This document shows, piece by piece, positions 1-64,000 of a DNA stretch of 64,000 bases. Every line of letters begins with the position of its first letter. The first letter of the stretch is position 1. The notes below the pieces were generated by a model. It saw nothing but the letters and a program-made list of their open reading frames with translations, was not told where the DNA came from and searched no databases. The position numbers and the translations under genes are program-made. Source of the stretch: an uncultured bacterium (GTDB lineage Bacteria; Verrucomicrobiota; Verrucomicrobiia; Limisphaerales; UBA11358); NCBI GenBank assembly GCA_963723125.1, contig CAVRPQ010000004.1, positions 230,644 through 294,643 on the forward strand. The letters are read 5' to 3'.

Positions 1-3000
1 TGATTCAGGGGAAGGACAAATCGAATGGTGACTCCCCGTCCCACCTGGGATTCGATCAAACAACGCCCGCCAATATCAGCCAATCGTCGAGACATGTTAC
101 GAAGGCCATTGCAAGTGGCCGCCCGGGAGTCCGCCACCGCAGGATCAATCACCGATGGATTAAATCCGTCGCCATTGTCGGAGACGACAATTTCCAACGC
201 GGCGCCATCATAAACCACGAAAACACTGATCTGGCTTGCGTGGGAGTGCTTGAGCGCATTGGTAAAAGCCTCATGCACGGCCAGCAACAAATGATGGCGC
301 CATTGTGAGGAAAGCGGGTAGGGCGGCAACCGTTCAGGAATATCCACTTTGCATTCGATGCCGGTTTCCTGAAAATATTCCTGGGCATAATGCCCGAGGT
401 AGGAGGCCACGTGTTCCAACGTGTCGTTTTGCGGATTGACCGCCCAGACGATTTCATCCAGCGAATGGAGCACATCGCGGGAAGCGTCCGAAATGGAAAC
501 TATTTGATGCTGTAACTCCGGTGACACGCCGTGATTTCTCCGGGCGTCTTCGCTCAGAAATGAAATCCGGCATAGTTTGGCACCCATTTCATCATGCAGG
601 TCCTGAGCGATGCGGGTCCGCTCCCGCTCCAGCGCACGTTCCTGCTCGAGTTGTTGCAACCGGTGTTGCAATCGGCGTTTTACCGCAAAGCGGACCACAC
701 CCACCACCAGAGCCAAAAGCGTCAGGGCGGACAAACCAAGGAACCACCACGTCTGCCAGAAGAATTTAGAAACGGCCAAAGCCAGGGTGGCGCCGGTTTC
801 ATTCCAAAGCCCGTCGGCGTTGCAGGCGATGACGTGAAACTGATAGCTGCCCGGCGGGACATAACTATAAAAGGCGACCCGCCGGTTCCCAGCCTCCACC
901 CAATCGGAATCCAGGCCTTCAAGCCGGTAACGAAAACGAATGCGTTCCGGCGCGTCAAACCCAAGCGCAGTATATTGGAATTCGATGCGATGTTCGCCCG
1001 GTCCCAATTTCAAAACCGTGTCGTTTGATTCCGCGGATTCCAGCTTTTCATCCTTTTTACCAGGCACCGTGCGGGCAACCTGGAATCCGAAACTCGGAAC
1101 GCCATCCACCAGAACTTCCTCCAGCAACACCGTCGGCACCGGCATCCGTGACAAATTCACCTGCGGATCAACAACCACGACGCCCTTTAAAGTAGGGAAC
1201 CAAAGCTGGCCTGATTGAGATTTCAAACCCGCCGGACAAAATCCTCCCGAGCATTCTTCCGACAGCATCCCTTCCGCCCGGCCATAAACTTGCGGATAAA
1301 CGGCGGGCATTTTGCCTCCCGCCAATTCCTCCAGTTCGGTTTTACCCACGCAATTGATACCACGATTGCTTCCCAGCCAAAGCTGGCCCTTGCCGTCCTC
1401 CAGAATTTCCGAAATCGTATTGTCCGGCAGCCCCTCACGGGTGGTCAGGGTGGTCATATGGCCATGCCGCCACCAGCTCAAGCCGCCGCCAGCCGTGCCA
1501 ATCCAGAGCGTGCCTTGGGCGTCCAGATAAAGTGCGCGGATCAGATCGCTCAGCAGCCCGTTGCCAGTGTCCAGATGCGCGCATATGCCCCCCTTGAACT
1601 CGTACACTCCGTCACCTTCGGTCCCGACCCACACGGCGCCATTAGTAACCGGAACGATGGCAGTAATGGCGTGAAGCAAATTCGTCTGCGCCTCCCACTT
1701 TTCGTTTTCAAGCCGCCATATTTGTCCTTCACGCGTTCCCACCCACAAGCCACGTCCCTGATCCTCACATAAAGAAACAATGTTCTCGCCGGGCAGCGGG
1801 AACAATTCCGCCTTGTCCGTCGTTTTCGTTGGGTTGCTAAAATGCAGGAGGCCGTCAACACCAGCCACCCAGCAACTGCCATCACGGGACGCCAGCAGGG
1901 TGTTTATTTGCTGGCCCATGGTGGACAAGTTGGCGGACATGAGCCGGCTGAAATTTCTTCCATCCCAGCGATACAAACCATCGCCCGGCTTGCCCGCCCA
2001 AATCACACCAGGTGCAATTTCCGCCAGGCCGTCCACCGCGCCATAACCCAATCCTTGTTTTTGGTCATAGGCGAAAAGATTCTTCTGCCGCAACAGATTT
2101 AAACCCACCTCCGTGCCGACCCATAAGTTGCCGTCCCGATCCACCAACAACGACTCCACGGCATTGTCCGAAAGGCCGCTGCTGGCGTTGATCGTTATCA
2201 GTTTCCCGTCCTTGAATTCAAGCAACCCCTCGCTCACGGAACCCGCCCAAACCGTCCCGTCCGGTTCCTCGCCCAGTGCACAGGCATAGGAACGGGCGAA
2301 GTGGCGCGGAATTCGGTAAGGACGCCACTGCCCGCCATCGCGGCACAAAACAAAATCGTCCCCCGCCCCAATCCAGACCCGGCCCTGCTTGTCCACCAGC
2401 AACGAACGTGGGTCCTGCAACAATTCTTTGGTCGAGGCGTCTGCCAGCGGAATGAACTTCCCGGCTTGATATTTGAACACACCGGCATCCGTAGCACCCA
2501 ACCACATGTTCCCCTCCTGATCCTTGAACAAGGCGGTAACGGCCTTGCCTTTGAATTCTTCCGCAGCCTCGAGGGAGGTTAATTGCCCATTTTGCCACAA
2601 GGCCAATCCTGCGTCCGTGCCAATCCACAGCCGGCCTTCATTGTCCTCTGCCAGCGTGCTGATTGAGTCAGAGGGCAATCCGTCCGCCGTTGTAAAGGTC
2701 GTAAAGTGTCCCCCCTGCCAGCGAATCAGGCCTTCGCCAACGGTCCCAATCCACAGCGACCCGTGGCTGTCTCCAAACAAAGTGCGAACCGGTCCGCTGG
2801 GCAATCCTTCCGGCAGGCCATAGGACACAAACCGCACGCCGTCAAAGCGCGCCACGCCATCATCCGTTCCCACCCATAAGTAACCGTCGCGGGTTTGCGC
2901 CAGTGCCCGGACGCGATCCTGCGGCAAGCCTTGTTCGCTCCGCCAGGACTGGAAAGTGAACAGTGGTTCTCCCTTCCCCAATTCACGATTTTCCATCCCG

Positions 3001-3686
3001 GTCTCGTTGCCGTTGATGGCCACCAAATCGCCAAACGAAGTCGCAATGGCCATGTCGTTGAAGATCCAGCCATCTCCCCCGCCGCCGTGACGCAGGTGAA
3101 TTTCGTTGAAGGTGGCTTTGGCTTTGAAACGGGTAATCAAGTTTTCCGGCTGGGCCGCTTCCGTGGCGCCCGGGCCAAGATCAGGATTCAGCCACACGGT
3201 CACGAGATCATCGTCACCGGGAATGTATTGCACCTTGAAGACAATGGTGCATTCAATGCCTCGATGCGGATTCTCGTAAATGATCGGCGTCCCCGAAGTG
3301 GAAGGTTCCGGCCGGGAAGAATGCAAATCAATATAATCTGCGCCTTCGTGCGATTGCCCGGTGGCATCGGCCCGATACGCGCTGTAAGCCCAGGCTTTCA
3401 GGGCGTTGCCGATGCCCAGGCGTTCCTTGTCACCTTCATACAACTCGAAAGCGGCGAAATACTCTTCTGTGCTCGCGTCCGACAGCGGGTCCACGTGCAC
3501 TTTGAAATAGAGCGTGTTGGTGGAAGCATCATCCTCTTTTACCGCCCCACCCAAAATATCAAACCCTGCCCCCGTGTCATGAACCAGGGTCGTGCCCAAA
3601 TCACTCCACAACACAACCGCCTGCGTCGCAGTAACGCCGGTTAATATCCCCAGGAGCAACGACCACTTTATGCAACGACGGATCAT
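1..3686 (-). CDS. Sensor histidine kinase with two-component-regulator beta-propeller repeats, HisKA_3-type dimerisation region and HATPase_c; C-terminus runs off the left edge
   Basis: It is missing from the ORF track because no stop codon lies inside the window. My minus-strand translation from the ATG at 3686 opens MIRRCIKWSLLLGILTGVTATQAVVLWS (signal/TM). It shows repeated propeller units, e.g. in 2580-2940: RDGYLWVGTDDGVARFDGVRF, GSLWIGTVGEGLIRWQGG, GRLWIGTDAGLALWQNG. It ends at the edge in LEIVVSDNGDGFNP...GNGLRNMSRRLADIGGRCLIESQVGRGVTIRFVLPLN. The + strand ORFs listed across this interval are antisense shadows. Confidence 0.85.
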   Translation of the reverse strand, partial: MIRRCIKWSLLLGILTGVTATQAVVLWSDLGTTLVHDTGAGFDILGGAVKEDDASTNTLYFKVHVDPLSDASTEEYFAAFELYEGDKERLGIGNALKAWAYSAYRADATGQSHEGADYIDLHSSRPEPSTSGTPIIYENPHRGIECTIVFKVQYIPGDDDLVTVWLNPDLGPGATEAAQPENLITRFKAKATFNEIHLRHGGGGDGWIFNDMAIATSFGDLVAINGNETGMENRELGKGEPLFTFQSWRSEQGLPQDRVRALAQTRDGYLWVGTDDGVARFDGVRFVSYGLPEGLPSGPVRTLFGDSHGSLWIGTVGEGLIRWQGGHFTTFTTADGLPSDSISTLAEDNEGRLWIGTDAGLALWQNGQLTSLEAAEEFKGKAVTALFKDQEGNMWLGATDAGVFKYQAGKFIPLADASTKELLQDPRSLLVDKQGRVWIGAGDDFVLCRDGGQWRPYRIPRHFARSYACALGEEPDGTVWAGSVSEGLLEFKDGKLITINASSGLSDNAVESLLVDRDGNLWVGTEVGLNLLRQKNLFAYDQKQGLGYGAVDGLAEIAPGVIWAGKPGDGLYRWDGRNFSRLMSANLSTMGQQINTLLASRDGSCWVAGVDGLLHFSNPTKTTDKAELFPLPGENIVSLCEDQGRGLWVGTREGQIWRLENEKWEAQTNLLHAITAIVPVTNGAVWVGTEGDGVYEFKGGICAHLDTGNGLLSDLIRALYLDAQGTLWIGTAGGGLSWWRHGHMTTLTTREGLPDNTISEILEDGKGQLWLGSNRGINCVGKTELEELAGGKMPAVYPQVYGRAEGMLSEECSGGFCPAGLKSQSGQLWFPTLKGVVVVDPQVNLSRMPVPTVLLEEVLVDGVPSFGFQVARTVPGKKDEKLESAESNDTVLKLGPGEHRIEFQYTALGFDAPERIRFRYRLEGLDSDWVEAGNRRVAFYSYVPPGSYQFHVIACNADGLWNETGATLALAVSKFFWQTWWFLGLSALTLLALVVGVVRFAVKRRLQHRLQQLEQERALERERTRIAQDLHDEMGAKLCRISFLSEDARRNHGVSPELQHQIVSISDASRDVLHSLDEIVWAVNPQNDTLEHVASYLGHYAQEYFQETGIECKVDIPERLPPYPLSSQWRHHLLLAVHEAFTNALKHSHASQISVFVVYDGAALEIVVSDNGDGFNPSVIDPAVADSRAATCNGLRNMSRRLADIGGRCLIESQVGRGVTIRFVLPLN

Positions 3687-4248
3687 CTCGACCGCGGCAA
3701 AACGCCATTATTTTCTCCGTTGGCCAAGTACGGCAACAACAAACCGCATGCCATCGGCATGGCTGGATAGCGTATCATGATTTAATTTTATGCCGAAACC
3801 AAATCTGCGGCCAACAAATAAATCGGCGAACCAAACCCGCCATCAGGTTGAATGGCTTACTCTGATGGCGACCTGCCGCCTGGCAGGAAAGAAGCGCATG
3901 AAAACAAAAATCCACATTGTCCCACCATACGCCTTTCGGAAATGAGCCGGAACGATCTAAAACAAATGCAATGATTTCCGTCTGCCATTTTTAACGACCA
4001 GGCGTCCGTCCAAAAATCACTGGCGATTCCTGTCCCGGCGTCACCGCGGTGGTGTTTGTAGATGGACAGGTGTGCGCGTATTCATCACGGTCCGCGGCAA
4101 TCAGTTAACTCAATTCAGTTTAAAGCAAGAAAAGAGTGAAAGTAGTCACATGAATCGGGGACATCTTTCGGCACGTAATTGTACAACTTCTTCCGTAAAA
4201 ACGGCTGTGCCGAAAGAGCTTTCCCGTCAAGCGGCTTAGAGCCTGCAT

Positions 4249-4491
4249 TTATTGATATTTTACAAATGAAAGTTTTCCCGGGGCACAAACAATTGATTGC
4301 CCGGCCACAATAAAGGCATGGTCACTTTTATTGAGCCCTTCGGCAGTGACGGTCACATCCTTTTGGGTGATTTTTACGGAAAACCTGTCACCCTTATAAG
4401 CCAGGTTGAAATGCAGGGCTTTCCATTTCTTATACCATTTCGGATTAATGACGACCTGTTCCGCACTCGCCCTGAGCCCCTCCAAAACCAA
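4249..4491 (-). CDS. GH65 C-terminal beta-sandwich domain fragment, out of frame with 4445..6553
   Basis: LRASAEQVVINPKWYKKWKALHFNLAYKGDRFSVKITQKDVTV continues the GH65 protein after ...GGAWMTAVFGFGG. The frames switch in a C4 run at 4477-4480. Confidence 0.7.
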   Translation of the reverse strand: MVLEGLRASAEQVVINPKWYKKWKALHFNLAYKGDRFSVKITQKDVTVTAEGLNKSDHAFIVAGQSIVCAPGKLSFVKYQ

Positions 4492-6553
4492 ATACGGCCG
4501 TCATCCAGGCTCCACCGTTTGCCGCCGGGTGAGAACCTCCGATAAAAATGGTTCCCACATGTGTCTTATATTCAGCTTCAATATCAATTTTCGCCGTTTT
4601 AAGAAAATAGTTGTATGCCCGGTCCAATTTGCCGATGTCGGCGGCAACCATGGCATAGGCGCAGGCACTGAGACTGGAACCATGTTCCGTGCGCGGTTCA
4701 TAATATTCCCAGTTCGCCTTTTTTATCTTTTCGGAATAACGGTCCTTGAACAGGTACAACATCATGACCACATCCGCCTGTTTGATGATTTTCGTCGGAA
4801 CGGCCAATCCCTGGCCTGCCCCCAGGTATTCATTGGGATGCATCATGCGGGCCTTTAATGCTTCGATGGTCGTCTCTTTTAATTTGTAGTAGGCATCAAA
4901 TTGCTCAATCACCCCGTTTTTTTCGTCCGGTTGCTGAACGTAAAGCAAATCTGCTGCTTCCACGAACAACGGCAATTCACCGGCGATATCCATTTTCTTG
5001 ACCAGCGCTTTGAACTGACCCGGATATTTTTGCTTCAGGTAATTTGCCGCGGCATTCGCGATTTCGAACGTGGTTTTTACCACCATGCTGGTGAAGGCGT
5101 TGTTGTTTACGCGTTCGTGGTATTCGTCCGGCCCGACTACATCCAGAATTTCATACCTCGTTTTGTCTTTCTTGAAGTAAGCGTATGAATGGTAAAAACG
5201 GGCGCATTCCAGAATGACTTCGGCGCCACCTTCCAATAACAAGGAGTCGTCGCCGGTAATCTTGAAATATTCCCACATCGCGATGGCCACATCGCCGCTA
5301 ATGTGCACCTGCTTGTCCCGGAAGTGGGTGCGCAAATCCCTTTTGGTAAAAGGATCTCCGATGTTGAAATACGTGCAGGCGTCATCACCCGATTCCTGGC
5401 TCTCCCAGGCATAGAAAGCGCCTCGATATCCCACCCCTTCGGTTTTGGCTTTCCGACGCGCGCCGTCCAAAGTTTTGATGCGATAGCGCATCAATTCAAC
5501 CGCCTTCTCAGGACAGGTGTACAAAAAAAACGGGAACATGAACATCTCGGTGTCCCAGAAGATGGCCCCCTTGTAAACTTGCCCTGACAGGGCGCGGGCA
5601 GGAATGGAATTTGCGCTGCCGTTGACCGGAGCGACCATTAAGAGCTGGAAGATGCTGTATCTAAGGGCTTGCTGGGCTTCATCGTCACCCTCAATTTTCA
5701 CATCGCAATAATTCCATTTCTTCACCCATTGTGCGTTGTGCCGGCTCAAACATTCGTCGTAACCGGAAGCCTTCACCGCCTGAACGCTCTTGATTGCCGC
5801 TGCTTTTACCGAAGTTTTAACAGGGTCATTGTCCGTATAAATGGCGAAATACTTGTAAAACGTGTATGTTTTGTTTGCTTCCGCATCCAGCTCGATCACT
5901 CGGAGGTTTTTATTGCCACTGATCTCATGAGTTTCCCTCCCAAAATGAAGGTCAATCACTTCGGCTACCGCCACTTTCTTCGAAGTTTCGCCGGTGATGC
6001 CATGAACCAGCAGTATGCCATTTTGTTTCTTCGCGGTCAGCTTTAACAGATGCGGCCCATTTAAATCCCAGATGTTATAATCAATTCCAGTGCGGATCCT
6101 GACGCTGGCAGCTTTATCAACCGTCAGACTGTATTTAATTACTCCCAAATGGGGTTGGTCGGCGCTCAGGAACCGTGTGGATTTGATCTTCAGAATCTTT
6201 CCCTGGGAATTGAAATCCGTCTCCCGTTCGAAAACAGCATCTTCAAGGTTCAGATTCTGGCGGTGCCTTTTAATTCTGGTTGAGAGCGCTGAAATATCCT
6301 TTCCGTCAAGGGTAACTTTTGTAAAACCGCCATTGGGGGCGTTAACCGGTTCCCGCCAGGCGTCGCCGACCCGGTCGTAAATGCCGGCCAGGGTGGTTCC
6401 CACCAGTTCATCCGGCCCGAATTCATCCAGCGTTCCCCGATAACCCATGTATCCATTCGCAATCTGATACACATTACCATGGCGCATGATACTTTCCTTT
6501 TCCCTGGAGAATTCATCGGTGCTCACCTGCCAAAGGTTGCTCATACGAATCAT
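4445..6553 (-). CDS. Glycoside hydrolase family 65 disaccharide phosphorylase (kojibiose/maltose/trehalose/nigerose phosphorylase family)
   Basis: This 702-aa ORF has GH65-like N-terminal and (alpha/alpha)6 regions (NGYMGYRGTLDEF..., RDKQVHISGDVAIAMWEY, GGSHPAANGGAWM). Its start overlaps the upstream MFS stop in an ATGA. It lies beside a beta-phosphoglucomutase-family gene. Confidence 0.85.
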   Translation of the reverse strand: MIRMSNLWQVSTDEFSREKESIMRHGNVYQIANGYMGYRGTLDEFGPDELVGTTLAGIYDRVGDAWREPVNAPNGGFTKVTLDGKDISALSTRIKRHRQNLNLEDAVFERETDFNSQGKILKIKSTRFLSADQPHLGVIKYSLTVDKAASVRIRTGIDYNIWDLNGPHLLKLTAKKQNGILLVHGITGETSKKVAVAEVIDLHFGRETHEISGNKNLRVIELDAEANKTYTFYKYFAIYTDNDPVKTSVKAAAIKSVQAVKASGYDECLSRHNAQWVKKWNYCDVKIEGDDEAQQALRYSIFQLLMVAPVNGSANSIPARALSGQVYKGAIFWDTEMFMFPFFLYTCPEKAVELMRYRIKTLDGARRKAKTEGVGYRGAFYAWESQESGDDACTYFNIGDPFTKRDLRTHFRDKQVHISGDVAIAMWEYFKITGDDSLLLEGGAEVILECARFYHSYAYFKKDKTRYEILDVVGPDEYHERVNNNAFTSMVVKTTFEIANAAANYLKQKYPGQFKALVKKMDIAGELPLFVEAADLLYVQQPDEKNGVIEQFDAYYKLKETTIEALKARMMHPNEYLGAGQGLAVPTKIIKQADVVMMLYLFKDRYSEKIKKANWEYYEPRTEHGSSLSACAYAMVAADIGKLDRAYNYFLKTAKIDIEAEYKTHVGTIFIGGSHPAANGGAWMTAVFGFGGAQGECGTGRH

Positions 6554-8052
6554 GCGTCTTTAACATTGTCTTTCACAAAGACCATCAGGACGCCGGAAAC
6601 AATCATGGCCGCGCCGCCCAACACAATGGCGTAGATGGCCTGTCCATGGAAGACCGTCCGCACCAGCAAACCCAGGATGGCTGAGGCCAGAATTTGAGGG
6701 ATGACCACAAATAAATTAAACATGCCCATGTACACGCCCATTTTGTTATGCGGCACCGCCGTGCTGAGAATGGCATACGGCATGGTCAGGAGGCTGGCCC
6801 AGGCGATGCCAACGCCGGTCATGGACAGAATCAATAAATCCGGGTCCTTGAAAAAGTACATGGAGATCAGGCCCAGTCCTCCGATGATCAAACAAATCAC
6901 ATGGGTGACCACCCGGCTGGTTTTCCTGGCCACCAGTGGGAGCAGAAAAGCCACGAGCGCGGCCACACCGTTGTAAACCGCCATTAATACGCCCACCCAA
7001 TTGGCGCCGTCGTTGTAAAGGTCCGAGTGGGCATCGGTGCTGTGAAAATGAAAGCTGGTAACGGCGGAAGTCGAATAGATAAACATGGCAAACAAGGCAA
7101 ACCACGTGAATACCGTCACCAAAGCGAGTTGCTTCATGGTTTTGGGCATGTTCTTCAAGTCATAAATGATTTCCACCATCCCGCCAATTTTGCCCATCGA
7201 GTAACGCCAGGCGGCTGCCAACTGTAAAGCGCCGTAAACGGATATCCCGAACGACAGGATGTAGAGGCCTTGATACCAGCTCAATTCCTTTATGAGACAG
7301 GTAAATATCAAACCAAACACCAATAAAACCGCCCCTTCGCCAGAGTACCTTGCGGTATTCAACTTGATCTCGGAACCCTCTTTGGCCGCGGCATCAGTTT
7401 CATGCACATTGAATTCCGCCTGCTCTTCGGGCGAATACTCCTTGACGGAAAAGATGGTCCATAAAACGGTGAGCAGGAATACAACGCCACCGATATAGAA
7501 GGACCACTTTACGGAAGGAGGAATCTGGCCTTCCGCTGCGGTGTTGGCGATATGAAGGCATTTTGTGAACAAATAAGGCAGAATCGAAGCGATGATTGAA
7601 CTGGCGCCGATAAAAAAGGTTTGAACGGCGAACCCTTTGGTTCTTTGTTCCTCGGGCAGCATATCGCCAATAAACGCCCGGAACGGTTGCATCGTGACAT
7701 TGATGGACCCGTCCATCATCCATAACATCCCCGCCGCAACCCAAAGGGCCGGCGAATTGGGCATCACCAGCAAAGCCAGGGATGACAGTATCGCGCCCGC
7801 CAGGAAGTAAGGCTTCCGCCGCCCCAGCCGGTTCCAGGTTTTATCGCTCATGTGGCCAATGATGGGCTGGATGAGCAATCCCGACACAGGAGCGGCAATC
7901 CACAAAATCGGGATGTTATCAACCTTGGCGCCGAGGGTTTCGAATATCCGGCTGACATTTGCATTCTGCAGGGCAAAACCAAACTGAATGCCCACGTAGC
8001 CAAAACTCATGTTCCATAATTGCCAGAAGTCTAATCGCGGTTTTTTTTTCAT
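6550..8052 (-). CDS. MFS transporter, SLC45/GPH-like disaccharide:H+ symporter
   Basis: This 500-aa polytopic protein has the GHMSDKTWNRLGRRKPYFLAG motif typical of sucrose/maltose-type MFS symporters. It sits between the HAD and GH65 genes with an ATGA overlap. Confidence 0.8.
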   Translation of the reverse strand: MKKKPRLDFWQLWNMSFGYVGIQFGFALQNANVSRIFETLGAKVDNIPILWIAAPVSGLLIQPIIGHMSDKTWNRLGRRKPYFLAGAILSSLALLVMPNSPALWVAAGMLWMMDGSINVTMQPFRAFIGDMLPEEQRTKGFAVQTFFIGASSIIASILPYLFTKCLHIANTAAEGQIPPSVKWSFYIGGVVFLLTVLWTIFSVKEYSPEEQAEFNVHETDAAAKEGSEIKLNTARYSGEGAVLLVFGLIFTCLIKELSWYQGLYILSFGISVYGALQLAAAWRYSMGKIGGMVEIIYDLKNMPKTMKQLALVTVFTWFALFAMFIYSTSAVTSFHFHSTDAHSDLYNDGANWVGVLMAVYNGVAALVAFLLPLVARKTSRVVTHVICLIIGGLGLISMYFFKDPDLLILSMTGVGIAWASLLTMPYAILSTAVPHNKMGVYMGMFNLFVVIPQILASAILGLLVRTVFHGQAIYAIVLGGAAMIVSGVLMVFVKDNVKDA

Positions 8053-8070
8053 TTAAATCTGTCAAGGGTT

Positions 8071-8850
8071 TTAGCGGCCAGCGCACCTCCATGCCGGTTT
8101 TGACTCGGTGAGCTGATTGATTTTGTCCACGGTCAGTTCTGAGAGATCCGCCACCACAAAATCCGCACCGTTCCTGGCCAACTCCTGCGCGTTATTTTCC
8201 CGAGCTACCCCGATGACCAAACCAAAATTCCCTTTGCGGCCGGCCTGAACGCCTGAAACCGCATCCTCGACGACGATGGCACGATGATATTTAACCCCGA
8301 GTTTGTCACTCGCCGTGGTGAAGATGTCCGGTTCGGGTTTGCCTTTTAATCCCAGTCCGGCTGAAACCAAGCCATCAACCCGGGCCTCAAACAAACCGGC
8401 TATTCCCGCCTTTTCAAGGATGGCCACGCAGTTTTTGCTGGATGTGGCAACACCCACCTTGACCCCTTTTCCCAATAACTCCTTGATCAATTTTACCGTG
8501 GAGTCATAGATGCCAATCCCTTCTTCTTCGAGCACCTGATTAAAAAACTCGTTTTTCCGATTCCCCAGCCCGCAAACTGTTTCCCGCTTCGGTTCATCTT
8601 CGGGTTTACCGAATGGAATGTTTATTCCCCTTGATTTTAAGAACACGTCCACTCCTTTGTACCTCGGCCGGCCATCCACAAAAGACAAATAATCGCCGGC
8701 GTGGGTAAATTCGCGGAACGGTTCATGGTATTTGCTCTCCCGATAATGGAGATATTCATCAAACATCTTTTTCCAGGCCAGTGAATGAACGACGGCGGTC
8801 TTGGTGATAACGCCATCCATATCAAAAATCACCGCATCAAAATTCAACAT
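8071..8850 (-). CDS. Beta-phosphoglucomutase-family HAD hydrolase
   Basis: It has the N-terminal DxDG motif (VIFDMDGVITKT), GVATSSKN and VVEDAVSGVQAGRKGNFGLVIGV. It is the first gene of the operon with the MFS and GH65 genes. Confidence 0.8.
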   Translation of the reverse strand: MLNFDAVIFDMDGVITKTAVVHSLAWKKMFDEYLHYRESKYHEPFREFTHAGDYLSFVDGRPRYKGVDVFLKSRGINIPFGKPEDEPKRETVCGLGNRKNEFFNQVLEEEGIGIYDSTVKLIKELLGKGVKVGVATSSKNCVAILEKAGIAGLFEARVDGLVSAGLGLKGKPEPDIFTTASDKLGVKYHRAIVVEDAVSGVQAGRKGNFGLVIGVARENNAQELARNGADFVVADLSELTVDKINQLTESKPAWRCAGR

Positions 8851-9369
8851 ATTGCATTAATTGTGCAAGGCGCCACGCTACATTCTGATTCCGAGCGCAT
8901 TGGGCGGTTGCCTGGCAATTTGACTGTGCCAACACAAAAACACCCAGTGGCCTGTTGGGAAGACAAGCCGTTCCGGTTAAAGACCAGGTGTAAAACTTGA
9001 ATAGAACTTGCCTAAATTCTGCACTGGTCGAAAGTCGCATGAACTGGCGACGGGCACCCTGCGAAATTGTGCTCCAGTCCTTTGGCAATCGTCGCCACCA
9101 TCAACCAAAATTTGTCTGGGAAATTAACACCGCGTCGGCGCAAACCACGAGGGCGGTGTCATCAGATTGAGCGACATGGCGGAAACAGTCGGAAGAATTA
9201 GTTTACCATGGCGTGGTTTAAGACCACACGGGCATGTCGCAATTCGACCATTGGGATTCAATGAAGTTGTCAGCCCTGTTAAAGGGTTCTGCGGTTGCCC
9301 GCGGTCCATCCCAAAAATATAAACCGGGAAACCAATCAACCACGGAAAGTGAACAGAAAACGTTTGCAT

Positions 9370-10086
9370 TTACATTTTGGTAATGCCTTCGCGAACCCAT
9401 TGCACAGCGTGCAGAATCAACTCAGTGGAGTTTTTAAGATTGAGCTTTTCCTTGATCCGGTTGCGGAAGGAATTGATGGTCGTAATGGTCAGGTTCAGTT
9501 CCTCGGCGATTTGACGGGTGGGCTTGCCTTCTCCCAGCATCCGAAAGACCTCGAGTTCGCGGTCACTTAACGTTTCGATCGGCGACACCGGTTGACTGGT
9601 CCGGTTGCCCAGCATGAATTTGGCGAGCATCGTTGCGGACATCTTGTCACTTAAATGAATATCTCCCCCCAACACCTTGCGGATGGCAACTTTTACTGTT
9701 TTGGCGGGTTCCTGCTTCATGACATAACCCATGGCTCCAGCGCGCAAGGCGCGCTCGGCATAAAGCGATTCTTCGTGCATGGAAACCACCAGCACAGGTA
9801 AATCTTCAAACTCCGCCTTGAGGTTTTTAATGAGGTCAATGCCGGTTGTGCCGGAAAGTGAAATATCGGCGATGACGAGATCCGGCTTCTTCTCGCGAAT
9901 TTCACGCATGGCTTCGTCGGCATCCGCAACATCGCCGCACACGGTCAGGTCGGGCTCGCGCTCAATGAGTTGACGCATTCCTTCCCGGAACATGGCGTGG
10001 TCGTCCACCAGGAACACGCGGCTTTTGGCCCCCGGGCGGGAGCCTTCCTGCGTTTTGTCATCTGAACTGGCAGCTAATGGCATCAT
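9370..10086 (-). CDS. NarL/FixJ-family response regulator (REC + LuxR-type HTH)
   Basis: REC motifs are VFLVDDH...DLVIADISLSG. The C-terminal HTH reads LSDRELEVFRMLGEGKPTRQIAEELNLTITTINSFRNRIKEKL. Its start overlaps the kinase stop in an ATGA. Confidence 0.9.
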   Translation of the reverse strand: MMPLAASSDDKTQEGSRPGAKSRVFLVDDHAMFREGMRQLIEREPDLTVCGDVADADEAMREIREKKPDLVIADISLSGTTGIDLIKNLKAEFEDLPVLVVSMHEESLYAERALRAGAMGYVMKQEPAKTVKVAIRKVLGGDIHLSDKMSATMLAKFMLGNRTSQPVSPIETLSDRELEVFRMLGEGKPTRQIAEELNLTITTINSFRNRIKEKLNLKNSTELILHAVQWVREGITKM

Positions 10087-12548
10087 TTTACAAGTTCACC
10101 AGCAACTTCGGTGGCTGGATAAAAGGCACACACTATTTGAGTGCCCTGACCGGGCGCACTTTTCAAGTCCAAAGTTGAACCAATAACACTGCTGCGGTAA
10201 CGCATGATCCGTATGCCCATCCCCGTGGAACCGACAGGTGATTGAAAGCCCGTGCCATTATCGCGAATGGTCAGCACGAAATGGTCGCTGTCACGCGTAA
10301 TGGAAATCCGGATGCTGGTGGCTTCACCGTGTTTGACGGCATTCAAAACTGACTCCTGAATGATGTAATACAAATGCAACGAAACCGTGTTATCAACCGC
10401 CAGCAACGATTTATCACACGAAAACTGACACTGTATTTTGAACAAACTTTCGGCGTTGGCGGCGAATTCTTCGATCGCCGACACCAGGCCGTTTTCTTCC
10501 AGCCGGACGGGAAACAAGCCGCGCGCCACCCTGCGGGTTTGGGTGATGGTTTCGTTCACGAGACCACCGATCCTTTCCAACTCGGAAGATTCAGCCAGGC
10601 CTTTTTCCTGCAATTGATCAGCCATGATGTCCATGCGATAGGCGATGGCTGCCAGTTGCTGGCAGACGCCGTCGTGCAAATCATGGCCGATGCGCCGTTG
10701 TTCGCGGTTGCTGATTTCCAGAATTTCGCGTTCCAATCGCTTCCGCTCGGTGATATTGCGGGCCATGCTCTCCACCTCGGCATTTTGCCCGGCCTGACTG
10801 ACCAGCCGGGCGCTTAATTCCAATCGGAGGCGCTGTCCTGACGCGCTTATAAACTCCCATTCGGTGGGAGGCAATTCCGCGCCCTGGGTCACCTGCTCAC
10901 ACCATTGCCTGGCGGGCCCGCGTTGTTCTTCCGCGAGAAACTCAACCAGGTTTTTCCCAAGAATCGCCTCGCGCGGACGCTGCAAAAGCCGCTCGCCGGC
11001 TTTATTGATGGAAGTGATGCGGCCGTCCAGGTCATTGGTGAACACCATGTCATTGGCATTCTCAAACAATTCCTCGTAGCGTTGCTTCAGGGAGGCTTCC
11101 GTCTGAAGCTGGTCACGGATGATTCTGGTTTGTTTATGAACGCGCATTCGCAAAACCACAACCCATACAATGGCGCCCAAACCCACCCCTCCGAGGATTC
11201 CAACAGCCCAGAACAGTTTTTGCAGGTCCCACCACGGCGGCCATTGCAGGACCGAAATGTCGCCCGGAGAGCGCATCAATATGCGAAACGATTTGGCGCG
11301 CCAAGCCTCTCCCGCCACCCAGGTGCTGCCGGTTTCGATCAAACAAACCCCGGTGATCGCCACCTTGCTGCCATTTTGCAAATAAGCGAAATCAACGCCG
11401 GGAGAACTGCTTTCCAGATACGCGTGGAAAATGACCCCGCCGGGCGTTTGGAGCACCAGAAACTGATCGGGACTGTGCCGCGCCCGGTCCAGTACGGTGG
11501 CCACAATGCGCACCAGACGGCAGTCGTGGGTTCCTTTCAAGGCTTCGTCGGTGTTGATTAGATCAGGTGTCGGGAGCGGGCCTGACCCGGTTTTTCGGAA
11601 AATCGCATCCTGTAATTCAGGTGTATATTCCCCTTTGGCGGGGAATCCCAAAACCTCCACCTTGTCTCCCGGAAGGACCTTCTCCGATTCCGTGGTTTCC
11701 ACGTGCAATCCTTCCATTTCATCTTCGATGTATAGCGAGTTTCCGAGTTGATAAATGACCGTTCCCGTTACTTTAACCCGGTGGCCATACGGACCTTGCG
11801 GGGTGAACTGCAACAGCTTCTCAATCGTTTGCGTTTCGATCGTAAACGGGTCACTCGCCGCAGCGATGTCAATCGCCAGATCCGTGGGACGGGGAACCAA
11901 AAGTCTGATGTCGAATAACTGCCGCTGGCGGTTGAAACGGGTCACGCAAACACCACGCACCGTTACTGTGCTGTCCACCAAATCGCCGCCTTGCGCCACC
12001 GGCAACTTGCGCGCATAAGCCGTCAATCGCCCCCCGCCCGTGGCAATCTCCACAAAAAAATAACCGCTGGTCTGGTCAAAATACGCGGCCCGAACGATGC
12101 CATGAATCTCCACAAATTGGCTGTCCTCCTGTCCACTGGCCAGTTGCTCAAACGTCACGGGCTTGGCGGCGGGGAAGGTTCCCTGGCCCAGAATCTGGAT
12201 CCGGCGCACCAGCACAACCGGCGCATATTCGCCGGGATCAGCCTCTCCCGTTATCTCCACGAGTTGACCCGCCGCCAAAGGCGGTTGTTCCGGCAAGCCA
12301 TCCAGGGAGAAATAAATGCCCGCCGTGTCATCCTGCACGAATTGGAAGTACTGATTTGCATCGAAGAACGTCACCACGGCCCGCAGTTGCACTGGATAGT
12401 GATTCGTTGCCTGTTCTGGCGTCAATTGTCGCACCAGATCGGCAGTATGCAATTCGTTGAAAGGGGCGTCTTGACCTTCCGAGAACAGACCTCCACCCAC
12501 GAGAACAATCAGCACTACGACCGGCTTCAATTTTCTGATCCAGCCCAT
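10083..12548 (-). CDS. Sensor histidine kinase (large extracytoplasmic domain, TM, PAS, HisKA_3, HATPase_c)
   Basis: The H-box is RIGHDLHDGVCQQLAAI. A PAS region (NANDMVFTNDLDGRITSINKAGERLL) and an ATPase region (TIRDNGTGF...GMGIRIMRYR) are present. I prefer the ATG at 12548 (MGWIRKLKPVVVLIVLVGG, charged N-terminus then TM) over the track's TTG at 12659. Confidence 0.8.
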   Translation of the reverse strand: MGWIRKLKPVVVLIVLVGGGLFSEGQDAPFNELHTADLVRQLTPEQATNHYPVQLRAVVTFFDANQYFQFVQDDTAGIYFSLDGLPEQPPLAAGQLVEITGEADPGEYAPVVLVRRIQILGQGTFPAAKPVTFEQLASGQEDSQFVEIHGIVRAAYFDQTSGYFFVEIATGGGRLTAYARKLPVAQGGDLVDSTVTVRGVCVTRFNRQRQLFDIRLLVPRPTDLAIDIAAASDPFTIETQTIEKLLQFTPQGPYGHRVKVTGTVIYQLGNSLYIEDEMEGLHVETTESEKVLPGDKVEVLGFPAKGEYTPELQDAIFRKTGSGPLPTPDLINTDEALKGTHDCRLVRIVATVLDRARHSPDQFLVLQTPGGVIFHAYLESSSPGVDFAYLQNGSKVAITGVCLIETGSTWVAGEAWRAKSFRILMRSPGDISVLQWPPWWDLQKLFWAVGILGGVGLGAIVWVVVLRMRVHKQTRIIRDQLQTEASLKQRYEELFENANDMVFTNDLDGRITSINKAGERLLQRPREAILGKNLVEFLAEEQRGPARQWCEQVTQGAELPPTEWEFISASGQRLRLELSARLVSQAGQNAEVESMARNITERKRLEREILEISNREQRRIGHDLHDGVCQQLAAIAYRMDIMADQLQEKGLAESSELERIGGLVNETITQTRRVARGLFPVRLEENGLVSAIEEFAANAESLFKIQCQFSCDKSLLAVDNTVSLHLYYIIQESVLNAVKHGEATSIRISITRDSDHFVLTIRDNGTGFQSPVGSTGMGIRIMRYRSSVIGSTLDLKSAPGQGTQIVCAFYPATEVAGELVK

Positions 12549-12655
12549 GATGATTTCTGGAATTTCGAGGAGGTTATGTTTTGTGCATTCTTGTGCATCC
12601 CCAGCGTAAGCAGGCAGAGGAATTTTGCAAGCAAAACACAACATCCGACGGTTTT

Positions 12656-13711
12656 TCAAGGCGATTCCAAGCGGTAAAAAACGGCGCTCTGACTGGGGTC
12701 TGGAGTGACAACGTACGGACTGGTCGTGCCGGGCAAGTCAGACCAGTTGCCGCCAACCAGCGAATTTGTCTGAACCTGCAAATGGCAGACGATATTGGTC
12801 GGCCAACTCAAGGTGAAACTTCCATTGGAGGATTGCGGCGTTACAGATATTGCCATTGGCGCGGTTTGTTCATAAACCCGCACGTAATCCACCTGCATCT
12901 CGGCAGGAAAAGTGGTGCTCGCCTCGACTTGAGCGTTTGTCGGAGTGCCGACGTAGGTTCCGCCCACCGCCAGATTCATGATGAAGAAGAATGGCGCGTT
13001 GAAAGGTGTCGACAAACCGGTATCGGTTTCATAAAGGTTCCCATCCACGTAAAACTGGATTACACCCGGATTCCAGACCAAATCATACGTGTGCCAGTTG
13101 GTGACGGAGTCCGGGCTTGGAAAGTTGTACTTGGCCGTTTTGCTGATTTCACCGCTGCTGGGGCCCCAGTGGAGGCTTCCCTGCACCCAAGTTGGAGTTG
13201 CTCCGCTATTTTCCACGACATCAATCTCTCCGCAGAGGGGCCAGCCAACCCCCGGAGAAGTAATATTGGTGCCCAGCATCCAAAGCGCCGGCCACAAGTA
13301 GCTGCCGGCCGGCAGTTTGGCGCGCCATTCAAAGCGCCCCCCGACCGGTGTGCTGTACAGGCCCTGGGTCTTCATTCGGGCGGAGGTAAAGCTGTAACCG
13401 CTCACGGATTGTTGTAGCGCCACAATGTGCAGCAACCCGTTGCTCACATAAGCGTTCTGCGAACTGCTGGTATAATATTCCAGTTCCTGATTGCCCCAAC
13501 CGCAATTATCGGGACAGTCACTGCCGAGATCGAAGGTCCATTTGGTCGTATCAATCGAAGTGCCGTTGAACTCGTCGCTCCAGACGATATTGGTATCGGC
13601 AAGCGCAATATTGCTCAACAATATCACAACGATGACCATCGCCAAGGCGGGAAGCGGTTTAAATAAGGATGTAGATTGAACAACAGAACCTTGATTACGT
13701 GGACAATACAT
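12656..13711 (-). CDS. GH16 beta-1,3(-1,4)-glucanase/laminarinase with C-terminal FYRL module (GH16-1)
   Basis: It has a signal peptide, then WSDEFNGTSIDTTKWTFDLG...GWGNQELEYYTSSSQNAYVSNGLLHIVA...GEIDVVEN. The 64-aa tail ends in AVFYRLESP. Confidence 0.85.
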   Translation of the reverse strand: MYCPRNQGSVVQSTSLFKPLPALAMVIVVILLSNIALADTNIVWSDEFNGTSIDTTKWTFDLGSDCPDNCGWGNQELEYYTSSSQNAYVSNGLLHIVALQQSVSGYSFTSARMKTQGLYSTPVGGRFEWRAKLPAGSYLWPALWMLGTNITSPGVGWPLCGEIDVVENSGATPTWVQGSLHWGPSSGEISKTAKYNFPSPDSVTNWHTYDLVWNPGVIQFYVDGNLYETDTGLSTPFNAPFFFIMNLAVGGTYVGTPTNAQVEASTTFPAEMQVDYVRVYEQTAPMAISVTPQSSNGSFTLSWPTNIVCHLQVQTNSLVGGNWSDLPGTTSPYVVTPDPSQSAVFYRLESP

Positions 13712-13738
13712 ATTTGAATGCCTTTAAAACGTTAGTAT

Positions 13739-13768
13739 ATTCTACTACAAATTGTGCGATTAAGTCAA
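13739..13768 (-). promoter_or_regulatory. Putative promoter of GH16-1 (TTGACT-N13-TGTAGTAGAAT)
   Basis: The minus strand reads TTGACTtaatcgcacaattTGTAGTAGAAT, about 28 nt upstream of the start. It shares its architecture with three other promoters in the island. Confidence 0.4.
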
Positions 13769-13966
13769 TATTATATTACAAAAACACGCTCTTTTGTTAC
13801 TAGCCTCCAAGCGAAAAACTGTACGTGAACGTTAAGTTTATGGGTTCTGTTCTAGGCGGTAGAACTACGCTGGCCTGAGGACTGCATTTGCAAGGATGTG
13901 TCTGAATTTAGCAGCAGGGGAGCAGTCGTCAGGTTTCATGGCTGGCGTGCCAAAGCCCTCAGACGG

Positions 13967-16900
13967 TCATGGCCCCAAGACGGTACGGTAGAAACGAACC
14001 GGATAGGCCGGGGAATTGGTATCCACCCAAAAGAATGGCAACAACGGCAAATTGGTTGTGAATATGGGAATCCAGGAAGTCAAGTTGGTGGAAGCCATGA
14101 GCGTGTAGTTCGTCCCTGTACTATTGGTGTTGATCCAAAATCCAAACTGGCCGTTGGTGATGGAAGCGCCATAGAGGGCAGGCACGATTGGCTGATTGGG
14201 CGTGGCACTGACCTGGATGGAGTTGGTGCTATCACAGCCGTTATTGACCGCTAAAACCACATAGTAATAGGTCGTCCCATTCGTCACCAAGGAATCAGTG
14301 TAGTTGGTAACTGTCAGTCCGCTGGACAACAGGGTGTACGGCCCACCGCTGACCACCGAGCGTTCCACGTTGTAGCTGGTGGCTCCGCTTACGGTGTTCC
14401 AACTCAAGGCCACCAGCGAGTTGCTTGCGGTCGCCGTCAAACCCACCGGCGCGACCGGCGGCAGGAGGAGAATTTCGATGCCGCTGGATTTGGCGTTGTC
14501 CTTGATGGTGACGTACTGGATGACAATCGTATTCGTGGTGTTAGGAGCCACCATAAACTGTTGGATGTTCGCAATGTCCTCGCCGCCGGACACGGCGAAA
14601 ACGTCGAAGTTCGTCAGGACTTCATTGCCGTTAATGAAAACGTTGAATATCCGATCGTTTGTGGCAGTCCAATAAATTTCTGCAAAGTGGAGGCGCACCA
14701 AGTAGTTCATGCCCTGCGTCAAGTTGGTGAAAGTGTAGGTGAAGTTGCCGTAGCGTTCGGTTTGATAAACCGCCTGGGGTGCGGGATTGGTAACTGCGCT
14801 GGTGTCGATTGCCGCCGTGGTCGAGGCGGCGGTGCCGCCCGAATAATATCCGTCCGTGATGAACTGGTTCGCCGCGCTGCCACCCGAGTTCACGGCCAAT
14901 TCGAAGGCGCCCAGTGTCGCGGCTGCCTCACTCGAGTTGGGGCTTTCGCCAAGAGAGTTCGTGGCTGAAACCACATAGTAGTAACTGGAGCAAGTGGAAA
15001 CGGCGGGGTCAACGTAGCTGTTCGCGGTGGGACTGGCGATGGTAGTGTACGGTCCACCGCTGACCAGCGCGCGTTTCACATTGTAAGCGGTTGCACCGGT
15101 GGAGGCGTTCCAACTCAGATAAACTGCCGCGTTGCCGGCACCCGCTGTCAATCCCGTTGGGGCGGCCGGAACCGTAGGCAACGGCGTACTCAAGCCAATC
15201 CAGTTGATACTAAATCCATTAGTGAGCACTTCCAACCGCAGCGCCTGACTCCCGATGCCACCCGCCAGCGAAACCGTCGGCAAGGTGACCGTCTGCCAGG
15301 TCTGCCCGCCGCCGGTATTGGGAATGTTGACTGTGCCCACCACGGCGCCGTTGAGCCGCACCCGCAGTTGACCGCCGGCCGCAGGTGCAGCCACACGGAG
15401 GCTGATGGTGTAGTTGGCCGTGGGATACGGCAGGTTGACCGTGTATTCCAGCCATTCACCGGTGTTGAGCGAGTTCACGTCGTAGCCGCCGCCCGTGTCC
15501 GAGGTGGGTTCAATCCCCACGTCATCCGACCGGTAAACCCCGCCCGGATTGCCTACCGTGGTGTTGTAGTAGGCCACACTCTCGCCGCCCGTATCGTAGT
15601 TCTCCGCTTGGATGATGTTCGTGCCTCCCGACATGGTGGGAACGGTCCCCCCAAAAGGCTCTTGCGGCTGCGAATAAACTTGCAGTTCCGTCAGCGAATA
15701 ACCAGTGCCCGGCAAACCTTGCTGCGTCCCGTTAATCTGCACATAGCGGCCGCGGCCCGAAACCAGAATGTCCTCTGTGCCGCCGACGTCATTGTTGGTG
15801 CTGAACACTGCCGTCCAGTTGGTTCCGTCAGGTGAAATTTGGATCGTGTAGCTGCTGGCATAATTGCTGTTCCACAGCAGCCGGACCCGGGACAGGTCTT
15901 TGATTAAACCAAGATCCACCTCAATCCATTGCGGGTCGCTGGCCAGCGAGGTCCAGGCGGTGGTGGTGTCTCCGTCCACAGCGGCCGCGCCCGGAGTGTT
16001 GGTGGAAAGCACGGAGGAAACCGTGACCGGCTGGTGCAGCGCCGCGTTGGCCAGATCGCTGGAAGGCACCGACCCCACCGTGAAGGATCCCGTCAAGCGG
16101 ATGTCGCGCGAGGAGGCCCCGACCAGGACTTGAAACGTGCCCGGCGTCACAATCCAGCCGCGCGCGACCGGGTCCCAATTGGCCAGGTCTTCCCAATCCA
16201 GATTGAAGGTGACGGGCTGTGTCTGGCCCGGCGAGAGGGAGATTCTTTGGAATCCTTTGAGCAATTTCGGCGGTTCACCGGCGGCGGCGGGAAAGCCCAG
16301 ATAGATCTGAGGCACTTCTGCGCCCGTTTGGCCGCCGGTATTGGTCAAATCAAACCCGATTTGAACCTGGCCCGAAGGACTCACCGCGCTGACCGTCAGA
16401 TTGCTGTAACCGAACGTCGTGTAGGACAATCCGAATCCAAACGGGAAAAGCGGAGTCACGTTGTTGGCGTCATACCAGCGATAACCGATTTCCAACCCTT
16501 CGGAGTAGGAAGCTTGAAGGTTGATGCCGGGCCATTGGGCGGTGGTGCTCGTGGGCACCTGGCTCGCCGAGGGAGGAATGCTGACCGGTAGTTTTCCTGA
16601 AGGATTTACGTCCCCGAACAGGACTTGAGCCAGCGCGTTGCCATTTTCCTGCCCCGGATACCACGCCATCACAATTCCCGCGACCTGATTGGCCCACGGC
16701 ATCAACGTGGCAGAAGACTCATAGACCACAACAATCGTGTTGGTGTTCACGGCAGCCACGGCGCTGATGAGCGCATCTTCGTTGTTGGGCAGCGACAGGC
16801 TGCTGCGGTCGGAACCTTCGCTGGTTTGCTGGCCGACACACACAATCGCAACGGTGGAATTACTGGCTTGTTGGACTGCGGCGGCGACGCTCGCTCCGTC

Positions 16901-18202
16901 ACCTTGGGCATAATTGATGGTGACACCGCCTCCAGCGCGGCTGGTTATTCCTGCCAGCGGCGTGATGTTGTAGGGCAGATTCACCCCCGCCGAACCCGCG
17001 CCGGTCGAGATCGGCGAAGTGCTGGCCGCCGAGCCGATGACCGCAATGGAATGCACGGACGATCCCAGGGGGAGCAACCCACCGTTGTTTTGCAACAGCA
17101 CAGTACCTTCCGCCGCCTCGCTGCGGGCAAACAGGGCATGCGCCGTGCTGGTCACGGTCGCATTCAGGTTGCCGGTGCTCGGATTATCGAACAAACCGAA
17201 TTGAAACATGCTGGTGAGGATGCGCTGCACCATGCCGTTCAGTTCTGAAGCCGGGACACTGCCTGATTGAATGGCGGTGGTGATGTCGCTGGCTGTAAAT
17301 TGGCCCTCATACATGTCCATATCGAGTCCATTATTCATGCCGTCCACGGTGTCGAAAGTCGCCCCCCAATCGCTCATGATCCAGCCATTGAATCCATACG
17401 CCTTTTTCAAGTCGGTATTGAGCGCCGGCAACTGGCACGCATGAACATTGTTCACCAGATTGTAAGAGGCCATGACCGCGCCAACCCCGGCCCGCACGGA
17501 CGCGCGAAACGGCGCTTCATAGATTTCCTGGAGGGTGCGTGGTTCCACGTCGGCGCTGACCGTTGTGCGGTCGGTCTCCTGATCGTTGCACACAAAATGT
17601 TTGGCGGTGGCGACGATGCCCTGGCTTTGGATGCCGGGAATTTCCGCCGCGGCCATCGCCGCGCTCAGAAACGGGTCTTCGCCATAGCCTTCAAAAGCCC
17701 GCCCGTCCTCGTAAACCCGCGCCATGTTCATCATCGGACCGAGCACCACGCCGACCCCCTTGCCCCGCTCCTCGTTGCCCAGCATCACCCCGTATTGGCG
17801 CGCCAGCGAAACATCCCAACTGGCGGCGAGGGCAATGGGCGCCGGAAACGCCGTCACATTATTGACTCCGTCAGCAACCCCGGCCGGCCCGTCCTGCAAA
17901 AATATCCAGGGAATGCCAAGTCGGGTGTTGTTGGCAATATTGCCTACATAGTTGCTGCCAGCCGGGCCGGCCGTGCCGTAAACCATGGCCGCCTCCTCAC
18001 TAAAGGTCATTTGAGCAAGCAAAAGGCTGGCGCGTTGGCTCGCCGAAAGAGTTGTGTTCGTCCAGGCCTGTGCCTGGAGATGGACCGGCATCGCGCAACA
18101 AAAACCGATGAAACAAACCGCGCGAATAACGTTCAATGGAATCCTCAGGCGAAAACAACGCATAAGATGACCCCGCCGGCGTTCTGCCGGACAATTTTTC
18201 AT
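13967..18202 (-). CDS. GH3 beta-glucosidase with F5/8-type-C (discoidin), CBM6-like, FN3 and malectin-like modules plus a C-terminal FYR module
   Basis: GH3 motifs are FLQDGPAGV, KHFVCNDQE and SDWGA. The discoidin-like stretch is DGDTTTAWTS...QWIEVDLG. The CBM6-like stretch is IIQAENYDTGGESVAYYNTT. The malectin-like stretch is RLHFAEIYWTATNDRIFNVFINGNEV. The tail is ...VRFYRTVLGP. An alternative start is M14 at 18163. Confidence 0.9.
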   Translation of the reverse strand: MKNCPAERRRGHLMRCFRLRIPLNVIRAVCFIGFCCAMPVHLQAQAWTNTTLSASQRASLLLAQMTFSEEAAMVYGTAGPAGSNYVGNIANNTRLGIPWIFLQDGPAGVADGVNNVTAFPAPIALAASWDVSLARQYGVMLGNEERGKGVGVVLGPMMNMARVYEDGRAFEGYGEDPFLSAAMAAAEIPGIQSQGIVATAKHFVCNDQETDRTTVSADVEPRTLQEIYEAPFRASVRAGVGAVMASYNLVNNVHACQLPALNTDLKKAYGFNGWIMSDWGATFDTVDGMNNGLDMDMYEGQFTASDITTAIQSGSVPASELNGMVQRILTSMFQFGLFDNPSTGNLNATVTSTAHALFARSEAAEGTVLLQNNGGLLPLGSSVHSIAVIGSAASTSPISTGAGSAGVNLPYNITPLAGITSRAGGGVTINYAQGDGASVAAAVQQASNSTVAIVCVGQQTSEGSDRSSLSLPNNEDALISAVAAVNTNTIVVVYESSATLMPWANQVAGIVMAWYPGQENGNALAQVLFGDVNPSGKLPVSIPPSASQVPTSTTAQWPGINLQASYSEGLEIGYRWYDANNVTPLFPFGFGLSYTTFGYSNLTVSAVSPSGQVQIGFDLTNTGGQTGAEVPQIYLGFPAAAGEPPKLLKGFQRISLSPGQTQPVTFNLDWEDLANWDPVARGWIVTPGTFQVLVGASSRDIRLTGSFTVGSVPSSDLANAALHQPVTVSSVLSTNTPGAAAVDGDTTTAWTSLASDPQWIEVDLGLIKDLSRVRLLWNSNYASSYTIQISPDGTNWTAVFSTNNDVGGTEDILVSGRGRYVQINGTQQGLPGTGYSLTELQVYSQPQEPFGGTVPTMSGGTNIIQAENYDTGGESVAYYNTTVGNPGGVYRSDDVGIEPTSDTGGGYDVNSLNTGEWLEYTVNLPYPTANYTISLRVAAPAAGGQLRVRLNGAVVGTVNIPNTGGGQTWQTVTLPTVSLAGGIGSQALRLEVLTNGFSINWIGLSTPLPTVPAAPTGLTAGAGNAAVYLSWNASTGATAYNVKRALVSGGPYTTIASPTANSYVDPAVSTCSSYYYVVSATNSLGESPNSSEAAATLGAFELAVNSGGSAANQFITDGYYSGGTAASTTAAIDTSAVTNPAPQAVYQTERYGNFTYTFTNLTQGMNYLVRLHFAEIYWTATNDRIFNVFINGNEVLTNFDVFAVSGGEDIANIQQFMVAPNTTNTIVIQYVTIKDNAKSSGIEILLLPPVAPVGLTATASNSLVALSWNTVSGATSYNVERSVVSGGPYTLLSSGLTVTNYTDSLVTNGTTYYYVVLAVNNGCDSTNSIQVSATPNQPIVPALYGASITNGQFGFWINTNSTGTNYTLMASTNLTSWIPIFTTNLPLLPFFWVDTNSPAYPVRFYRTVLGP

Positions 18203-18277
18203 AAGATTTCCGCCTGGCCCGTGGACAGGAAATGGTTAATCAGAACCAGACTGGTACTCCCCCACACAGCCGGTTTT

Positions 18278-18688
18278 TCAATTCAACTTGGCCGTGCTCA
18301 CTGAAATGAACCATGACAAATCCCCCGACGTGGTACTGGCCGGCCAATTATCCGTATTGGCGGTGGGCGTCGCTGGTTTTTCGTTGATCATTGAAGTATC
18401 CGTCCACTGCCTGACCGCTGAATGTCCGTCGGCATACGCCAGCACACTGCCATTACCATGCAACACCGCGGGACTATTAAACCACTGGGTGGTGTTTCTG
18501 GGATCCAAGGCAAAAAAACCATCGTCAATACTGAAGGGACTTTCTTCGATAAAGACCCAAATCCTGCTCGGACCCGGAGGCGACATGTTTGCCGACTTCG
18601 TGTAGTATGCCCAGCCAGTAACAGCACCACCGCTTGGAGGAGCCCATACGCGCTGTCGTGTTGCCTGGACTGTCCATGGGCTGCACAT
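18278..18688 (-). CDS. C-terminal part of the prepilin-type protein, carrying the H-X9-DG motif (frame-shifted relative to 18525..19226)
   Basis: [13 protein letters not shown] matches H-X9-DG. It is preceded by [22 protein letters not shown], typical of this family. Confidence 0.65.
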
Positions 18689-19226
18689 AGCAATTCATGG
18701 AATAGGTGCGCAGGGCGTGCGCTGAAAAAGCTCCGCCGCCACGGGGAACGACGGTGTGGTCGGCCGGGCAGTGGTAAACGTTGATGTTATTGATATACGG
18801 GTAGAGCAGGCCCGCCATGATCCACCAACTATACTTGGAACCTCCCGGATAGGGACCACCCATCACCTCTGACCCGTTCGCCGCCTGCATATTACCAGGG
18901 CACCAATCGGCACAATTCCCTCCAGGTTGCATAACAGTCTGTTGCCGGGGGTCTGAGTTGGGATTTTCCTGACTTTGACCATTAAGACCCCGGTTGGGCA
19001 CCAGATTATCCTGATTGTCGCCGGCATACATGACCCACGCCGTGATCAACTGCTTCTCGCTGGCCAGACATTGCATGGCGAGGGCCTTCTGCTTGGCCTT
19101 GGCCAGCGCCGGCAACAGCATCGCCGCCAGGATTGCAATAATGGCGATGACCACCAATAACTCAATCAATGTAAAACCGCATGAACAGTAACCGTGCCGC
19201 CTGTTCTTCATTCGATCTGTTTTCAT
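18525..19226 (-). CDS. Prepilin-type N-terminal cleavage/methylation domain protein (N-terminal part; gene interrupted by a frameshift)
   Basis: It has the [33 protein letters not shown] pilin-like leader. Meaningful sequence ends near ...[21 protein letters not shown], where the other frame takes over. Confidence 0.75.
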
Positions 19227-19341
19227 TTTTTAAACTTTCAATCATGGGCCGGCGCCGATTTTATCCGACGCCGACCCGCACGACGCTACATCATCGCATA
19301 GCCATACCGGTCTTAACACCACTCTTTCGGGTGGGCAATTT

Positions 19342-22300
19342 TCACTGAGCCACGGCCCGATAAAACCGCGCCGCCCCACCGCTCGTGCTGTCGGTCACCG
19401 TGATCGTCCCACCGGTTCCGGAAATGTTACTGGCACCGGCCAACGCCTGCCAACTGGCCGGGTTCAAACTGGTGCTGTAATACACATAATACGTATACCC
19501 GCTTGTGGTCGGGACTTTGATCGAAACCACACCACCGCTGACTGATGCACTCAACGAGAACGAAGGCGCAGGCGCAGTATACGGCACAAACATGTAGAAG
19601 TGCGCGTTTATGCTTCCCGTCGCGCTTCCCGGCGGCGCCGTCACTTTCAGCGTTTGGACTCCACTCAGCGATTCCACCACATTGGTGCCGTTATTCATCA
19701 ACGGCACCCAATGCCACGATTGGAATCCGTTGGCATTGGCATCCGAGAACGTGCCCAAAGTTTGGGTCGTTTGGCTCATCGTCCCTCGGCCCGCAGTCAC
19801 CAGGCTCATTGTCGCATTGGTGTAGGGTCCGCCATTGGCCAGCCGCCCATAGATAACGTAGCTGTTGCTCGGGAAGGTACGCGTATAATTCAGCCATGTC
19901 CCCGGCGGCCACCAAGCCACATCAAAGTCCGTATTGGTCGTTGGCACAGCCTCATTGGGTACGTCCTCAAAGGGCGGCACTGCGCTTGCACCCTCGTTAA
20001 TCAACTTGTCTCGCAGAAAATCGAGGTTGGTTTCCGTGCCTACGGCGGGATTACCGCCAGGGCTAGTGGCACCGCCATCAAACCGGTAGAGGTACGTCTC
20101 AGCCGTCGTTACGTTCGTCGTGCTGAAATCCTCACCGTACACCGCGGCATTGGCAAAATTGTTGCCAGGATAGCCGTAATAACTGTTGGTGGCCGCAGCG
20201 GTAGTGGCAGTCTCAAGGGGATTATCAATCCACACGCCCCCATTGAAATCGAAATCCCCGGCCTCGATCATGAAGTTGGTCTGACTGAACGTGTCGAAGG
20301 TTCCCGTGACACCGTTGGACAAGCCATTGTTATCCACCGCACTGATGGCGAAGGCTACGCTTGGCTGGTTGGCAACCGCATTTAAGGGAACACTGACGGT
20401 CCAATTCGAGCTACTGCCCGTGAAGGTTTCCGGAGCCGAGACCCCATTAATGTAAGTTTGGATGTTGTTTGACGCAACGGTGCTGATCAAAGAACTGACC
20501 GTGAAGGTCAGCCTGTTGGTGCTGACAAACACATTCTGGCCCGGAGTCAGAATCGCCGGGTTGAAATTTTTGAGGTTCGGAGGCAATCCCAGAGTGGGGA
20601 TTGGAACAAATACGAAATCGATCAGATTGCAACCGAGGCCGCTTATGACTTGCAGCGTCTGCTGTCCCGATGGCAGGTTCACAACGGTCGGATTGAGACC
20701 GCTGGCGTCCGAGCCTAGCGGGACCCAAAAATACTGGCCCCAATTATCCACCCAACCGGGCGTCGCAGCATTCAAGACAAAATACCCGAGATTGGTGGTC
20801 GTAAACGTCGCCGTACCGGCCCCCGTGGTCACAAGTTGCAGAGTTTCAGAACCCCCATTCGGCCCATTGCCATAGGACATGCGGGCATAGATCAGATAAT
20901 AACCGCCGTTGGGATAAGGATTCCGGGTGTACATGAACCAATTGCCGGCATTGTTGTAGGCTATATTGACATTGTAGATCGCGGAATTGCTTTGCGCTAT
21001 GTACAATGGCAAATTGGGATCGCTGGCCACCTGCCAGGCCGTGTCGGTATTACGGTCTGGATAACTGGGAATCAGATTCACGCCATTCCCCGGAAGAGCG
21101 CCACCGGATAAGATGTCATAGTCAGTGCCGGGTGTGCCAAGCAGTCCAAAATAAGTGTTTGGCCCCGCCGCGTTGGTGGGTATCGGGTTTTGAATGAACT
21201 GGCCGCCATTATAGTTGTAGTCTTCCGCCGGGACGACGTAATCGTTGGGAGAGAACGTATCGAAGCTGGAGCTGGCGCTGGAAATCAAGCCGGCGCTGTT
21301 GTTGACCGTCATGCTCATCGTATAAAGAGTGTTGGAGCTCAAACCCGGCAACGTCACGAGCCAGTTGGTGCTGGTCCCGGAAAATGTAAGCTTGCTCGAT
21401 ACGGAAACGCCATTTTCCACCACCTGTATTGCATTGGTCGCGACGGTGGTTCCGGTACTCGACACAACGTTGAACGTGAAATTGGTGTTGGCAATATTAA
21501 ACAACTGCCCGCCGCTCGGCGTTATATTGCTGATGGTGGCCGGCTGAAATCCGCTGAGCTGGTTCAAGGTGCAATTATCCCAGTGAGGTGCTCCCGAAGA
21601 GTAGCTGGTCTGGCATAGATTCAAACTAAATTGCACATATGCCGTTCCCGCCGGGGCGGTCATGACGCCACTGGGTATTGAATTTGTAGGCCCTGGCGAT
21701 GCAGCTCCCACGGTGTTTGTATCCGGATCGCCGTTTGCCACGATTGTGGCCGGGTTATATGCATTGGTCACCGGCACATCGAACCAATTCAGATAGACGT
21801 TGGTTCCGCTGGTGCTTACAGCTCCGCTGGACGCCAAATTGTGAACGAGCGCGGGATTAATGATGCCTGACTTGTAATCCGCCAGGATGACGTTGGCTGA
21901 ACTCAGGAATTGCACCTCAACCCATCCGTCTTCGTAGTAAGCAGCACTGCCACCCGCAGTGTAGGTAGCGTCATTGTTCGCAAACAAACCGGAGCCGCCA
22001 CTGATATCGTCGCCCCCCTCACCGGCAGGAGCGTTTGAAACAAACTGCGAAAACCAGGCATCCGCGGAATAGGTGTAACCGGGGGCGGCAGCTATCTTCT
22101 GATAGACATACGAAATATAAGTGTTAGGCGCGGCGCCGTTTCCATACAAGCCCTGCTGCCACAATGAATTCGGCGGACTGAGAACCAGTCCGCTATTCAC
22201 AGCCCAACTCCAGCTTTCGGTGGTGACAGCCGACCATCCTGTAAAGCCTGGGGTAGCGTCAAAACCGGGGTTGGACAGGACATTCACTGCCTGGCTTCTG

Positions 22301-22407
22301 AAAGCAAAGCAGAGCGCAACCGCGGCACAAGCTGCCAAAACGAATCTACTGATCTGAGTGACTAGCGGGATTCTTGCTGTCTGACGGAATATTTCGGGCT
22401 TTTTCAT
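19342..22407 (-). CDS. Secreted multi-CBM (lectin-like) protein with no recognisable catalytic domain and a C-terminal FYR module
   Basis: It has a signal peptide and a CBM4/9-like N-terminal jelly roll (VLSNPGFDATPGFTGW...). An internally duplicated Ig-like plus CBM6-like unit follows (AEDYNYNGGQF... and IEAGDFDFNGGVW...). The tail is ...ARFYRAVAQ. Confidence 0.6.
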   Translation of the reverse strand: MKKPEIFRQTARIPLVTQISRFVLAACAAVALCFAFRSQAVNVLSNPGFDATPGFTGWSAVTTESWSWAVNSGLVLSPPNSLWQQGLYGNGAAPNTYISYVYQKIAAAPGYTYSADAWFSQFVSNAPAGEGGDDISGGSGLFANNDATYTAGGSAAYYEDGWVEVQFLSSANVILADYKSGIINPALVHNLASSGAVSTSGTNVYLNWFDVPVTNAYNPATIVANGDPDTNTVGAASPGPTNSIPSGVMTAPAGTAYVQFSLNLCQTSYSSGAPHWDNCTLNQLSGFQPATISNITPSGGQLFNIANTNFTFNVVSSTGTTVATNAIQVVENGVSVSSKLTFSGTSTNWLVTLPGLSSNTLYTMSMTVNNSAGLISSASSSFDTFSPNDYVVPAEDYNYNGGQFIQNPIPTNAAGPNTYFGLLGTPGTDYDILSGGALPGNGVNLIPSYPDRNTDTAWQVASDPNLPLYIAQSNSAIYNVNIAYNNAGNWFMYTRNPYPNGGYYLIYARMSYGNGPNGGSETLQLVTTGAGTATFTTTNLGYFVLNAATPGWVDNWGQYFWVPLGSDASGLNPTVVNLPSGQQTLQVISGLGCNLIDFVFVPIPTLGLPPNLKNFNPAILTPGQNVFVSTNRLTFTVSSLISTVASNNIQTYINGVSAPETFTGSSSNWTVSVPLNAVANQPSVAFAISAVDNNGLSNGVTGTFDTFSQTNFMIEAGDFDFNGGVWIDNPLETATTAAATNSYYGYPGNNFANAAVYGEDFSTTNVTTAETYLYRFDGGATSPGGNPAVGTETNLDFLRDKLINEGASAVPPFEDVPNEAVPTTNTDFDVAWWPPGTWLNYTRTFPSNSYVIYGRLANGGPYTNATMSLVTAGRGTMSQTTQTLGTFSDANANGFQSWHWVPLMNNGTNVVESLSGVQTLKVTAPPGSATGSINAHFYMFVPYTAPAPSFSLSASVSGGVVSIKVPTTSGYTYYVYYSTSLNPASWQALAGASNISGTGGTITVTDSTSGGAARFYRAVAQ

Positions 22408-22939
22408 ATCGTCATTAGGTTTGTTTGGTTATTGTTAACAAATATTCGCAACTTTCTATTCGATAAAAAGACGTAACACTTCGTGGAATCTGTATTTTGC
22501 TACATTGTGTTACTTATTTTATTAAATGTCAACATTTCTTTTACAAAATCATTCTAAGTAATTTACAATGACATAAAACCGAATGTGTTTCAATCTCAAA
22601 TTAAAGCACCCAAGAGGTTCTTGAGACAACCCGCTTTTTGTCGAAAACCGCTCTCAGATTGTGAAAACTGCCTCGAAAGTGAATGTCGGATTGATTCAAA
22701 ACCGCTCATGATTCAATAAATTTCCTCATAGAATGGATTACAATAGAATGCCCGAGACGGTTGTTCCCAAGGCAGCAGTACCCCAAAAGCGAGTGGAGAA
22801 CACCACTTCATCATCCCAAGGCCAAACCTGTTGAATTCAGCTCCTTTCTTGCCCCCCTTAAGGTTAGTAATACAGTTTTATATGGGTCTAATCATTTCAA
22901 ACCAATCCTCGGCGCGCCCGCTTGGATGCACCTTGCGCA

Positions 22940-23300
22940 TCACTTGTCCGAATGGCTTGCGATTGGGAGATTTGACTCTGAATTCCCACTTGATTTGACC
23001 AAGGGTTGGATGGATTCAATTTCCTGCCGGGCTGACGCGTTTGAGGAGTCAAGTTGCAAGACCGCACGGAACCCGGCAAGCACCGGGGCGGGTCTTTTTT
23101 GTGCGGCCAGGGTTATTCCCAGATATAAATGGAGCGGGGCAAAATCCGGCCGGTAATGAATCGCCGCCCTGAATTCTTTCTGTGCTTCAGCGTTTTCCCC
23201 GCTGTCAGCCAACTGAATTCCCAGCAGGTAATGAGCCTGTCAAAATTCCGGCTTCGTTTTGACAACCGCTTGCAGGCAAGGCGCTTTTAGAACAATCAGT
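22940..23300 (-). pseudogene. Remnant of a TPR/SGNH gene (3' end only; paralog of 24356..26782)
   Basis: QAHYLLGIQLADSGENAEAQKEFRAAIHYRPDFAPLHLYLGITLAAQKRP... parallels the last ~110 aa of the intact gene. There is an in-frame TGA where the intact copy has W (PDFWQAHY versus PEF*QAHY), and the remnant has no 5' part. Confidence 0.65.
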
Positions 23301-23375
23301 TAGAACTGCTCAAAAAAAAGAGCTGTCATCTTGATCGCTCCAGGACATCTTAGCTATTGTTTATACGAATACTTA

Positions 23376-23404
23376 TTGACATCAGCACAACTTTGTAGTA
23401 AAAA
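23376..23404 (+). promoter_or_regulatory. Putative promoter of PEP-CTERM gene 1 (TTGACA-N12-TGTAGTAAAAA)
   Basis: The sequence reads TTGACAtcagcacaacttTGTAGTAAAAA, followed by the CAATTCAGTG leader motif shared with 26934..26962. Confidence 0.4.
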
Positions 23405-23446
23405 CATTGCAATTCAGTGTTACCCAAAAAAGCAAACGACAATGTT

Positions 23447-24265
23447 ATGAAAAAATTCCCTAAAATCGTCAGTGGTGCTATCGGCATGGCAATGCTTGCA
23501 TTCGCTGTTTCAACAGTACAGGCCCAATTGATTGATGTTGATTTCAACGGCAACTCAGTCGGCGTGGATTACGGCGGCGGCGGCGTTGCTACTGGGCCGA
23601 CGATGTCCGGTGCGGCAGTTATTGGTTCCGCAGGTGACCAATGGAACGGAATCGCCGATAGTGCTTATACCTTCTCGGCTTATCCAAATGGCATAACTTC
23701 TACCGCGCTTCCTCTGATTTACTCAACCGGGATTAACTCGCCGGTTACGATGACTATCGCGACCGATGGTGGTTCATACGATGCCAACGAGCCGGTTTGG
23801 GGAAACACCAGCGCCTTTACCACTGCCGGCAGTCCGTACTCCGATCTGATGCAAGATTTGATCTACGCAAACGCTGCGGGCGGGGGGACCATTACGTTGA
23901 GCGGTCTTGCGGCAAATCAAGCCTATAACTTGGTTCTCTATAACGCGGGCGACCAAAATGTCGGCACTGGCCGTGCCACCAGTTTCACGGTCAACGGTGT
24001 TACCCAGAGCAGTACGTGGGATGGCTTAACCAGCACGTTGGTCGCAGGGGTTGACTATGTTAATTATGCATCAACCATGTCCGATGGTTCGGGTAACTTG
24101 GTTATTACGTTTGGACCGGGCAGTATAGCCGGAGTTTTATCCAGCGAGGGCGACTTGGATGGTTTCCAACTTGAAGTTGTGCCAGAGCCTGGCACATTGG
24201 CGCTTTTGGCTTCGGGTGCGGTTTTACTGCTTGGTTATCAGCGGCGCAAAACGTTGCGCGCGTAA
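23447..24265 (+). CDS. PEP-CTERM-anchored secreted protein with an unknown beta-rich domain shared with GH16-2
   Basis: The signal is MKKFPKIVSGAIGMAMLAFAVSTVQAQ and the C-terminus is VPEPGTLALLASGAVLLLGYQRRKTLRA. I prefer the ATG at 23447 over the track's GTG at 23417. Confidence 0.8.
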   Translation: MKKFPKIVSGAIGMAMLAFAVSTVQAQLIDVDFNGNSVGVDYGGGGVATGPTMSGAAVIGSAGDQWNGIADSAYTFSAYPNGITSTALPLIYSTGINSPVTMTIATDGGSYDANEPVWGNTSAFTTAGSPYSDLMQDLIYANAAGGGTITLSGLAANQAYNLVLYNAGDQNVGTGRATSFTVNGVTQSSTWDGLTSTLVAGVDYVNYASTMSDGSGNLVITFGPGSIAGVLSSEGDLDGFQLEVVPEPGTLALLASGAVLLLGYQRRKTLRA

Positions 24266-24287
24266 ATCCGTTCTGTTAGCTTCACTA

Positions 24288-24329
24288 CAGCCCAATCCAG
24301 CCGCCGCGTTGGATTGGGCTGTTGCTTTG
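24288..24329. terminator. Bidirectional stem-loop between convergent genes
   Basis: CAGCCCAATCCA-(10 nt)-TGGATTGGGCTG forms a 12-bp stem, followed by TTGCTTTGC. It lies between the stops at 24265 (+) and 24356 (-). Confidence 0.5.
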
Positions 24330-24355
24330 CAATCGGGCCGGTTCCTGGTACACGG

Positions 24356-26782
24356 CTATTTCGAATCGTTCTCAAGACCGTGACCCTTTGACCCCTGAAT
24401 GGTTTCGAGGTATTGCTGCGCCGAACTATTCGCCGGGTCAAGTTGTAAAACGGTGCGAAACTCGGCAAGGGCCTGAGTTGGTTTCTTTTGAGCGGCCAAG
24501 GCTATTCCCAGATATAAATGAGCCGGGGCAAAGTCCGGCCGATAATGGATCGCCTCCAAAAATTCCCTCTCTGCTTCAGCATTTTTCCCGTTGGCAGCCA
24601 ACTGAATTCCCAGCAGGTAATGAGCCTGCCAAAAGTCCGGCTTGGCTTTGACGACCGCTTGCAAGTCTGCAATGGCCTCATCCCACTGATACCTGCCGGT
24701 GGCAATGCTGGCTTGATTAAAATAATCCGCCGGACCATCCGGTTCCAAATCGCCCGCCTTTTGATAATTGGCCATCGCTGCTGCCATGTTACCCTGATCT
24801 TGCTCCAGGAAACCCAAGGCCAGATACGTCTCAACATATCTGGGATCCGATCGGATCGCCCGGTCAAACCAGCGAACCGCATCCGCCGACTTTTGTTGGT
24901 TCGCGAGAACTTCTCCCATGGCAGTTTCGGCCTGGGCGTAATCACTTTGGATTGCGACGGCGTGCAGAAAATAATTTGTCGCTTCGCAAATTTTGCCTTC
25001 GCGTACCAGCAACGTGCCGGTATAATAATATGCTGTCGGCTGGGGAACCAATTCGCAGCACCGTTTGGCTTCAGCTATGGCTTGTATCAGGTTACCGCCT
25101 ATTTCCAAAAAACCTTCAAAATTCACATGCAGGTGGAAGTCATCCGGGTCCATTGCCAGTGCCTGCTCATAAATCTGCCGGGCCTGCTCGGGCGTTTGGG
25201 TGTTCATCATGGAGTTTGCTTCATCCAATTTCGCTTCGTAAGTGTTGAGATTTGCGGCATGGTTGAACTGTCCGGTGAACGGCGGGGACTTGATGCGTTT
25301 CAAAATAGGCTGCCAAACCCTTCGCCGGTCCCAAACGGTAACCGCAAGATGACGCTCGCACAATTCCTCCGACGCCCAATTCCCTTGGTCGCGGGCAGTA
25401 ATGAAAGTTGGAAGTAATGCTTTAATCTTTTCGCCGAAGGTAAGCGCCAGCAGATAATTACCCGCGAAATTCAGATGCACGTGTTCGTAAAAGAAATTCA
25501 ATCCTGGAATTCCGTCCTGGGAGTTTTGCGCGATAACCTGAGCGGCATCCACCAGATGGACGCCGTCTTTGGAATGCTGCGCCGCCATTTCCCGGATGGC
25601 AGAATTGATGCGCGTATCGGCTCGAAAATCGAGCGCATCATAATCTCGCGCCAGTTTAAAATCCTGCAGGGCTTGAGCCAAATTTGTCAGCGCCAGATCA
25701 CAGTTGCCCATGCGAAACTGTAATTCAGCGAACTGCGGGTCAATTTCAGCAGCCTTGCGATACAAAGCCAGGGCATTTCTGTAAGTACCGGCAGTTTCAT
25801 TTGTGACCCCTTCTGCAAAAATTTCATTCCACGTGGACAATTGATTTGTATTTAAACCGGCCGCATGGACTGAAGCAAATGGAGCGCAATCTTTCAAATT
25901 GACAGCCACCGTACTTAAAATAACCGGCACGCACGCACGGTGCGCGATGCGTAAAATGTCTTCCTGGTTTCCCCGGAAATTCGCGTAAGCGCGCAGCCGG
26001 GCCGGATCGTCATATCCAATCCGGCCATTCATGAACATCTGCATGCCGCCCCATTCTTTCGGCGTCGAGGAGCCCCCTATTAATCGTCGGATGGAATTGT
26101 CCAGCAATTGTCCGAGCCGTGTGGCCTTGATGGCTATGATAGCACGGATAACTCCAAGAGGCGGTGCCGGCAGTCCGAGAGCCGTTTCTGCGCCAAAAGG
26201 AGGCGGCGCCTTGTTCGCGCCCGTGAAATCAGAGGCGAACGGAACCATCTTGATTGCGCCAAAAGGGCCGACCATTTCATTGTTACCCATGTAAATGACC
26301 CACAAATCCCCCTGATGCCGGGCACAATCCCGTGCAATCGGCAGGATGACGTTTGAATCAATCGCCGTAATGGCCACGCAAATCACTTCAAAGTGAATTC
26401 CGGGATAACGTTCGTGCAGCAAGGCTTGCAGGTATCGGCTCATACCATAACTCGAATCCGGGTCTCCCAAAGCGGCCGATTCACCAAACAAAAATATCCG
26501 ATAGGTATTGGTTGATTTCTTTGCAGTGAATCGAAATGTTGGGATTGTGCGAGCGATGGCCGGCGGAAAGAACCGGGAACTGAACCTTTCATTCGGAACA
26601 TAAAAATCCCGCCCGTCAATCCGAATTCGGCTGAAAAAACCGGTGTCGCAGCCATATCCACCCAGACGAAGTCCAAGTTCAATACCGCCCAAAACGAGCA
26701 AGGGAATGAAAATCATCGCAAAAAAGCGCATCAACCAAAGGCGACACTTTGAATTTTGCATCGTGCCAGTCATCGGGGTCAT
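24356..26782 (-). CDS. Membrane-anchored TPR-repeat protein with an N-terminal SGNH/GDSL-hydrolase-like domain
   Basis: It has an N-terminal TM segment, then YRIFLFGESAALGD...WVIYMGNNEMVGPFG (SGNH-like blocks). The C-terminal half contains many 34-aa TPR units. Confidence 0.75.
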   Translation of the reverse strand: MTPMTGTMQNSKCRLWLMRFFAMIFIPLLVLGGIELGLRLGGYGCDTGFFSRIRIDGRDFYVPNERFSSRFFPPAIARTIPTFRFTAKKSTNTYRIFLFGESAALGDPDSSYGMSRYLQALLHERYPGIHFEVICVAITAIDSNVILPIARDCARHQGDLWVIYMGNNEMVGPFGAIKMVPFASDFTGANKAPPPFGAETALGLPAPPLGVIRAIIAIKATRLGQLLDNSIRRLIGGSSTPKEWGGMQMFMNGRIGYDDPARLRAYANFRGNQEDILRIAHRACVPVILSTVAVNLKDCAPFASVHAAGLNTNQLSTWNEIFAEGVTNETAGTYRNALALYRKAAEIDPQFAELQFRMGNCDLALTNLAQALQDFKLARDYDALDFRADTRINSAIREMAAQHSKDGVHLVDAAQVIAQNSQDGIPGLNFFYEHVHLNFAGNYLLALTFGEKIKALLPTFITARDQGNWASEELCERHLAVTVWDRRRVWQPILKRIKSPPFTGQFNHAANLNTYEAKLDEANSMMNTQTPEQARQIYEQALAMDPDDFHLHVNFEGFLEIGGNLIQAIAEAKRCCELVPQPTAYYYTGTLLVREGKICEATNYFLHAVAIQSDYAQAETAMGEVLANQQKSADAVRWFDRAIRSDPRYVETYLALGFLEQDQGNMAAAMANYQKAGDLEPDGPADYFNQASIATGRYQWDEAIADLQAVVKAKPDFWQAHYLLGIQLAANGKNAEAEREFLEAIHYRPDFAPAHLYLGIALAAQKKPTQALAEFRTVLQLDPANSSAQQYLETIQGSKGHGLENDSK

Positions 26783-26933
26783 TTGCTAAACATTGCTTAA
26801 AAAACAATGTTTTACATTACAACAACGTTTGAATTAAAGAAACAGGGCCAAAAATGATTAAAACACATAATTGGTTGTAACAACCTCAGAATTAAGCGGT
26901 TTCTAAAATCCCTCCCTTCTCTAACAAAAGCCC

Positions 26934-26962
26934 TTGACACAATCAATAAAATGTAGTACAAA
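26934..26962 (+). promoter_or_regulatory. Putative promoter of PEP-CTERM gene 2 (TTGACA-N12-TGTAGTACAAA)
   Basis: The sequence reads TTGACAcaatcaataaaaTGTAGTACAAA, followed by CAATTCAGCG. Confidence 0.4.
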
Positions 26963-27020
26963 TAATCACAATTCAGCGCAAGCTATAAACACAGAGTAAC
27001 CACAGAAACGTAAAATCATT

Positions 27021-27671
27021 ATGAAAATGCTCCCTAAAGTTATCACTGGTGCTATCGGCGTAGTCGCAGCACTTGCAGTCAGCGCACAGGCCCAGGTCAT
27101 TGTGGATCCAAATTTTAATGGTCCCTACACCGCAAACCCGATAACCGTTGCGGGCGTCAACCAGGGTTGGGCACCCTTCAGTGCGGGCCTGATAGCCACA
27201 ACGCCCACCTACAATGGGGCTGCGAATTCCTTGGGCTTGGCCTTGGGTGCCCAGGATAACTGGGGTACTCCAGGCGCCTATCAAATAGACACTGGCGTTA
27301 CTCCGGGCCAAACGTATACGTTCAGTGTGTGGGCTTACCAGACAGCGAGTTTCACAACGGCGGGTGGGCTTGTTCAGCTTGGCTTTGAAAATTCCGCTTT
27401 GGGTGGTATAAGCACTGTGGAGAACCCAGGCAATACCGTTGGGATAACGGTAAACGGGCCAGTCGATGTCTGGACCGAATATTCTGTTTCGGCGACAGTG
27501 CCCGCAGGAGACTCAGACGCCGTAGTGTATCTCATGGCGCAGGATTATAATAACCCGGATCCGGTAGCTATTTATTATGACGGTGCTTCCCTGGTGCCTG
27601 AACCTGCCACCATTGCTCTTTTGGGCATGGGCTTGGCCCTTCCGCTCTACTTGATCCGTCGTCGCAAGTAA
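27021..27671 (+). CDS. PEP-CTERM-anchored CBM4/9-like protein
   Basis: The signal is MKMLPKVITGAIGVVAALAVSAQAQ, followed by VIVDPNFNG...GWAPFS. The C-terminus is VPEPATIALLGMGLALPLYLIRRRK. Confidence 0.8.
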   Translation: MKMLPKVITGAIGVVAALAVSAQAQVIVDPNFNGPYTANPITVAGVNQGWAPFSAGLIATTPTYNGAANSLGLALGAQDNWGTPGAYQIDTGVTPGQTYTFSVWAYQTASFTTAGGLVQLGFENSALGGISTVENPGNTVGITVNGPVDVWTEYSVSATVPAGDSDAVVYLMAQDYNNPDPVAIYYDGASLVPEPATIALLGMGLALPLYLIRRRK

Positions 27672-27694
27672 TTGATTAGTTTTAGGTTTGATAA

Positions 27695-27728
27695 AAGCCA
27701 CTCGAGCAGTCGAGTGGCTTCTTTTTTG
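27695..27728 (+). terminator. Rho-independent terminator
   Basis: AAGCCACTCGA-GCAG-TCGAGTGGCTT forms an 11-bp perfect stem, followed by CTTTTTTGG. Confidence 0.7.
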
Positions 27729-27744
27729 GTGGGATGGCCGAACA

Positions 27745-30663
27745 ATGCATGAAAACAGCACACGCCCCTTTGTAACCGGGCGAAACCAACGAATACCAGG
27801 AATTCTCGACGTTTTTGTCCCGGTCCTGCTGGGACTGAGTATGGCGGTGTCGGCGCAGTCGTCTTCATTTTACACGCAACGCCTGGATGATCCCGCGGCG
27901 GTTTATATCACCCCTTCCGGCGGCGACGACACTGCCGCGCTGCAACAAGCCATTAACCGGGTCCAGGAAACGACGCGCCAAGGCATCGTTCTGCTCGAGC
28001 CGGGCCAATATCACGTCAGTGATACCATTTATATCTGGCCCGGCATTCGATTGATTGGCTACGGCGCCACCCGGCCGGTGGTTGTTTTGCCCGCCAACAC
28101 GCCCGGCTTCGGAGATGCCTCGCATGAAAAGCTCATGTTTTTTTTCGCCGGCAGGCGTCCGCGTGATGGCGGTCCGGTTCCAGACGCAAATCCCGGCACC
28201 TTTTATTCGGCGCTCGCGAATTTCGACATCGAGGTTGAAGACGGCAACGCCGGAGCGGTCGCGGTTCGGGCGCATTATGCCCAACACTGTTTTCTCGCCC
28301 ACATGGATTTTCAGCTTGGCTCCGCGCTGGCCGGCATCCACGAAGGCGGTAATGTGGTCGAGGACGTTCATTTTATCGGCGGGACTCATGCCATCTGGAC
28401 GGGGAAACCTTCGCCCGGCTGGCAATTCACGCTCATTGACTGTTCCTTTGAAGAGCAACGCGAAGCCGCCATTTTGGAACATGAAGCCGGACTCACACTC
28501 ATTCGTCCGCATTTCCGGCATGTCCCAACCGCCGTTGAGATCGAGCCAGGATGGGTGGACGAGCTGTGGGTCAAGGATGCCCTTTGGGAAGATATTTCCG
28601 GTCCGGCGTTCGTTTTTGGCAGAGAGCAAAGTTTGTGCAATGAGATCAACATGGAGGGAATCACCTGCCGCAACGTGCCGGTGTTTGCCGCACTGCGTGA
28701 CAGTGGTAAACGCTTTGCCGCCCCGGCGAAATTTTACATCGTAAAAGCCTATTCCCATGGACTTCATTATGCTGATATCGGATCTGTTCCCAGAATCGAA
28801 ACCCATTTTGACGCCGCGCCGCTAACCACGCTGCCACCGGCTGTCGCATCCGATTTGGCCCCCCTGCCCGACTGTGACACCTGGGTGAATTTGCGCGATT
28901 TGGGCGCCAAGGGCGACGGTCGCACGGATGACACCGCGGTGTTGCAGAAGGCAATTGCGGGGTACCGGACCATTTACCTGCCGTCCGGCTTTTATGTCGT
29001 GCATGACACATTAAAGTTGCGGGCTGACACGGTGCTGATTGGCCTGCATCCGGGCGCGACACAGATTATCCTGCCCGACGGCACTCCGGCTTATCAGGAC
29101 ATTGGCAGCCCCAAAGCCTTGCTGGAAGCGCCCAAAGGCGGCAGCAACATTGTGATGGGCATTGGACTTTACACCAGCGGGGACAACCGGCGTGCGGTTG
29201 CCGCGCTTTGGAAGGCCGGCTCGGGCTCAATGATGAATGACGTCCGCTTCCTCGGTGGTCATGGCACGCCGTTGCCGGATGGTTCGCGTGAAAGCCCGTA
29301 CAACAGCAGCCACACCGCTGACCCCGGCCCCGATCGTCAATGGGACAGCCAATATCCCAGCCTCTGGGTCACCGACGGCGGCGGCGGCACCTTTCTTGAT
29401 ATTTGGACCCCTTCGACGTTCGCGCAGGCTGGCATGGTGGTTTCCGATACGGAAACCGAGGGCCACGCCTATCAAATCTCAATCGAACACCACGTCCGCA
29501 ACGAACTGAAAGTGCGGAATGCCGCGCATTGGCACTTTTATGCCTTGCAGACCGAGGAAGAGCGCGGCGAAAGCGGCTTCGCCCTGCCGGTTGAAATTGA
29601 TTCGTCCCATGACATCACCTTCGCCAACTTCCACAGCTACCGCGTCATCAGTTCCTTTCAACCTTTCCCGTGGGCGGTAAAGGTGTCCAACTCGCGGGAC
29701 ATCCGTTTCCGCAATTTTCATTGCGACAGCAACAGCAAGGCAAGTTTCGACTCCGCGGTATATGACCAGAGCCACGGCGTTGAACTCCGCCAGCATGAGT
29801 TTGCCAGTTTGGACCTCTCCGGCCAGGCGCCTCGTCCCAAACCCATCAAACCTTTGCGGGTGGCCGCCCGCGGCGCAAAGCTGGAAAAACTTGCCGGCGG
29901 TTTTTTCAACATCTCCGGCGGCGGCGCAGGACCGCATGGCGATTTCTACTTTGTGGATGCGCATTGGCAGCGGATCTATCGTTGGGACTCTTTGGCACGG
30001 CAGCTTTCCATCGTCAGCGATTATCCGCTCGAACCGGTCAACCTCGCCGTAGATCAGGCAGGAAACCTCATGGTGATTTCCTACGCGGGTAGTGGTGTGG
30101 TTTATTCTCTGACTCCCGACGGCCAAGTCGCGCCACTTGAGCCTGAATCCGTCGCGAGCGGCATGGGGAAGGATTTATATCTGCCGGCCAGCGACTGGCA
30201 TTTGAATCGTGATTCCCTTTCTCATCCGGTCGGCGATTTCCTTTCGCCGGATGGAACCATTGCGATTCCGGTCGGGGAGGATTTTCTACACGCCGCGACC
30301 AGTTGGGGTGTCAAATCAAGCCCGCAAATCCGCTCCTTTGGGCTTGGCCGGGCCGGGCCGGGCAAACCTTTTTATGTCACCGACGAATCCGAACTGCGGA
30401 CATGGAAAGCCGGCGTGAACCCGGATGGAAGCCTGACGAATTTCCAACTGTTTGCCGAACAAGGAGGCGAGAGTGTGACAGCGGACTCTCACGGCAACGT
30501 GTATATCGCTGCCGGTGAGGTTTATGTCTATGATCCTGCCGGCACGTTAATTGACACCATCGAAGTTCCTGAACGGCCAATTCAGGTGGTTTTGGGCGGC
30601 GCCGACCACCGGACACTTTTTATTGCGGCACGGACTTCGCTCTACTCACTGCGCGTCCGTTAA
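27745..30663 (+). CDS. Two tandem right-handed beta-helix (pectate-lyase-3/GH55-like) domains fused to a C-terminal SMP-30/gluconolactonase/LRE-like beta-propeller
   Basis: The first helix has GGDDTAALQQAINRV...GIVLLEPGQYHVSDTIYIWPGIRLIGYG. The second has LGAKGDGRTDDTAVLQKAIAGYRTIYLPSGFYVVHDTLKL. The C-terminus has GDFYFVDAHWQRIYRWD...GNLMVISY...GNVYIAAGEVYVYDPAG...RTLFIAARTSLYSLRV. The ATG at 27745 is preferred because the terminator at 27695-27728 lies inside the track's TTG-started ORF. Confidence 0.65.
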   Translation: MHENSTRPFVTGRNQRIPGILDVFVPVLLGLSMAVSAQSSSFYTQRLDDPAAVYITPSGGDDTAALQQAINRVQETTRQGIVLLEPGQYHVSDTIYIWPGIRLIGYGATRPVVVLPANTPGFGDASHEKLMFFFAGRRPRDGGPVPDANPGTFYSALANFDIEVEDGNAGAVAVRAHYAQHCFLAHMDFQLGSALAGIHEGGNVVEDVHFIGGTHAIWTGKPSPGWQFTLIDCSFEEQREAAILEHEAGLTLIRPHFRHVPTAVEIEPGWVDELWVKDALWEDISGPAFVFGREQSLCNEINMEGITCRNVPVFAALRDSGKRFAAPAKFYIVKAYSHGLHYADIGSVPRIETHFDAAPLTTLPPAVASDLAPLPDCDTWVNLRDLGAKGDGRTDDTAVLQKAIAGYRTIYLPSGFYVVHDTLKLRADTVLIGLHPGATQIILPDGTPAYQDIGSPKALLEAPKGGSNIVMGIGLYTSGDNRRAVAALWKAGSGSMMNDVRFLGGHGTPLPDGSRESPYNSSHTADPGPDRQWDSQYPSLWVTDGGGGTFLDIWTPSTFAQAGMVVSDTETEGHAYQISIEHHVRNELKVRNAAHWHFYALQTEEERGESGFALPVEIDSSHDITFANFHSYRVISSFQPFPWAVKVSNSRDIRFRNFHCDSNSKASFDSAVYDQSHGVELRQHEFASLDLSGQAPRPKPIKPLRVAARGAKLEKLAGGFFNISGGGAGPHGDFYFVDAHWQRIYRWDSLARQLSIVSDYPLEPVNLAVDQAGNLMVISYAGSGVVYSLTPDGQVAPLEPESVASGMGKDLYLPASDWHLNRDSLSHPVGDFLSPDGTIAIPVGEDFLHAATSWGVKSSPQIRSFGLGRAGPGKPFYVTDESELRTWKAGVNPDGSLTNFQLFAEQGGESVTADSHGNVYIAAGEVYVYDPAGTLIDTIEVPERPIQVVLGGADHRTLFIAARTSLYSLRVR

Positions 30664-30757
30664 CCGACAGCCCGGCGCGGCGCGCGCACGCTCCACGTCA
30701 AGCCGTTGAATTAAGCCGGAACGATGCAGTTGAAAGACAAGGTCGTGGCGCCGGTAG

Positions 30758-30860
30758 CTGCGACGCCCTCGTCGCAGAGGGTGTCGGCGACGCCTCGTCG
30801 CCAGTGCCAGCGGACCATCAAACGGTGCGCCCAATCTTTCGCGCGACGAGGGCGTCGCGC
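30758..30860. repeat. Cluster of three GC-rich palindromic (REP-like) hairpins with a CGACG-N3/4-CGTCG core
   Basis: The three are CTGCGACGccctCGTCGCAG (30758-30777), GGCGACGcctCGTCGCC (30786-30802) and GCGCGACGagggCGTCGCGC (30841-30860). They lie in a convergent intergenic region. Confidence 0.5.
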
Positions 30861-30912
30861 CCACGTTCTGCGGGCATCGCAGCTACACGCAACGGCAACG
30901 GCATGGTTCCGG

Positions 30913-32649
30913 TTAAGGTGATGCGAGGCGATAAAAGATCGCGCTCTGAGTGGGGTCTGGAGTCACAACATACGGACTGGTCGTGATGGGCAGGTCAGAC
31001 CAGTTGCCGCCAACCAGCGAATTTGTCTGCACCTGCAAATGGCAGACAATATTGGTCGGCCAGCTCAATGTCATGCTTCCGTTCGACTGTGTCGCCACGG
31101 AAAGGGCGAGTGGCGCGGTTTGCTGATAAACGCGCACGTAATCCACCAGCATTTGTTGGGGAAAGACCGTTGTTGCATCCGGATTTCCAGGCCAATTGCC
31201 GCCAACGGCGACGTTGAGTATGAAGAATTGCTGGTTCGTGAAGACCCAGATCCCGGGGCTGGGCAGACCGACCAGACTGGCGGGTGTGGCCGTGAAAAAC
31301 TGATTACCGTCCAAGAACCATGTGATTTGGTTGGTCGTCCACTCCACGCCGTAAATGTGAAAGTTATTGGCGAGAACCGCTCCGCCCGGCAGCGTATAGG
31401 TACCGCCAACTCCGGAACCGTAATTGTAATCCTGTCCGTTCGCCATCGGACCGTGAATCGTGCCGTGATCGGTGCCCTGATCGTTGGTGTTACCGATGTT
31501 TTCCATGATGTCAACCTCGCCACAGGTGGGCCAGCCGATAGGAACAATGTTTGTGCCCAGCATCCAGAAAGCGGGCCAGATTCCCTGTCCTCGCGGGATT
31601 TGGATGCGCGCCTCCATGCGGCCGTAAGCCCATGACTGTAAGCCCTGGGTCTTCATGCGGGCGGAAGTGTAACCGGACCCATTGGTTAACGCCACGATGT
31701 GCAGGAGGCCATTGCTCACGTAGGAGTTCTGCGGACTGCTGGTATAAGTCTCCAGTTCGTTGTTACCCCAGCCGCCGCCGCCGAGGTCGTATGTCCAATT
31801 GTTGCTATTGATGTTGGTGCCATTGAACTCGTCGCTCCAGACGATGTTCCATTGCGTGGCGGGAGGGTTCGTGCCGCCAATTTGATTCGTGACCGCCTGA
31901 AGTTGGAATCCATTGAAATCGCTTTCATCGCCATTTGCGCTATTGCCATAGTTTATGACAACATTCCCGGTTCCGCTGGCCACGACATTGGTAAACTCAA
32001 GATAGTCGGTTCCGTTGACCAGGGTGGTAACGCCGGCCTGCCAAATAGAGGTCTGGGTGACACCATTGACCGTGAACGTACTCCTTCTTTGACCAGGAAT
32101 TGCCCCACTCGCCAGGTTCAGATCACCCGCGCTATAAACATACAGATTGTAAGTCCCGCCAGGCACAAGACCGCTGAGTGAGACGGTATCGGTCACCCCT
32201 GCGGTGTGTGAGACGAGCATAGACGCCATCAAGACTGCCCAAGGGGTGTTTGGGTAGCCAAGGTTACCCTGTTCGTTGGCTAAAGAAGCCCATGAAAATG
32301 GGCTGTAGTTGCCAAAACCTACGGCATTGGCATCATAGGTGCCATTTGTTGCCGTTAAACTCAATGTAACCCCCGAAGCGGCGCCATTTGCATAAACCAA
32401 GGTTCCACTGGTGAAAGTGGCGCCGTTGGGATAAGCCGAGTAGGCAAAGCCGCCCAAGCCATTCCACATGTCACCCGGTGAACCAATCACCGCAGCGCCT
32501 GACATCGCGGAAGGCGCAGGGGCATTGCCGCCGCCGTAGTCCGCGTTGACGGAATCGTCAATGAAATTAACATCGATTAATTGGGCCTGAACACGGCCCA
32601 AACCAGCCGCACCCATTACGCTAAGAATTATAAACAGGGATTTATTCAC
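30913..32649 (-). CDS. GH16 laminarinase with an N-terminal unknown domain (shared with PEP-CTERM protein 1) and a C-terminal FYRL module (GH16-2)
   Basis: The GH16 region is WSDEFNGTNINSNNWTYDLGGGGWGNNELETYTSSPQNSYVSNGLLHIVA...GEVDIMEN. The tail is ...AIFYRLASP. Confidence 0.85.
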   Translation of the reverse strand: MNKSLFIILSVMGAAGLGRVQAQLIDVNFIDDSVNADYGGGNAPAPSAMSGAAVIGSPGDMWNGLGGFAYSAYPNGATFTSGTLVYANGAASGVTLSLTATNGTYDANAVGFGNYSPFSWASLANEQGNLGYPNTPWAVLMASMLVSHTAGVTDTVSLSGLVPGGTYNLYVYSAGDLNLASGAIPGQRRSTFTVNGVTQTSIWQAGVTTLVNGTDYLEFTNVVASGTGNVVINYGNSANGDESDFNGFQLQAVTNQIGGTNPPATQWNIVWSDEFNGTNINSNNWTYDLGGGGWGNNELETYTSSPQNSYVSNGLLHIVALTNGSGYTSARMKTQGLQSWAYGRMEARIQIPRGQGIWPAFWMLGTNIVPIGWPTCGEVDIMENIGNTNDQGTDHGTIHGPMANGQDYNYGSGVGGTYTLPGGAVLANNFHIYGVEWTTNQITWFLDGNQFFTATPASLVGLPSPGIWVFTNQQFFILNVAVGGNWPGNPDATTVFPQQMLVDYVRVYQQTAPLALSVATQSNGSMTLSWPTNIVCHLQVQTNSLVGGNWSDLPITTSPYVVTPDPTQSAIFYRLASP

Positions 32650-32804
32650 AGGTTTTGCTTTCGTGTCTCGATGTTTTTGTTCGTAACACGGACCACGTTT
32701 ATTGTTGGTTGTTGTTTAACGGTCCCAAGCAACAGCACCGCCAGCCATTTGATTTGACACAACGGTGGAGGCAGAAGAGATGTTTTCATAATATTCATGT
32801 TCAT

Positions 32805-33686
32805 TCAGGGGTCGGTGTGCTCGTAAACCCGCACGTAATCCACCTGTATTTCGCCGGGGAAAGCCGTGTTCGCGTCAGGATTGCCGCCGAAGTCACCACC
32901 GACAGCCAGATTCATGATGATATAGAACGGTTGATCAAATGGAGCAGGATAGGGAGCGTTCACGGTGGACCACCGGTCTTGCGTTTCATAGAGCTTGCCG
33001 TCCACAAACCACCGGATTGAATTGGTTGTCCAATCCAAACCATACGTGTGAAAGTTGGTGGCTCCGTCATTCGGGAGGAATGTGTAAAGCCCCGAGGCAT
33101 GACGATACCCGCCTCGAGGGTCGGCATAATGAATGGTCCCCTGCACGACCGCCGGATAATTTCCCTTGTTCTCAACAATATCAATTTCTCCGCAAGCCGG
33201 CCAGCCTCCGTAAGGCGAGTGTTCGGGCATCAGCCAAAAGGCCGGCCAAAAACCACGGCCCGCGGGAAACTTGGCACGGAATTCGAACCGCCCGTATTTT
33301 TGGGAAAAGAATCCCTCGGTCTTCATGCGAGCCGAGGTGTAGGAAAATCCGTTCGTGGATTCCTTTCGGGCCATGATGTGGAGGAGTCCATTGCTGACAT
33401 AGGCATTTTCGGGGCGACCGGTGTAATACTCCAATTCGTGATTTCCCCAGCCGCGATGATTTCCGGTTTCGAACCTCCAATGGCCCGTGTCAATCGAAGT
33501 GCCATTGAATTCGTCGCTCCAAACGAGTTTCCAGCCGGCATAGGCAGTCAGCGTTCCACAACCCAGCAATCCCAATATGACTACCGATACTCCAGTCAAG
33601 AAGCGCATCTGTTGCAACCCAACGAACGGGATCGGATATCGGGGCGTTTTCATGGCAGCGATTTGGGACTCCGGCAAAATTCTCAA
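32805..33686 (-). CDS. GH16 beta-glucanase, catalytic domain only (GH16-3)
   Basis: The sequence reads WKLVWSDEFNGTSIDTGHWRFETGNHRGWGNHELEYYTGRPENAYVSNGLLHIMA...GEIDIVEN. Several in-frame alternative starts exist. Confidence 0.85.
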   Translation of the reverse strand: MRILPESQIAAMKTPRYPIPFVGLQQMRFLTGVSVVILGLLGCGTLTAYAGWKLVWSDEFNGTSIDTGHWRFETGNHRGWGNHELEYYTGRPENAYVSNGLLHIMARKESTNGFSYTSARMKTEGFFSQKYGRFEFRAKFPAGRGFWPAFWLMPEHSPYGGWPACGEIDIVENKGNYPAVVQGTIHYADPRGGYRHASGLYTFLPNDGATNFHTYGLDWTTNSIRWFVDGKLYETQDRWSTVNAPYPAPFDQPFYIIMNLAVGGDFGGNPDANTAFPGEIQVDYVRVYEHTDP

Positions 33687-33710
33687 TGCAGGTTGCTCGT
33701 AGAAAAGGGA

Positions 33711-35162
33711 TTAAATCACCAGAGTCATTATCGAGTGCGCGGGGCTGCTGGTTTCCGCCGTTTTCCCCTCGATCGACAGGTAAAAAGGCTGTTCCGTCTC
33801 CGAGACATTCATCACAATCACCGCGATCCTGCCATCCTTGTTCAAAAAGGCGGTCGTCAATAAGTCGTCGTCCGTGGAAGAGCTGATAATCCGGCGCGCG
33901 CCCGGGCGGACAAATTTTGAAAAATGGCCGAGGTAATAGTAGGAACTCATGTAAGTCAGCTCTCCGGTTTCGGTATTGGCATGAATCGGGGCGAAGCAAT
34001 AGTTTTGGACATGATTCGGTCCGCCTTTCTGGTCCAGCAGGACGTTCCAATCCGTCCAGCCTGCGGACCCGTTGTTGAAATCGTTGATCATGGAAATTCC
34101 GTATTTTTCACCCCATTGCCATTCCTGGATGCGGGCCGGGTTAAACGGCGCGTTGCACCCTTCGGTGAACAACAGATGGGTTTTGGGAAAGGCCTCCTGC
34201 ACGCGTTTTACGTTTTCAAAGTAATTGCCCACGTACCAATGGAAAGCCACGCCCCATACGTATTGAGCGGCCTTGGGATCGTCCAAAACGACTTCGGCGC
34301 GGTGATACATGATGCTCCGGTTGTGGTCCCAAATCAGAATTTTCTTATTCCTAAGACCGCTCTTTACCATGGTGGGGCCCAGGTAATTCTTTACAAAATC
34401 ACGCTCTTCCTCGGCCGTATAAAGGCACGATTCCCATGGCTGGACCGCCATCGGTTCATTCTGCACCGTCACGCCCCAGATCGGAACGCCTGCTCTGGCA
34501 TAGGCTTTGATAAACTTGACGTAGTACCTGGCCCACGCATCGTAAAATTCGGGTTTCAATTTGCCCCCATGCAACATGTCATTGTTATCTTTCATCCAGG
34601 CCGGCGGACTCCACGGACTGGCAAAAATGGTGAAGTCCTTGCCGGCGGTTGCCAGCACTTCCTTGATAAAAGGAATGCGATATTTCAGATCGTGACTGAT
34701 GTTGAAGCTGGCCAGGGTGGCGTCGCCGTTCGTGACATAGGTGTAACTTTCGCTGGAAAAATCGCAGCTATGGATGGAGGTGCGCCCCAGTGTATAACCA
34801 ATGCCCTTTTGCGGATCAAAATAGGCCGTCAGGATCTCCCGCCGTTTGTCCTCCGGCAGTTTGTAAAATGTTTCCGCCGAAGCGTCAGTCAGGGCGCCGC
34901 CTACACCCAGCACGGTCTGAAACTCCTTGGAAGGATCCACGAAAATGCATTCTTGCTTTTCGGTGCGCTGGGGTAAATCGGTAAAAGAGATTTCACCAGC
35001 CTTGGCCAGCCGCTGGCCCGTATCCTTCGCAGTCACGTAAACGATGACCGGCTTGGACGTAAAATCGGCGGCGGGGCTTTGGTCCGCTCCCATTGCCCAA
35101 GTTAACACGGTTACACCTGTAAACAGGCCCGGTAAGATTGTGGAAATCAATCGGCGTGTCAT
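33711..35162 (-). CDS. GH30 glycoside hydrolase (glucosylceramidase / beta-1,6-glucanase type)
   Basis: GVGGALTDASAETFYKLPEDKRREILTAYFDPQKGIGYTLGRTSIHSCDFS closely parallels the GH30_1 signature region. A signal peptide is present. Confidence 0.85.
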   Translation of the reverse strand: MTRRLISTILPGLFTGVTVLTWAMGADQSPAADFTSKPVIVYVTAKDTGQRLAKAGEISFTDLPQRTEKQECIFVDPSKEFQTVLGVGGALTDASAETFYKLPEDKRREILTAYFDPQKGIGYTLGRTSIHSCDFSSESYTYVTNGDATLASFNISHDLKYRIPFIKEVLATAGKDFTIFASPWSPPAWMKDNNDMLHGGKLKPEFYDAWARYYVKFIKAYARAGVPIWGVTVQNEPMAVQPWESCLYTAEEERDFVKNYLGPTMVKSGLRNKKILIWDHNRSIMYHRAEVVLDDPKAAQYVWGVAFHWYVGNYFENVKRVQEAFPKTHLLFTEGCNAPFNPARIQEWQWGEKYGISMINDFNNGSAGWTDWNVLLDQKGGPNHVQNYCFAPIHANTETGELTYMSSYYYLGHFSKFVRPGARRIISSSTDDDLLTTAFLNKDGRIAVIVMNVSETEQPFYLSIEGKTAETSSPAHSIMTLVI

Positions 35163-35279
35163 AATTGCTCAGGGGACCCATAATCGGGATACCGCTGAAA
35201 TTGCATACGTCATTAATTTTACTGTAATATGCCTATTGACAACACAATCAATATCCCATATTCAGTGGTCAACTCAATT

Positions 35280-35308
35280 TTTTTACTACTTGTAATGATA
35301 CTTGTCAA
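35280..35308 (-). promoter_or_regulatory. Putative promoter of the GH30/GH16 operon (TTGACA-N12-AGTAGTAAAAA)
   Basis: The minus strand reads TTGACAagtatcattacaAGTAGTAAAAA. Confidence 0.4.
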
Positions 35309-35440
35309 CTTTTATATTACAATACCACGTGCCGGCCCATTCTCTTTCAATTTCAAGCTTATTGCCTGAAGTTTCGTCCGGCAAGACAACCAGACTAACT
35401 GCCAGAAGAAGTAAATGCAACCCAGCAGCACAATTCGTTT

Positions 35441-37042
35441 ATGAAGCAAGGCAAGCTATTCACCGTTTCCGTGGCGCTGATCGTGGCAGTCGGCGGGTTT
35501 GTTTGGGGATTTGATGCGACAGTTATTTCCGGAGCAGTACCCTTTATTCAGAAGTACTTTGATCTGAATGGCAATCGGGGTGACGTTCTGCTGGGCCTTG
35601 CGGTAAGTTGCCTGGGCTGGGGTGTTTTGGGAGGCACTGCCGTCGCGGGATTATTCAGTGACCGGTTCGGGCGCAAGAAAGTTTTAATCACCACGGCGGT
35701 TTTTTTTGTCGTCTCGGCTTTGCTCTCCGCGTTGACGACCAATTTTGCGATTTTTGTCGGCGCGCGGGTTCTGGGTGGGATTGCCGTGGGCGGAGCCATT
35801 CTGATCGCGCCGGTTTACATCGCGGAAATTTCACCGCCGCAATTGCGCGGGAGCATGGTCTCGCTCAATCAGTTGATGATCGTGCTCGGCATCTCCGCTT
35901 CCTTTTTTTCGAACTACTTTCTGCTGAACGCGGGTGAAAATAACTGGCGCTGGATGCTGGGAATGGATGCCGTCCCGGCGGCCCTGTATTTCTTCCTGCT
36001 CTTTGGCGTGCCGGAAAGCCCGCGCTGGCTCTTTGGCAAAGGCCAGACTGAACGGGCCAAGGCAATTCTGATCAAGGCCTGCGGGGCGGAAGAGGCGAAG
36101 CAGGAACTGCTCAACATCCAGCAAAGCTTTGCAGAAAGAGCATCTGACCCGCAAGTCAGCGGACGGTCATGGGTTCAAACGGTTGAAGCGCGTCTGATAA
36201 CCTGGACAAAGAGAGCAATGGTTTTGATGACGGAGATGAGATTTGTTCTATTCATCGCCCTGGCAATTGCCTTTTTTCAACAGATCACCGGAATCAACGC
36301 CATCTTTTATTATCTCCCGACGATTTTCGTCCAGGCCGGCGGCGGCACCAACGCCGCGTTCTGGCAGGCGGCTTTGGTGGGAGTGGTCAACCTGGTAATG
36401 ACCTTTGTGGCGATTTCATTCGTCGATCGTCTTGGCCGCAAACCACTTCTGATCATCGGCGCGACCGGCATGGCCGTGTCATTATTGGCGTGCAGTTGGG
36501 CGTTTCACGCATCGAATTACCAGCTTACGGACAAATCTTTTGCGATGCTTCAAGCTGATAAGATTCCGCAAGACCTGATTAACGACTTAAAAAATGCACC
36601 GAGGCCCGTCGTCACTTCGGACAAAGTATTTATCACTGACCTCGAAAACCAATTCGGCGCCGAACGGCTCGAACCGTACCGCGATTCACTGATTACGGCC
36701 GGCCTGAATATCCGGGCGACGCTGGTTCTCGTGGCAATTATCGGCTTTGTGGCTTCGTTTGCCATTTCACTGGGACCAGTGATGTGGGTGCTGTTGTCGG
36801 AAATTTTCCCCAACCAACATCGGGGCATGGCCATCTCGCTGGCCGGCTTCTGGAATTCAGCGGTGAGCGCCAGTGTCACATTTATTTTCCCCTGGGAGTT
36901 GTCGCATTTCAGGCCTGCCGGGACTTTTTTAGGCTATGGTCTGATGGCTGTCGCCGCTTTGATTTTCATCCTGGCCTTTATCCCCGAAACCAAGGGCAAA
37001 TCGCTGGAGGAACTGGAAGGCATCCTGATGCGAAAAGGATAA
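35441..37042 (+). CDS. Sugar-porter-family MFS transporter (monosaccharide:H+ symporter)
   Basis: Motifs are GFDATVISGA, GRKKVL, PVYIAEISPPQLRG and PESPRWL. There are 12 predicted TM-like hydrophobic blocks with one long loop insertion. Confidence 0.85.
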   Translation: MKQGKLFTVSVALIVAVGGFVWGFDATVISGAVPFIQKYFDLNGNRGDVLLGLAVSCLGWGVLGGTAVAGLFSDRFGRKKVLITTAVFFVVSALLSALTTNFAIFVGARVLGGIAVGGAILIAPVYIAEISPPQLRGSMVSLNQLMIVLGISASFFSNYFLLNAGENNWRWMLGMDAVPAALYFFLLFGVPESPRWLFGKGQTERAKAILIKACGAEEAKQELLNIQQSFAERASDPQVSGRSWVQTVEARLITWTKRAMVLMTEMRFVLFIALAIAFFQQITGINAIFYYLPTIFVQAGGGTNAAFWQAALVGVVNLVMTFVAISFVDRLGRKPLLIIGATGMAVSLLACSWAFHASNYQLTDKSFAMLQADKIPQDLINDLKNAPRPVVTSDKVFITDLENQFGAERLEPYRDSLITAGLNIRATLVLVAIIGFVASFAISLGPVMWVLLSEIFPNQHRGMAISLAGFWNSAVSASVTFIFPWELSHFRPAGTFLGYGLMAVAALIFILAFIPETKGKSLEELEGILMRKG

Positions 37043-37092
37043 GATCCGCCACCGGTTACCCATCTGAATTTAACCATAACACCAAGTTGATT

Positions 37093-39036
37093 ATGAAACC
37101 AGGCGATCCCCCGCGCAGCACTCGGTCCCTGCGGGCACAAAGAGCAATTTCTTGTCAATTGTCTCTTTGGAAATATGGCGTGAGTGTGGTGGCTGTGGCT
37201 CTGATGGCGTTTTCCGCGGGGTGCGCGTGGGGAACTTCGGCGGCGGGTACACCGGTGGCGGCGGCGCCTGTGGCGGGCACACCGGTCAGAGTGGAAGTGC
37301 GTAAGACCGCCGACGGCAAGTGGGAACTTCTGCGCGGCGGGAAGCCTTACTTCGTCAAGGGCGTCGGTGGCGACTATTCGCGCGAGGTGCTCAAGGTGTT
37401 GGTGGCGGATGGCGGGAATTCAATCCGGCTGTGGGGCGTGGACGCCAGCACGCGCAAGGAATTGGATGAGGCCGAAAAGCAGGGGCTGACGGTGGCGCTG
37501 GGCTACTGGGTGGGTCACAAGACGGATGGGTTCAAGGCGGACGATCCCGCAACCGTCGAGCAGCAGTTGGAAGATTTCAAGCAGTTGATACGGGAATACA
37601 GGAATGACCCGGCGGTGCTGGTCTGGGGCATCGGCAACGAGATGGAAACCGGGAATGACACGCCGGCGCTGTGGGCTTCGATCGAGGACTTGGCGAAAGC
37701 CGCCCACGAACTGGACCCGAACCATCCGACGATGACCGTGATCGCCGAAGTCGGCGGAAGCAAGGTGGCGAACCTGCACAAATATTGCCCGGACGTCGAC
37801 ATCGTGGGCATTAACTCGTATGCAGGCGGGCAGAACATTGGCGACCGATACCTCAAGCAGGTGCCGGCGGGGACGGCCAAGCCGTATATCATCACCGAGT
37901 TCGGCCCGCCAGGGCAGTGGGAATATTGGAGCCGGACGGCGTTCAGGGCACTCAACGAGATGTCGAGCACGGAAAAGGCGATATGGTACCGTAATTCGTA
38001 TCAAAAAACGGTGCTGGGGCGTCCCGGCGAGTGCCTGGGGTCGTATGCCTTTTTCTGGGGCAACAAGGTGGAAGCGACGGCCACGTGGTATGGCATGTTC
38101 TTGCCGGACGGCAGCAAGCTCGCCGCGGCGGATACGATGCAGGAGCTTTGGACGGGCAAGGCGCCCAAGTATCTCTGCCCGGTGATCAAGAAGTTGGCCA
38201 TCAACGGCTCCAACGAGGTCAGCGCGGGCGACACCGTGATGGCCAGCGTTGACGCCAGCGACCCTCAAAGTGACAAGCTGAAGTACGAATGGGTGATGTA
38301 TCGCGAGCTCGGTTCGTACAACGTTCAGGAACCCGGGGCAGGCGCGGGCAAGGCATTTACCGAAGCCATCAAACAGAACGGCAAGGCGCAAGTGTCCGTG
38401 AAAATGCCGGACATGAACGGTGTTTATCGTATCTACTGCTACGTGCGGAACGAGCATGGCGCCGCAGCGGTGGGGAACTTGCCCGTGCTGGTCAAGGGCG
38501 GCCAGGAGCCGCCGTTTAAGGCGCCGGTGGCAACATTGCCATATTTCATTTACGGGGAGGGACAGGGGAACACCTACTCTGCGTCGGGGTACACGGATAA
38601 TTCCAACGCCGTGGCGATGGATGCAAGCTGCACTGACAACCCGCACTCTGGTAAGACGTGCATCAAGGCCATGTACAAGAAGTCCGCTGGCAAGGGTGGC
38701 TTGATCTGGCAGAGCCCCGCCAACGACCGGGGCGACAAGCCTGGCGGGTTTGATTTCACCGGGGCCAGGAAGCTCACATTCTGGGCGCGCGGCGAGAAGG
38801 GCGGCGAGCAAGCCACCTTCGGCTTTGGTTACCTCACGAAGGACACGGCCAAGGACAAGAAATATCTCGACTCCGACAATGGCACGCTGAACGTCACCCT
38901 GACGCCGGACTGGCAGATGTACACCATCTACGTGACCGGCAAGGACCTCAAGCTGATCAAGTCAGGCTTCTTCTGGGAAGCGGAGGCCAATGGAGTGCCG
39001 GTGACGCTGTACCTTTCGGACATTAAGTGGGAGTGA
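37093..39036 (+). CDS. Clan GH-A (beta/alpha)8 glycoside hydrolase (GH158/GH2/GH5-like) with Ig-like and CBM-like C-terminal domains
   Basis: It has a lipoprotein-like leader (...AFSAGC) and the GIGNEME acid/base-like motif. SIRLWG and GINSYAG strands are present, and the beta-sandwich tail ends in LYLSDIKWE. The ATG at 37093 is preferred because the track ORF start overlaps the transporter gene. Confidence 0.6.
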   Translation: MKPGDPPRSTRSLRAQRAISCQLSLWKYGVSVVAVALMAFSAGCAWGTSAAGTPVAAAPVAGTPVRVEVRKTADGKWELLRGGKPYFVKGVGGDYSREVLKVLVADGGNSIRLWGVDASTRKELDEAEKQGLTVALGYWVGHKTDGFKADDPATVEQQLEDFKQLIREYRNDPAVLVWGIGNEMETGNDTPALWASIEDLAKAAHELDPNHPTMTVIAEVGGSKVANLHKYCPDVDIVGINSYAGGQNIGDRYLKQVPAGTAKPYIITEFGPPGQWEYWSRTAFRALNEMSSTEKAIWYRNSYQKTVLGRPGECLGSYAFFWGNKVEATATWYGMFLPDGSKLAAADTMQELWTGKAPKYLCPVIKKLAINGSNEVSAGDTVMASVDASDPQSDKLKYEWVMYRELGSYNVQEPGAGAGKAFTEAIKQNGKAQVSVKMPDMNGVYRIYCYVRNEHGAAAVGNLPVLVKGGQEPPFKAPVATLPYFIYGEGQGNTYSASGYTDNSNAVAMDASCTDNPHSGKTCIKAMYKKSAGKGGLIWQSPANDRGDKPGGFDFTGARKLTFWARGEKGGEQATFGFGYLTKDTAKDKKYLDSDNGTLNVTLTPDWQMYTIYVTGKDLKLIKSGFFWEAEANGVPVTLYLSDIKWE

Positions 39037-39163
39037 ACGGTAATGGTTCGTTTGTCAGTTGATAGGTGCTGGCCGTCGGGGCGTGAGGGCTGGTCTCAGC
39101 GTTCAGCACACAGGCGCACAAAAACAATTTCTTACCAACGCGTGGCTTGCGCGGAGGGAGAGA

Positions 39164-40633
39164 CTATCCGTTTCCCTTGCCGCGACGCTTTTCCAGTTCG
39201 ACGCGGATTTCGCGTGCCCTGGCCTCCGTGAGGCCGTAGGTCAGGACCGCCCAGATGGCGACCGCGGATGCGACCAACGGAATGCCGCAGTCGCAGGCGC
39301 GCATGAGATAAAGGGTTCTTGCCGATTGCGCGGTCTTCAGCGCAACATCGAAGCCCGTGGCATTCAGGAGGAAGCCGGCGATAAGCGAGGCCGCGGCCAT
39401 GCCCAGCTTCACGTTCCACCAGTAAATTGCCCCGTACATCCCCTCGCGGCGCTCGCCGGTATTGAGTTCGTCCAAGTCGCAGACGTCGGCCACCATGGCC
39501 CCGACGACGGTGAAGATCGAACCGATTCCGAACGAAATCAGCGGCGCAGCGAGAAGCAACATGTACGGATGCGCGGGATTATATGTGAACCACTTCGCCA
39601 CGAACCCGAAAAGGGACAGGGATGTCATGATGCAGAACGTCCGCCGCTTTCCGATCTTCGCGGACACCCAAGTAGTCAGCCAGATGATGACGAACGATGC
39701 CACCGAACTGGTTATGCCAAACCACATGTTCAGTTGCGATGCACGGGTCGCGTCCCCGCCGAACAGGTAATACGTCATGTTGTAGAATGTGAACGCAGAG
39801 CCAAGCTGGTAACCGTTGAAGACCAGGAATGTGGCCAGGCACAACTTGAGAAACGGACCGGATTTCCATGTGGCAATGAAGCACTTGAAGAACTTCTTGA
39901 TGCTCTTCAGGACGCCTTCGCTATCCGGGGGCGGCAATCTCATTCGCTCCTTGGTGAAGATAGCGGGCATTACGCCGAAAAAGGCGATGCATAGACCGAT
40001 GATGATGGCCAGGGTGCGCGCGCCCTGGACGGCACCGTACTGACCAGCGAAGAATTTGGGATTGTAGATAAACCAGTAGAAGCCGGGACACAGCAGCCAC
40101 GCAACCTGGCCCATAATATTGCTGAATCCCATCAGCCGGGTCCTTTCGTGGTAGTCCGGGGTCAGTTCATATCCGTAGCCCACCAGGGGGATCGAGAAGA
40201 CCGCGTAGGCCGTGAAGAAAATGACTGAAGCGCAGAAGAAAACCCAGAAGTAAAACATCTGGGTGTGCCCGGGATACAACTGCCACATCAGGGCAAATAT
40301 GATGCCGGACAGAATGGCACCCCCAAAGATCAGCGGGCGACGGCGGCCCCACCGGGTCCGCGTGTTGTCGGAGACGTGGCCGATGACGGGATCAATAAAT
40401 GCGTCAAAGAGCCGGGGAATAAACCCCAAGGTGCCCACCAGGCGCGGGTCCATTCCCAGACCGAGATTCAGTATGATCGGCAAGGCGCCGACGGCGGCGG
40501 CCTGCAGATTGTTGGCCAGCATGCCCAGGCCGTAAGTGAACTTCTGCAGGAAAGGCAGGCGATCCTCGGCCGCCGTTTGATAATGTTCCGTTTCTCTCAT
40601 CGGACCGTTTCTCTTCTGATGTCCCAACGGCAA
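39164..40633 (-). CDS. GPH-family (glycoside-pentoside-hexuronide) MFS symporter
   Basis: The sequence reads FTYGLGMLANN...RLFDAFIDPVIGHVSDNTRTRWGRRRPLIFGG. Confidence 0.8.
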   Translation of the reverse strand: MPLGHQKRNGPMRETEHYQTAAEDRLPFLQKFTYGLGMLANNLQAAAVGALPIILNLGLGMDPRLVGTLGFIPRLFDAFIDPVIGHVSDNTRTRWGRRRPLIFGGAILSGIIFALMWQLYPGHTQMFYFWVFFCASVIFFTAYAVFSIPLVGYGYELTPDYHERTRLMGFSNIMGQVAWLLCPGFYWFIYNPKFFAGQYGAVQGARTLAIIIGLCIAFFGVMPAIFTKERMRLPPPDSEGVLKSIKKFFKCFIATWKSGPFLKLCLATFLVFNGYQLGSAFTFYNMTYYLFGGDATRASQLNMWFGITSSVASFVIIWLTTWVSAKIGKRRTFCIMTSLSLFGFVAKWFTYNPAHPYMLLLAAPLISFGIGSIFTVVGAMVADVCDLDELNTGERREGMYGAIYWWNVKLGMAAASLIAGFLLNATGFDVALKTAQSARTLYLMRACDCGIPLVASAVAIWAVLTYGLTEARAREIRVELEKRRGKGNG

Positions 40634-40726
40634 CCTGCCTCTTGAAAAACTGCCTGGAGGCTAATGTTCCTGAAGAAAGACCGCAAGCCCGTTCGGACAA
40701 TTGTGCGTAGTGTCCTAATTTAGTTG

Positions 40727-40790
40727 GAGCGCGGCTGTGTCGCAGACCAGCCGCAGTGCTGCGACTGGTGCTTCGCACACAGTCGCGCTC
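40727..40790. promoter_or_regulatory. 64-nt near-perfect GC-rich palindrome in the divergent transporter intergenic region
   Basis: GAGCGCGGCTGTGT...ACACAGTCGCGCTC forms 14-nt arms with one mismatch and has nested GCAG-TG-CTGC and ACCAG/CTGGT pairings. It is flanked by duplicated TTCGGACA / CAATTGTGCG motifs (40692-40707, 40805-40827). Confidence 0.35.
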
Positions 40791-40869
40791 CGAGAAATTC
40801 GAAATTCGGACACTCCCCAATTGTGCGCAAACTTGACGGCGCTCGATACCAGTCGTTAACCTCCCCGCC

Positions 40870-42288
40870 ATGAGCCCGCCTGACGTTCAAAATCAAATGA
40901 AAGCACCGCCTGTAATTGGGCCCATTAAGGTTCCTCGTGCAAGTCTGACGGTCATGGAGAAGCTGGGTTACGGCCTTGGTGACACCGCTTCGCATTTTGT
41001 CTGGGACATGGTCGGCTTCTGGCTGCTGATTTTTTACACCGACGTTTTCAAGATTCCTCCGGCGACCGCCGGCACCATTATGCTGATCGGCCGTTTCTGG
41101 GACGTGGGCATTGACCCGGCCATCGGCGTCATCTCGGACCGGACTCAGACGCGCTGGGGCAAATTCCGTCCTTACATTCTTTTCGGTGCGGTTCCTTACG
41201 CGATTTTGGCGGTTCTGACATTTACCACGCCGAATTTTGGTGAGACGGGCAAAATTATTTACGCCTGCGCCACCTACGCCCTCTTGATGACCGCCTACGC
41301 GGCGGTTAATATACCCTACTCTTCCCTGGCTGCGGTGATGACCTCGGACACTTATGAGCGCGCGGGTGTTAACCAGTATCGTTTTATCTGCGCCTTTACC
41401 GGCCAGCTGGTGGTCACCGGGTTGGCGCTGACGCTCGCAAAATATTTTGGGGGCGGCAATGAGGCGATGGGCTATCAACACACCTTGATCCTGTTTGGCT
41501 GCCTGAGTGTGGTCTTCTTTTTCATCACCTTCAGGACAACCAAAGAGCGGGTGGAACCGTCAAAATCTCTGGAGGGCTCGGTCGGTGAGGATCTGGGGAA
41601 TCTCTTTAAGAACCGGCCTTGGATCATCCTCGCTCTGGTGGGTATCATCTCCTTCGTCATGTTTGCCATGCAGAATGCGGCGATTGCCTACTATTTCAAG
41701 TATTACATTGGCAAAGAAAATAACGTTCAGTTGTTCAACGTGATCGGTACGATTGCCCTGATTGTTGCCTTGCCGTTTACAAAGCCATTGGCCAGGAGAT
41801 TTGGCAATCGAAATGTCTTCATTGCCAGCTCCCTGATTTCAGGCGCCTTCTTTATTTCGCTCTACCTGCCCGGAGAGAAAAGCCTTGTCACCATCTATGT
41901 GTTGAATATCTGCGCAAAAATGGCCTATGCCCCCGCTGTCCCTTTGCTGTGGACCATGATCGCCGATGCGGCCGATTATTCCGAGTGGAAAATGGGCAGG
42001 CGGGCGACGGGCCTGTGTTTTTCTGCGGCAACCTTTGCGCAAAAAGCGGGATGGGGCATCGGAGCCGGCATCGCCGGCTGGCTCCTGGCAGCATTTAACT
42101 ACGTCCCTAATGCCATACAAACCCAAACGGCCCTGACCGGCATCAAGTTGCTGATTTCCGTGATTCCCGGGATATTGTATATGTCCTGCGCCGTGTTCAT
42201 GATTTTCTACAACATCGATTCAAAGACCGGTGACTTGATGAAAAAGGACCTCGATGCGCGGAGAGCAGGAGAACAATCCACTGTTTGA
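40870..42288 (+). CDS. GPH-family MFS symporter (oligosaccharide/glycoside:cation)
   Basis: The sequence reads KLGYGLGDTASHFVWDMVGFWLLIFYTDVF...GRFWDVGIDPAIGVISDRTQTRWGKFRPYILFGAVPY. Confidence 0.85.
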   Translation: MSPPDVQNQMKAPPVIGPIKVPRASLTVMEKLGYGLGDTASHFVWDMVGFWLLIFYTDVFKIPPATAGTIMLIGRFWDVGIDPAIGVISDRTQTRWGKFRPYILFGAVPYAILAVLTFTTPNFGETGKIIYACATYALLMTAYAAVNIPYSSLAAVMTSDTYERAGVNQYRFICAFTGQLVVTGLALTLAKYFGGGNEAMGYQHTLILFGCLSVVFFFITFRTTKERVEPSKSLEGSVGEDLGNLFKNRPWIILALVGIISFVMFAMQNAAIAYYFKYYIGKENNVQLFNVIGTIALIVALPFTKPLARRFGNRNVFIASSLISGAFFISLYLPGEKSLVTIYVLNICAKMAYAPAVPLLWTMIADAADYSEWKMGRRATGLCFSAATFAQKAGWGIGAGIAGWLLAAFNYVPNAIQTQTALTGIKLLISVIPGILYMSCAVFMIFYNIDSKTGDLMKKDLDARRAGEQSTV

Positions 42289-45200
42289 TCCTTCAGGAAA
42301 TAATGGCTCGCCGCCCGCGCATTTTGAGATAAACTCCGTCTCTGATTGGCAAACTCACCAGATTCACGATGACATGAAACCCAAACTGTACCTCGGTAAG
42401 AATCCGTTTCAGATCTGCTCCGATCCCGTCCGCGGTGAGCAAGTCACGCTGGAGAGCGAGGATTATTACCGGATTGCCAATTACGACCGGATGCGGCCTT
42501 TTTTCATGACGGTGGTCAGCGACGCCGATCACTGGATGTTCGTTTCCAGCAACGGCGCACTCTCCGCCGGCCGCCGCACCGCCGACCTCGCGCTGTTCCC
42601 GTACTACACCGACGACAAAATCCGTGACATGGTGGAAGCCACCGGCAGCAAGACGATTGTGGTCGTCCACCACCGGAATCAGAGTCGGCTTTGGGAACCG
42701 TTTTCCGAACGTGGCCGGGGTATTTATCGAACCCGGCGGAACCTCTACAAGAATTTCCAGGGCAACAAATTGATCTTTGAAGAAATCAATGAAGATCTGT
42801 CACTGACCTTTCGTTACGGTTGGTTCAACAGCAACCGGTTTGGCTTTATCCGCCGGGCATGGCTGACCAATTCCGGGCCGGGCGGCGCGCGCATCCGATT
42901 GCTGGACGGCCTTCAAAACCTGATGCCCTGCGGAACCGGCAGTCAATTCAACCTTGAATACAGCACGCTGCTCGACGCTTACAAGCGGAGCGAGTTGATT
43001 TCCGAAACCGGCCTTGGTTTGTTCCGCCTTAGTGCCATCCCGGTGGATCGTCCCGAGCCGGCCGAGGCCCTCCGCGCCAACATCGTCTGGTCGCTGGGAC
43101 TCAAGCGCCAGCTCACCCTGCTCTCCTCCCTTCAGCTCGAAAACTTTCGCCAAGGCTCACCGCTTCGGGAAGAAACCGACGTGCGCGGCGAACGCGGGGC
43201 TTATTTCGTCCAGGCCACCATGAACCTGCGGCGCGGCCAGACTCTGAAATGGCTGCTCGCGGCGGATGTCGGACAAGGCCCGTCGGACGTGGCCGCCCTT
43301 GACCGGTTCTTGCACACGCCCGCCCGCCTCGAAAGGCTGGTCCGGGCGGACATTCACCTGGGTACCCGGGAACTGGAGCGGATTGTGGGCGCCGCGGACG
43401 GGCTGCAGAAAACAGCGCGCCCGTTGAGTAATGCACGACACTACAGCAACACATTGTTTAACGTGATGCGCGGCGGGATTTTTAACGACGGCTACAAACT
43501 CGACCCGGATGATTTGCTGTCGTTCGTCACCCATGCGGACAAAAAGGTTGCGCTTCGGCACGCCTCATTTTTCCGCCGGCTGCCGAAACCGACGCGCTAT
43601 GGCGAAATGGTGACTGCCGCTGCTGCCACGGGCGATCCGCAGCTTGAACGGCTGAGTCGAGAATACCTGCCCCTTACCTTCAGCCGCCGGCATGGCGATC
43701 CCACCCGGCCGTGGAACCGGTTTTCCATTGCCACCCGGAACGCTGACGGCACACAGATCCTTAATTACGAAGGGAACTGGCGCGATATTTTTCAAAATTG
43801 GGAGGCACTGGCGGTTTCCTTCCCGGGCTTTGTTTCCGGCATGATCTGTCGTTTCCTCAATGCTTCGACCGCCGATGGTTACAATCCCTATCGCATCACG
43901 CGCAACGGAATTGATTGGGAAGTCGTGGATCCGCATGATCCCTGGTCGTATATCGGCTACTGGGGCGATCACCAGATTATTTATCTGCTGAAACTCCTGG
44001 AGATTCTGGACCGGCACGATCCAACCACCTTGCAAGGTTTCCTCACGCGCGACATATTCGCTTACGCCAATGTCCCGTACCGCATCAAGCCCTACAACGC
44101 ACTTTTGACGGACCCGAAAGACACCGTCGTTTTCAACCCACAGATTGAAGCGCTCGTCCAGCAACGGGTCCACGCCGTGGGCACGGACGGCAGGCTGGTG
44201 CGGGACAAGAGTGGACAGGCGCGCCTGATCAATTTGACCGAGAAACTGCTGGTTCCAGTATTGGCCAAGCTTTCGAATTTTATCCCCGAAGCCGGCATCT
44301 GGTTGAACACGCAACGGCCGGAATGGAACGATGCCAACAATGCCCTCGTCGGCAACGGCGCCTCCATGGTCACGCTGTATTACCTGCGCCGACACCTGGC
44401 GTTCTGCCGCGAACTCTTTCACACATCAGCGGATGTCAAATTCAGCCTCTCCATCGAAGTTGCTGCATTTTTCGGCGCGTTGAACCGGATTCTCGATCGC
44501 CATCGTCCACTGCTGGCGGGAACATTTACCGACCAACAGCGCCATCGCGTGCTCGATGACCTGGGCCGCGCCGGGAGCTATTATCGCCAGCGCATTTACC
44601 AACATGGATTGTCTGGTCGAAAAACCTTCATCGCGGGCCAAAAATTGATCCGGTTTTTCGATTCGGCGCTGCAGTGGATCAACCATTCGATTCAGTCCAA
44701 TCGGCGGCCCGATGGACTTTTCCACGCTTACAATCTTGTGCGGTTCGAAAACCGGACTCGCCTTCCCATCCGCCGTCTTTACGAAATGCTGGAAGGCCAG
44801 GTTGCCGTGCTCAGTTCGGGCCATCTCCCGGCCGAGGATTCGTTGGAAGTGCTCACGGCGCTCAAGCACAGTTCGATGTACCGCCCCGATCAAAACAGTT
44901 ATCTGCTTTATCCCGACCGGCAGCTCCCGGCCTTTGTCGAAAAAAACAATATTCCCGCCAGGAAACTCAGCCGCTGCGCCCTCCTGCGGAAATTGCTGGC
45001 TGACGGCAACCGGCAGCTCATCGAGCGCGACATTGCCGGACGGGTTCACTTCAATGGCTCCATCACCAACGCCCGCGACATCCTCCGCATCCTGGAGCGG
45101 CTCGCCGGCAACGGTTACGCAAAACTGGTAAAACGAGACGCGGCTCAGGTGCTTGATCTGTTCGAGTGCCTCTTCGACCACGAATCCTTCACCGGGCGCT

Positions 45201-45835
45201 CCGGCACCTTCTTCGGTTATGAAGGATTGGGCTGCATTTATTGGCACATGGTTTCCAAACTTCGCCTGGCCGCCCAGGAAACTTATGTCCGCGCGCTGGA
45301 AACGGGGGCGCCACCGCGGCTCTTGAAACAGCTCGCCGAATGCTATTACGACATCTGTGCCGGGATTGGTGATTACAAAACCCCGGAAGTTTACGGGGCA
45401 TTTCCGATGGACCCCTATTCGCATACCCCGGCGCAAGGTGGCGCCCGCCAGCCGGGGCTGACCGGTCAGGTGAAGGAAGACATCTTATGCCGGTTTGGTG
45501 AACTGGGCGTAAGTGTTCGTGAGGGCTGCATCCATTTCGAGCCGCGGTTGCTGCGCCGGGAGGAGTTTCTTTCTTCCCCGGCTCCATTCTCTTATTTCGA
45601 CATAGCCGGCGCTGCACGGAAACTTCGGCTTAAAGCTGGCGCACTCGCGTTCACTTATTGCCAGCTACCCGTCGTCTATCAACTCGCGCCAAAAACGTTT
45701 CTGACGATCGCCTTTGCTGACGGCAGAAAGCAAAGGCAGGATGCCCTTTCGCTGGATCGGGAAAACACCCGCGCCATCTTTGAACGCACGGACATCATCA
45801 AATTAATCACCGTGGGGGTTCATCTGCCATCTTGA
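42254..45835 (+). CDS. Large cytoplasmic protein; candidate GH94/GH149/GH161-like glycoside phosphorylase
   Basis: The protein is 1193 aa with no signal peptide. EGNWRDIFQNWEAL resembles the RDxxQ(D/N) block, and RPEWNDANNAL resembles the (D/E)WND catalytic block that I recall from GH94-type phosphorylases. The ORF overlaps the GPH stop by 35 nt. An alternative start is at 42374. Confidence 0.5.
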   Translation: MRGEQENNPLFDPSGNNGSPPAHFEINSVSDWQTHQIHDDMKPKLYLGKNPFQICSDPVRGEQVTLESEDYYRIANYDRMRPFFMTVVSDADHWMFVSSNGALSAGRRTADLALFPYYTDDKIRDMVEATGSKTIVVVHHRNQSRLWEPFSERGRGIYRTRRNLYKNFQGNKLIFEEINEDLSLTFRYGWFNSNRFGFIRRAWLTNSGPGGARIRLLDGLQNLMPCGTGSQFNLEYSTLLDAYKRSELISETGLGLFRLSAIPVDRPEPAEALRANIVWSLGLKRQLTLLSSLQLENFRQGSPLREETDVRGERGAYFVQATMNLRRGQTLKWLLAADVGQGPSDVAALDRFLHTPARLERLVRADIHLGTRELERIVGAADGLQKTARPLSNARHYSNTLFNVMRGGIFNDGYKLDPDDLLSFVTHADKKVALRHASFFRRLPKPTRYGEMVTAAAATGDPQLERLSREYLPLTFSRRHGDPTRPWNRFSIATRNADGTQILNYEGNWRDIFQNWEALAVSFPGFVSGMICRFLNASTADGYNPYRITRNGIDWEVVDPHDPWSYIGYWGDHQIIYLLKLLEILDRHDPTTLQGFLTRDIFAYANVPYRIKPYNALLTDPKDTVVFNPQIEALVQQRVHAVGTDGRLVRDKSGQARLINLTEKLLVPVLAKLSNFIPEAGIWLNTQRPEWNDANNALVGNGASMVTLYYLRRHLAFCRELFHTSADVKFSLSIEVAAFFGALNRILDRHRPLLAGTFTDQQRHRVLDDLGRAGSYYRQRIYQHGLSGRKTFIAGQKLIRFFDSALQWINHSIQSNRRPDGLFHAYNLVRFENRTRLPIRRLYEMLEGQVAVLSSGHLPAEDSLEVLTALKHSSMYRPDQNSYLLYPDRQLPAFVEKNNIPARKLSRCALLRKLLADGNRQLIERDIAGRVHFNGSITNARDILRILERLAGNGYAKLVKRDAAQVLDLFECLFDHESFTGRSGTFFGYEGLGCIYWHMVSKLRLAAQETYVRALETGAPPRLLKQLAECYYDICAGIGDYKTPEVYGAFPMDPYSHTPAQGGARQPGLTGQVKEDILCRFGELGVSVREGCIHFEPRLLRREEFLSSPAPFSYFDIAGAARKLRLKAGALAFTYCQLPVVYQLAPKTFLTIAFADGRKQRQDALSLDRENTRAIFERTDIIKLITVGVHLPS

Positions 45836-46090
45836 ACATGAAACGACTCATCGCGGGGCAATGAATTGGCCGGTCGGTCAGCCGGTTTGATTTTTACATC
45901 CACTTCCATTCTTCGATCCGTTGCCCCCTTGTCAGTGCCGTAATCGGCGGTAAATCGGCATAACCAGAACTGTAACCATTTCATGTGACTGTCAAAAATG
46001 GTTTTTCAGTGTTAAACTTCTTCAAACTTGAAGAATTATCAACGGTTTCTTTCTTGTACCAAACCAAACAAGAAATCGGAGTGTGGCATT

Positions 46091-47062
46091 ATGCAAATCA
46101 AATCACCAATGAGGTGGCTGGCGATCGCGCTGGCAGTGGCGGGCGGATTGACATTGGCCAGCCTGGCGCAGGCTCAAGACATCTACTACTGGTGTTATTT
46201 CTATCCACCCTGGCCACCCAACAGTGCGCTGTACTCTGATTGGAACAACTACCCTGGCAACACTTCTGCTGTGAACTTTAACAATGTATTTGTTTTCACG
46301 AACGCAGTGCTGGACGAACCGGCGTCCGGCCTGGAAGTGATTTCGACCATTGGTGGTTATGGCAGCGGTTATGCTGACCTGAACGGCGGCGTGGGCGTTA
46401 CCTTTGCCAACGGCGATCTTGCGCTCGCTACCAACGACACCATTTGCATCTTGACTTTTACCGTCAATCCGACGCCGGGCATGGCGGCCTCGGGGACATC
46501 GTTTTATACCAATTACAACTGGATAGGAATACAGTTTTATCTGAATTGCGACAGCGGCGTTTACGATGGGATCCCTGTCGCCTATGCCGGATGGAATAAT
46601 CCGGGAAACTCAAACGGTATCGTTTGGAGCGGCAGCAATGTCACTTTGACGATAGATATGTCAAAACAGGTTGATACAAGTGCCAATCACTTTGGCGCAG
46701 TCTTTGTACCCTGGACCCAAGGTGGAACTAATCACTTTTATGGCTGTAACCTGGGCATTAATCCGACGGTTATATTTAATGATCCTGCCGGGAGTTCCGG
46801 GTTGCCTTACGATATTACGTTCAACTCCATCACATTTGCTTCGGCCCCGCCGCCGCCGCCGAACCTGGCCATCGGCCTTGTCGGCACCAATGTCATCGTC
46901 TCCTGGCCCGCCAGCGGCTCCTACACTTTGCAACAAAGCGCCAATATGGCGAAATTCAGTTGGTCGCCCTGGGGTTTTCCAGCCAACTCGAATAACGGCA
47001 TCTACAGTATCACGATCCCGGCGCCCACTAACACTTTGTTTTTCCGCCTCAGCGATCCGTAG
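46091..47062 (+). CDS. Secreted hypothetical protein with a C-terminal FFRL module
   Basis: The signal is MQIKSPMRWLAIALAVAGGLTLASLAQAQ, followed by a PPPPP linker. The tail is ...IVSWPASGSYTLQQSANMAKFSW...TNTLFFRLSDP. Confidence 0.5.
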   Translation: MQIKSPMRWLAIALAVAGGLTLASLAQAQDIYYWCYFYPPWPPNSALYSDWNNYPGNTSAVNFNNVFVFTNAVLDEPASGLEVISTIGGYGSGYADLNGGVGVTFANGDLALATNDTICILTFTVNPTPGMAASGTSFYTNYNWIGIQFYLNCDSGVYDGIPVAYAGWNNPGNSNGIVWSGSNVTLTIDMSKQVDTSANHFGAVFVPWTQGGTNHFYGCNLGINPTVIFNDPAGSSGLPYDITFNSITFASAPPPPPNLAIGLVGTNVIVSWPASGSYTLQQSANMAKFSWSPWGFPANSNNGIYSITIPAPTNTLFFRLSDP

Positions 47063-47329
47063 CGGCAAATGGCGGATGATCACCGGCGGGTGGCGGAATC
47101 GGTCAACAACCTTGACCCGCCATTTACTGCGCAACTCGTTGAACGACACTAAGAATCTGGTGACGGCAGCCATAACAAGGTGGTTTTCAGCTTTCAAGAA
47201 CTATTTGCCAGAATTCTGCCACTACTCACTCACTATTGTTCCACTATTTCTCAGTATTGTTTTGCTGGAGGTACACATAGCCAATCAGGAAACTCAACCA
47301 AGGCAGAAGTAATTTGAACGGCGAGCATT

Positions 47330-48368
<1,039 letters not shown>

Positions 48369-48413
48369 ATCCGGTGAGGTAAATCCAAATACGATATAAA
48401 ATGGATTGGTTGA

Positions 48414-49113
48414 TTAACCTTTGATCACTGTAGCTCCAGCCGCCGGGCGGGAACTGAAGAGTGTGGCTCCCATGCCTTTTTTTGCCCCATTACCATTGGT
48501 GGCGATTTTATAGAAGGTGGCGATATGTCTGGTAATCGTGTTCACGGCCTCGGCCTTAACCAATGCAACGCAGCTCCCGCCAAAACCACCGCCCGTCATC
48601 CGACAGCCATATACCCCGCCCTCCATACCGATGGCTTGGCAAATTTCCACAACCGCGTCCAGCTCACTACAGCTTACTTCAAAGTCGTCGCGCAACGAAT
48701 AATGGCTGGCATACATGTGTTGGCCCACCACCGGCCAGTTTGACTTTCGGATTTCACCGACAGCCTGCAACGTGCGTTCAATTTCGCTGATAACATGGCG
48801 CGCACGCCGAAAAACGAAAAGATCCATTTTCTTTCTTGCGCGTTCCAAGGCATCGGCCGTTGCGTCGCGCAGAGAAGCGACACCCAGAATATTTGCGGCG
48901 GTCTCACATTGCGCGCGGCGCTGGGCATATTCGCCGCCGCTCAGTTCATGTTTCACGTTGGTGTTAATGATGAGCAATGCGACCGACGGATCATTCATTG
49001 GCACCAGCTCGGTCTGGCATGAGCGGCAATCGAGCAGGAGCAAATGATCTTTCTGTCCCATCACCGAAATATATTGGTCCATGATGCCGCACGGCACGCC
49101 GGCAAATTCGTGT
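48414..49113 (-). pseudogene. galK: Galactokinase, 5'-truncated (C-terminal ~230 aa only)
   Basis: Homology starts abruptly at EHEFAGVPCGIMDQYIS and continues through NTNVKHELSGGEYAQRRAQCE...RMTGGGFGGSCVALV. The N-terminal galactose-binding and GHMP PxGSGLSSSA motifs are absent, and the first ~30 codons of ORF 48414..49205 are unrelated. Confidence 0.8.
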
Positions 49114-49117
49114 TCGG

Positions 49118-49292
49118 CCTGGCATCGCGATTTCGGGCAATGAACCGTTTGTGGCGGCGAGCGGGGGCGGCATTGCGGTTTCGGGCAGTGACCTGTTCGT
49201 CGCAAGCGGAAGTCCCGGCGCCGTCAGCGAACTCACGACTTCCGGGACGCTCGTCAACGCCTCGCTGATTACCGGATTGGATAATCCCGATG
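49118..49292 (+). pseudogene. Orphan fragment of an NHL-like repeat surface-protein gene
   Basis: My + strand translation gives GIAISGNEPFVAASGGGIAVSGSDLFVASGSPGAVSELTTSGTLVNASLITGLDNPDA. This is the repeat signature (GIAVSG..LFVA...G.V.E.TTSG..VNASLI.GL..P) of beta-propeller/PEP-CTERM-type proteins. It has no start and no continuation. Confidence 0.5.
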
Positions 49293-49682
49293 CTAGAGGA
49301 CCTGAAAGTTCATTTTGATGGCTTCGTAGCCGATGGCCTGGGCCAGATGGGTTTTCCCAACGCCGGGCGGCCCAAGAAACAGGACATCTTTGGCTTGGCG
49401 GATGAAGTTGCCGGTGGCCAGATCGAAAATGTCTTTGCGGTGGATGGCCGGATTAAAACTCCAGTCAAAGTCTTCCAGCGTTTTGAGGCCGCGGAAATCA
49501 GCGGCCTTGGTGCGGCGTTCCATGAGCCGTTGTTGGCGGACATTGATTTCGTCCTGACAGATCAGTTCCAGGAACTCGGCATGACCAAGCCGGTTGGCGA
49601 CGGCTTCTTGCAGCCGCACGTCCAGGGTTTGCAGCAGCCCGGAGAGGCGGAGTTGTTTCAGGGTGTTTTCAAGATTGCTCAT
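49293..49682 (-). pseudogene. istB: IS21 IstB helper ATPase, N-terminal half only
   Basis: The sequence runs LKQLRLSGLLQTLDVRLQEA...FLGPPGVGKTHLAQAIGYEAIK and then ends about 120 codons short of a normal IstB. Confidence 0.85.
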
Positions 49683-51213
49683 ATACAGTTTGGGGTTGAG
49701 GGTTAAAACAATCCGGCGTTAGCGCCTCATAAGCATCCAACGAACGGATCAAGGGGTGAGTGTCCAGGAAATCCAGTTGCGGCGACGGCCCGGTCCGTTC
49801 CAGCAACGTGCGCAAATCCCTTAAACGCCACGCGCCGTGATGCAGGGCTTTCTCGGCAGCGCCTTCCAGCGCAGCCACAGGATGTTTGCCAGCCAGGGAC
49901 AACAGGCCATGCAAGACTCGCGTGCCGATGGGGCCTCGCTGTTGAACCATGGCCTCAGCCCAACTGCCGGTGTGCTTGCCAATCAGACGCGCGCGATCCA
50001 GCAGGTAATCCAGACTGTGTTGGATGAGGCGGCGGTGTGGAGAATGCAGATGGTTCGGGTCGGTGGTGAACTTCCCCGGTTCGGCCAGCACATGGACGGC
50101 GATGACTTCGCGGCGTTGATTGAACACCCGCACCAGCCGGGACTCCCAACGCGCCCACACCTGCCGACCAACATACTCCGGCGGCACCGAGTAATACGCC
50201 CGTTGCAACTCGATGTAGCCATCCCGATGCACCGTTCGCGGTGCCTCTTCAAACACCGGGAACAAACTTGATGGCAGCGGCAATAGTTTGGATCGTTCCA
50301 CTTCATTGAACACCTTGCCGACTTGTTGCCGGGTGGTGCCATGAATGCGCGTGTCCGCCACACCACTTTCCCAATCTGAAAGATAAATGTTTTGCGCTGA
50401 CAGGCTTTCAAAACTCCGGCCCTTGAGCGCGTTCTCCTGACCATAATTAATCCCCGATTCGATTTTTCCTTTGTGACGCGGCATGGCCGGACGGGTCGGG
50501 AGCATCACAGTGCCGTAGTGGCGGCAGAACTCTTCCGTCTTTGGGTTGAGTTCGGGATCAAACCAGTCGGCCCGCGTGACGGCAGCCCGGAGGTTGTCGG
50601 TGATTAGCGTGCGGGGAACACCACCAAAGTATCGGAACGAGTTTTCCAGACATCGGATGAAACTCTCGGTCGTCTGCCGCCAGACCACTTCACTGTAGCC
50701 TTTGCGTGAATGGCTGAGAACGATCCGAAACAGGTGGGGCCGCTTCCGCTTGCCATCCACCATCACCCACGCGCCCTGGCCAAAATCCACCTGGGCTTCG
50801 GCTCCGGGTTCCACCTCCATCCGCACAAACGGCACCGGCTGTGTCTCGCGCAACTGCCGCACGAACCGTTTAACGGCCTGGTAACTGCCAACAAATCCGT
50901 GATCGCAGACCAAGTCCTGATAAATGCGCTGAGCACTCAGTCCGACTGACACCGCTGCCTCAATCTGCGGCAGCCACGGCTGACAAAGGCTCTGCCGACC
51001 TGCCGTGGAGCCGAGGGTCGAAATGGCTGGTTTTAAATCTGGCTCAGACTCCGAGCCGGGGGTCGAAATGGCCGGTTTTGACTTTGCCAGCCGCAGATAC
51101 TTGCCAACCGTCTCCCGATTGATGTCCAGTTCACGCGCAATCCGCCGGTGGGACCAGCCATGCGCCGCCAATGTCAATATCGAATGCTGTAAGCTCACGT
51201 TGAGTTCGTTCAT
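49669..51213 (-). CDS. istA: IS21-family transposase IstA
   Basis: The protein is 514 aa with an HTH N-terminus (HGWSHRRIARELDINRETVGKYLR) and an rve-type DDE core (QVDFGQG...RPHLFRIVLSHSRKGY...TDNLRAAV). Confidence 0.9.
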   Translation of the reverse strand: MNELNVSLQHSILTLAAHGWSHRRIARELDINRETVGKYLRLAKSKPAISTPGSESEPDLKPAISTLGSTAGRQSLCQPWLPQIEAAVSVGLSAQRIYQDLVCDHGFVGSYQAVKRFVRQLRETQPVPFVRMEVEPGAEAQVDFGQGAWVMVDGKRKRPHLFRIVLSHSRKGYSEVVWRQTTESFIRCLENSFRYFGGVPRTLITDNLRAAVTRADWFDPELNPKTEEFCRHYGTVMLPTRPAMPRHKGKIESGINYGQENALKGRSFESLSAQNIYLSDWESGVADTRIHGTTRQQVGKVFNEVERSKLLPLPSSLFPVFEEAPRTVHRDGYIELQRAYYSVPPEYVGRQVWARWESRLVRVFNQRREVIAVHVLAEPGKFTTDPNHLHSPHRRLIQHSLDYLLDRARLIGKHTGSWAEAMVQQRGPIGTRVLHGLLSLAGKHPVAALEGAAEKALHHGAWRLRDLRTLLERTGPSPQLDFLDTHPLIRSLDAYEALTPDCFNPQPQTVYEQS

Positions 51214-51399
51214 CGCGTCCTAATGCGGCATCTGCCGCACTCGACGCAATGCGTCCCTCAAAATGGCTGGTTTTCATTCGACCCTCCCTGGCTGGTTTTG
51301 ACCGTCCGCTGACAGCGGCAACGAATTTGCCGCAATGTAACGCCCTTTGACATTGCGAATTTGTCGCCATTTGCTGCCCTCACCTGAAGGCTTTTCACA

Positions 51400-52029
51400 C
51401 GGACAAGCCCTACCCCTGCCATTCGGCACGTTTTTGAGTCCGTGAAGTGATTGCGGTTGTGACACGGAATGTCCGCGACATAGCTCGGCCTGCTGGGCGT
51501 GGCCTCGTCCAGTCCGTGACCGCGCCCAGCACGGAAACAGTCTGCGTCCGTGTCCTGGCCTTGCCCATAGCTAGTCCGTGATCGTGTTCGGGCCATGACC
51601 GCAGCCGCGCGCGCAGTCAGTCCATGTCCATGAACCATCCGTGTCCAGTCCGCATCCGCGCCGGGTTCACACCTGGTTCCGCGTGAATCGCCCTTCGATT
51701 GTATGGCTCGCTGCGCGTCATCAAGGTAAGACTCCCCCGCTGCCCCGCGAGTTCCACCTTGACGATGCTCGCTTCGCCGGCAGACAGACGGACGATTAAG
51801 GATTCACGCGGGAAGTATCGCCGCCGCATGGCTGGCCGCATTGCGGACATTCCCCTGCCAGGGCAACGGACTCAGTTGGTTCACTACTGAGGCGCGCACC
51901 AGCCCCGGACAAACTGTGGACGTGGTAGCGGTCACGGCCCCGGATGGGACGCGGACTGACCGTGACTGCGGACACCGGCGCGGCTATTAGCGCGTCAGCC
52001 CGCGCTTTCACCGCGTCCATTGCGCGGAC
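51400..52029. repeat. ORF-poor region with strand-segregated arrays of the AGTCCG(T/C) motif
   Basis: Six exact GTCCG copies occur on the + strand at 51438, 51471, 51512, 51546, 51574 and 51648, plus GTCCATG/ATCCGTG variants. Seven exact CGGAC (reverse orientation) copies occur at 51789, 51844, 51867, 51906, 51952, 51969 and 52025, and one at 51400. Confidence 0.5.
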
Positions 52030-52396
52030 TCAAAAACCTCGTTTTGACGAGGGGTAACGCGTGCCCCATCCCAAACCGGTAGGTTGCACCCGCGCTAATG
52101 CCAGTCCATCGCGGATCAGGTGTGAACCGATTCGCCCGCTTCGCGGATGTGACTGGACAGGTTGAATGGACAGTTGCCGCTTCGCGTGAGTGTGTCCCCC
52201 GCCACTAACAACCCGCGCTTGTGATACACCGGCACTTGCCCTGGGCGGTGTAAATTTTCCTCCAAACGAACCGAAAAGGGCATTTGTGAACGGTGAACAA
52301 AAGAATTCATTGCGAGTCGCGCCGCCTGCTGGCTTTGGTGCGCGGGACAGTGGCATCCGTGGCGAACAAAGCCAAACACCGGCGAGTGTATCGCAA

Positions 52397-52621
52397 TTGC
52401 AACCACGCTTCGTGCGGCTTCCGAAGCCCGGCACACTTTGCCCGTTCACCGGCCTGTCGCGCACGCAAATTTATTTGCTCTGCAAATCCGGCAAAGTCAA
52501 ATCGTACAGCCTGAAACGTCGCGGCACTTGTCGAGGTGTCCGGTTGATTGATTTTCAAAGCCTCGTTGCGGCCATTGAAGAATTTGCCAGCGCGGAGGAA
52601 CAAGAAAGCCGGGAGCAATGA
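52397..52621 (+). CDS. Small excisionase/AlpA-like (HTH_17-type) DNA-binding protein
   Basis: RLPKPGTLCPFTGLSRTQIYLLCKSGKVKSYSLKRRGTCRGVRLIDFQSLVAAIEE follows the pattern of mobile-element HTH proteins. The start is uncertain (TTG at 52397 or GTG at 52412). Confidence 0.5.
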   Translation: MQPRFVRLPKPGTLCPFTGLSRTQIYLLCKSGKVKSYSLKRRGTCRGVRLIDFQSLVAAIEEFASAEEQESREQ

Positions 52622-52878
52622 ATCGTATCAAAGTGCTCGCCTGCGCTCGCCACAAAGCCCCGCCATGCGCCGCATTTGCCCCTAGCGCGACGATTTGAAC
52701 GGTGTAGCAGGACGGGAAACACCGTTTTCACCCTATAAAACCAATGCGAAAGTGCGGATTCGTCCAGCGAAGTTCACCGATGAAAACTGGCAAGTCATGT
52801 CTTACTCCATGTCTTACTTTAGCCGCATTCAACGCCTTTCTTTCACGAAATCATTGATTTCATTGGACTAAAGTGAAG

Positions 52879-52954
<76 letters not shown>

Positions 52955-53027
52955 AATTGCCTGATATCACCACGGAACCGGCCCAATATACTACGCACGG
53001 CGAAAAAGCAGGTGCAAGCACAATTTC

Positions 53028-53044
53028 GGGTAGTGGGCTACTTT
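53028..53044 (+). repeat. Left terminal inverted repeat of the IS1-family element
   Basis: The sequence is GGGTAGTGGGCTACTTT. Confidence 0.7.
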
Positions 53045-53089
53045 CGTTTTAGATTTCCATTTTTCGCTTGATTGTGCCATGCTTGCGGC

Positions 53090-53221
53090 ATGGTCAAGCC
53101 AAATAAGAAACGTAAGGGTGATTCGGCTCAAATCGCCTACGGCGTCGTTCAGGACGCAATACGGCTCACAGAAACGCCGATTAAGGCACCGAAACGCCAA
53201 AGCAAAAGGAAACGCGGCTAA
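53090..53221 (+). CDS. Possible 43-aa highly basic peptide
   Basis: The translation is MVKPNKKRKGDSAQIAYGVVQDAIRLTETPIKAPKRQSKRKRG. It is below the ORF-track cut-off and I recognise no homology. Confidence 0.2.
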   Translation: MVKPNKKRKGDSAQIAYGVVQDAIRLTETPIKAPKRQSKRKRG

Positions 53222-53277
53222 CCGGCTCATTTTGCGGTTGCCGTGAGTTTTTGTATTGCATACTATGGTTAGCAGTT

Positions 53278-53645
53278 ATGGAACTTGAACAAGAACCAAA
53301 CAAAGCCCATTTGACGGGGTATCGGATTTACGACAAAGAAGCCAAACGGCGGAAAAAGAAAAACCCGCTGCCGTATCTTCATCCTAAATTGCCAGATAAG
53401 AAGTTCGACATTATTTACGCTGACCCACCGTGGGATTACAACGGCAAGTTCCAATTCGACAAAAGCAGTAAGAGCGCCGATGAGATTGATTTGTCCCGTA
53501 ACATTTTTATCAGTTCAGCCGTTTTCAAATACCCGACATTGAAGCTCGAACAACTGGTTCAAATTCCCATACAGGAGATTGCAAAAGATGATTGCCTTTT
53601 ATTCATGTGGACGACCGGCCCGCAACTGGTTCATGCCATTGTAGA
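53278..53645 (+). pseudogene. MT-A70-family N6-adenine DNA methyltransferase, 3'-truncated
   Basis: The sequence FDIIYADPPWDYNGK...YPTLKLEQLVQIPIQEIAKDDCLLFMWTTGPQL carries the DPPW motif. The WGF and C-terminal half are missing, and the rest of track ORF 53251..53991 is antisense read-through. Confidence 0.7.
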
Positions 53646-53841
53646 TTTGCTTCTCTACGTCAGGCGGCAGTTCAATATCAGCGTAGATGTTCTTGAATTC
53701 ATTTGGCTTTCCACGAACCCGAAAGTTGGTGTCCTGAAACGCCTGTTGCATCACCGTGAAGAAAGATTTTTCGGCATGACCGGCATTTTCACCGCTGTAG
53801 TCCTGCCATGTGCCCCGACCGCTCAGTTCACTTTTTCCCAT
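53599..53841 (-). pseudogene. Probable restriction endonuclease gene, N-terminal ~65-70 codons only
   Basis: It lies immediately downstream of, and 4 nt from, the C-protein gene and is convergent with the methyltransferase. The assignment is positional only; I recognise no family motif. Confidence 0.35.
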
Positions 53842-53844
53842 AGG

Positions 53845-54057
53845 TCAGAATTTCAGGAGTTGGTCAATCGGAACGCCGAGGGCTTTGGCAATTTTCTCAA
53901 TGTTTTCCAACGTGATATTTTTCTCGGCACGTTCAATCATTCCGATATACGTGCGATGAACCCCGGCGCATTCGGCAAGCTCCTCTTGTGACCAATGCAA
54001 TGCGGCCCGTCTCTCGCGCACTTTTTTCCCAAATTTCAAGAGGACATTGCTTTTCAC
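53845..54057 (-). CDS. XRE-family HTH protein of the R-M controller (C-protein) type
   Basis: LHWSQEELAECAGVHRTYIGMIERAEKNITLENIEKIAKALGVPIDQLL closely matches the C-protein pattern (G.HRTYI..IERG..N......KIA.AL). Confidence 0.75.
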   Translation of the reverse strand: MKSNVLLKFGKKVRERRAALHWSQEELAECAGVHRTYIGMIERAEKNITLENIEKIAKALGVPIDQLLKF

Positions 54058-54077
54058 AGAAAATGAACTTTACGGAT

Positions 54078-54112
54078 TCGCTAACTGTGGTTCTACATAC
54101 TAAAGTTAGCGA
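54078..54112. promoter_or_regulatory. Candidate C-box operator (35 bp)
   Basis: TCGCTAACT-N17-AGTTAGCGA is a perfect 9-bp inverted repeat, 21-55 bp upstream of the C gene start. A second copy lies at 55752-55786. Confidence 0.45.
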
Positions 54113-54207
54113 TTTTGAAAGCTCCAAACCTCTTAGAATGGCTAAAAACATGAAATTCTTCCATTTTCAGCCCTTAAAAAATAATGGAAGAAAATGGAAG
54201 ATTTTGG

Positions 54208-54235
54208 TTGACGGCGGCTGTAATTTTGGTAAATT
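54208..54235 (+). promoter_or_regulatory. Extended -10 promoter, probably giving a leaderless mRNA for 54242..54622
   Basis: The arrangement is TTGACG-N13-TGgTAAATT (16 nt between the TTGACG and TAAATT hexamers). The -10 element ends 6 nt before the ATG. A second copy lies at 55882-55909. Confidence 0.4.
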
Positions 54236-54241
54236 GGCCTC

Positions 54242-54622
54242 ATGTTAAACACGAACATTGTCATAGACCGGCAGACGTTAGAGGACACCATAAGTGACCT
54301 GTCCGAATCAAAAGAACTTCTCTCGCGTGAGCGGGACAGCATAGACAAGCGCATTACTGCGCTCAATGACAGGATAACGTCTTTGAAGTTGAAACTTGAA
54401 CAGTCCGCCAGAGCAAGCAACGGAAAATCGCCCCGGCTGCGCAAAGGTGAAGGCGTGAATGGCATTTTGAAAGTGTTGACCGGCGAAAATGGGATTGGAT
54501 TAAGTCAGGCTCAAATTGCCGAAAAGACTGGTATTTCCGGGGCTTCGGTATATCGCACGCTGACTAAAAACCCGGACAAGTTTGTGCGTGGAACTGATGA
54601 TTTATGGAGATTGAAAAAATAA
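54242..54622 (+). CDS. Coiled-coil plus winged-helix DNA-binding protein, function unknown
   Basis: The N-terminal heptad-rich region is LSESKELLSRERDSIDKRITALNDRITSLKLKLEQ. The C-terminus is GLSQAQIAEKTGISGASVYRTLTKNPDKFVR. Confidence 0.55.
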   Translation: MLNTNIVIDRQTLEDTISDLSESKELLSRERDSIDKRITALNDRITSLKLKLEQSARASNGKSPRLRKGEGVNGILKVLTGENGIGLSQAQIAEKTGISGASVYRTLTKNPDKFVRGTDDLWRLKK

Positions 54623-54675
54623 CGAAAAGACCAGCGGGTGCTTTCGAGGGCGGCTCGCTGGTCAATTTTTCGGGT

Positions 54676-54767
54676 GGCGCGTTGCCAGAGCGGTTTAATG
54701 GAGCGGACTGTAAATCCGCTGACGGTGTAAGGAGCACCGTCCGTCCGTCCGAATCGGACACGCGCCG
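54676..54767 (+). tRNA. Class-II tRNA-Tyr(GTA)-like gene, no encoded CCA, atypical T-loop
   Basis: My manual fold is as follows. The acceptor stem is GGCGCGT/ACGCGCC (7 bp). U8 is present, the D arm is CCA(G)-AGCGGTTTA-(A)TGG, and the anticodon arm is GCGGA-CTGTAAA-TCCGC. The variable arm is GACGGTG-TAAGGAG-CACCGTC and the T arm is GTCCG-TCCGAAT-CGGAC. The D and anticodon regions parallel E. coli tRNA-Tyr. Confidence 0.55.
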
Positions 54768-54814
54768 CTCGTCTATTACGATAACAAAGCCCTCGTTTAG
54801 ATTCAAGAATTTTT

Positions 54815-55047
54815 ATGAATAAATTAACGACGGCGGAAAGAGCCAAGATAATCAACTGCCTTGTTGAAGGTTGCTCGCTGAGAGCCGCGCAGCGCATGAC
54901 GGGTTTTGCCAAAAAAACCGTCGCCCGATTGCAGGTTGAAATCGGGCAGGCATGCGCCGCATACAGCGACAAAATCATGCGGAACCTGCCATGCAAGGTT
55001 GTTCAGGTGGACGAGGTTTGGACATTCACCTATTGCAAGCAGGCGAA
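54815..55047 (+). pseudogene. IS1-family transposase, first 77 codons only (cut by the duplication junction)
   Basis: It is identical to the start of 56489..57328 up to ...FTYCKQANI, then joins methyltransferase sequence. Confidence 0.8.
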
Positions 55048-55319
55048 TATCTTCATCCTAAATTGCCAGATAAGAAGTTCGACATTATTTACGCTGACCC
55101 ACCGTGGGATTACAACGGCAAGTTCCAATTCGACAAAAGCAGTAAGAGCGCCGATGAGATTGATTTGTCCCGTAACATTTTTATCAGTTCAGCCGTTTTC
55201 AAATACCCGACATTGAAGCTCGAACAACTGGTTCAAATTCCCATACAGGAGATTGCAAAAGATGATTGCCTTTTATTCATGTGGACGACCGGCCCGCAAC
55301 TGGTTCATGCCATTGTAGA
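55048..55319 (+). pseudogene. Second copy of the MT-A70 fragment, lacking its own start
   Basis: This is duplication copy 2. It is fused in a different frame to the transposase stub (chimeric ORFs 54815..55216 and 54952..55665). Confidence 0.6.
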
Positions 55320-55515
55320 TTTGCTTCTCTACGTCAGGCGGCAGTTCAATATCAGCGTAGATGTTCTTGAATTCATTTGGCTTTCCACGAACCCGAAAGT
55401 TGGTGTCCTGAAACGCCTGTTGCATCACCGTGAAGAAAGATTTTTCGGCATGACCGGCATTTTCACCGCTGTAGTCCTGCCATGTGCCCCGACCGCTCAG
55501 TTCACTTTTTCCCAT
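55273..55515 (-). pseudogene. Second copy of the putative endonuclease stub
   Basis: Its translation is identical to 53599..53841. Confidence 0.35.
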
Positions 55516-55518
55516 AGG

Positions 55519-55731
55519 TCAGAATTTCAGGAGTTGGTCAATCGGAACGCCGAGGGCTTTGGCAATTTTCTCAATGTTTTCCAACGTGATATTTTTCTCG
55601 GCACGTTCAATCATTCCGATATACGTGCGATGAACCCCGGCGCATTCGGCAAGCTCCTCTTGTGACCAATGCAATGCGGCCCGTCTCTCGCGCACTTTTT
55701 TCCCAAATTTCAAGAGGACATTGCTTTTCAC
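55519..55731 (-). CDS. Second copy of the C-protein-type HTH gene
   Basis: Its translation is identical to 53845..54057. Confidence 0.75.
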   Translation of the reverse strand: MKSNVLLKFGKKVRERRAALHWSQEELAECAGVHRTYIGMIERAEKNITLENIEKIAKALGVPIDQLLKF

Positions 55732-55915
55732 AGAAAATGAACTTTACGGATTCGCTAACTGTGGTTCTACATACTAAAGTTAGCGATTTTGAAAGCTCCA
55801 AACCTCTTAGAATGGCTAAAAACATGAAATTCTTCCATTTTCAGCCCTTAAAAAATAATGGAAGAAAATGGAAGATTTTGGTTGACGGCGGCTGTAATTT
55901 TGGTAAATTGGCCTC

Positions 55916-56296
55916 ATGTTAAACACGAACATTGTCATAGACCGGCAGACGTTAGAGGACACCATAAGTGACCTGTCCGAATCAAAAGAACTTCTCTCGC
56001 GTGAGCGGGACAGCATAGACAAGCGCATTACTGCGCTCAATGACAGGATAACGTCTTTGAAGTTGAAACTTGAACAGTCCGCCAGAGCAAGCAACGGAAA
56101 ATCGCCCCGGCTGCGCAAAGGTGAAGGCGTGAATGGCATTTTGAAAGTGTTGACCGGCGAAAATGGGATTGGATTAAGTCAGGCTCAAATTGCCGAAAAG
56201 ACTGGTATTTCCGGGGCTTCGGTATATCGCACGCTGACTAAAAACCCGGACAAGTTTGTGCGTGGAACTGATGATTTATGGAGATTGAAAAAATAA
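55916..56296 (+). CDS. Second copy of the coiled-coil/winged-helix protein gene
   Basis: Its translation is identical to 54242..54622. Confidence 0.55.
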   Translation: MLNTNIVIDRQTLEDTISDLSESKELLSRERDSIDKRITALNDRITSLKLKLEQSARASNGKSPRLRKGEGVNGILKVLTGENGIGLSQAQIAEKTGISGASVYRTLTKNPDKFVRGTDDLWRLKK

Positions 56297-56349
56297 CGAA
56301 AAGACCAGCGGGTGCTTTCGAGGGCGGCTCGCTGGTCAATTTTTCGGGT

Positions 56350-56441
56350 GGCGCGTTGCCAGAGCGGTTTAATGGAGCGGACTGTAAATCCGCTGACGGT
56401 GTAAGGAGCACCGTCCGTCCGTCCGAATCGGACACGCGCCG
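56350..56441 (+). tRNA. Second copy of the tRNA-Tyr(GTA)-like gene
   Basis: This is duplication copy 2 of 54676..54767. Confidence 0.55.
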
Positions 56442-56488
56442 CTCGTCTATTACGATAACAAAGCCCTCGTTTAGATTCAAGAATTTTT

Positions 56489-57328
56489 ATGAATAAATTA
56501 ACGACGGCGGAAAGAGCCAAGATAATCAACTGCCTTGTTGAAGGTTGCTCGCTGAGAGCCGCGCAGCGCATGACGGGTTTTGCCAAAAAAACCGTCGCCC
56601 GATTGCAGGTTGAAATCGGGCAGGCATGCGCCGCATACAGCGACAAAATCATGCGGAACCTGCCATGCAAGGTTGTTCAGGTGGACGAGGTTTGGACATT
56701 CACCTATTGCAAGCAGGCGAATATCCCAGAGCGTTTTCAGGGTGATGAAAGCATCGGCGACACTTGGACGTGGATTGCCATTGATGCCGACAGCAAACTG
56801 ATCCCAAGCTGGCATATTGGAAAACGGGACGCGACCGCCGCATATCACTTCATTCACGATTTAGCGGGGCGGCTGGCGCATCGCGTGCAACTTACCAGTG
56901 ATGGCCACAGGCCATATCTGGAAGCCGTTGAATCTGCGTTTGGCGCGGAGATTGATTATTCGATGTTGGTGAAATTGTATGGGCATGACTTGTCGCCAGA
57001 AGCCCGTTATTCGCCGCCAAAGTGCATTGGGGCGCGTCGCCGCAGGATTATCGGCAATCCAGACCGCAATCGTATTTCAACGTCATTTGTGGAACGACAA
57101 AACTTGACCCTCCGCATGAGCAGCCGCCGGTTCACACGACTGACCAATGCCTTCAGCAAGAAACTGGAAAATCACAAGTGGGGATGCGCCTTGTATTTCT
57201 TCCATTACAATTTCTGCCGGATTCACCAAACATTGCGTGTAACGCCAGCGATGGAAGCTGGTATCACCGACCATGTTTGGAGTTTGGAAGAAATTGCAAA
57301 CCTGCTAGAACAACCAGTAACCGCATGA
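56489..57328 (+). CDS. IS1-family (single-ORF type) DDE transposase
   Basis: It has an HTH N-terminus, then VQVDEVWTF...WTWIAIDADSKL...LTSDGHRPY...FVERQNLTLRMSSRRFTRLTNAFSKKLENH...YNFCRIHQTL. This parallels InsB blocks (DE.W, TDG..Y, ERhNLnLRq...R.t..FSK). Confidence 0.85.
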   Translation: MNKLTTAERAKIINCLVEGCSLRAAQRMTGFAKKTVARLQVEIGQACAAYSDKIMRNLPCKVVQVDEVWTFTYCKQANIPERFQGDESIGDTWTWIAIDADSKLIPSWHIGKRDATAAYHFIHDLAGRLAHRVQLTSDGHRPYLEAVESAFGAEIDYSMLVKLYGHDLSPEARYSPPKCIGARRRRIIGNPDRNRISTSFVERQNLTLRMSSRRFTRLTNAFSKKLENHKWGCALYFFHYNFCRIHQTLRVTPAMEAGITDHVWSLEEIANLLEQPVTA

Positions 57329-58071
57329 AAGAATTAATTAAAATCTACAATCAAGGCTCTGATTTGATGGCCGATTCTCGCGCCGTTGCCAAGCTTTTTG
57401 GAGTTCAACACGAAAGCCTTCGCAGACTCATTGAAGAACACGCGGCCCAGATTGAACAATTAGGGGTTTTCCGATTTGAAATCGGGAAACCTCCGGCTGG
57501 CTCTTTGGGCGGACGGCCAGAGAGGTTTTGCTACTTGAATTTCGACCAGATTGCGCTTCTGCTGATGTTGTCAAAGCCGACCGATGTAACCAAAGATTTT
57601 CGGCTTCGCCTTATTATTGCGTTCCGCGATGCCAGAAAAAGATTACGTCCGATTGACCGTGCGCTCCTTTCCATGCCGGACGACTGGCGGAAAACCTTTC
57701 CAGATGACTTTTACGCGGCATTGCTGAAACTTTATGGGGATAGATATGAGAAATCGGAAAACAAACCGAGCTGGGTTGGCCGATGGACAAACCGTTTTAT
57801 TTACGATCCGCTTTTTGCGGGACTTCCAGATGAGCTAAAACGGAGACGCGAGATTCATGGCTGGGAAAGCGGAGCGGTTTCATGGAATAAACTTCATCAA
57901 TTTATTGAAAAGCACGCCAAGAAGAATTTAGAAAAGCACCTTATCAAAGTTACTGGGCTTTTGGAAGCGGCTACGAATCCGGCGCATTTCTTGGAATTGT
58001 TCGCTTCCGTTTTCTACGGTCACAAACAGCTTTTGCTGCTTGGCCAAAACCTGCCAGATGAATTTGCGTGA
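57325..58071 (+). CDS. Phage-type regulatory protein (Rha-like N-terminus, P63C-like C-terminal domain)
   Basis: The N-terminus is LMADSRAVAKLFGVQHESLRRLIEEH...GRPERFCYLNFDQIALLL. The C-terminus is FPDDFYAALLKLYG...GRWTNRFIYDPL...HQFIEKHAKKNLEKHLIKV. Its ATG overlaps the transposase TGA (ATGA). Confidence 0.6.
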   Translation: MKELIKIYNQGSDLMADSRAVAKLFGVQHESLRRLIEEHAAQIEQLGVFRFEIGKPPAGSLGGRPERFCYLNFDQIALLLMLSKPTDVTKDFRLRLIIAFRDARKRLRPIDRALLSMPDDWRKTFPDDFYAALLKLYGDRYEKSENKPSWVGRWTNRFIYDPLFAGLPDELKRRREIHGWESGAVSWNKLHQFIEKHAKKNLEKHLIKVTGLLEAATNPAHFLELFASVFYGHKQLLLLGQNLPDEFA

Positions 58072-58076
58072 ATTTG

Positions 58077-58093
58077 AAAGTAGCCCACTACCC
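58077..58093 (-). repeat. Right terminal inverted repeat of the IS1-family element
   Basis: AAAGTAGCCCACTACCC is the reverse complement of 53028-53044. Confidence 0.7.
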
Positions 58094-58272
58094 AGCGATT
58101 CGTTTAACAACCGTTCCCGTTCGACCGATTTGGCGTCGCTGCCCGTCCGGGAAATCTTGACGGCCGTCGCCGCCGTCAGCGGGAATTCTTTGACGAGCGT
58201 GCGCAGCAGGATTCCCTCATTCTGGTTCAACTCGTATTTCCACCCTGCCCCGCTCTGTTTGAGCAATCTCAT
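58094..58272 (-). pseudogene. clpS-downstream gene (DUF2017-like by my recollection), only the first ~60 codons left
   Basis: MRLLKQSGAGWKYELNQNEGILLRTLVKEFPL...ERERLLNESL ends exactly where the right IR begins. The remainder of track ORF 57928..58272 is read-through into the element. Confidence 0.4.
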
Positions 58273-58577
58273 TCCGCCGACTCCATGGTGGCTTGCAATT
58301 TATAGCCTTGTAGTTGGTGGACATAAAACTCGGCCCTCTCCGCGCTTTCACGGACCAGCACGCTCTTGCCTTTTTCATGCACCTCCAGCATGTGTTTCTC
58401 CGCCTTCTGCCGGTTCCAGCCAAACACCTTCATAAAAACGTGCGTCACGTATACCATCAGATTGACCGGGTCATTCCAACAAATGACAAGAAACGTGGGC
58501 GCGAGGTTGTCCTTGCTGCGGGTCTTTTTGCCGGTGGTCGGCTTCGGGATGGTGACAGGCTCCAGAACGTGCGGCAT
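58269..58577 (-). CDS. clpS: ATP-dependent Clp protease adaptor ClpS
   Basis: FLVICWNDPVNLMVYVTHVFMKVFGWNRQKAEKHMLEVHEKGKSVL matches the ClpS core pattern. Confidence 0.8.
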   Translation of the reverse strand: MPHVLEPVTIPKPTTGKKTRSKDNLAPTFLVICWNDPVNLMVYVTHVFMKVFGWNRQKAEKHMLEVHEKGKSVLVRESAERAEFYVHQLQGYKLQATMESAE

Positions 58578-58666
58578 AATTTTTCAACGGCTTAATTTGG
58601 AGCAGCCGACCGGGTCTGGCCAGCTTTTTCAACCGCAAAGAACGGGTATATGGTTAAATTACCGGT

Positions 58667-59611
58667 TTATTGTTTCTCGTACTGCTGCCGGATTCCGGAG
58701 GGTAGATCCCGAAAATAAACCTTGGTCATCGCCCAGTCGCCGTGCGCCGGGGTATAACTGATGACGATGGCGTCGGCCATCACTTTCTGCACCTCCACAT
58801 TTTTATAGATGATCCCCGTGGTCGTCACCAGTTCATTGGCCGGTCTCACCTGCCCCGATGAACCTGATGGCAATTGTGGCGTTGCCGGCGCCGCGGCCGG
58901 CGGAGTGCTGGCCGGCAACATCACCGGCCCCGGAGTGGCAACCGGAACGACAGCAACCGAAGCTGCCACCGCAGGAGCAGTGGAAACTTTGGGAGCCGGC
59001 GCGACTGCCTCCGGAGCAGAGGAAAGCGGAGCAACCGCGGCGGGAGCCATCGCTGGAGTTACTGCCTCCGGAACTTCCGCAGTGGGGGCCTCCGTTACCG
59101 GCTTGGCCGCGGCAGAAGGTTCATGGGAAGGGGCAATCATTGGAGGTGTCGCCGTCGTTGCCATGGAATTGGTAACTGATGGTGGCTGGGCTTCCGGGGC
59201 GCTCAGCTCGTTCATTTTTTGGTTCAAAGCTGCGAGGGCAGCGGCCTGGGCCGAAGGATTGGCAGCAGGAATCTTCTGGGCAAAATCGGCGTCGGCGGGT
59301 GGGGTCGAAGCGGGCGCGGCTTTGGCAGGAACGACCGCGACCGGAACTTTAGTCGCCAGAGTTGCCGTGGCGGAGGCTGCGTTGGTCACATTGGTGATGG
59401 ATCCAGCGGGCTGTGCCATTGCCGTCATGGAATTTGTATCCGGTGGCGGCTGGGCTTCCGGGTGATCCAACTGATAGAGTTTTTGCTCGAGCGCCGCGCG
59501 CGCGGCGGCCTGGTCAGCCGTATCATCCGCGCGAATGGAGATGCCACTCGCAACCAGGGCGACGCACAAAATCATAAAGGGGCCGGCTTTCATGAAATGT
59601 TCTGTCTTCAT
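58667..59611 (-). CDS. Secreted Ala/Pro-rich low-complexity protein with a conserved ~55-aa C-terminal domain
   Basis: It has a signal peptide. There is an internal duplication (ALEQKLYQLDHPEAQPPPDTNSM / ALNQKMNELSAPEAQPPSVTNSM). The structured tail is LVTTTGIIYKNVEVQKVMADAIVISYTPAHGDWAMTKVYFRDLPSGIRQQY. Confidence 0.5.
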   Translation of the reverse strand: MKTEHFMKAGPFMILCVALVASGISIRADDTADQAAARAALEQKLYQLDHPEAQPPPDTNSMTAMAQPAGSITNVTNAASATATLATKVPVAVVPAKAAPASTPPADADFAQKIPAANPSAQAAALAALNQKMNELSAPEAQPPSVTNSMATTATPPMIAPSHEPSAAAKPVTEAPTAEVPEAVTPAMAPAAVAPLSSAPEAVAPAPKVSTAPAVAASVAVVPVATPGPVMLPASTPPAAAPATPQLPSGSSGQVRPANELVTTTGIIYKNVEVQKVMADAIVISYTPAHGDWAMTKVYFRDLPSGIRQQYEKQ

Positions 59612-59935
59612 CCGCGTCTGTATGCATATTTAAGGCCAATCTGTGGCCGGCTTCAAGCCTGGTCTCCGATTTCAAGATTCGGTAGGGCGGGCAGTCCCTT
59701 GCCCACCGCATATGCAGGCAACAACGCGACAGAGTGACGCGCCCTGCCGAAAGGAGTCCACTGCCTAATTTTCTTGCTCTTGCACGTTGAAGCGGGTTGA
59801 TTATGGGCAGGAGCCGGTCGGGCGAATCGGGAGACTGGAAAAGTCAATCCGCTCGAGGAACACCAAATGCAGGCCTGCCGGAGTTTAACGGTCACGGATG
59901 CTTGCCAGCGAATCAGGACCCATTAGGATGCCGTC

Positions 59936-61630
59936 GTGAAATTAAATCAGTGGTTTTTGTTTTTAATGTTGAGCGTCGCAGTTGCTCAACCAACTCCTGG
60001 TTCGTTCCCGGTCGCACACAGCGGGACAACGGACGCATTCAAAGACAAAACCGTCGAACTTCAATCGGAGGATGCAGACGCTTACGTCCTTCGCGGCGCC
60101 GTCAAGGCGGACAAAGGTGATCTGGACGGCGCCATCGCCGACGACACCAAAGCCATCGAACTCAAGCCGGATGATGCGGACGCCTATGTTAATCGGGGCA
60201 TTGCGAAGCGGGCCAAAGGCGACTTGGACGGCGCCATTGCCGACAGTACCAGGGCCATCGAACTGAAACCGGATGATGCAGAGGCCTGCGTTCTTCGCAG
60301 TGCGGCGAAGATGGACAAAGGCGATCTGGACGGCGCCATTGCCGACGCCAGCAAAGCCATCAAACTCAAACCGGATGATTTGAACGCCTATGTCAATCGA
60401 GGCATTGCAAAGAAAGCCAGGGGCGATCTGGACGGCGCCATTGCCGATGCCAGCAAAGCCATTAAACTCAAACCGGATGCGGTGAAAGCGTACATTCTTC
60501 GCAGCGCGGCGAGGGCAGTCAAAGGCGACCTGGATGGCGCCATCGCCGACAGCACCAAAGCCATCGAACTCAAACCGGACAATGTGGAGGCCTATGTCAA
60601 TCGGGGCGTTGCGAAATTAGCCAAACGCGAGCCGGATGCCGCCATCGCGGACTTTACCAAAGCCATCGAACTCAAACCGGATGATGTGGATGCCTACATC
60701 AATCGCGGCATTGCGAAGCGGGCCAAAGGCGACCTGGACGGCGCCATCGCCGACAGCACCAAAGCCATCGAGCTTAAGTCGCATGTTTCGGAGGTCAATG
60801 CCGGTCGGAACACTGCGACAGGAAGCAAAGGCAACTTGGACGTAGCCTTGGCAAACACCGCCAAAGCCAGCGAGCCCCAACCAGACAACGCAGAGGCCAA
60901 CGCCAATCAGGACGTTGCGAAAGGAGGCAAAGGCGATTCGGATGTCGCCGCGGCAAGTGGCACCAAAGCCAGCGAACTGAACTCGCGCGATGCGGGGGCC
61001 TACGACAATCGAGATAATGCGAAGGGAGGCAAAAGCAGTTTGAACCCCGCCCTGCCAGGCAGCACCCAGGCCAGCGAAGTTAAACCGGAAGATGCGGAAG
61101 CCTATGTCAATCGTGGCGTTGCGAGATTAGCCAAACGCGACCTGGACGGCGCCATCGCCGATTTCAGCCGGGCTATCGAGTCCAAACCGGAAGACGCGGA
61201 CGCCTACGTCAATCGCGGTGTTGCGAAACTGGCCAAAGGCGATGCGGACGCGGCCATCGTGGACTTCACCAAAGCCCTTGAACTCAAACCGGATGATGCG
61301 ATTGGCCACTATTTTCTGGGTTTTTGCTATGCCAACGGCGAAGGTGTGAAAAAGGATGCGGTGGCCGCGGTGCGAATGTATCGCCAGGCCGCCGGGCAGA
61401 ATCTCGCTCAAGCTCAATGGCGGTTGGGTCTCTGTTACTATAAGGGTGAAGGCGTGGCCAGGGATGTGGTTGAGGCGTATGTGTGGTTCAGCCTGGCGGC
61501 CCGGACAGATTCAGAGGCAGCCAGGAGCCGCGACCAACTGGAGAGGGAGTTGACTCCCCAACAATTAAAGGCCGCGCAAAAGCGCACCAGAGCGTTGCAA
61601 TCGCAAATCGAGGCCGGGTTCAAACTTTGA
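59936..61630 (+). CDS. Secreted TPR-repeat protein with C-terminal Sel1-like repeats
   Basis: It has at least 12 units of GDLDGAIADxTKAIELKPDDADAYVNRGIAKRAK (102-bp DNA period). The tail is GHYFLGFCYANGEGVKKD...WRLGLCYYKGEGVARD. The start codon is GTG. Confidence 0.8.
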   Translation: MKLNQWFLFLMLSVAVAQPTPGSFPVAHSGTTDAFKDKTVELQSEDADAYVLRGAVKADKGDLDGAIADDTKAIELKPDDADAYVNRGIAKRAKGDLDGAIADSTRAIELKPDDAEACVLRSAAKMDKGDLDGAIADASKAIKLKPDDLNAYVNRGIAKKARGDLDGAIADASKAIKLKPDAVKAYILRSAARAVKGDLDGAIADSTKAIELKPDNVEAYVNRGVAKLAKREPDAAIADFTKAIELKPDDVDAYINRGIAKRAKGDLDGAIADSTKAIELKSHVSEVNAGRNTATGSKGNLDVALANTAKASEPQPDNAEANANQDVAKGGKGDSDVAAASGTKASELNSRDAGAYDNRDNAKGGKSSLNPALPGSTQASEVKPEDAEAYVNRGVARLAKRDLDGAIADFSRAIESKPEDADAYVNRGVAKLAKGDADAAIVDFTKALELKPDDAIGHYFLGFCYANGEGVKKDAVAAVRMYRQAAGQNLAQAQWRLGLCYYKGEGVARDVVEAYVWFSLAARTDSEAARSRDQLERELTPQQLKAAQKRTRALQSQIEAGFKL

Positions 61631-61810
61631 CCGACAAGAAAGTCTGGAGCGCCGAGCACCGCCTCGGCGACGTTTGCAGGAAATCGCCTGTTCGTGCCGG
61701 GACAAGTGCCCGGCGCTCCAGCATCAGTGTCAGGATGCACCCAGCCGAAATCACGTCGAACTCGACGCTTTACTTCCTGCCATTTTGGACAAAACTCCCC
61801 ATCACAACTT

Positions 61811-62254
61811 ATGAGCAGATCTTCGCGAACGCCGGGCGTCAGCCGCATTGACCAGGCCGCCAAACGCACTCACGGATTTTTCGTGCGGTTGCAACGCCGG
61901 GGCAAAACCCATTCCGCCTTCTTTACCGACCAAAAGTATGGCGGACGGAAACGGGCGTTGGCCGCGGCACAGAAGCATTACCGGAAATTGCTTGCGAAAT
62001 GGGGGCCGCCGGTGCGAAATCAGCGCCGGCGTTGGGCCGAAATCCGCAGGCGCAAAGGGTCGTCCGGCATTGTCGGTTTGCAGCTAAAAAGAGTACGGCG
62101 CCACGGCGAGGTCAGGAAATATTGGGTGGCGACCTGGAGTCCAAAACCGTATGTCAGCCAGCACAAAGAATTTTCGGTTTGGCGATATGGTTCAAAAAAG
62201 GCCAGGCAATTGGCCGTGCGCGCCCGTCGCGCGGGATTGCGGAATATGCAATAA
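61811..62254 (+). CDS. Small basic protein with two AP2-like DNA-binding repeats (tentative)
   Basis: GFFVRLQRRGKTHSAFFTDQKYGGRKRALAAAQKHY and GLQLKRVRRHGEVRKYWVATWSP...EFSVWRYGSKKARQLAVRAR fit the AP2 beta-sheet-plus-helix pattern. The ATG at 61811 is preferred. Confidence 0.4.
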   Translation: MSRSSRTPGVSRIDQAAKRTHGFFVRLQRRGKTHSAFFTDQKYGGRKRALAAAQKHYRKLLAKWGPPVRNQRRRWAEIRRRKGSSGIVGLQLKRVRRHGEVRKYWVATWSPKPYVSQHKEFSVWRYGSKKARQLAVRARRAGLRNMQ

Positions 62255-62272
62255 TACCAATTTCAGTTTGAT

Positions 62273-63374
62273 ATTGCACTATTCTGGGGATGCGGGTAAA
62301 AAAGGACATGCCGAAACGATACCATCTGAACCGGCCTGATCTGGCACAGGCTGTGGCCGTTGAATTGCGGACTTGCCAGGATGTCAAAAGCCAGCAGCGC
62401 CTGTTGGCCGCACGCTTGGCCGCCAGCGGGCAGTTGACCGCCGCGCAGATTGCCGGGCAGTTGGGCATCAGCCGCCGCCGGTTTTTCGACTGGATGAACG
62501 CGCTCAAGGCGGGCGGGCTGGCCGGACTGCTGGAGCGTCAGCACGGTGGCGGGGCCGTGCCGCAAGTGCAAGGCGACGCGCTCAAAGAACTACAGGCCGG
62601 ACTGCAATCGGGTCGGTGGAAGCGGGCCAAGGAGATTCAGCACTGGCTGCGGGAGCGGCATATGATCCGCCTCAAGCTGGCCGGGGTGTATTACTGGCTG
62701 GGAAAATTGGGCGGGGTCTTGAAAGTACCGCGCAAGACCCACGCGCAAAAAGACGCGGTTCAGGTCGAAACCTTCCAGCGAACGCTCTGCGAACAGTTGG
62801 CGAACTTGAACGTGGCTGGTGGAAGGCCGGTGCGCCTGTGGGTGGCCGATGAACATCGTTACGGCTTGATCCCGGTGGTGCGCAAATGCTGGACGCTGCG
62901 AGGGGTGCGTCCGACGGTGCCATATCGAACGAAATATGAATGGGGTTACCTCTATTCGGCCTTGGAAGTGGACGGGGAAAATGCGGCGGAGTTTTTGTGT
63001 TTGCCGGAAGTGAGCTTGGAGATGAGCGGTTTGTTTCTGGCACATCTGGCGGCGAGCGACCCCGACGCCGAACACATTGTCATCTGGGATCAAGCGGGAT
63101 TTCACCCCAAACCTGAATTGCATGCCGTGCCGGAGCATGTGCATTTGGTGCCGTTGCCGCCCTATAGTCCGGAACTGAATCCGACGGAGGCCGTCGGCGA
63201 TGTGATCAAAGATCGGATTGGCAATGAGCTATGGGAGAATCTCGACGACCTGGAGCAAGCCATCGGCGAGGAACTGCGCCCGCTTTGTGAAAAAGCTGAA
63301 TGCGTGCGGAGGTTAGTCTCTCACCCCTGGCTGGTCGAACAAGCAAACGCTACCGCAACCGAGAATAGTGCAAT
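62273..63374 (+). mobile_element. IS630/Tc1-mariner-family insertion sequence
   Basis: The terminal inverted repeats are ATTGCACTATTCT (62273-62285) and AGAATAGTGCAAT (63362-63374), with further partial matches inward. A TA dinucleotide sits at or next to both ends. Confidence 0.7.
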
Positions 63375-63465
63375 TACGTGCTCAAAGTGGTATAAGGCCA
63401 GACCCGAATGGAATGTCCGCTGGTGGAGCGAGCGTACTCGCGAGCCGGACACAAAAATATTTTGA
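62290..63465 (+). CDS. IS630-family DDE transposase
   Basis: It has an HTH (LTAAQIAGQLGISRRRFFDWMNA) and a DDE_3 core (LWVADEHRYGL...IVIWDQAGFHPK...LPPYSPELNPTEAVGDVIKDRIGN). The ORF reads through the right IR for about 30 codons. Confidence 0.85.
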   Translation: MRVKKDMPKRYHLNRPDLAQAVAVELRTCQDVKSQQRLLAARLAASGQLTAAQIAGQLGISRRRFFDWMNALKAGGLAGLLERQHGGGAVPQVQGDALKELQAGLQSGRWKRAKEIQHWLRERHMIRLKLAGVYYWLGKLGGVLKVPRKTHAQKDAVQVETFQRTLCEQLANLNVAGGRPVRLWVADEHRYGLIPVVRKCWTLRGVRPTVPYRTKYEWGYLYSALEVDGENAAEFLCLPEVSLEMSGLFLAHLAASDPDAEHIVIWDQAGFHPKPELHAVPEHVHLVPLPPYSPELNPTEAVGDVIKDRIGNELWENLDDLEQAIGEELRPLCEKAECVRRLVSHPWLVEQANATATENSAITCSKWYKARPEWNVRWWSERTREPDTKIF

Positions 63466-63644
63466 CGCAATTTCACAAATTTACACAAATTAAAATCCCT
63501 TCGCACTCATTCGCGCAATTGGTGTTTACTGTTTATGGCCTCGCGAAACGAGGCCATTGACCTGACATCACGCGAGCCTTCGCCGAGACGAAGTGGCTAC
63601 GGCCTCACCAACTGAAATACCTGCCAGCCAGTCTATCGTGGATT

Positions 63645-63983
63645 TCAGGTGGAAATGCCCGCAGCCGCCTTGAACTTTTCCCAGTTGGCCGTGGCGTCCG
63701 AGTGGGGGCGAATCCGGTCCAACCCACCGCCTTCGTTTGCGGGAATGATGACGCGGGCGCAGAACAGGTCCCAAACGACTTCGGGGTAGATTTCACGCTC
63801 TTCATCCTTCAAATGACATCCCACCACATGCAGCGGGTTCCGTCCCTGCCGGGTTTCCAGAACGAAGGCAATGCATTGCGCGAGGCTCTTGACATTGTCA
63901 AGGCTGCCGCTGCCGGGGCGTGGCTCCCGGCCGAGCATCAGGTCGGCGGCGATTTTCAGGATTTTTTCCTTCGAGGCATTCAC
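63645..63983 (-). CDS. Hypothetical protein
   Basis: This is a 112-aa ORF with a GTG start. It has a plausible globular composition, but I recognise no family. Confidence 0.3.
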   Translation of the reverse strand: MNASKEKILKIAADLMLGREPRPGSGSLDNVKSLAQCIAFVLETRQGRNPLHVVGCHLKDEEREIYPEVVWDLFCARVIIPANEGGGLDRIRPHSDATANWEKFKAAAGIST

Positions 63984-64000
63984 GGCTCGTCCGACGCATG

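Follow-up and report, generated by a model that had tools for sequence, protein, structure and literature searches.

Several described systems place a common element at the end of exported proteins that otherwise differ. The T9SS C-terminal domains (CTDs; type A, TIGR04183/PF18962, and type B, TIGR04131/PF13585) are β-sandwiches of roughly 70 to 100 amino acids at the extreme C terminus of signal-peptide proteins, with many unrelated enzymes and adhesins as hosts and several copies per locus. The PEP-CTERM/exosortase, LPXTG, GlyGly-CTERM, and MYXO-CTERM ends are common to many paralogous and nonhomologous exported proteins, and such tripartite signals combine a short motif with a transmembrane helix and an arginine cluster (bioRxiv 10.1101/2023.06.07.544157). 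SLH, choline-binding CW_binding_1, LysM, and GW repeats are terminal, often repeated for avidity, and found on varied enzymes and adhesins, where they bind Gram-positive wall polymers. Cellulosomal glycoside hydrolases carry dockerins, small modules at the C terminus whose Ca-binding helices of the EF-hand-like type have a different domain, the cohesin, as their partner. Verrucomicrobiota are major polysaccharide degraders of soil, peat, and water, and how they export their enzymes and hold them at the surface is largely unknown beyond PEP-CTERM.

A common C-terminal module on five secreted proteins

The window, i.e., the whole 64,000-nucleotide stretch of DNA that was analyzed, includes a β-glucan utilization locus of soil Verrucomicrobia. 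Five ORFs, all of them in this locus, share a homologous C-terminal module of 66 to 73 amino acids that ends in F[YF]R[LAT]xx(x)-stop in the translations. Four of the five tails are on the minus strand, so that the coordinates of the preliminary description are to be taken there as the reverse complement. The GH16-1 gene (12656-13711, minus strand) encodes a signal peptide and a GH16 domain (PF00722) and ends in a tail of 67 amino acids (12659-12859, minus strand), for which the HMM envelope ends at the stop (i-E of 3e-13, window-independent profile). The GH3 gene (13967-18202, minus strand) encodes GH3 N and C domains with Fn3-like, F5/8-C, CBM6/35, malectin, and fn3 domains. Of the five tails, its own (71 amino acids; 13970-14182, minus strand) diverges most, with an i-E of 1.4e-10 for the module HMM and 2e-4 for the window-independent profile. 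A secreted protein of 1021 amino acids (19342-22407, minus strand), in which no Pfam or NCBIfam domain was matched, has a tail of 73 amino acids (19345-19563, minus strand; i-E of 1.6e-10, window-independent profile). GH16-2 (30913-32649, minus strand) consists of a signal peptide, an N-terminal domain of ~230 amino acids, a GH16 domain, and a tail of 66 amino acids (30916-31113, minus strand; i-E of 1.6e-12, same profile). The fifth host is a secreted protein of 344 amino acids and unknown function, again without Pfam or NCBIfam matches (46028-47062, plus strand), with a tail of 68 amino acids (46856-47059, plus strand; i-E of 2.5e-13, same profile). N-terminal sequences resembling signal peptides are present in all five proteins, as judged by eye.

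That these tails are one shared module, as the preliminary description proposed, is borne out by a profile made from 38 modules from outside the window, each <40% identical to any window tail. Of 657 six-frame ORFs scored with this profile, the five tails take the first five ranks (E values of 1e-13 to 2e-4), and all of its matches in the window fall at the C-terminal end of ORFs. This ranking rules out a chance motif, and the tails are homologous. A scan of the window with the module HMM found no sixth copy. The hosts had been called otherwise unrelated; GH16-1 and GH16-2 are, however, paralogues (56% identical), and there are therefore four independent host contexts.

Predicted fold of the module

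The tail had been interpreted as a tag. The AF2 model of the GH16-1 tail is instead an all-β sandwich (pLDDT of 89) with six strand elements by DSSP. A structure search retrieved FN3 domains as the nearest PDB structures (probability of 0.99, TM of about 0.5), with no T9SS CTD among the top 50 PDB folds, and a PDB sequence search with the module gave no match. The model of a complete small protein, made of an N-terminal element and two modules in tandem, presents seven shorter strand elements per module by DSSP (pLDDT of 70 to 84), and its N-terminal element has a pLDDT of <50. From these models, the tail is predicted to be an autonomous, compact FN3-like β-sandwich domain of about 65 to 72 amino acids and not a short sorting peptide.

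The module consensus, xPxLxI..G....SWP......LQ..TNL....W......VT.....FYRLxxP, has a conserved Trp in strand B, an aromatic-x-L-Q motif in strand C, a Trp in strand C', and F-Y-R-L in the last strand. FN3 domains (PF00041) likewise have a Trp in B, an aromatic residue in C, and a Trp in C'. The module profile weakly cross-matches canonical FN3 arrays (per-domain E of about 1e-3), which puts FYRL on the Tyr-Arg-hydrophobic motif "HYRV" of FN3 strand F with identical Trp-to-Tyr-Arg spacing. FN3 domains are seven-stranded sandwiches (A-B-C-C'-E-F-G) that follow no positional rule, whereas the module, which falls short of them by about 25 residues, is almost always last. Its repeat period of 70 to 72 amino acids together with the placement of FYRL on strand F suggests that strand G is missing; PF00041 misses all five tails and 48 diverse modules. 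As the conserved positions belong to the FN3 core and do not mark out an evident ligand site, a binding function is not called for by sequence alone.

A large family with named members in Verrucomicrobiota

The module matches 16,036 representatives of 50%-identity clusters at an E value of ≤1e-3, of which 1,082 match at ≤1e-10. The named family members are all Verrucomicrobiota, and the relatives of the window are Limisphaerales/Pedosphaera-like. No model in Pfam-A or NCBIfam, including those for T9SS CTDs, PEP-CTERM, and fn3, matches the five tails at an E value of ≤10, and with the 48 diverse modules, the T9SS CTD models of both databases were unmatched at ≤1. This very large family is thus without a model in Pfam or NCBIfam, and the signature is unnamed in these two databases, in agreement with the preliminary description. 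A tblastn search of plasmids with a consensus-like module found nothing, and no description of this domain was found in the literature on the motif, on Verrucomicrobia sorting or T9SS, or on choice-of-anchor proteins.

The likeness to the T9SS CTD that had been pointed out extends to position, size, the predicted β-sandwich, and the occurrence of several copies per locus on varied hosts, but membership of that family is ruled out since no type A or B model in Pfam-A or NCBIfam matches. The module also differs from T9SS CTDs in forming tandem arrays and in its verrucomicrobial lineage. A tripartite sorting signal is ruled out too, as a hydrophobic helix is absent from the tail sequences; unlike such signals, the module is a repeatable domain that is predicted to be folded.

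With at least 16,000 clusters, no Pfam or NCBIfam model, and a near-invariable place at the close of extracellular proteins, the domain is therefore a ready computational marker, which can be used for the surface and secreted proteome of uncultured Verrucomicrobiota. A family model is merited at least and would annotate thousands of "hypothetical" C termini, and the domain offers a concrete handle for finding a partner or machinery.

Position at the C terminus and tandem arrays

In 79 related loci (1.3 Mb), every copy (133 of 133) ends 0 to 3 residues ahead of the stop. The global sample comprised the top 150 of the 16,036 matches, under a summed-score ranking that favors multicopy proteins; 136 of 143 of these best-matching proteins (about 95%) finish with a module copy, and single-copy proteins have it at the terminus in 36 of 36 cases. 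Between 2 and 9 tandem copies are found in 107 of the 143, separated by linkers of 0 to 4 amino acids, in arrays that run to the C terminus. About 60% of the copies among these best matches are internal, and 165 of 213 internal copies adjoin a terminal one. The preliminary description had suggested a check for strict C-terminality and counted mostly internal matches against its idea; by the counts given here, the module nearly always closes the protein, and given the tandem arrays with internal copies, this objection partly applies. The stop codon lies 4 to 5 residues past the Arg in each of the five window proteins, which agrees with the reported 3 to 4 residues if counted from R[LAT]. Since internal copies show FYRLxxP and then directly the next copy, this spacing is just the boundary of the domain.

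The positional rule bears on whether the module is simply a passive FN3-like spacer or stabilizing cap without a targeting role, with a terminal bias produced by 3'-end cassette addition in this lineage. Spacer domains typically form beads-on-a-string arrays, and conservation limited to fold-core residues would fit as well. The tails of GH16-1 and GH16-2 are 86% identical in protein and ~90% identical in DNA, and this homogenized look suggests the kind of cassette-like exchange that such an origin would involve. A spacer would, however, often be expected between domains, and the module never stands between catalytic and binding domains in the five window proteins or in the 133 ORFs with a module from related loci. 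GH3 employs canonical fn3 and Fn3-like domains internally and still has the module at its end, about 95% of carriers finish with the domain, and one orthologue without a tail has lost exactly the module. On balance, a spacer is an unlikely account of the module.

An export or sorting signal domain, the terminal copy of which would be recognized by a dedicated outer-membrane translocon or a sortase-like enzyme, is likewise improbable. By analogy with T9SS CTDs, this copy might be removed and an anchor put in its place. Arrays in which as many as 9 copies follow one another speak against such processing, as no cleaved sorting domain is known to form them, and the T9SS type A and B models and all other sorting models are unmatched even at E values of ≤1 to 10. 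Neither the window nor six further contexts yielded candidate machinery, and T9SS is not known from Verrucomicrobiota. These points weigh against a T9SS CTD-like size and β-sandwich fold, a strictly terminal place on signal-peptide proteins with unrelated passengers, the alternation with PEP-CTERM described below, and an Arg of the FYR motif that is kept better in terminal copies (92%) than in internal ones (75%), all of which a sorting domain would explain.

Cargo, export, and genomic neighborhood

The cargo in the global sample includes PATR (10 of 60), Ig_3 (7), and I-set (5), with DUF11, PKD, LamG, RHS, lipase, GH16, GH3, and a GloVer "choice-of-anchor" repeat protein also represented. CAZymes are a minority of the carriers in this sample, and the CAZyme enrichment for which the preliminary description proposed to look is not seen family-wide. 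A CAZyme-specific tag is ruled out by this cargo, which is that of general surface or extracellular proteins. The same range makes it very doubtful that the module is a small carbohydrate-binding module for the substrate of the enzymes or another glycan, although the five window hosts are all housed in a β-glucan utilization locus and glycoside hydrolases commonly bear small aromatic-rich CBMs at the C terminus. Carriers other than CAZymes prevail in the global sample, and the aromatic residues that are conserved occupy core positions of FN3. No CBM model matched recurrently, CBM53 (E of 0.027) and CBM31 (E of 0.16) being chance-level matches to one module each of the 48.

A crude signal-peptide detector, which missed obvious cases, was positive for 88 of 118 module genes and for 242 of 508 controls; because it is nonspecific, the calls rest on inspection. 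By inspection, the carriers mostly look Sec-exported, a point on which the preliminary description had suggested a check. No conserved or shared neighbor gene was seen in six unrelated contexts of module proteins, and the co-occurring secretion or processing gene for which the preliminary description had proposed to look was found neither there nor in the window. Domains of the T9SS machinery (SprA/Sov, PorV, PorU, and GldK-N) were not found on the 15 larger window ORFs scanned.

Prepilin-type genes adjoin module genes in many related loci, and small secreted proteins made only of modules exist. Both would suit a docking module, in which the exposed last strand (FYRL) of an FN3 domain without strand G pairs with a partner by β-augmentation, much as in dockerin-cohesin pairs or in donor-strand complementation. 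A pilin-like protein or one of the outer membrane could be this partner, or else scaffolds made only of modules, and enzyme assemblies would result. With FYRL aligned to strand F of FN3, the 70- to 72-amino-acid period leaves strand G no space; these strands were, however, assigned from weak profile cross-matches and DSSP strings, and the prepilin adjacency reflects shared synteny for the most part and is absent from the other contexts. We regard docking of this kind as highly improbable. Dockerins resemble the module as small C-terminal modules on glycoside hydrolases, with the repeat-only proteins as possible scaffolds, but here, the same predicted β-sandwich is present on both enzymes and repeat-only proteins.

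Alternation with PEP-CTERM and proposed role at the cell surface

Two genes that neighbor tail genes end in PEP-CTERM, as had been noted, and they are the only ones of the window ORFs scanned that PF07589 matches. In the first (23417-24265, plus strand), the whole mature part is homologous to residues 1 to 253 of GH16-2, with 43% identity to the GH16-2 N-terminal domain (E of 1e-45, BLASTP), so that one passenger domain is used with either C-terminal end. The second (27021-27671, plus strand) is a CBM4_9 protein (PF02018 plus PF07589). The module resembles PEP-CTERM in that both serve this locus and one passenger domain, yet the two ends are distinct and mutually exclusive: 16 ORFs have a PEP-CTERM end, and none of them is among the 139 module ORFs.

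The reading that we consider best, which we hold tentatively and with a chance somewhat short of even, is that of a C-terminal domain for targeting to or retention at the cell surface. The domain closes extracellular or surface proteins that look Sec-exported, singly or as a head-to-tail array that reaches the last residue, and it would be an alternative to the PEP-CTERM end of the neighboring genes. After export, it would remain uncleaved and hold enzymes and adhesin-like proteins outside the cell through noncovalent binding to a component of the envelope, and additional copies would give more reach or avidity. For such retention, the functional analogy that we favor is that of SLH, CW_binding_1, LysM, and GW repeats, which are likewise terminal, often repeated, and borne by varied enzymes and adhesins; the module has no sequence or fold relation to them, and its host is diderm, whereas these repeats bind the wall polymers of Gram-positive bacteria. 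In a more specific version, which is rather unlikely, a surface-display pathway of Verrucomicrobiota that is so far undescribed would recognize and attach proteins through the FYR tail, the tail having the function that the T9SS CTD or PEP-CTERM has elsewhere, and the open edge of its FN3 domain without strand G might dock on a pilin-like or outer-membrane partner. If this were true, glycanases and adhesins with the tail would stand in arrays on the cell surface, and the module-only proteins would be their scaffolds. Two other glycoside hydrolases of the locus, GH16-3 and GH30, are without the tail; they have N-terminal hydrophobic segments, as read by eye, and are assumed to be periplasmic.

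A C-terminal module shared by five exported proteins

Six-frame ORF listing and translation of the window revealed five ORFs, four of them on the minus strand, with a similar C-terminal module of approximately 65 to 73 amino acids. According to Pfam and NCBIfam, the hosts are the GH16 enzyme GH16-1 (12656-13711, minus; ending ...VFYRLESP), a large GH3 enzyme with Fn3-like, F5/8-C, CBM6/35, malectin, and fn3 domains (13967-18202, minus; ...RFYRTVLGP), a 1021-aa protein without a known domain (19342-22407, minus; ...RFYRAVAQ), the second GH16 enzyme GH16-2 (30913-32649, minus; ...IFYRLASP), and a 344-aa protein, also without a known domain (46028-47062, plus; ...LFFRLSDP). All five have, by eye, a signal-peptide-like N terminus. 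In the aligned tails, a Trp, a Phe, and an Arg are invariant. A profile of the five tails matched exactly these tails in the window. An independent profile, built from 38 modules from outside the window that are each <40% identical to any window tail, placed the five ahead of all others among 657 six-frame ORFs (E values of 1e-13 to 2e-4), with every match at the C-terminal end. The preliminary description placed the tails on unrelated proteins; the module is indeed shared by all five, but two of the hosts, GH16-1 and GH16-2, are paralogous (56% identity), so that the independent host contexts number four.

The tail DNA of these paralogues (12656-12880 and 30913-31134, minus strand) is ~90% identical, with only two differing sites in one stretch of ~78 nt, while their catalytic domains share just ~50% protein identity. 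The contrast points to gene conversion or to a very strongly constrained tail.

Fold and family identity

None of the models in Pfam-A (2025) and NCBIfam release 20 matched the five tails, even at an E value of ≤10, and no model recurred among 48 diverse family members at an E value of ≤1. At the sequence level, these searches rule out fn3, Por_Secre_tail, CHU_C, PEP-CTERM, and the CBM families, and a sequence search of the PDB found no matching chain. A tripartite sorting signal (as defined in bioRxiv 10.1101/2023.06.07.544157) is ruled out, as the module has no transmembrane helix.

AlphaFold2 modeling of a 16-sequence alignment gave a confident all-beta module (pLDDT 89), with strands at residues 5-8, 15-18, 26-31, 40-41, 49-51, and 60-65 of the GH16-1 tail. 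The best but weak Foldseek matches in the PDB are FN3 domains (Tencon and cytokine receptors), with a probability of up to 0.99, an E value of 0.045, and a TM score of ~0.5, and canonical FN3 arrays (e.g., the protein P0060) are cross-hit by the module profile. When the module is aligned on FN3, SWP corresponds to strand B, x-L-Q to strand C, the Trp to C', and FYRL to the "HYRV" of strand F. The Trp-to-YR spacing is equal in both, whereas the module repeat period of 70 to 72 aa is ~25 residues below that of FN3. Given these matches and the shorter period, the modeled module is a compact FN3-like sandwich, which probably lacks strand G, judging from the spacing and the DSSP strings.

Position within the protein

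A six-frame scan of 79 related loci (1.3 Mb), fetched with the GH16-1 protein, retrieved 133 module-bearing ORFs, all single copy and all with the module ending 0 to 3 residues from the stop. About 55 of these differ from the fetching GH16, many being orthologues of the window GH3 and 1021-aa genes. Among the 143 top global module proteins (leaving out four canonical-FN3 cross-hits), a C-terminal copy ends 136, and the module is terminal in 36/36 single-copy proteins; the few exceptions are apparent read-through gene calls or carry a further divergent copy. A bias toward the extreme C terminus is thus borne out in both sets, and an ordinary spacer domain is made less likely by such placement.

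The sole tail-less GH16 orthologue among ~79 (locus L075, 9236-10747) ends in ...TAPLRLGF*. Its truncation coincides with the module's first residues, and what has been lost is precisely the module.

Two to nine tandem copies, with linkers of 0 to 4 residues, occur in 107 of the 143 top global proteins, and 165 of 213 nonterminal copies are contiguous with the terminal one. FYRLxxP is present in internal copies as well, where the PxL of the next copy immediately follows it. The described endings, with a stop 3 to 4 residues after the motif, are present, but their spacing therefore simply reflects the domain boundary. The Arg of FYR is retained in 92% of terminal versus 75% of internal copies, and a final Pro is found in 57% of terminal copies. 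The repeatability of the module disfavors a cleaved sorting signal of the T9SS C-terminal domain (CTD) kind; the T9SS CTD is absent from the top 50 Foldseek matches in the PDB.

Cargo domains and alternation with PEP-CTERM ends

Across 60 family members in which the first module is preceded by 150 aa or more, the commonest Pfam cargo domains are PATR (10 members), Ig_3 (7), and I-set (5), and DUF11, PKD, Big_7, LamG, GH16, cadherin-like, and alpha/beta-hydrolase domains are also common; one member carries RHS. A GloVer "choice-of-anchor" repeat protein also belongs to the family. The varied cargo shows that the module is a general C-terminal end of surface or extracellular proteins rather than a mark of CAZymes, whose enrichment had been put forward as a check, and this breadth also speaks against a substrate-specific CBM.

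As previously proposed, the module is distinct from PEP-CTERM ends: across the related loci and the window, 139 ORFs carry the module and 16 have a PEP-CTERM end, with no overlap between the two sets. Residues 1 to 253 of GH16-2 align with the full mature portion of the PEP-CTERM protein encoded at 23417-24265 (plus strand) with 43% identity (E value of 1e-45), and one passenger domain therefore serves both endings. This shared N-terminal domain of ~230 aa has no Pfam match and behaves in a "choice-of-anchor"-like manner. GH16-3 (32805-33686) and GH30 (33711-35162) have no tail and, by eye, have N-terminal hydrophobic segments resembling export signals, which fits a split between periplasmic and tailed surface enzymes, with locations assumed.

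The near-absolute terminal position, the exported and varied cargo, the alternation with PEP-CTERM, the repeatability, and the FN3-like fold are best fitted by a C-terminal domain for cell-surface targeting or retention, whose function, partner, and processing we infer.

Family size and distribution

When 1.84 billion cluster representatives were searched exhaustively with the profile, 16,036 proteins matched at an E value of ≤1e-3 and 1,082 at ≤1e-10. Named members belong to Verrucomicrobiota, and their names derive from passenger domains only. No description of the module was found in the searchable literature. The fold class and the concept of a C-terminal targeting domain are already known; what appears new is this family, together with its rule of use and its lineage. 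The closest genomic relatives of GH16-1 (71 to 81% identity) are syntenic, come from soil and peat MAGs, and are labeled Verrucomicrobiia, Limisphaerales, Pedosphaera, or subdivision 3. Syntenic loci also occur in MAG records under the titles Acidiferrales, Sulfopaludibacter, Limnocylindrales, Pseudomonadales, Baltobacteraceae, Saccharimonadales, and Bifidobacteriaceae (L001, L002, L010, L029, L050, L067, and L070), labels that look unreliable.

Locus context and module-rich small proteins

The window contains a beta-glucan utilization locus with three GH16 genes, GH3, GH30, a GH2-like gene, two PEP-CTERM proteins, a prepilin-type gene, an SGNH/TPR protein, and GH65 and, read from translation, beta-phosphoglucomutase-like and transporter-like genes adjoining GH65, three more transporter-like genes, and a two-component system. 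No candidate secretion or processing gene is conspicuous in this locus, and the surroundings of family members in six unrelated genomic contexts have no neighbor gene in common. The prepilin-type N-methylation-motif gene (18525-19226, minus strand) lies between the GH3 and 1021-aa genes; of 61 prepilin-type ORFs in the 79 related loci, 48 have a module gene no more than 1.5 kb away, and 17 stand between two such genes. The adjacency is mostly shared synteny and hence no independent evidence.

A 1193-aa ORF adjoining sugar transporters of the glycan locus (42254-45835, plus strand) matched nothing in Pfam at an E value of ≤1e-3. The right third of the window appears rich in mobile elements: transposase-like translations were recognized by eye at 49669-51213, 56489-57328, and 62290-63465. 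An exact 300-nt direct repeat (53374-53673 and 55048-55347) lies within ORFs 53251-53991 and 54952-55665, whose C-terminal halves are identical, and a truncated galactokinase-like ORF is found at 48414-49205.

Six metagenomic proteins (P0078, P0122, P0137, P0151, P0127, and P0059; loci L080 and L083 to L086) are complete small secreted proteins composed of a signal peptide, an N-element of ~55 aa with the motif YxIDWF..GGGG..Y.lSGT.GQPDAG..Y.L.GGFW, and two to six modules. The N-element of P0059 matched no Pfam family, and AlphaFold2 gave the element a pLDDT of <50. The GGFW element is also present upstream of the module in other proteins.

Follow-up and report, generated by a model that had tools for sequence, protein, structure and literature searches.

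A tRNA gene of mismatched identity, probably serine-charged, as possible cargo of an IS1-family transposon

What is a tRNA-like gene with a tyrosine anticodon doing directly upstream of a transposase gene? The question is raised by a locus within a window of 64,000 nucleotides (the whole stretch of DNA that was analyzed) from an uncultured verrucomicrobial bacterium. Natural tRNAs whose identity and anticodon are mismatched challenge the uniform reading of the code within a cell, and so far they have mainly been known as oddly folded allo-tRNAs of unclear role. The present locus appears to offer a normally folded mismatched tRNA that occupies a set position in a transposon family of wide distribution and is swapped as a cassette.

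ARAGORN called a tRNA-Tyr(gta) at 54676-54768 and again at 56350-56442, both on the + strand. Both copies match the Rfam tRNA model RF00005 over its full length (1-71) with 47.0 bits (E 2.3e-8), above the gathering score of 29. The match was obtained in the E-value mode; the default gathering run was silent on both copies, apparently via its speed filters. On the same model the host class-II tRNAs score 53-61 bits against 47 for the flagged gene (host tRNA-Tyr 54.1, host tRNA-Ser genes 53.5-60.6), and tRNA-Phe reaches 73.4 bits. The cloverleaf consists of a 7-bp acceptor stem (GGCGCGU/ACGCGCC), a D arm with a 3-bp stem plus G13.A22 and the D-loop AGCGGUUUA, a perfect anticodon stem with the loop CUGUAAA, a variable stem of 7-8 bp with the loop UAAGGAG, and the T-loop UCCGAAU, which places C at position 55. 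The 3' end reads G-CUC, with G73 and without an encoded CCA. The acceptor/T configuration is 7/5 (7-bp acceptor, 5-bp T stem) with the usual U8-G9 linker, and the core nucleotides U8, A14, G18G19, U33, R37, G53, U54, C56, A58 and C61 are kept, U55 being replaced by C. An earlier note on this DNA had described the acceptor stem, the D, anticodon and variable arms, C55, G73 and the CCA-less end from the letters; all of these are in the sequence, including the four deviations that it had singled out (variable arm, T-loop C55, G73 and no encoded CCA), and the covariance-model and ARAGORN scoring that it had proposed upholds both copies. The C55 T-loop is also found in Ser-type tRNAs of phage tRNA arrays.

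The host has a separate, canonical tRNA-Tyr(GTA) with A73 and CCA (C6:1043881-1043966); compared with it, as the same note had advised, the flagged gene proves to be an extra one. Every complete host tRNA gene shown in full encodes CCA, unlike the flagged gene, and the host carries a gene for a CCA-adding-type enzyme. The flagged gene is absent from 24 same-genus and 16 same-order genomes, and also from 400 genomes of the phylum, in which just partial 33-55-nt matches to ordinary tRNA-Tyr or tRNA-Ser genes were found. Capture of a host tRNA was rejected on this absence. Viral contigs were considered as well, and rejected: the T-arm and anticodon-arm patterns match those of large-phage tRNA arrays, with no IS1 transposase nearby.

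Judged by its sequence, the gene is a chimera of a tRNA-Tyr (GUA) anticodon arm and a serine-identity body. The anticodon arm GCGGACUGUAAAUCCGC exactly equals the arm of canonical phage tRNA-Tyr genes. The D-loop GAGCGGTTTAA is identical to that of the host tRNA-Ser(GGA), and the layout of the variable arm (1 nt, 7 bp, 1 nt) is that of host tRNA-Ser, not that of the host tRNA-Tyr, in which a 3-bp stem is followed by a 3-nt 3' connector. G9, G2:C71 and G73 are further Ser-type marks. We applied the tRNA-Ser identity rules from PMC9976931 and PMC7609411. Tyrosine identity depends critically on A73 and U35, and the G73 of tRNA-Ser acts as an antideterminant against both TyrRS and LeuRS (PMC9976931). 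From the tyrosine set the flagged tRNA has the GUA anticodon with U35, and it shows G73 instead of A73 and lacks the short variable arm; from the serine set it has the long Ser-type variable arm, G73, and G2:C71 in place of the C2:G71 antideterminant. The label "tRNA-Tyr-like" given to the gene earlier therefore fits the anticodon arm only, because the variable arm, the D-loop and G73 form a serine identity set and not random oddities. Under the published identity rules, rejection by TyrRS is expected because G73 stands in for A73, and charging by SerRS is expected because SerRS ignores the anticodon. The flagged tRNA is thus probably charged with serine.

The gene lies inside an IS1-family transposon of this soil-type verrucomicrobial genome, between inverted repeats with outer ends at 53029 and 58092 (Table 1), and the similarity to a genome of the same genus is interrupted precisely at the ends of the element. 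Relatives L086, L088 and L044 of the element have 8-bp target duplications; the window copy is without one (CAATTTCG vs CAGCGATT), which fits a putative IS-associated deletion of 20 kb. Thousands of transposase homologues are named "IS1 family transposase" by their sources, the close ones by NCBI and JGI, and we take the element to be ISMhu11-like, of the single-ORF IS1-family type with passenger genes in the ISfinder classification. Within it, the Rha/P63C gene starts in overlap with the transposase stop (ATGA) and ends 4 nt short of the right repeat, and the MT-A70 match spans profile positions 1-58 of 172 only. orfA lies directly upstream of the hairpin, at a position that holds variable cargo among the relatives. 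It was considered as a conserved partner protein and set aside, its similarity being detectable in just one relative, L172.

The placement 47 nt upstream of the transposase gene within a mobile element, as first described, agrees with both the spacing to the ATG at 54815 and the inverted repeats. The two copies reported earlier are likewise both present; they count as one gene, however, because they are units of one 100% identical tandem duplication and not independent evidence. In the assembled sequence, self-BLAST of the duplication yields matches of 1678 nt that are 100% identical. Its junction lies at a microhomology of 4 nt, where the initial 233 nt of the transposase gene run into the methyltransferase fragment.

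Table 1. Features of the transposon and of the flagged tRNA gene (positions in the window)
Feature	Position	Strand	Evidence
Left terminal inverted repeat GGTAGTGGGCTACTTTC, IS1-type GGnnnTG end	53029..53045	+	Sequence; same repeat ends related elements with 8-bp target duplications
ORF with truncated MT-A70 (DPPW) methyltransferase fragment, passenger DNA	53251..53991	+	Pfam MT-A70 7.2e-7
Tandem duplication, perfect, two 1,674-bp units	53374-55047 = 55048-56721		Repeat search, self-BLAST, ORF translations
Conserved hairpin 12 nt upstream of tRNA	54629..54663 (copy 2 56303-56337)	+	RNAfold
tRNA gene copy 1, positions 1-73	54676..54767	+	ARAGORN, Rfam, cloverleaf drawing, host comparison
Spacer GCCCTCG, 19 nt before ATG	54789..54795 (copy 2 56463-56469)	+	Complementary to hairpin apex
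Truncated 5' copy of transposase gene	54815-55047	+	ORF translations
orfA, 126 aa, coiled coil and C-terminal helix-turn-helix	55916..56296 (copy 1 54242-54622)	+	Weak Pfam HTH
tRNA gene copy 2, identical to copy 1, precedes intact transposase gene	56350..56441	+	ARAGORN, Rfam
IS1-family transposase gene, intact, single ORF, 279 aa	56489..57328	+	Weak Pfam DDE_Tnp_IS1, DDE_Tnp_IS240
Rha/P63C-domain protein gene	57325..58071	+	Pfam P63C 2.3e-13, Phage_pRha 1.3e-9
Right terminal inverted repeat, exact reverse complement of left	58076..58092	-	Sequence

Comparison with related elements revealed a recurrent slot with the order hairpin, tRNA, spacer of about 47 nt and transposase gene. In the close clade a same-strand tRNA lies 38-55 nt upstream of the transposase, and 8 of the 10 distinct close relatives have one at 47-55 nt; two close relatives, L088 and L171, are without a counterpart, and at the corresponding position L006 has a degenerate remnant that resembles a tRNA. 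Over all loci, an upstream tRNA was found on the same strand in 13 of 157 and on the other strand in 1, compared with 4 of 145 in the downstream control. The anticodons at the slot vary among GUA, UGU, UAU, GUU and GCU, UAU species being those of L009 and L085. Most cassette bodies carry anticodon-independent identity marks (Ser, Ala, His or Leu), for the most part those of Ser, Ala (G3:U70) or His (G-1:C73). A Ser-type body with G73 is seen in L004, L085, L086, L009 and L023, and G3:U70 with A73 on the other GUA body in L084 and L172; G-1:C73 marks L005, L173 and L083, and a Leu-type body with A73 and a UUA anticodon occurs in L022 and L069. Nearly all anticodon loops are 7 nt long with U33 and A37, the exception being L005/L173 (C33). 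Unrelated tRNA bodies stand beside nearly identical transposases and flanks, a pattern of cassette exchange, and the GUA loop with its flanking stem bases, GACUGUAAAU, sits on two unrelated bodies in 4 of the 4 tRNA-bearing members of the sub-clade. By this comparison the flagged tRNA belongs to a larger group of tRNA cassettes that related IS1 elements exchange.

Selection was measured by setting the identity of the tRNA against that at 4-fold silent sites of the transposase in four orthologue pairs. The respective values are 85% vs 40% for the window and L004, 93% vs 29% for L084 and L172, 95% vs 44% for L085 and L086, and 100% vs 64% for L005 and L173. In each of the four pairs conservation is highest in the anticodon arm, which is unchanged in three and in L085 and L086 differs just at the middle anticodon base. 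Between the window and L004 the tRNA shows 14 differences, and both of those in stems are compensatory (C5:G68 to G:C, and G:C to A:U in the variable stem). The L004 orthologue also has U55 and an encoded CCA, and the tertiary pair G19:C56 is replaced by A19:U56. These alignments point to clear purifying selection on the flagged tRNA.

We tentatively favor, at a little under an even chance, the reading that the gene is a selected, probably co-transcribed cargo tRNA of mismatched identity, probably serine-charged, in an IS1-family transposon. We infer that the tRNA is transcribed jointly with the transposase mRNA; a search of the window revealed no sigma-70-like promoter separating the two genes. 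RNase P and 3' trimming would then release the tRNA, and the host nucleotidyltransferase would add the CCA. Following the published identity rules, TyrRS would reject this tRNA and SerRS would charge it. The serylated tRNA might compete with tRNA-Tyr at UAY codons, resulting in a low level of serine insertion; alternatively, it might be a charged, poorly decoding tRNA that acts at the ribosome.

Several observations weigh against this reading. C55 takes the place of a near-universal U55, and CCA is not encoded. The leader and trailer of the tRNA can pair, which would lengthen the acceptor stem by about 5 bp and could hinder maturation. A constitutive Tyr-to-Ser miscoder should be costly to the host, with no evident benefit to the transposon, and no transposase codon co-varies with the partner anticodon. 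Self-recoding of the transposase was rejected on an alignment of nine genes by codon, in which no column follows the partner anticodon and the best ones hold conserved Tyr or Thr; in the transposases beside UUA (ochre) tRNAs, no in-frame stops were found. According to the part of Mukai et al. considered here (PMC5389517), irregular tRNAs associated with transposons or toxin-antitoxin genes (the allo-tRNA-UAU group and G-1 species) were inactive in E. coli translation even if chargeable. In favor of the reading, the same part describes allo-tRNAs with serine or alanine identity that insert these residues at non-cognate codons in E. coli.

A rival reading, possible and in our view unlikely, assigns the tRNA shape a role purely in cis, in the structure or the processing of the transposase mRNA. 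As an RNase P/3' cleavage site it might define where the mRNA begins or shield the mRNA from read-through, possibly in concert with the hairpin; once released, the RNA would do nothing in trans. Such a role suits the fixed position and strand of the tRNA upstream of the transposase in the close clade, the failure to find a promoter between the two in the window, and a slot that seems to accept any tRNA body, as well as the leader-trailer pairing. It also suits the hairpin just 5' of the tRNA, which covaries: in the 8 related elements compared, pairing is 100% at 8 pairs of the stem, 6 of which are changed on both sides. The hairpin apex CGAGGGC (54645-54651) and the spacer GCCCTCG form a suggestive candidate for a long-range pairing that would bracket the tRNA, at 19-20 nt before the ATG. 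Most elements have this apex-spacer complementarity, equally far from the ATG, with other sequence versions in L083 and L173. The complementarity has p 0.0045 in the window and mixed results in per-locus shuffle tests (p 0.0025 to 0.9), and the long-range helix is just 50% paired at fixed alignment columns, which speaks against the cis role. Moreover, RNase P needs no anticodon arm, yet this arm is conserved best in the four orthologue pairs, and the anticodon-independent identity sets on most bodies would be unnecessary for a mere processing handle. In L004, L009, L022, L023 and L069 the tRNA is outside the proximal leader, because a promoter and a palindromic operator intervene between it and the transposase gene. 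The structured leader RNA that had been offered as an alternative thus gains from the position and the covarying hairpin, but leaves the best-conserved anticodon arm unexplained.

Improbable, in our judgment, is a decoy or spare, in which the Tyr anticodon arm would be offered to an anticodon nuclease, toxin or modification enzyme without a decoding role, the RNA either shielding the tRNA-Tyr of the host or working as an antitoxin or a regulator. The anticodon arm as the most conserved part would fit, as would the retention of the GUA loop on two unrelated bodies throughout the tRNA-bearing sub-clade and the over-representation of UGU-containing loops in the close clade. Conflict-type cargo is also present (Rha/P63C here, KilA-N/BstA_C in L085, Fic near L174), and irregular tRNAs adjoining toxin-antitoxin genes are described in the part of Mukai et al. 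considered here (PMC5389517). However, a spare tRNA needs Tyr identity, against which G73 argues, and neither the chargeable identity sets of the bodies nor the wide anticodon variety among relatives is accounted for. The decoy or nuclease-resistant tRNA suggested in the earlier note gained no support from the defense-system check, in which no PrrC/RloC-type AAA_13 protein was found in the host genome; a search for the colicin-E5 domain had no match in the host genome, nor in any control genome, and its silence is therefore uninformative.

Very improbable is a decaying pseudogene, in which a chance-captured tRNA gene of host or phage origin would now be under drift: C55, the missing CCA, the L006 remnant and the tRNA-less L088 and L171 would fit it, but every stem is intact, conservation is far above silent sites with compensatory stem changes, and the gene is absent from the 24 same-genus and 400 phylum genomes. 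The attachment-site relic that had also been raised is rejected, because IS1 elements are DDE transposons without an attachment site and the gene lies between their inverted repeats, in relatives too, where it is kept at unrelated sites with their own 8-bp duplications.

If the favored reading holds and the cargo tRNA is Ser-charged and decoding, deliberate missense or nonsense suppression could be spread horizontally by transposons. This would bear on genetic-code evolution, stress-induced mistranslation and mobile-element biology. Related transposons with other mismatched tRNAs at the same slot may spread code-misreading RNAs. More broadly, soil-bacterial IS1 transposons could be vehicles of an exchangeable miscoding-tRNA cassette, coexpressed with the transposase and swapped under selection on the anticodon arm, a proposal that we regard as doubtful. 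On this proposal a synthetase blind to the anticodon (SerRS for the flagged tRNA) would charge the body, the anticodon would read codons of a different amino acid (UAY, for Tyr), and an active element would impose a defined and transmissible pattern of missense on the proteome of its host. Were the tRNA cis-acting or a decoy instead, it would represent a novel form of transposase control or a novel conflict RNA.

Several known systems resemble this locus in part. In the IS1 family, single-ORF or ISMhu11-type members carry passenger genes (ISfinder). The present element shares with the family the DDE transposase, the GGnnnTG ends, the 8-bp duplications (in relatives) and variable passenger genes, and departs from its norm in the missing target duplication and the internal tandem duplication. 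In the E. coli thrU-tyrU-glyT-thrT-tufB operon, tRNAs upstream of a protein gene are freed by RNase P and other nucleases. Both there and here a tRNA lies directly 5' of a same-strand protein-coding gene, but the tufB tRNAs are housekeeping and identity-matched, whereas the flagged tRNA is mismatched and mobile, and its co-transcription is a prediction. Phage tRNAs offset tRNA-targeting defense, for example tRNA-Tyr against retron-type PtuAB systems. The flagged gene is likewise an extra Tyr-anticodon tRNA on a mobile element with phage-type regulator genes; the phage anti-defense tRNAs, however, are functional Tyr isoacceptors, unlike a tRNA with G73 and a Ser-type body.

Mistranslating tRNA-Ser anticodon variants, natural or engineered, also combine a Ser body with a non-Ser anticodon (PMC9976931). 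Since SerRS is blind to the anticodon, such variants remain serylated and insert Ser at the codon that they read (PMC9976931). They are mutants or constructs of chromosomal genes, whereas the flagged tRNA has a full Tyr-type arm, is transposon-borne and is predicted to miscode. In the literature searched, no description was found of a tRNA as regular cargo at a fixed place upstream of an IS1 transposase, and nothing on tRNA cargo of IS1 or other insertion sequences beyond Mukai et al. (PMC5389517). The transposon link in the part of that paper considered here amounts to a general remark and a single case of overlap with a "transposon-related protein". In the same part, the allo-tRNAs resemble the present cassettes in their long variable arm and in Ser, Ala or His marks with non-cognate anticodons, and the irregular-tRNA polycistrons in having many anticodons on related bodies, UAU species being common; a loose tie to transposon-related or toxin-antitoxin genes and Acidobacteria-type soil metagenomes is a further likeness (PMC5389517). 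As defined there, allo-tRNAs have a 12-bp acceptor branch (8/4 or 9/3), and the flagged tRNA, with its canonical 7/5 configuration, is not of this fold; it is allo-tRNA-like in that its body bears Ser marks, its anticodon is GUA and it resides in an IS1 element. Compared with the allo-tRNAs as that part of the paper presents them (PMC5389517), the flagged tRNA stands apart in its verrucomicrobial host and in its fixed slot in an IS1 transposase leader between inverted repeats.

The GUA-anticodon gene is a real, selected and transposon-borne tRNA gene that combines a serine-type body with a tyrosine anticodon. ARAGORN predicted three tRNA genes in the window, namely tRNA-Phe and two identical tRNA-Tyr(gta) copies. 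The default Rfam run on the window reported tRNA-Phe alone (73.4 bits); under the more permissive filters needed for the GUA pair, both copies aligned to the whole tRNA model with 47.0 bits (E 2.3e-8), above the gathering score of 29. Given that the class-II tRNAs of the genome holding the window (the host) scored 54.1 bits (Tyr) and 53.5–60.6 bits (four Ser) with the same model, the gene lies just slightly under normal. All parts of the cloverleaf drawn in the earlier note are present in the sequence: an acceptor stem GGCGCGU/ACGCGCC followed by U8 and G9; a D stem CCA/UGG plus G13.A22 with the D-loop AGCGGUUUA; an anticodon stem GCGGA/UCCGC with the loop CUGUAAA; a variable arm with a 7–8-bp stem (GACGGUG/CACCGUC), the loop UAAGGAG and one connector nucleotide on either side; a T stem GUCCG/CGGAC with the T-loop UCCGAAU, i.e. 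C55; and G73, followed by CUC where CCA would stand. C55 is not unique to this gene, since the same T-arm (GTCCG-TCCGAAT-CGGAC) recurs in Ser-type tRNAs within tRNA arrays of four IMG/VR viral contigs (L203, L206, L211 and L218). In two of these (L206, 3829–3916; L218, 204–291), a phage tRNA array includes a class-II Ser-type tRNA of 88 nt with G73, CCA and the C55 T-loop; ARAGORN assigns it the anticodon GUU, which makes it a further identity/anticodon mismatch, outside any IS1 element. In the transposon gene, the variable-arm loop UAAGGAG is also a perfect Shine-Dalgarno-like sequence; as no start codon lies downstream in range and the loop reads UUCGUAG in L004, a locus with a homologous transposase, this likeness is probably fortuitous.

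Comparison with the host tRNAs revealed the mismatch. The D-loop (GAGCGGTTTAA) is identical to that of host tRNA-Ser(GGA) and differs from that of host tRNA-Tyr. The variable arm has the tRNA-Ser layout (1 nt, 7 bp, 1 nt), whereas that of tRNA-Tyr has a 3-bp stem and a 3-nt connector; G9 and G73, shared with tRNA-Ser, are both A in tRNA-Tyr. In contrast, the anticodon arm (GCGGACTGTAAATCCGC) differs from that of tRNA-Ser, is one compensated pair away from that of host tRNA-Tyr (GCAGACTGTAAATCTGC), and matches exactly that of canonical tRNA-Tyr genes carried by viral contigs. The observation in the earlier note is confirmed, and its reading as a mobile-element-borne tRNA-Tyr-like gene is supported in part: the transposon-borne gene and the Tyr anticodon stand, and the body is of Ser type. 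In published identity rules (PMC9976931), tyrosylation depends critically on A73 and U35, and the G73 of tRNA-Ser acts as an antideterminant that keeps out TyrRS and LeuRS. In the same rules, the variable arm confers serine identity, the anticodon is left unused, and C2:G71 acts as an antideterminant against SerRS. The pair here is G2:C71. SerRS, and not TyrRS, would accordingly be expected to charge the RNA.

The gene lies in an IS1-family element bounded by perfect inverted repeats. In order, these enclose a short ORF, an MT-A70 fragment, orfA (helix-turn-helix), a hairpin, the tRNA, the transposase gene, and a Rha/P63C gene whose start overlaps the transposase stop (ATGA). The same repeat ends related elements bearing 8-bp target duplications (AGCCGAAA in L086, GGCAGAAA in L088 and GTTTCGTC in L044); none was found at the window copy (53028/53029 vs 58092–58094). 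In the same-genus genome G016, both flanks of the IS are conserved exactly to its ends and are separated by about 20 kb of a single contig (C347:2856–3105 and 23263–23373). Thus, a 20-kb deletion accompanies the element in the host genome; it could be an adjacent deletion or the product of recombination between two IS copies. The two identical tRNA sequences, described previously as two copies, belong to the units of one exact tandem duplication (as assembled) and are one gene. The units overlap by 4 nt at their borders, with breakpoints in the methyltransferase fragment and after nt 233 of the transposase gene, and only copy 2 precedes the intact transposase gene. The MT-A70 ORF matches just the first third of its family profile before running into unrelated sequence, and is a truncated restriction-modification remnant, passenger DNA of the IS. 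In relatives, conflict-type cargo directly follows the transposase (KilA-N/BstA_C in L085, a weak HNH in L087). Elsewhere in the window, a 564-aa TPR/Sel1 protein gene contains 11 tandem 102-nt (34-aa) repeats with 61–78% DNA identity.

Coordinates of features in the window
Feature	Position	Strand	Remark
tRNA-Phe	52879-52954	minus	ARAGORN
Terminal inverted repeats	53029-53045; 58076-58092		GGTAGTGGGCTACTTTC
MT-A70 ORF	53251-53991
Duplication units	53374-55047; 55048-56721
Leader hairpin, copies 1 and 2	54629-54663; 56303-56337
tRNA-Tyr(gta) copy 1	54676-54768	plus	ARAGORN bounds
Variable-arm loops	54726-54732; 56400-56406
tRNA-Tyr(gta) copy 2	56350-56442	plus	ARAGORN bounds
Transposase	56489-57328		IS1-family, single ORF, 279 aa
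Transposase/Rha overlap	57325-57328		ATGA
TPR/Sel1 gene	59936-61630

The tRNA slot is a feature of this IS family. Among 166 loci with transposase homologues, gathered from metagenomes, genomes and assemblies, the close clade (transposase identity at least 73%) carries a same-strand tRNA upstream in 8 of 10 distinct relatives, at a distance of 47–55 nt, or 114 nt in L004. Overall, a tRNA lies within 350 nt upstream on the same strand at 13 of 157 loci and on the opposite strand at 1, and the downstream control gave 4 of 145. At every locus where repeats were identifiable, the tRNA is inside them. The anticodons are diverse; no codon of the transposase gene tracks the anticodon of the neighboring tRNA, and in-frame stops are lacking from transposase genes that adjoin a UUA tRNA. 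UGU occurs in the anticodon loop of 6 of the 8 distinct bodies of the close clade (CUGUAAA, CCUGUAA, CUUGUAA, CUGUUAC; tallied over the window tRNA, L004, L084, L172, L005, L173, L086, L006 and L083), and the L005/L173 loop, which has C33, resembles a Tyr loop moved one base. The host encodes tRNA-guanine transglycosylase, the enzyme that recognizes the UGU motif; the match may be a coincidence.

tRNAs upstream of homologous transposases
Locus	Anticodon	Body
L004	GUA	orthologue of window gene; G73, CCA
L084, L172	GUA	70 nt; G3:U70, A73
L085	UAU	Ser-type class II, G73
L086	UGU	L085 body, G73
L005, L173	loop CCUGUAA	G-1:C73
L083	GUU	G-1:C73
L090	GCU	class I, G73
L006	(UGU)	degenerate remnant
L009 (more distant)	UAU	Ser-type, G73
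L011 (more distant)	UGC	Ser-type, U73
L023 (more distant)	UAG	Ser-type, G73
L022, L069 (more distant)	UUA	Leu-type, A73

The leader hairpin ends 12 nt upstream of the tRNA. Across 8 elements all eight of its basal pairs are kept, six of them with changes on both sides. Its apex CGAGGGC is complementary to the spacer GCCCTCG, 19 nt before the ATG, and other complementary sequences occupy the same positions in L083 (TGCGGG/CCCGCA) and L173 (GGCTTAT/ATAAGCC). In L005 and L090, complementarity is just 4–5 nt, and a helix at fixed alignment columns fails; the long-range helix is a candidate. The leader and trailer could also pair, lengthening the acceptor stem. In the window, no promoter-like site was found between the tRNA and transposase genes, and one weak promoter match lies upstream of orfA. 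Seven relatives (L004, L009, L011, L022, L023, L091 and L012) have a near-consensus promoter (TTGACA-N17-TATAAT type) 30–40 nt upstream of the transposase ATG, with a palindromic spacer (e.g., ATGCTTGC-ACGA-GCAAGCAT) that is probably an operator; this arrangement is missing from the hairpin-tRNA clade, to which the window element belongs. We tentatively favor the reading that the RNA would be produced as part of the transposase transcript and would receive its amino acid from SerRS. A leader element acting purely in cis, with the covarying hairpin on its side and the anticodon-independent identity marks of most bodies against it, seems less likely; further readings keep some share.

The host assembly (14 contigs, 4.48 Mb, 56% GC) has 49 tRNA genes, including a separate canonical 86-nt tRNA-Tyr(GTA) with A73 and CCA, so that the transposon gene is extra. 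CCA is encoded in every complete host tRNA gene displayed in full, and a PolyA_pol-family (CCA-adding type) enzyme is encoded as well. The gene was found neither in 24 same-genus and 16 same-order genomes nor in another 400 genomes of the phylum; in the latter, its 5' half alone matched ordinary tRNA-Tyr and tRNA-Ser genes, over 33–55 nt. A conflict-related decoy would suit the neighboring Rha/P63C gene; nevertheless, no AAA_13 protein of the PrrC/RloC type proposed earlier was found in the host, and we regard this reading as rather improbable. A colicin-E5 domain search (0 matches) was uninformative, control genomes being equally silent.

In four pairs, orthologous tRNAs are far better kept than silent sites of the adjacent transposase gene, with tRNA and 4-fold-site identities, respectively, of 85% and 40% (window–L004), 93% and 29% (L084–L172), 95% and 44% (L085–L086), and 100% and 64% (L005–L173). 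The anticodon arm is the same in three of them; in L085–L086 the middle anticodon base alone changed. The window gene and L004 show 14 differences, 4 of them in Watson-Crick stems as two compensatory pairs, and the tertiary pair G19:C56 becomes A19:U56. The 5 differences between L085 and L086 are all in loops, and L084 and L172 differ in one compensated T-stem pair. A decaying pseudogene, such as the L006 remnant might represent, is therefore highly improbable here. Furthermore, L005, L090 and L083, with transposases 93–94% identical and similar flanks (68–84% and 71–72%), carry unrelated tRNA bodies (~64% identity), as do the window and L084. A tree of the transposases intermingles the Ser-type and the G3:U70-type GUA bodies inside one sub-clade, whose four tRNA-bearing members all keep GUA. 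Most bodies bear marks of anticodon-independent synthetases (Ser, Ala, His, Leu), as would be expected, to judge from about a dozen sequences, if the RNAs must remain chargeable while anticodons change.

Our literature search found no paper describing tRNA genes as regular IS1-element cargo. Mukai et al. (2017, PMC5389517) describe allo-tRNAs, which fold in an 8/4 or 9/3 configuration, bear Ser or Ala identity and occur with many anticodons, together with other irregular tRNAs from acidobacterial metagenomes, including G-1 species charged by HisRS. There, a vague link of irregular tRNAs to transposable elements and to toxin-antitoxin genes is noted, and several of these tRNAs are inactive in E. 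coli translation. Unlike allo-tRNAs, the present gene is without the defining 8/4 or 9/3 fold; like them, it follows the principle of a mismatch between identity and anticodon.
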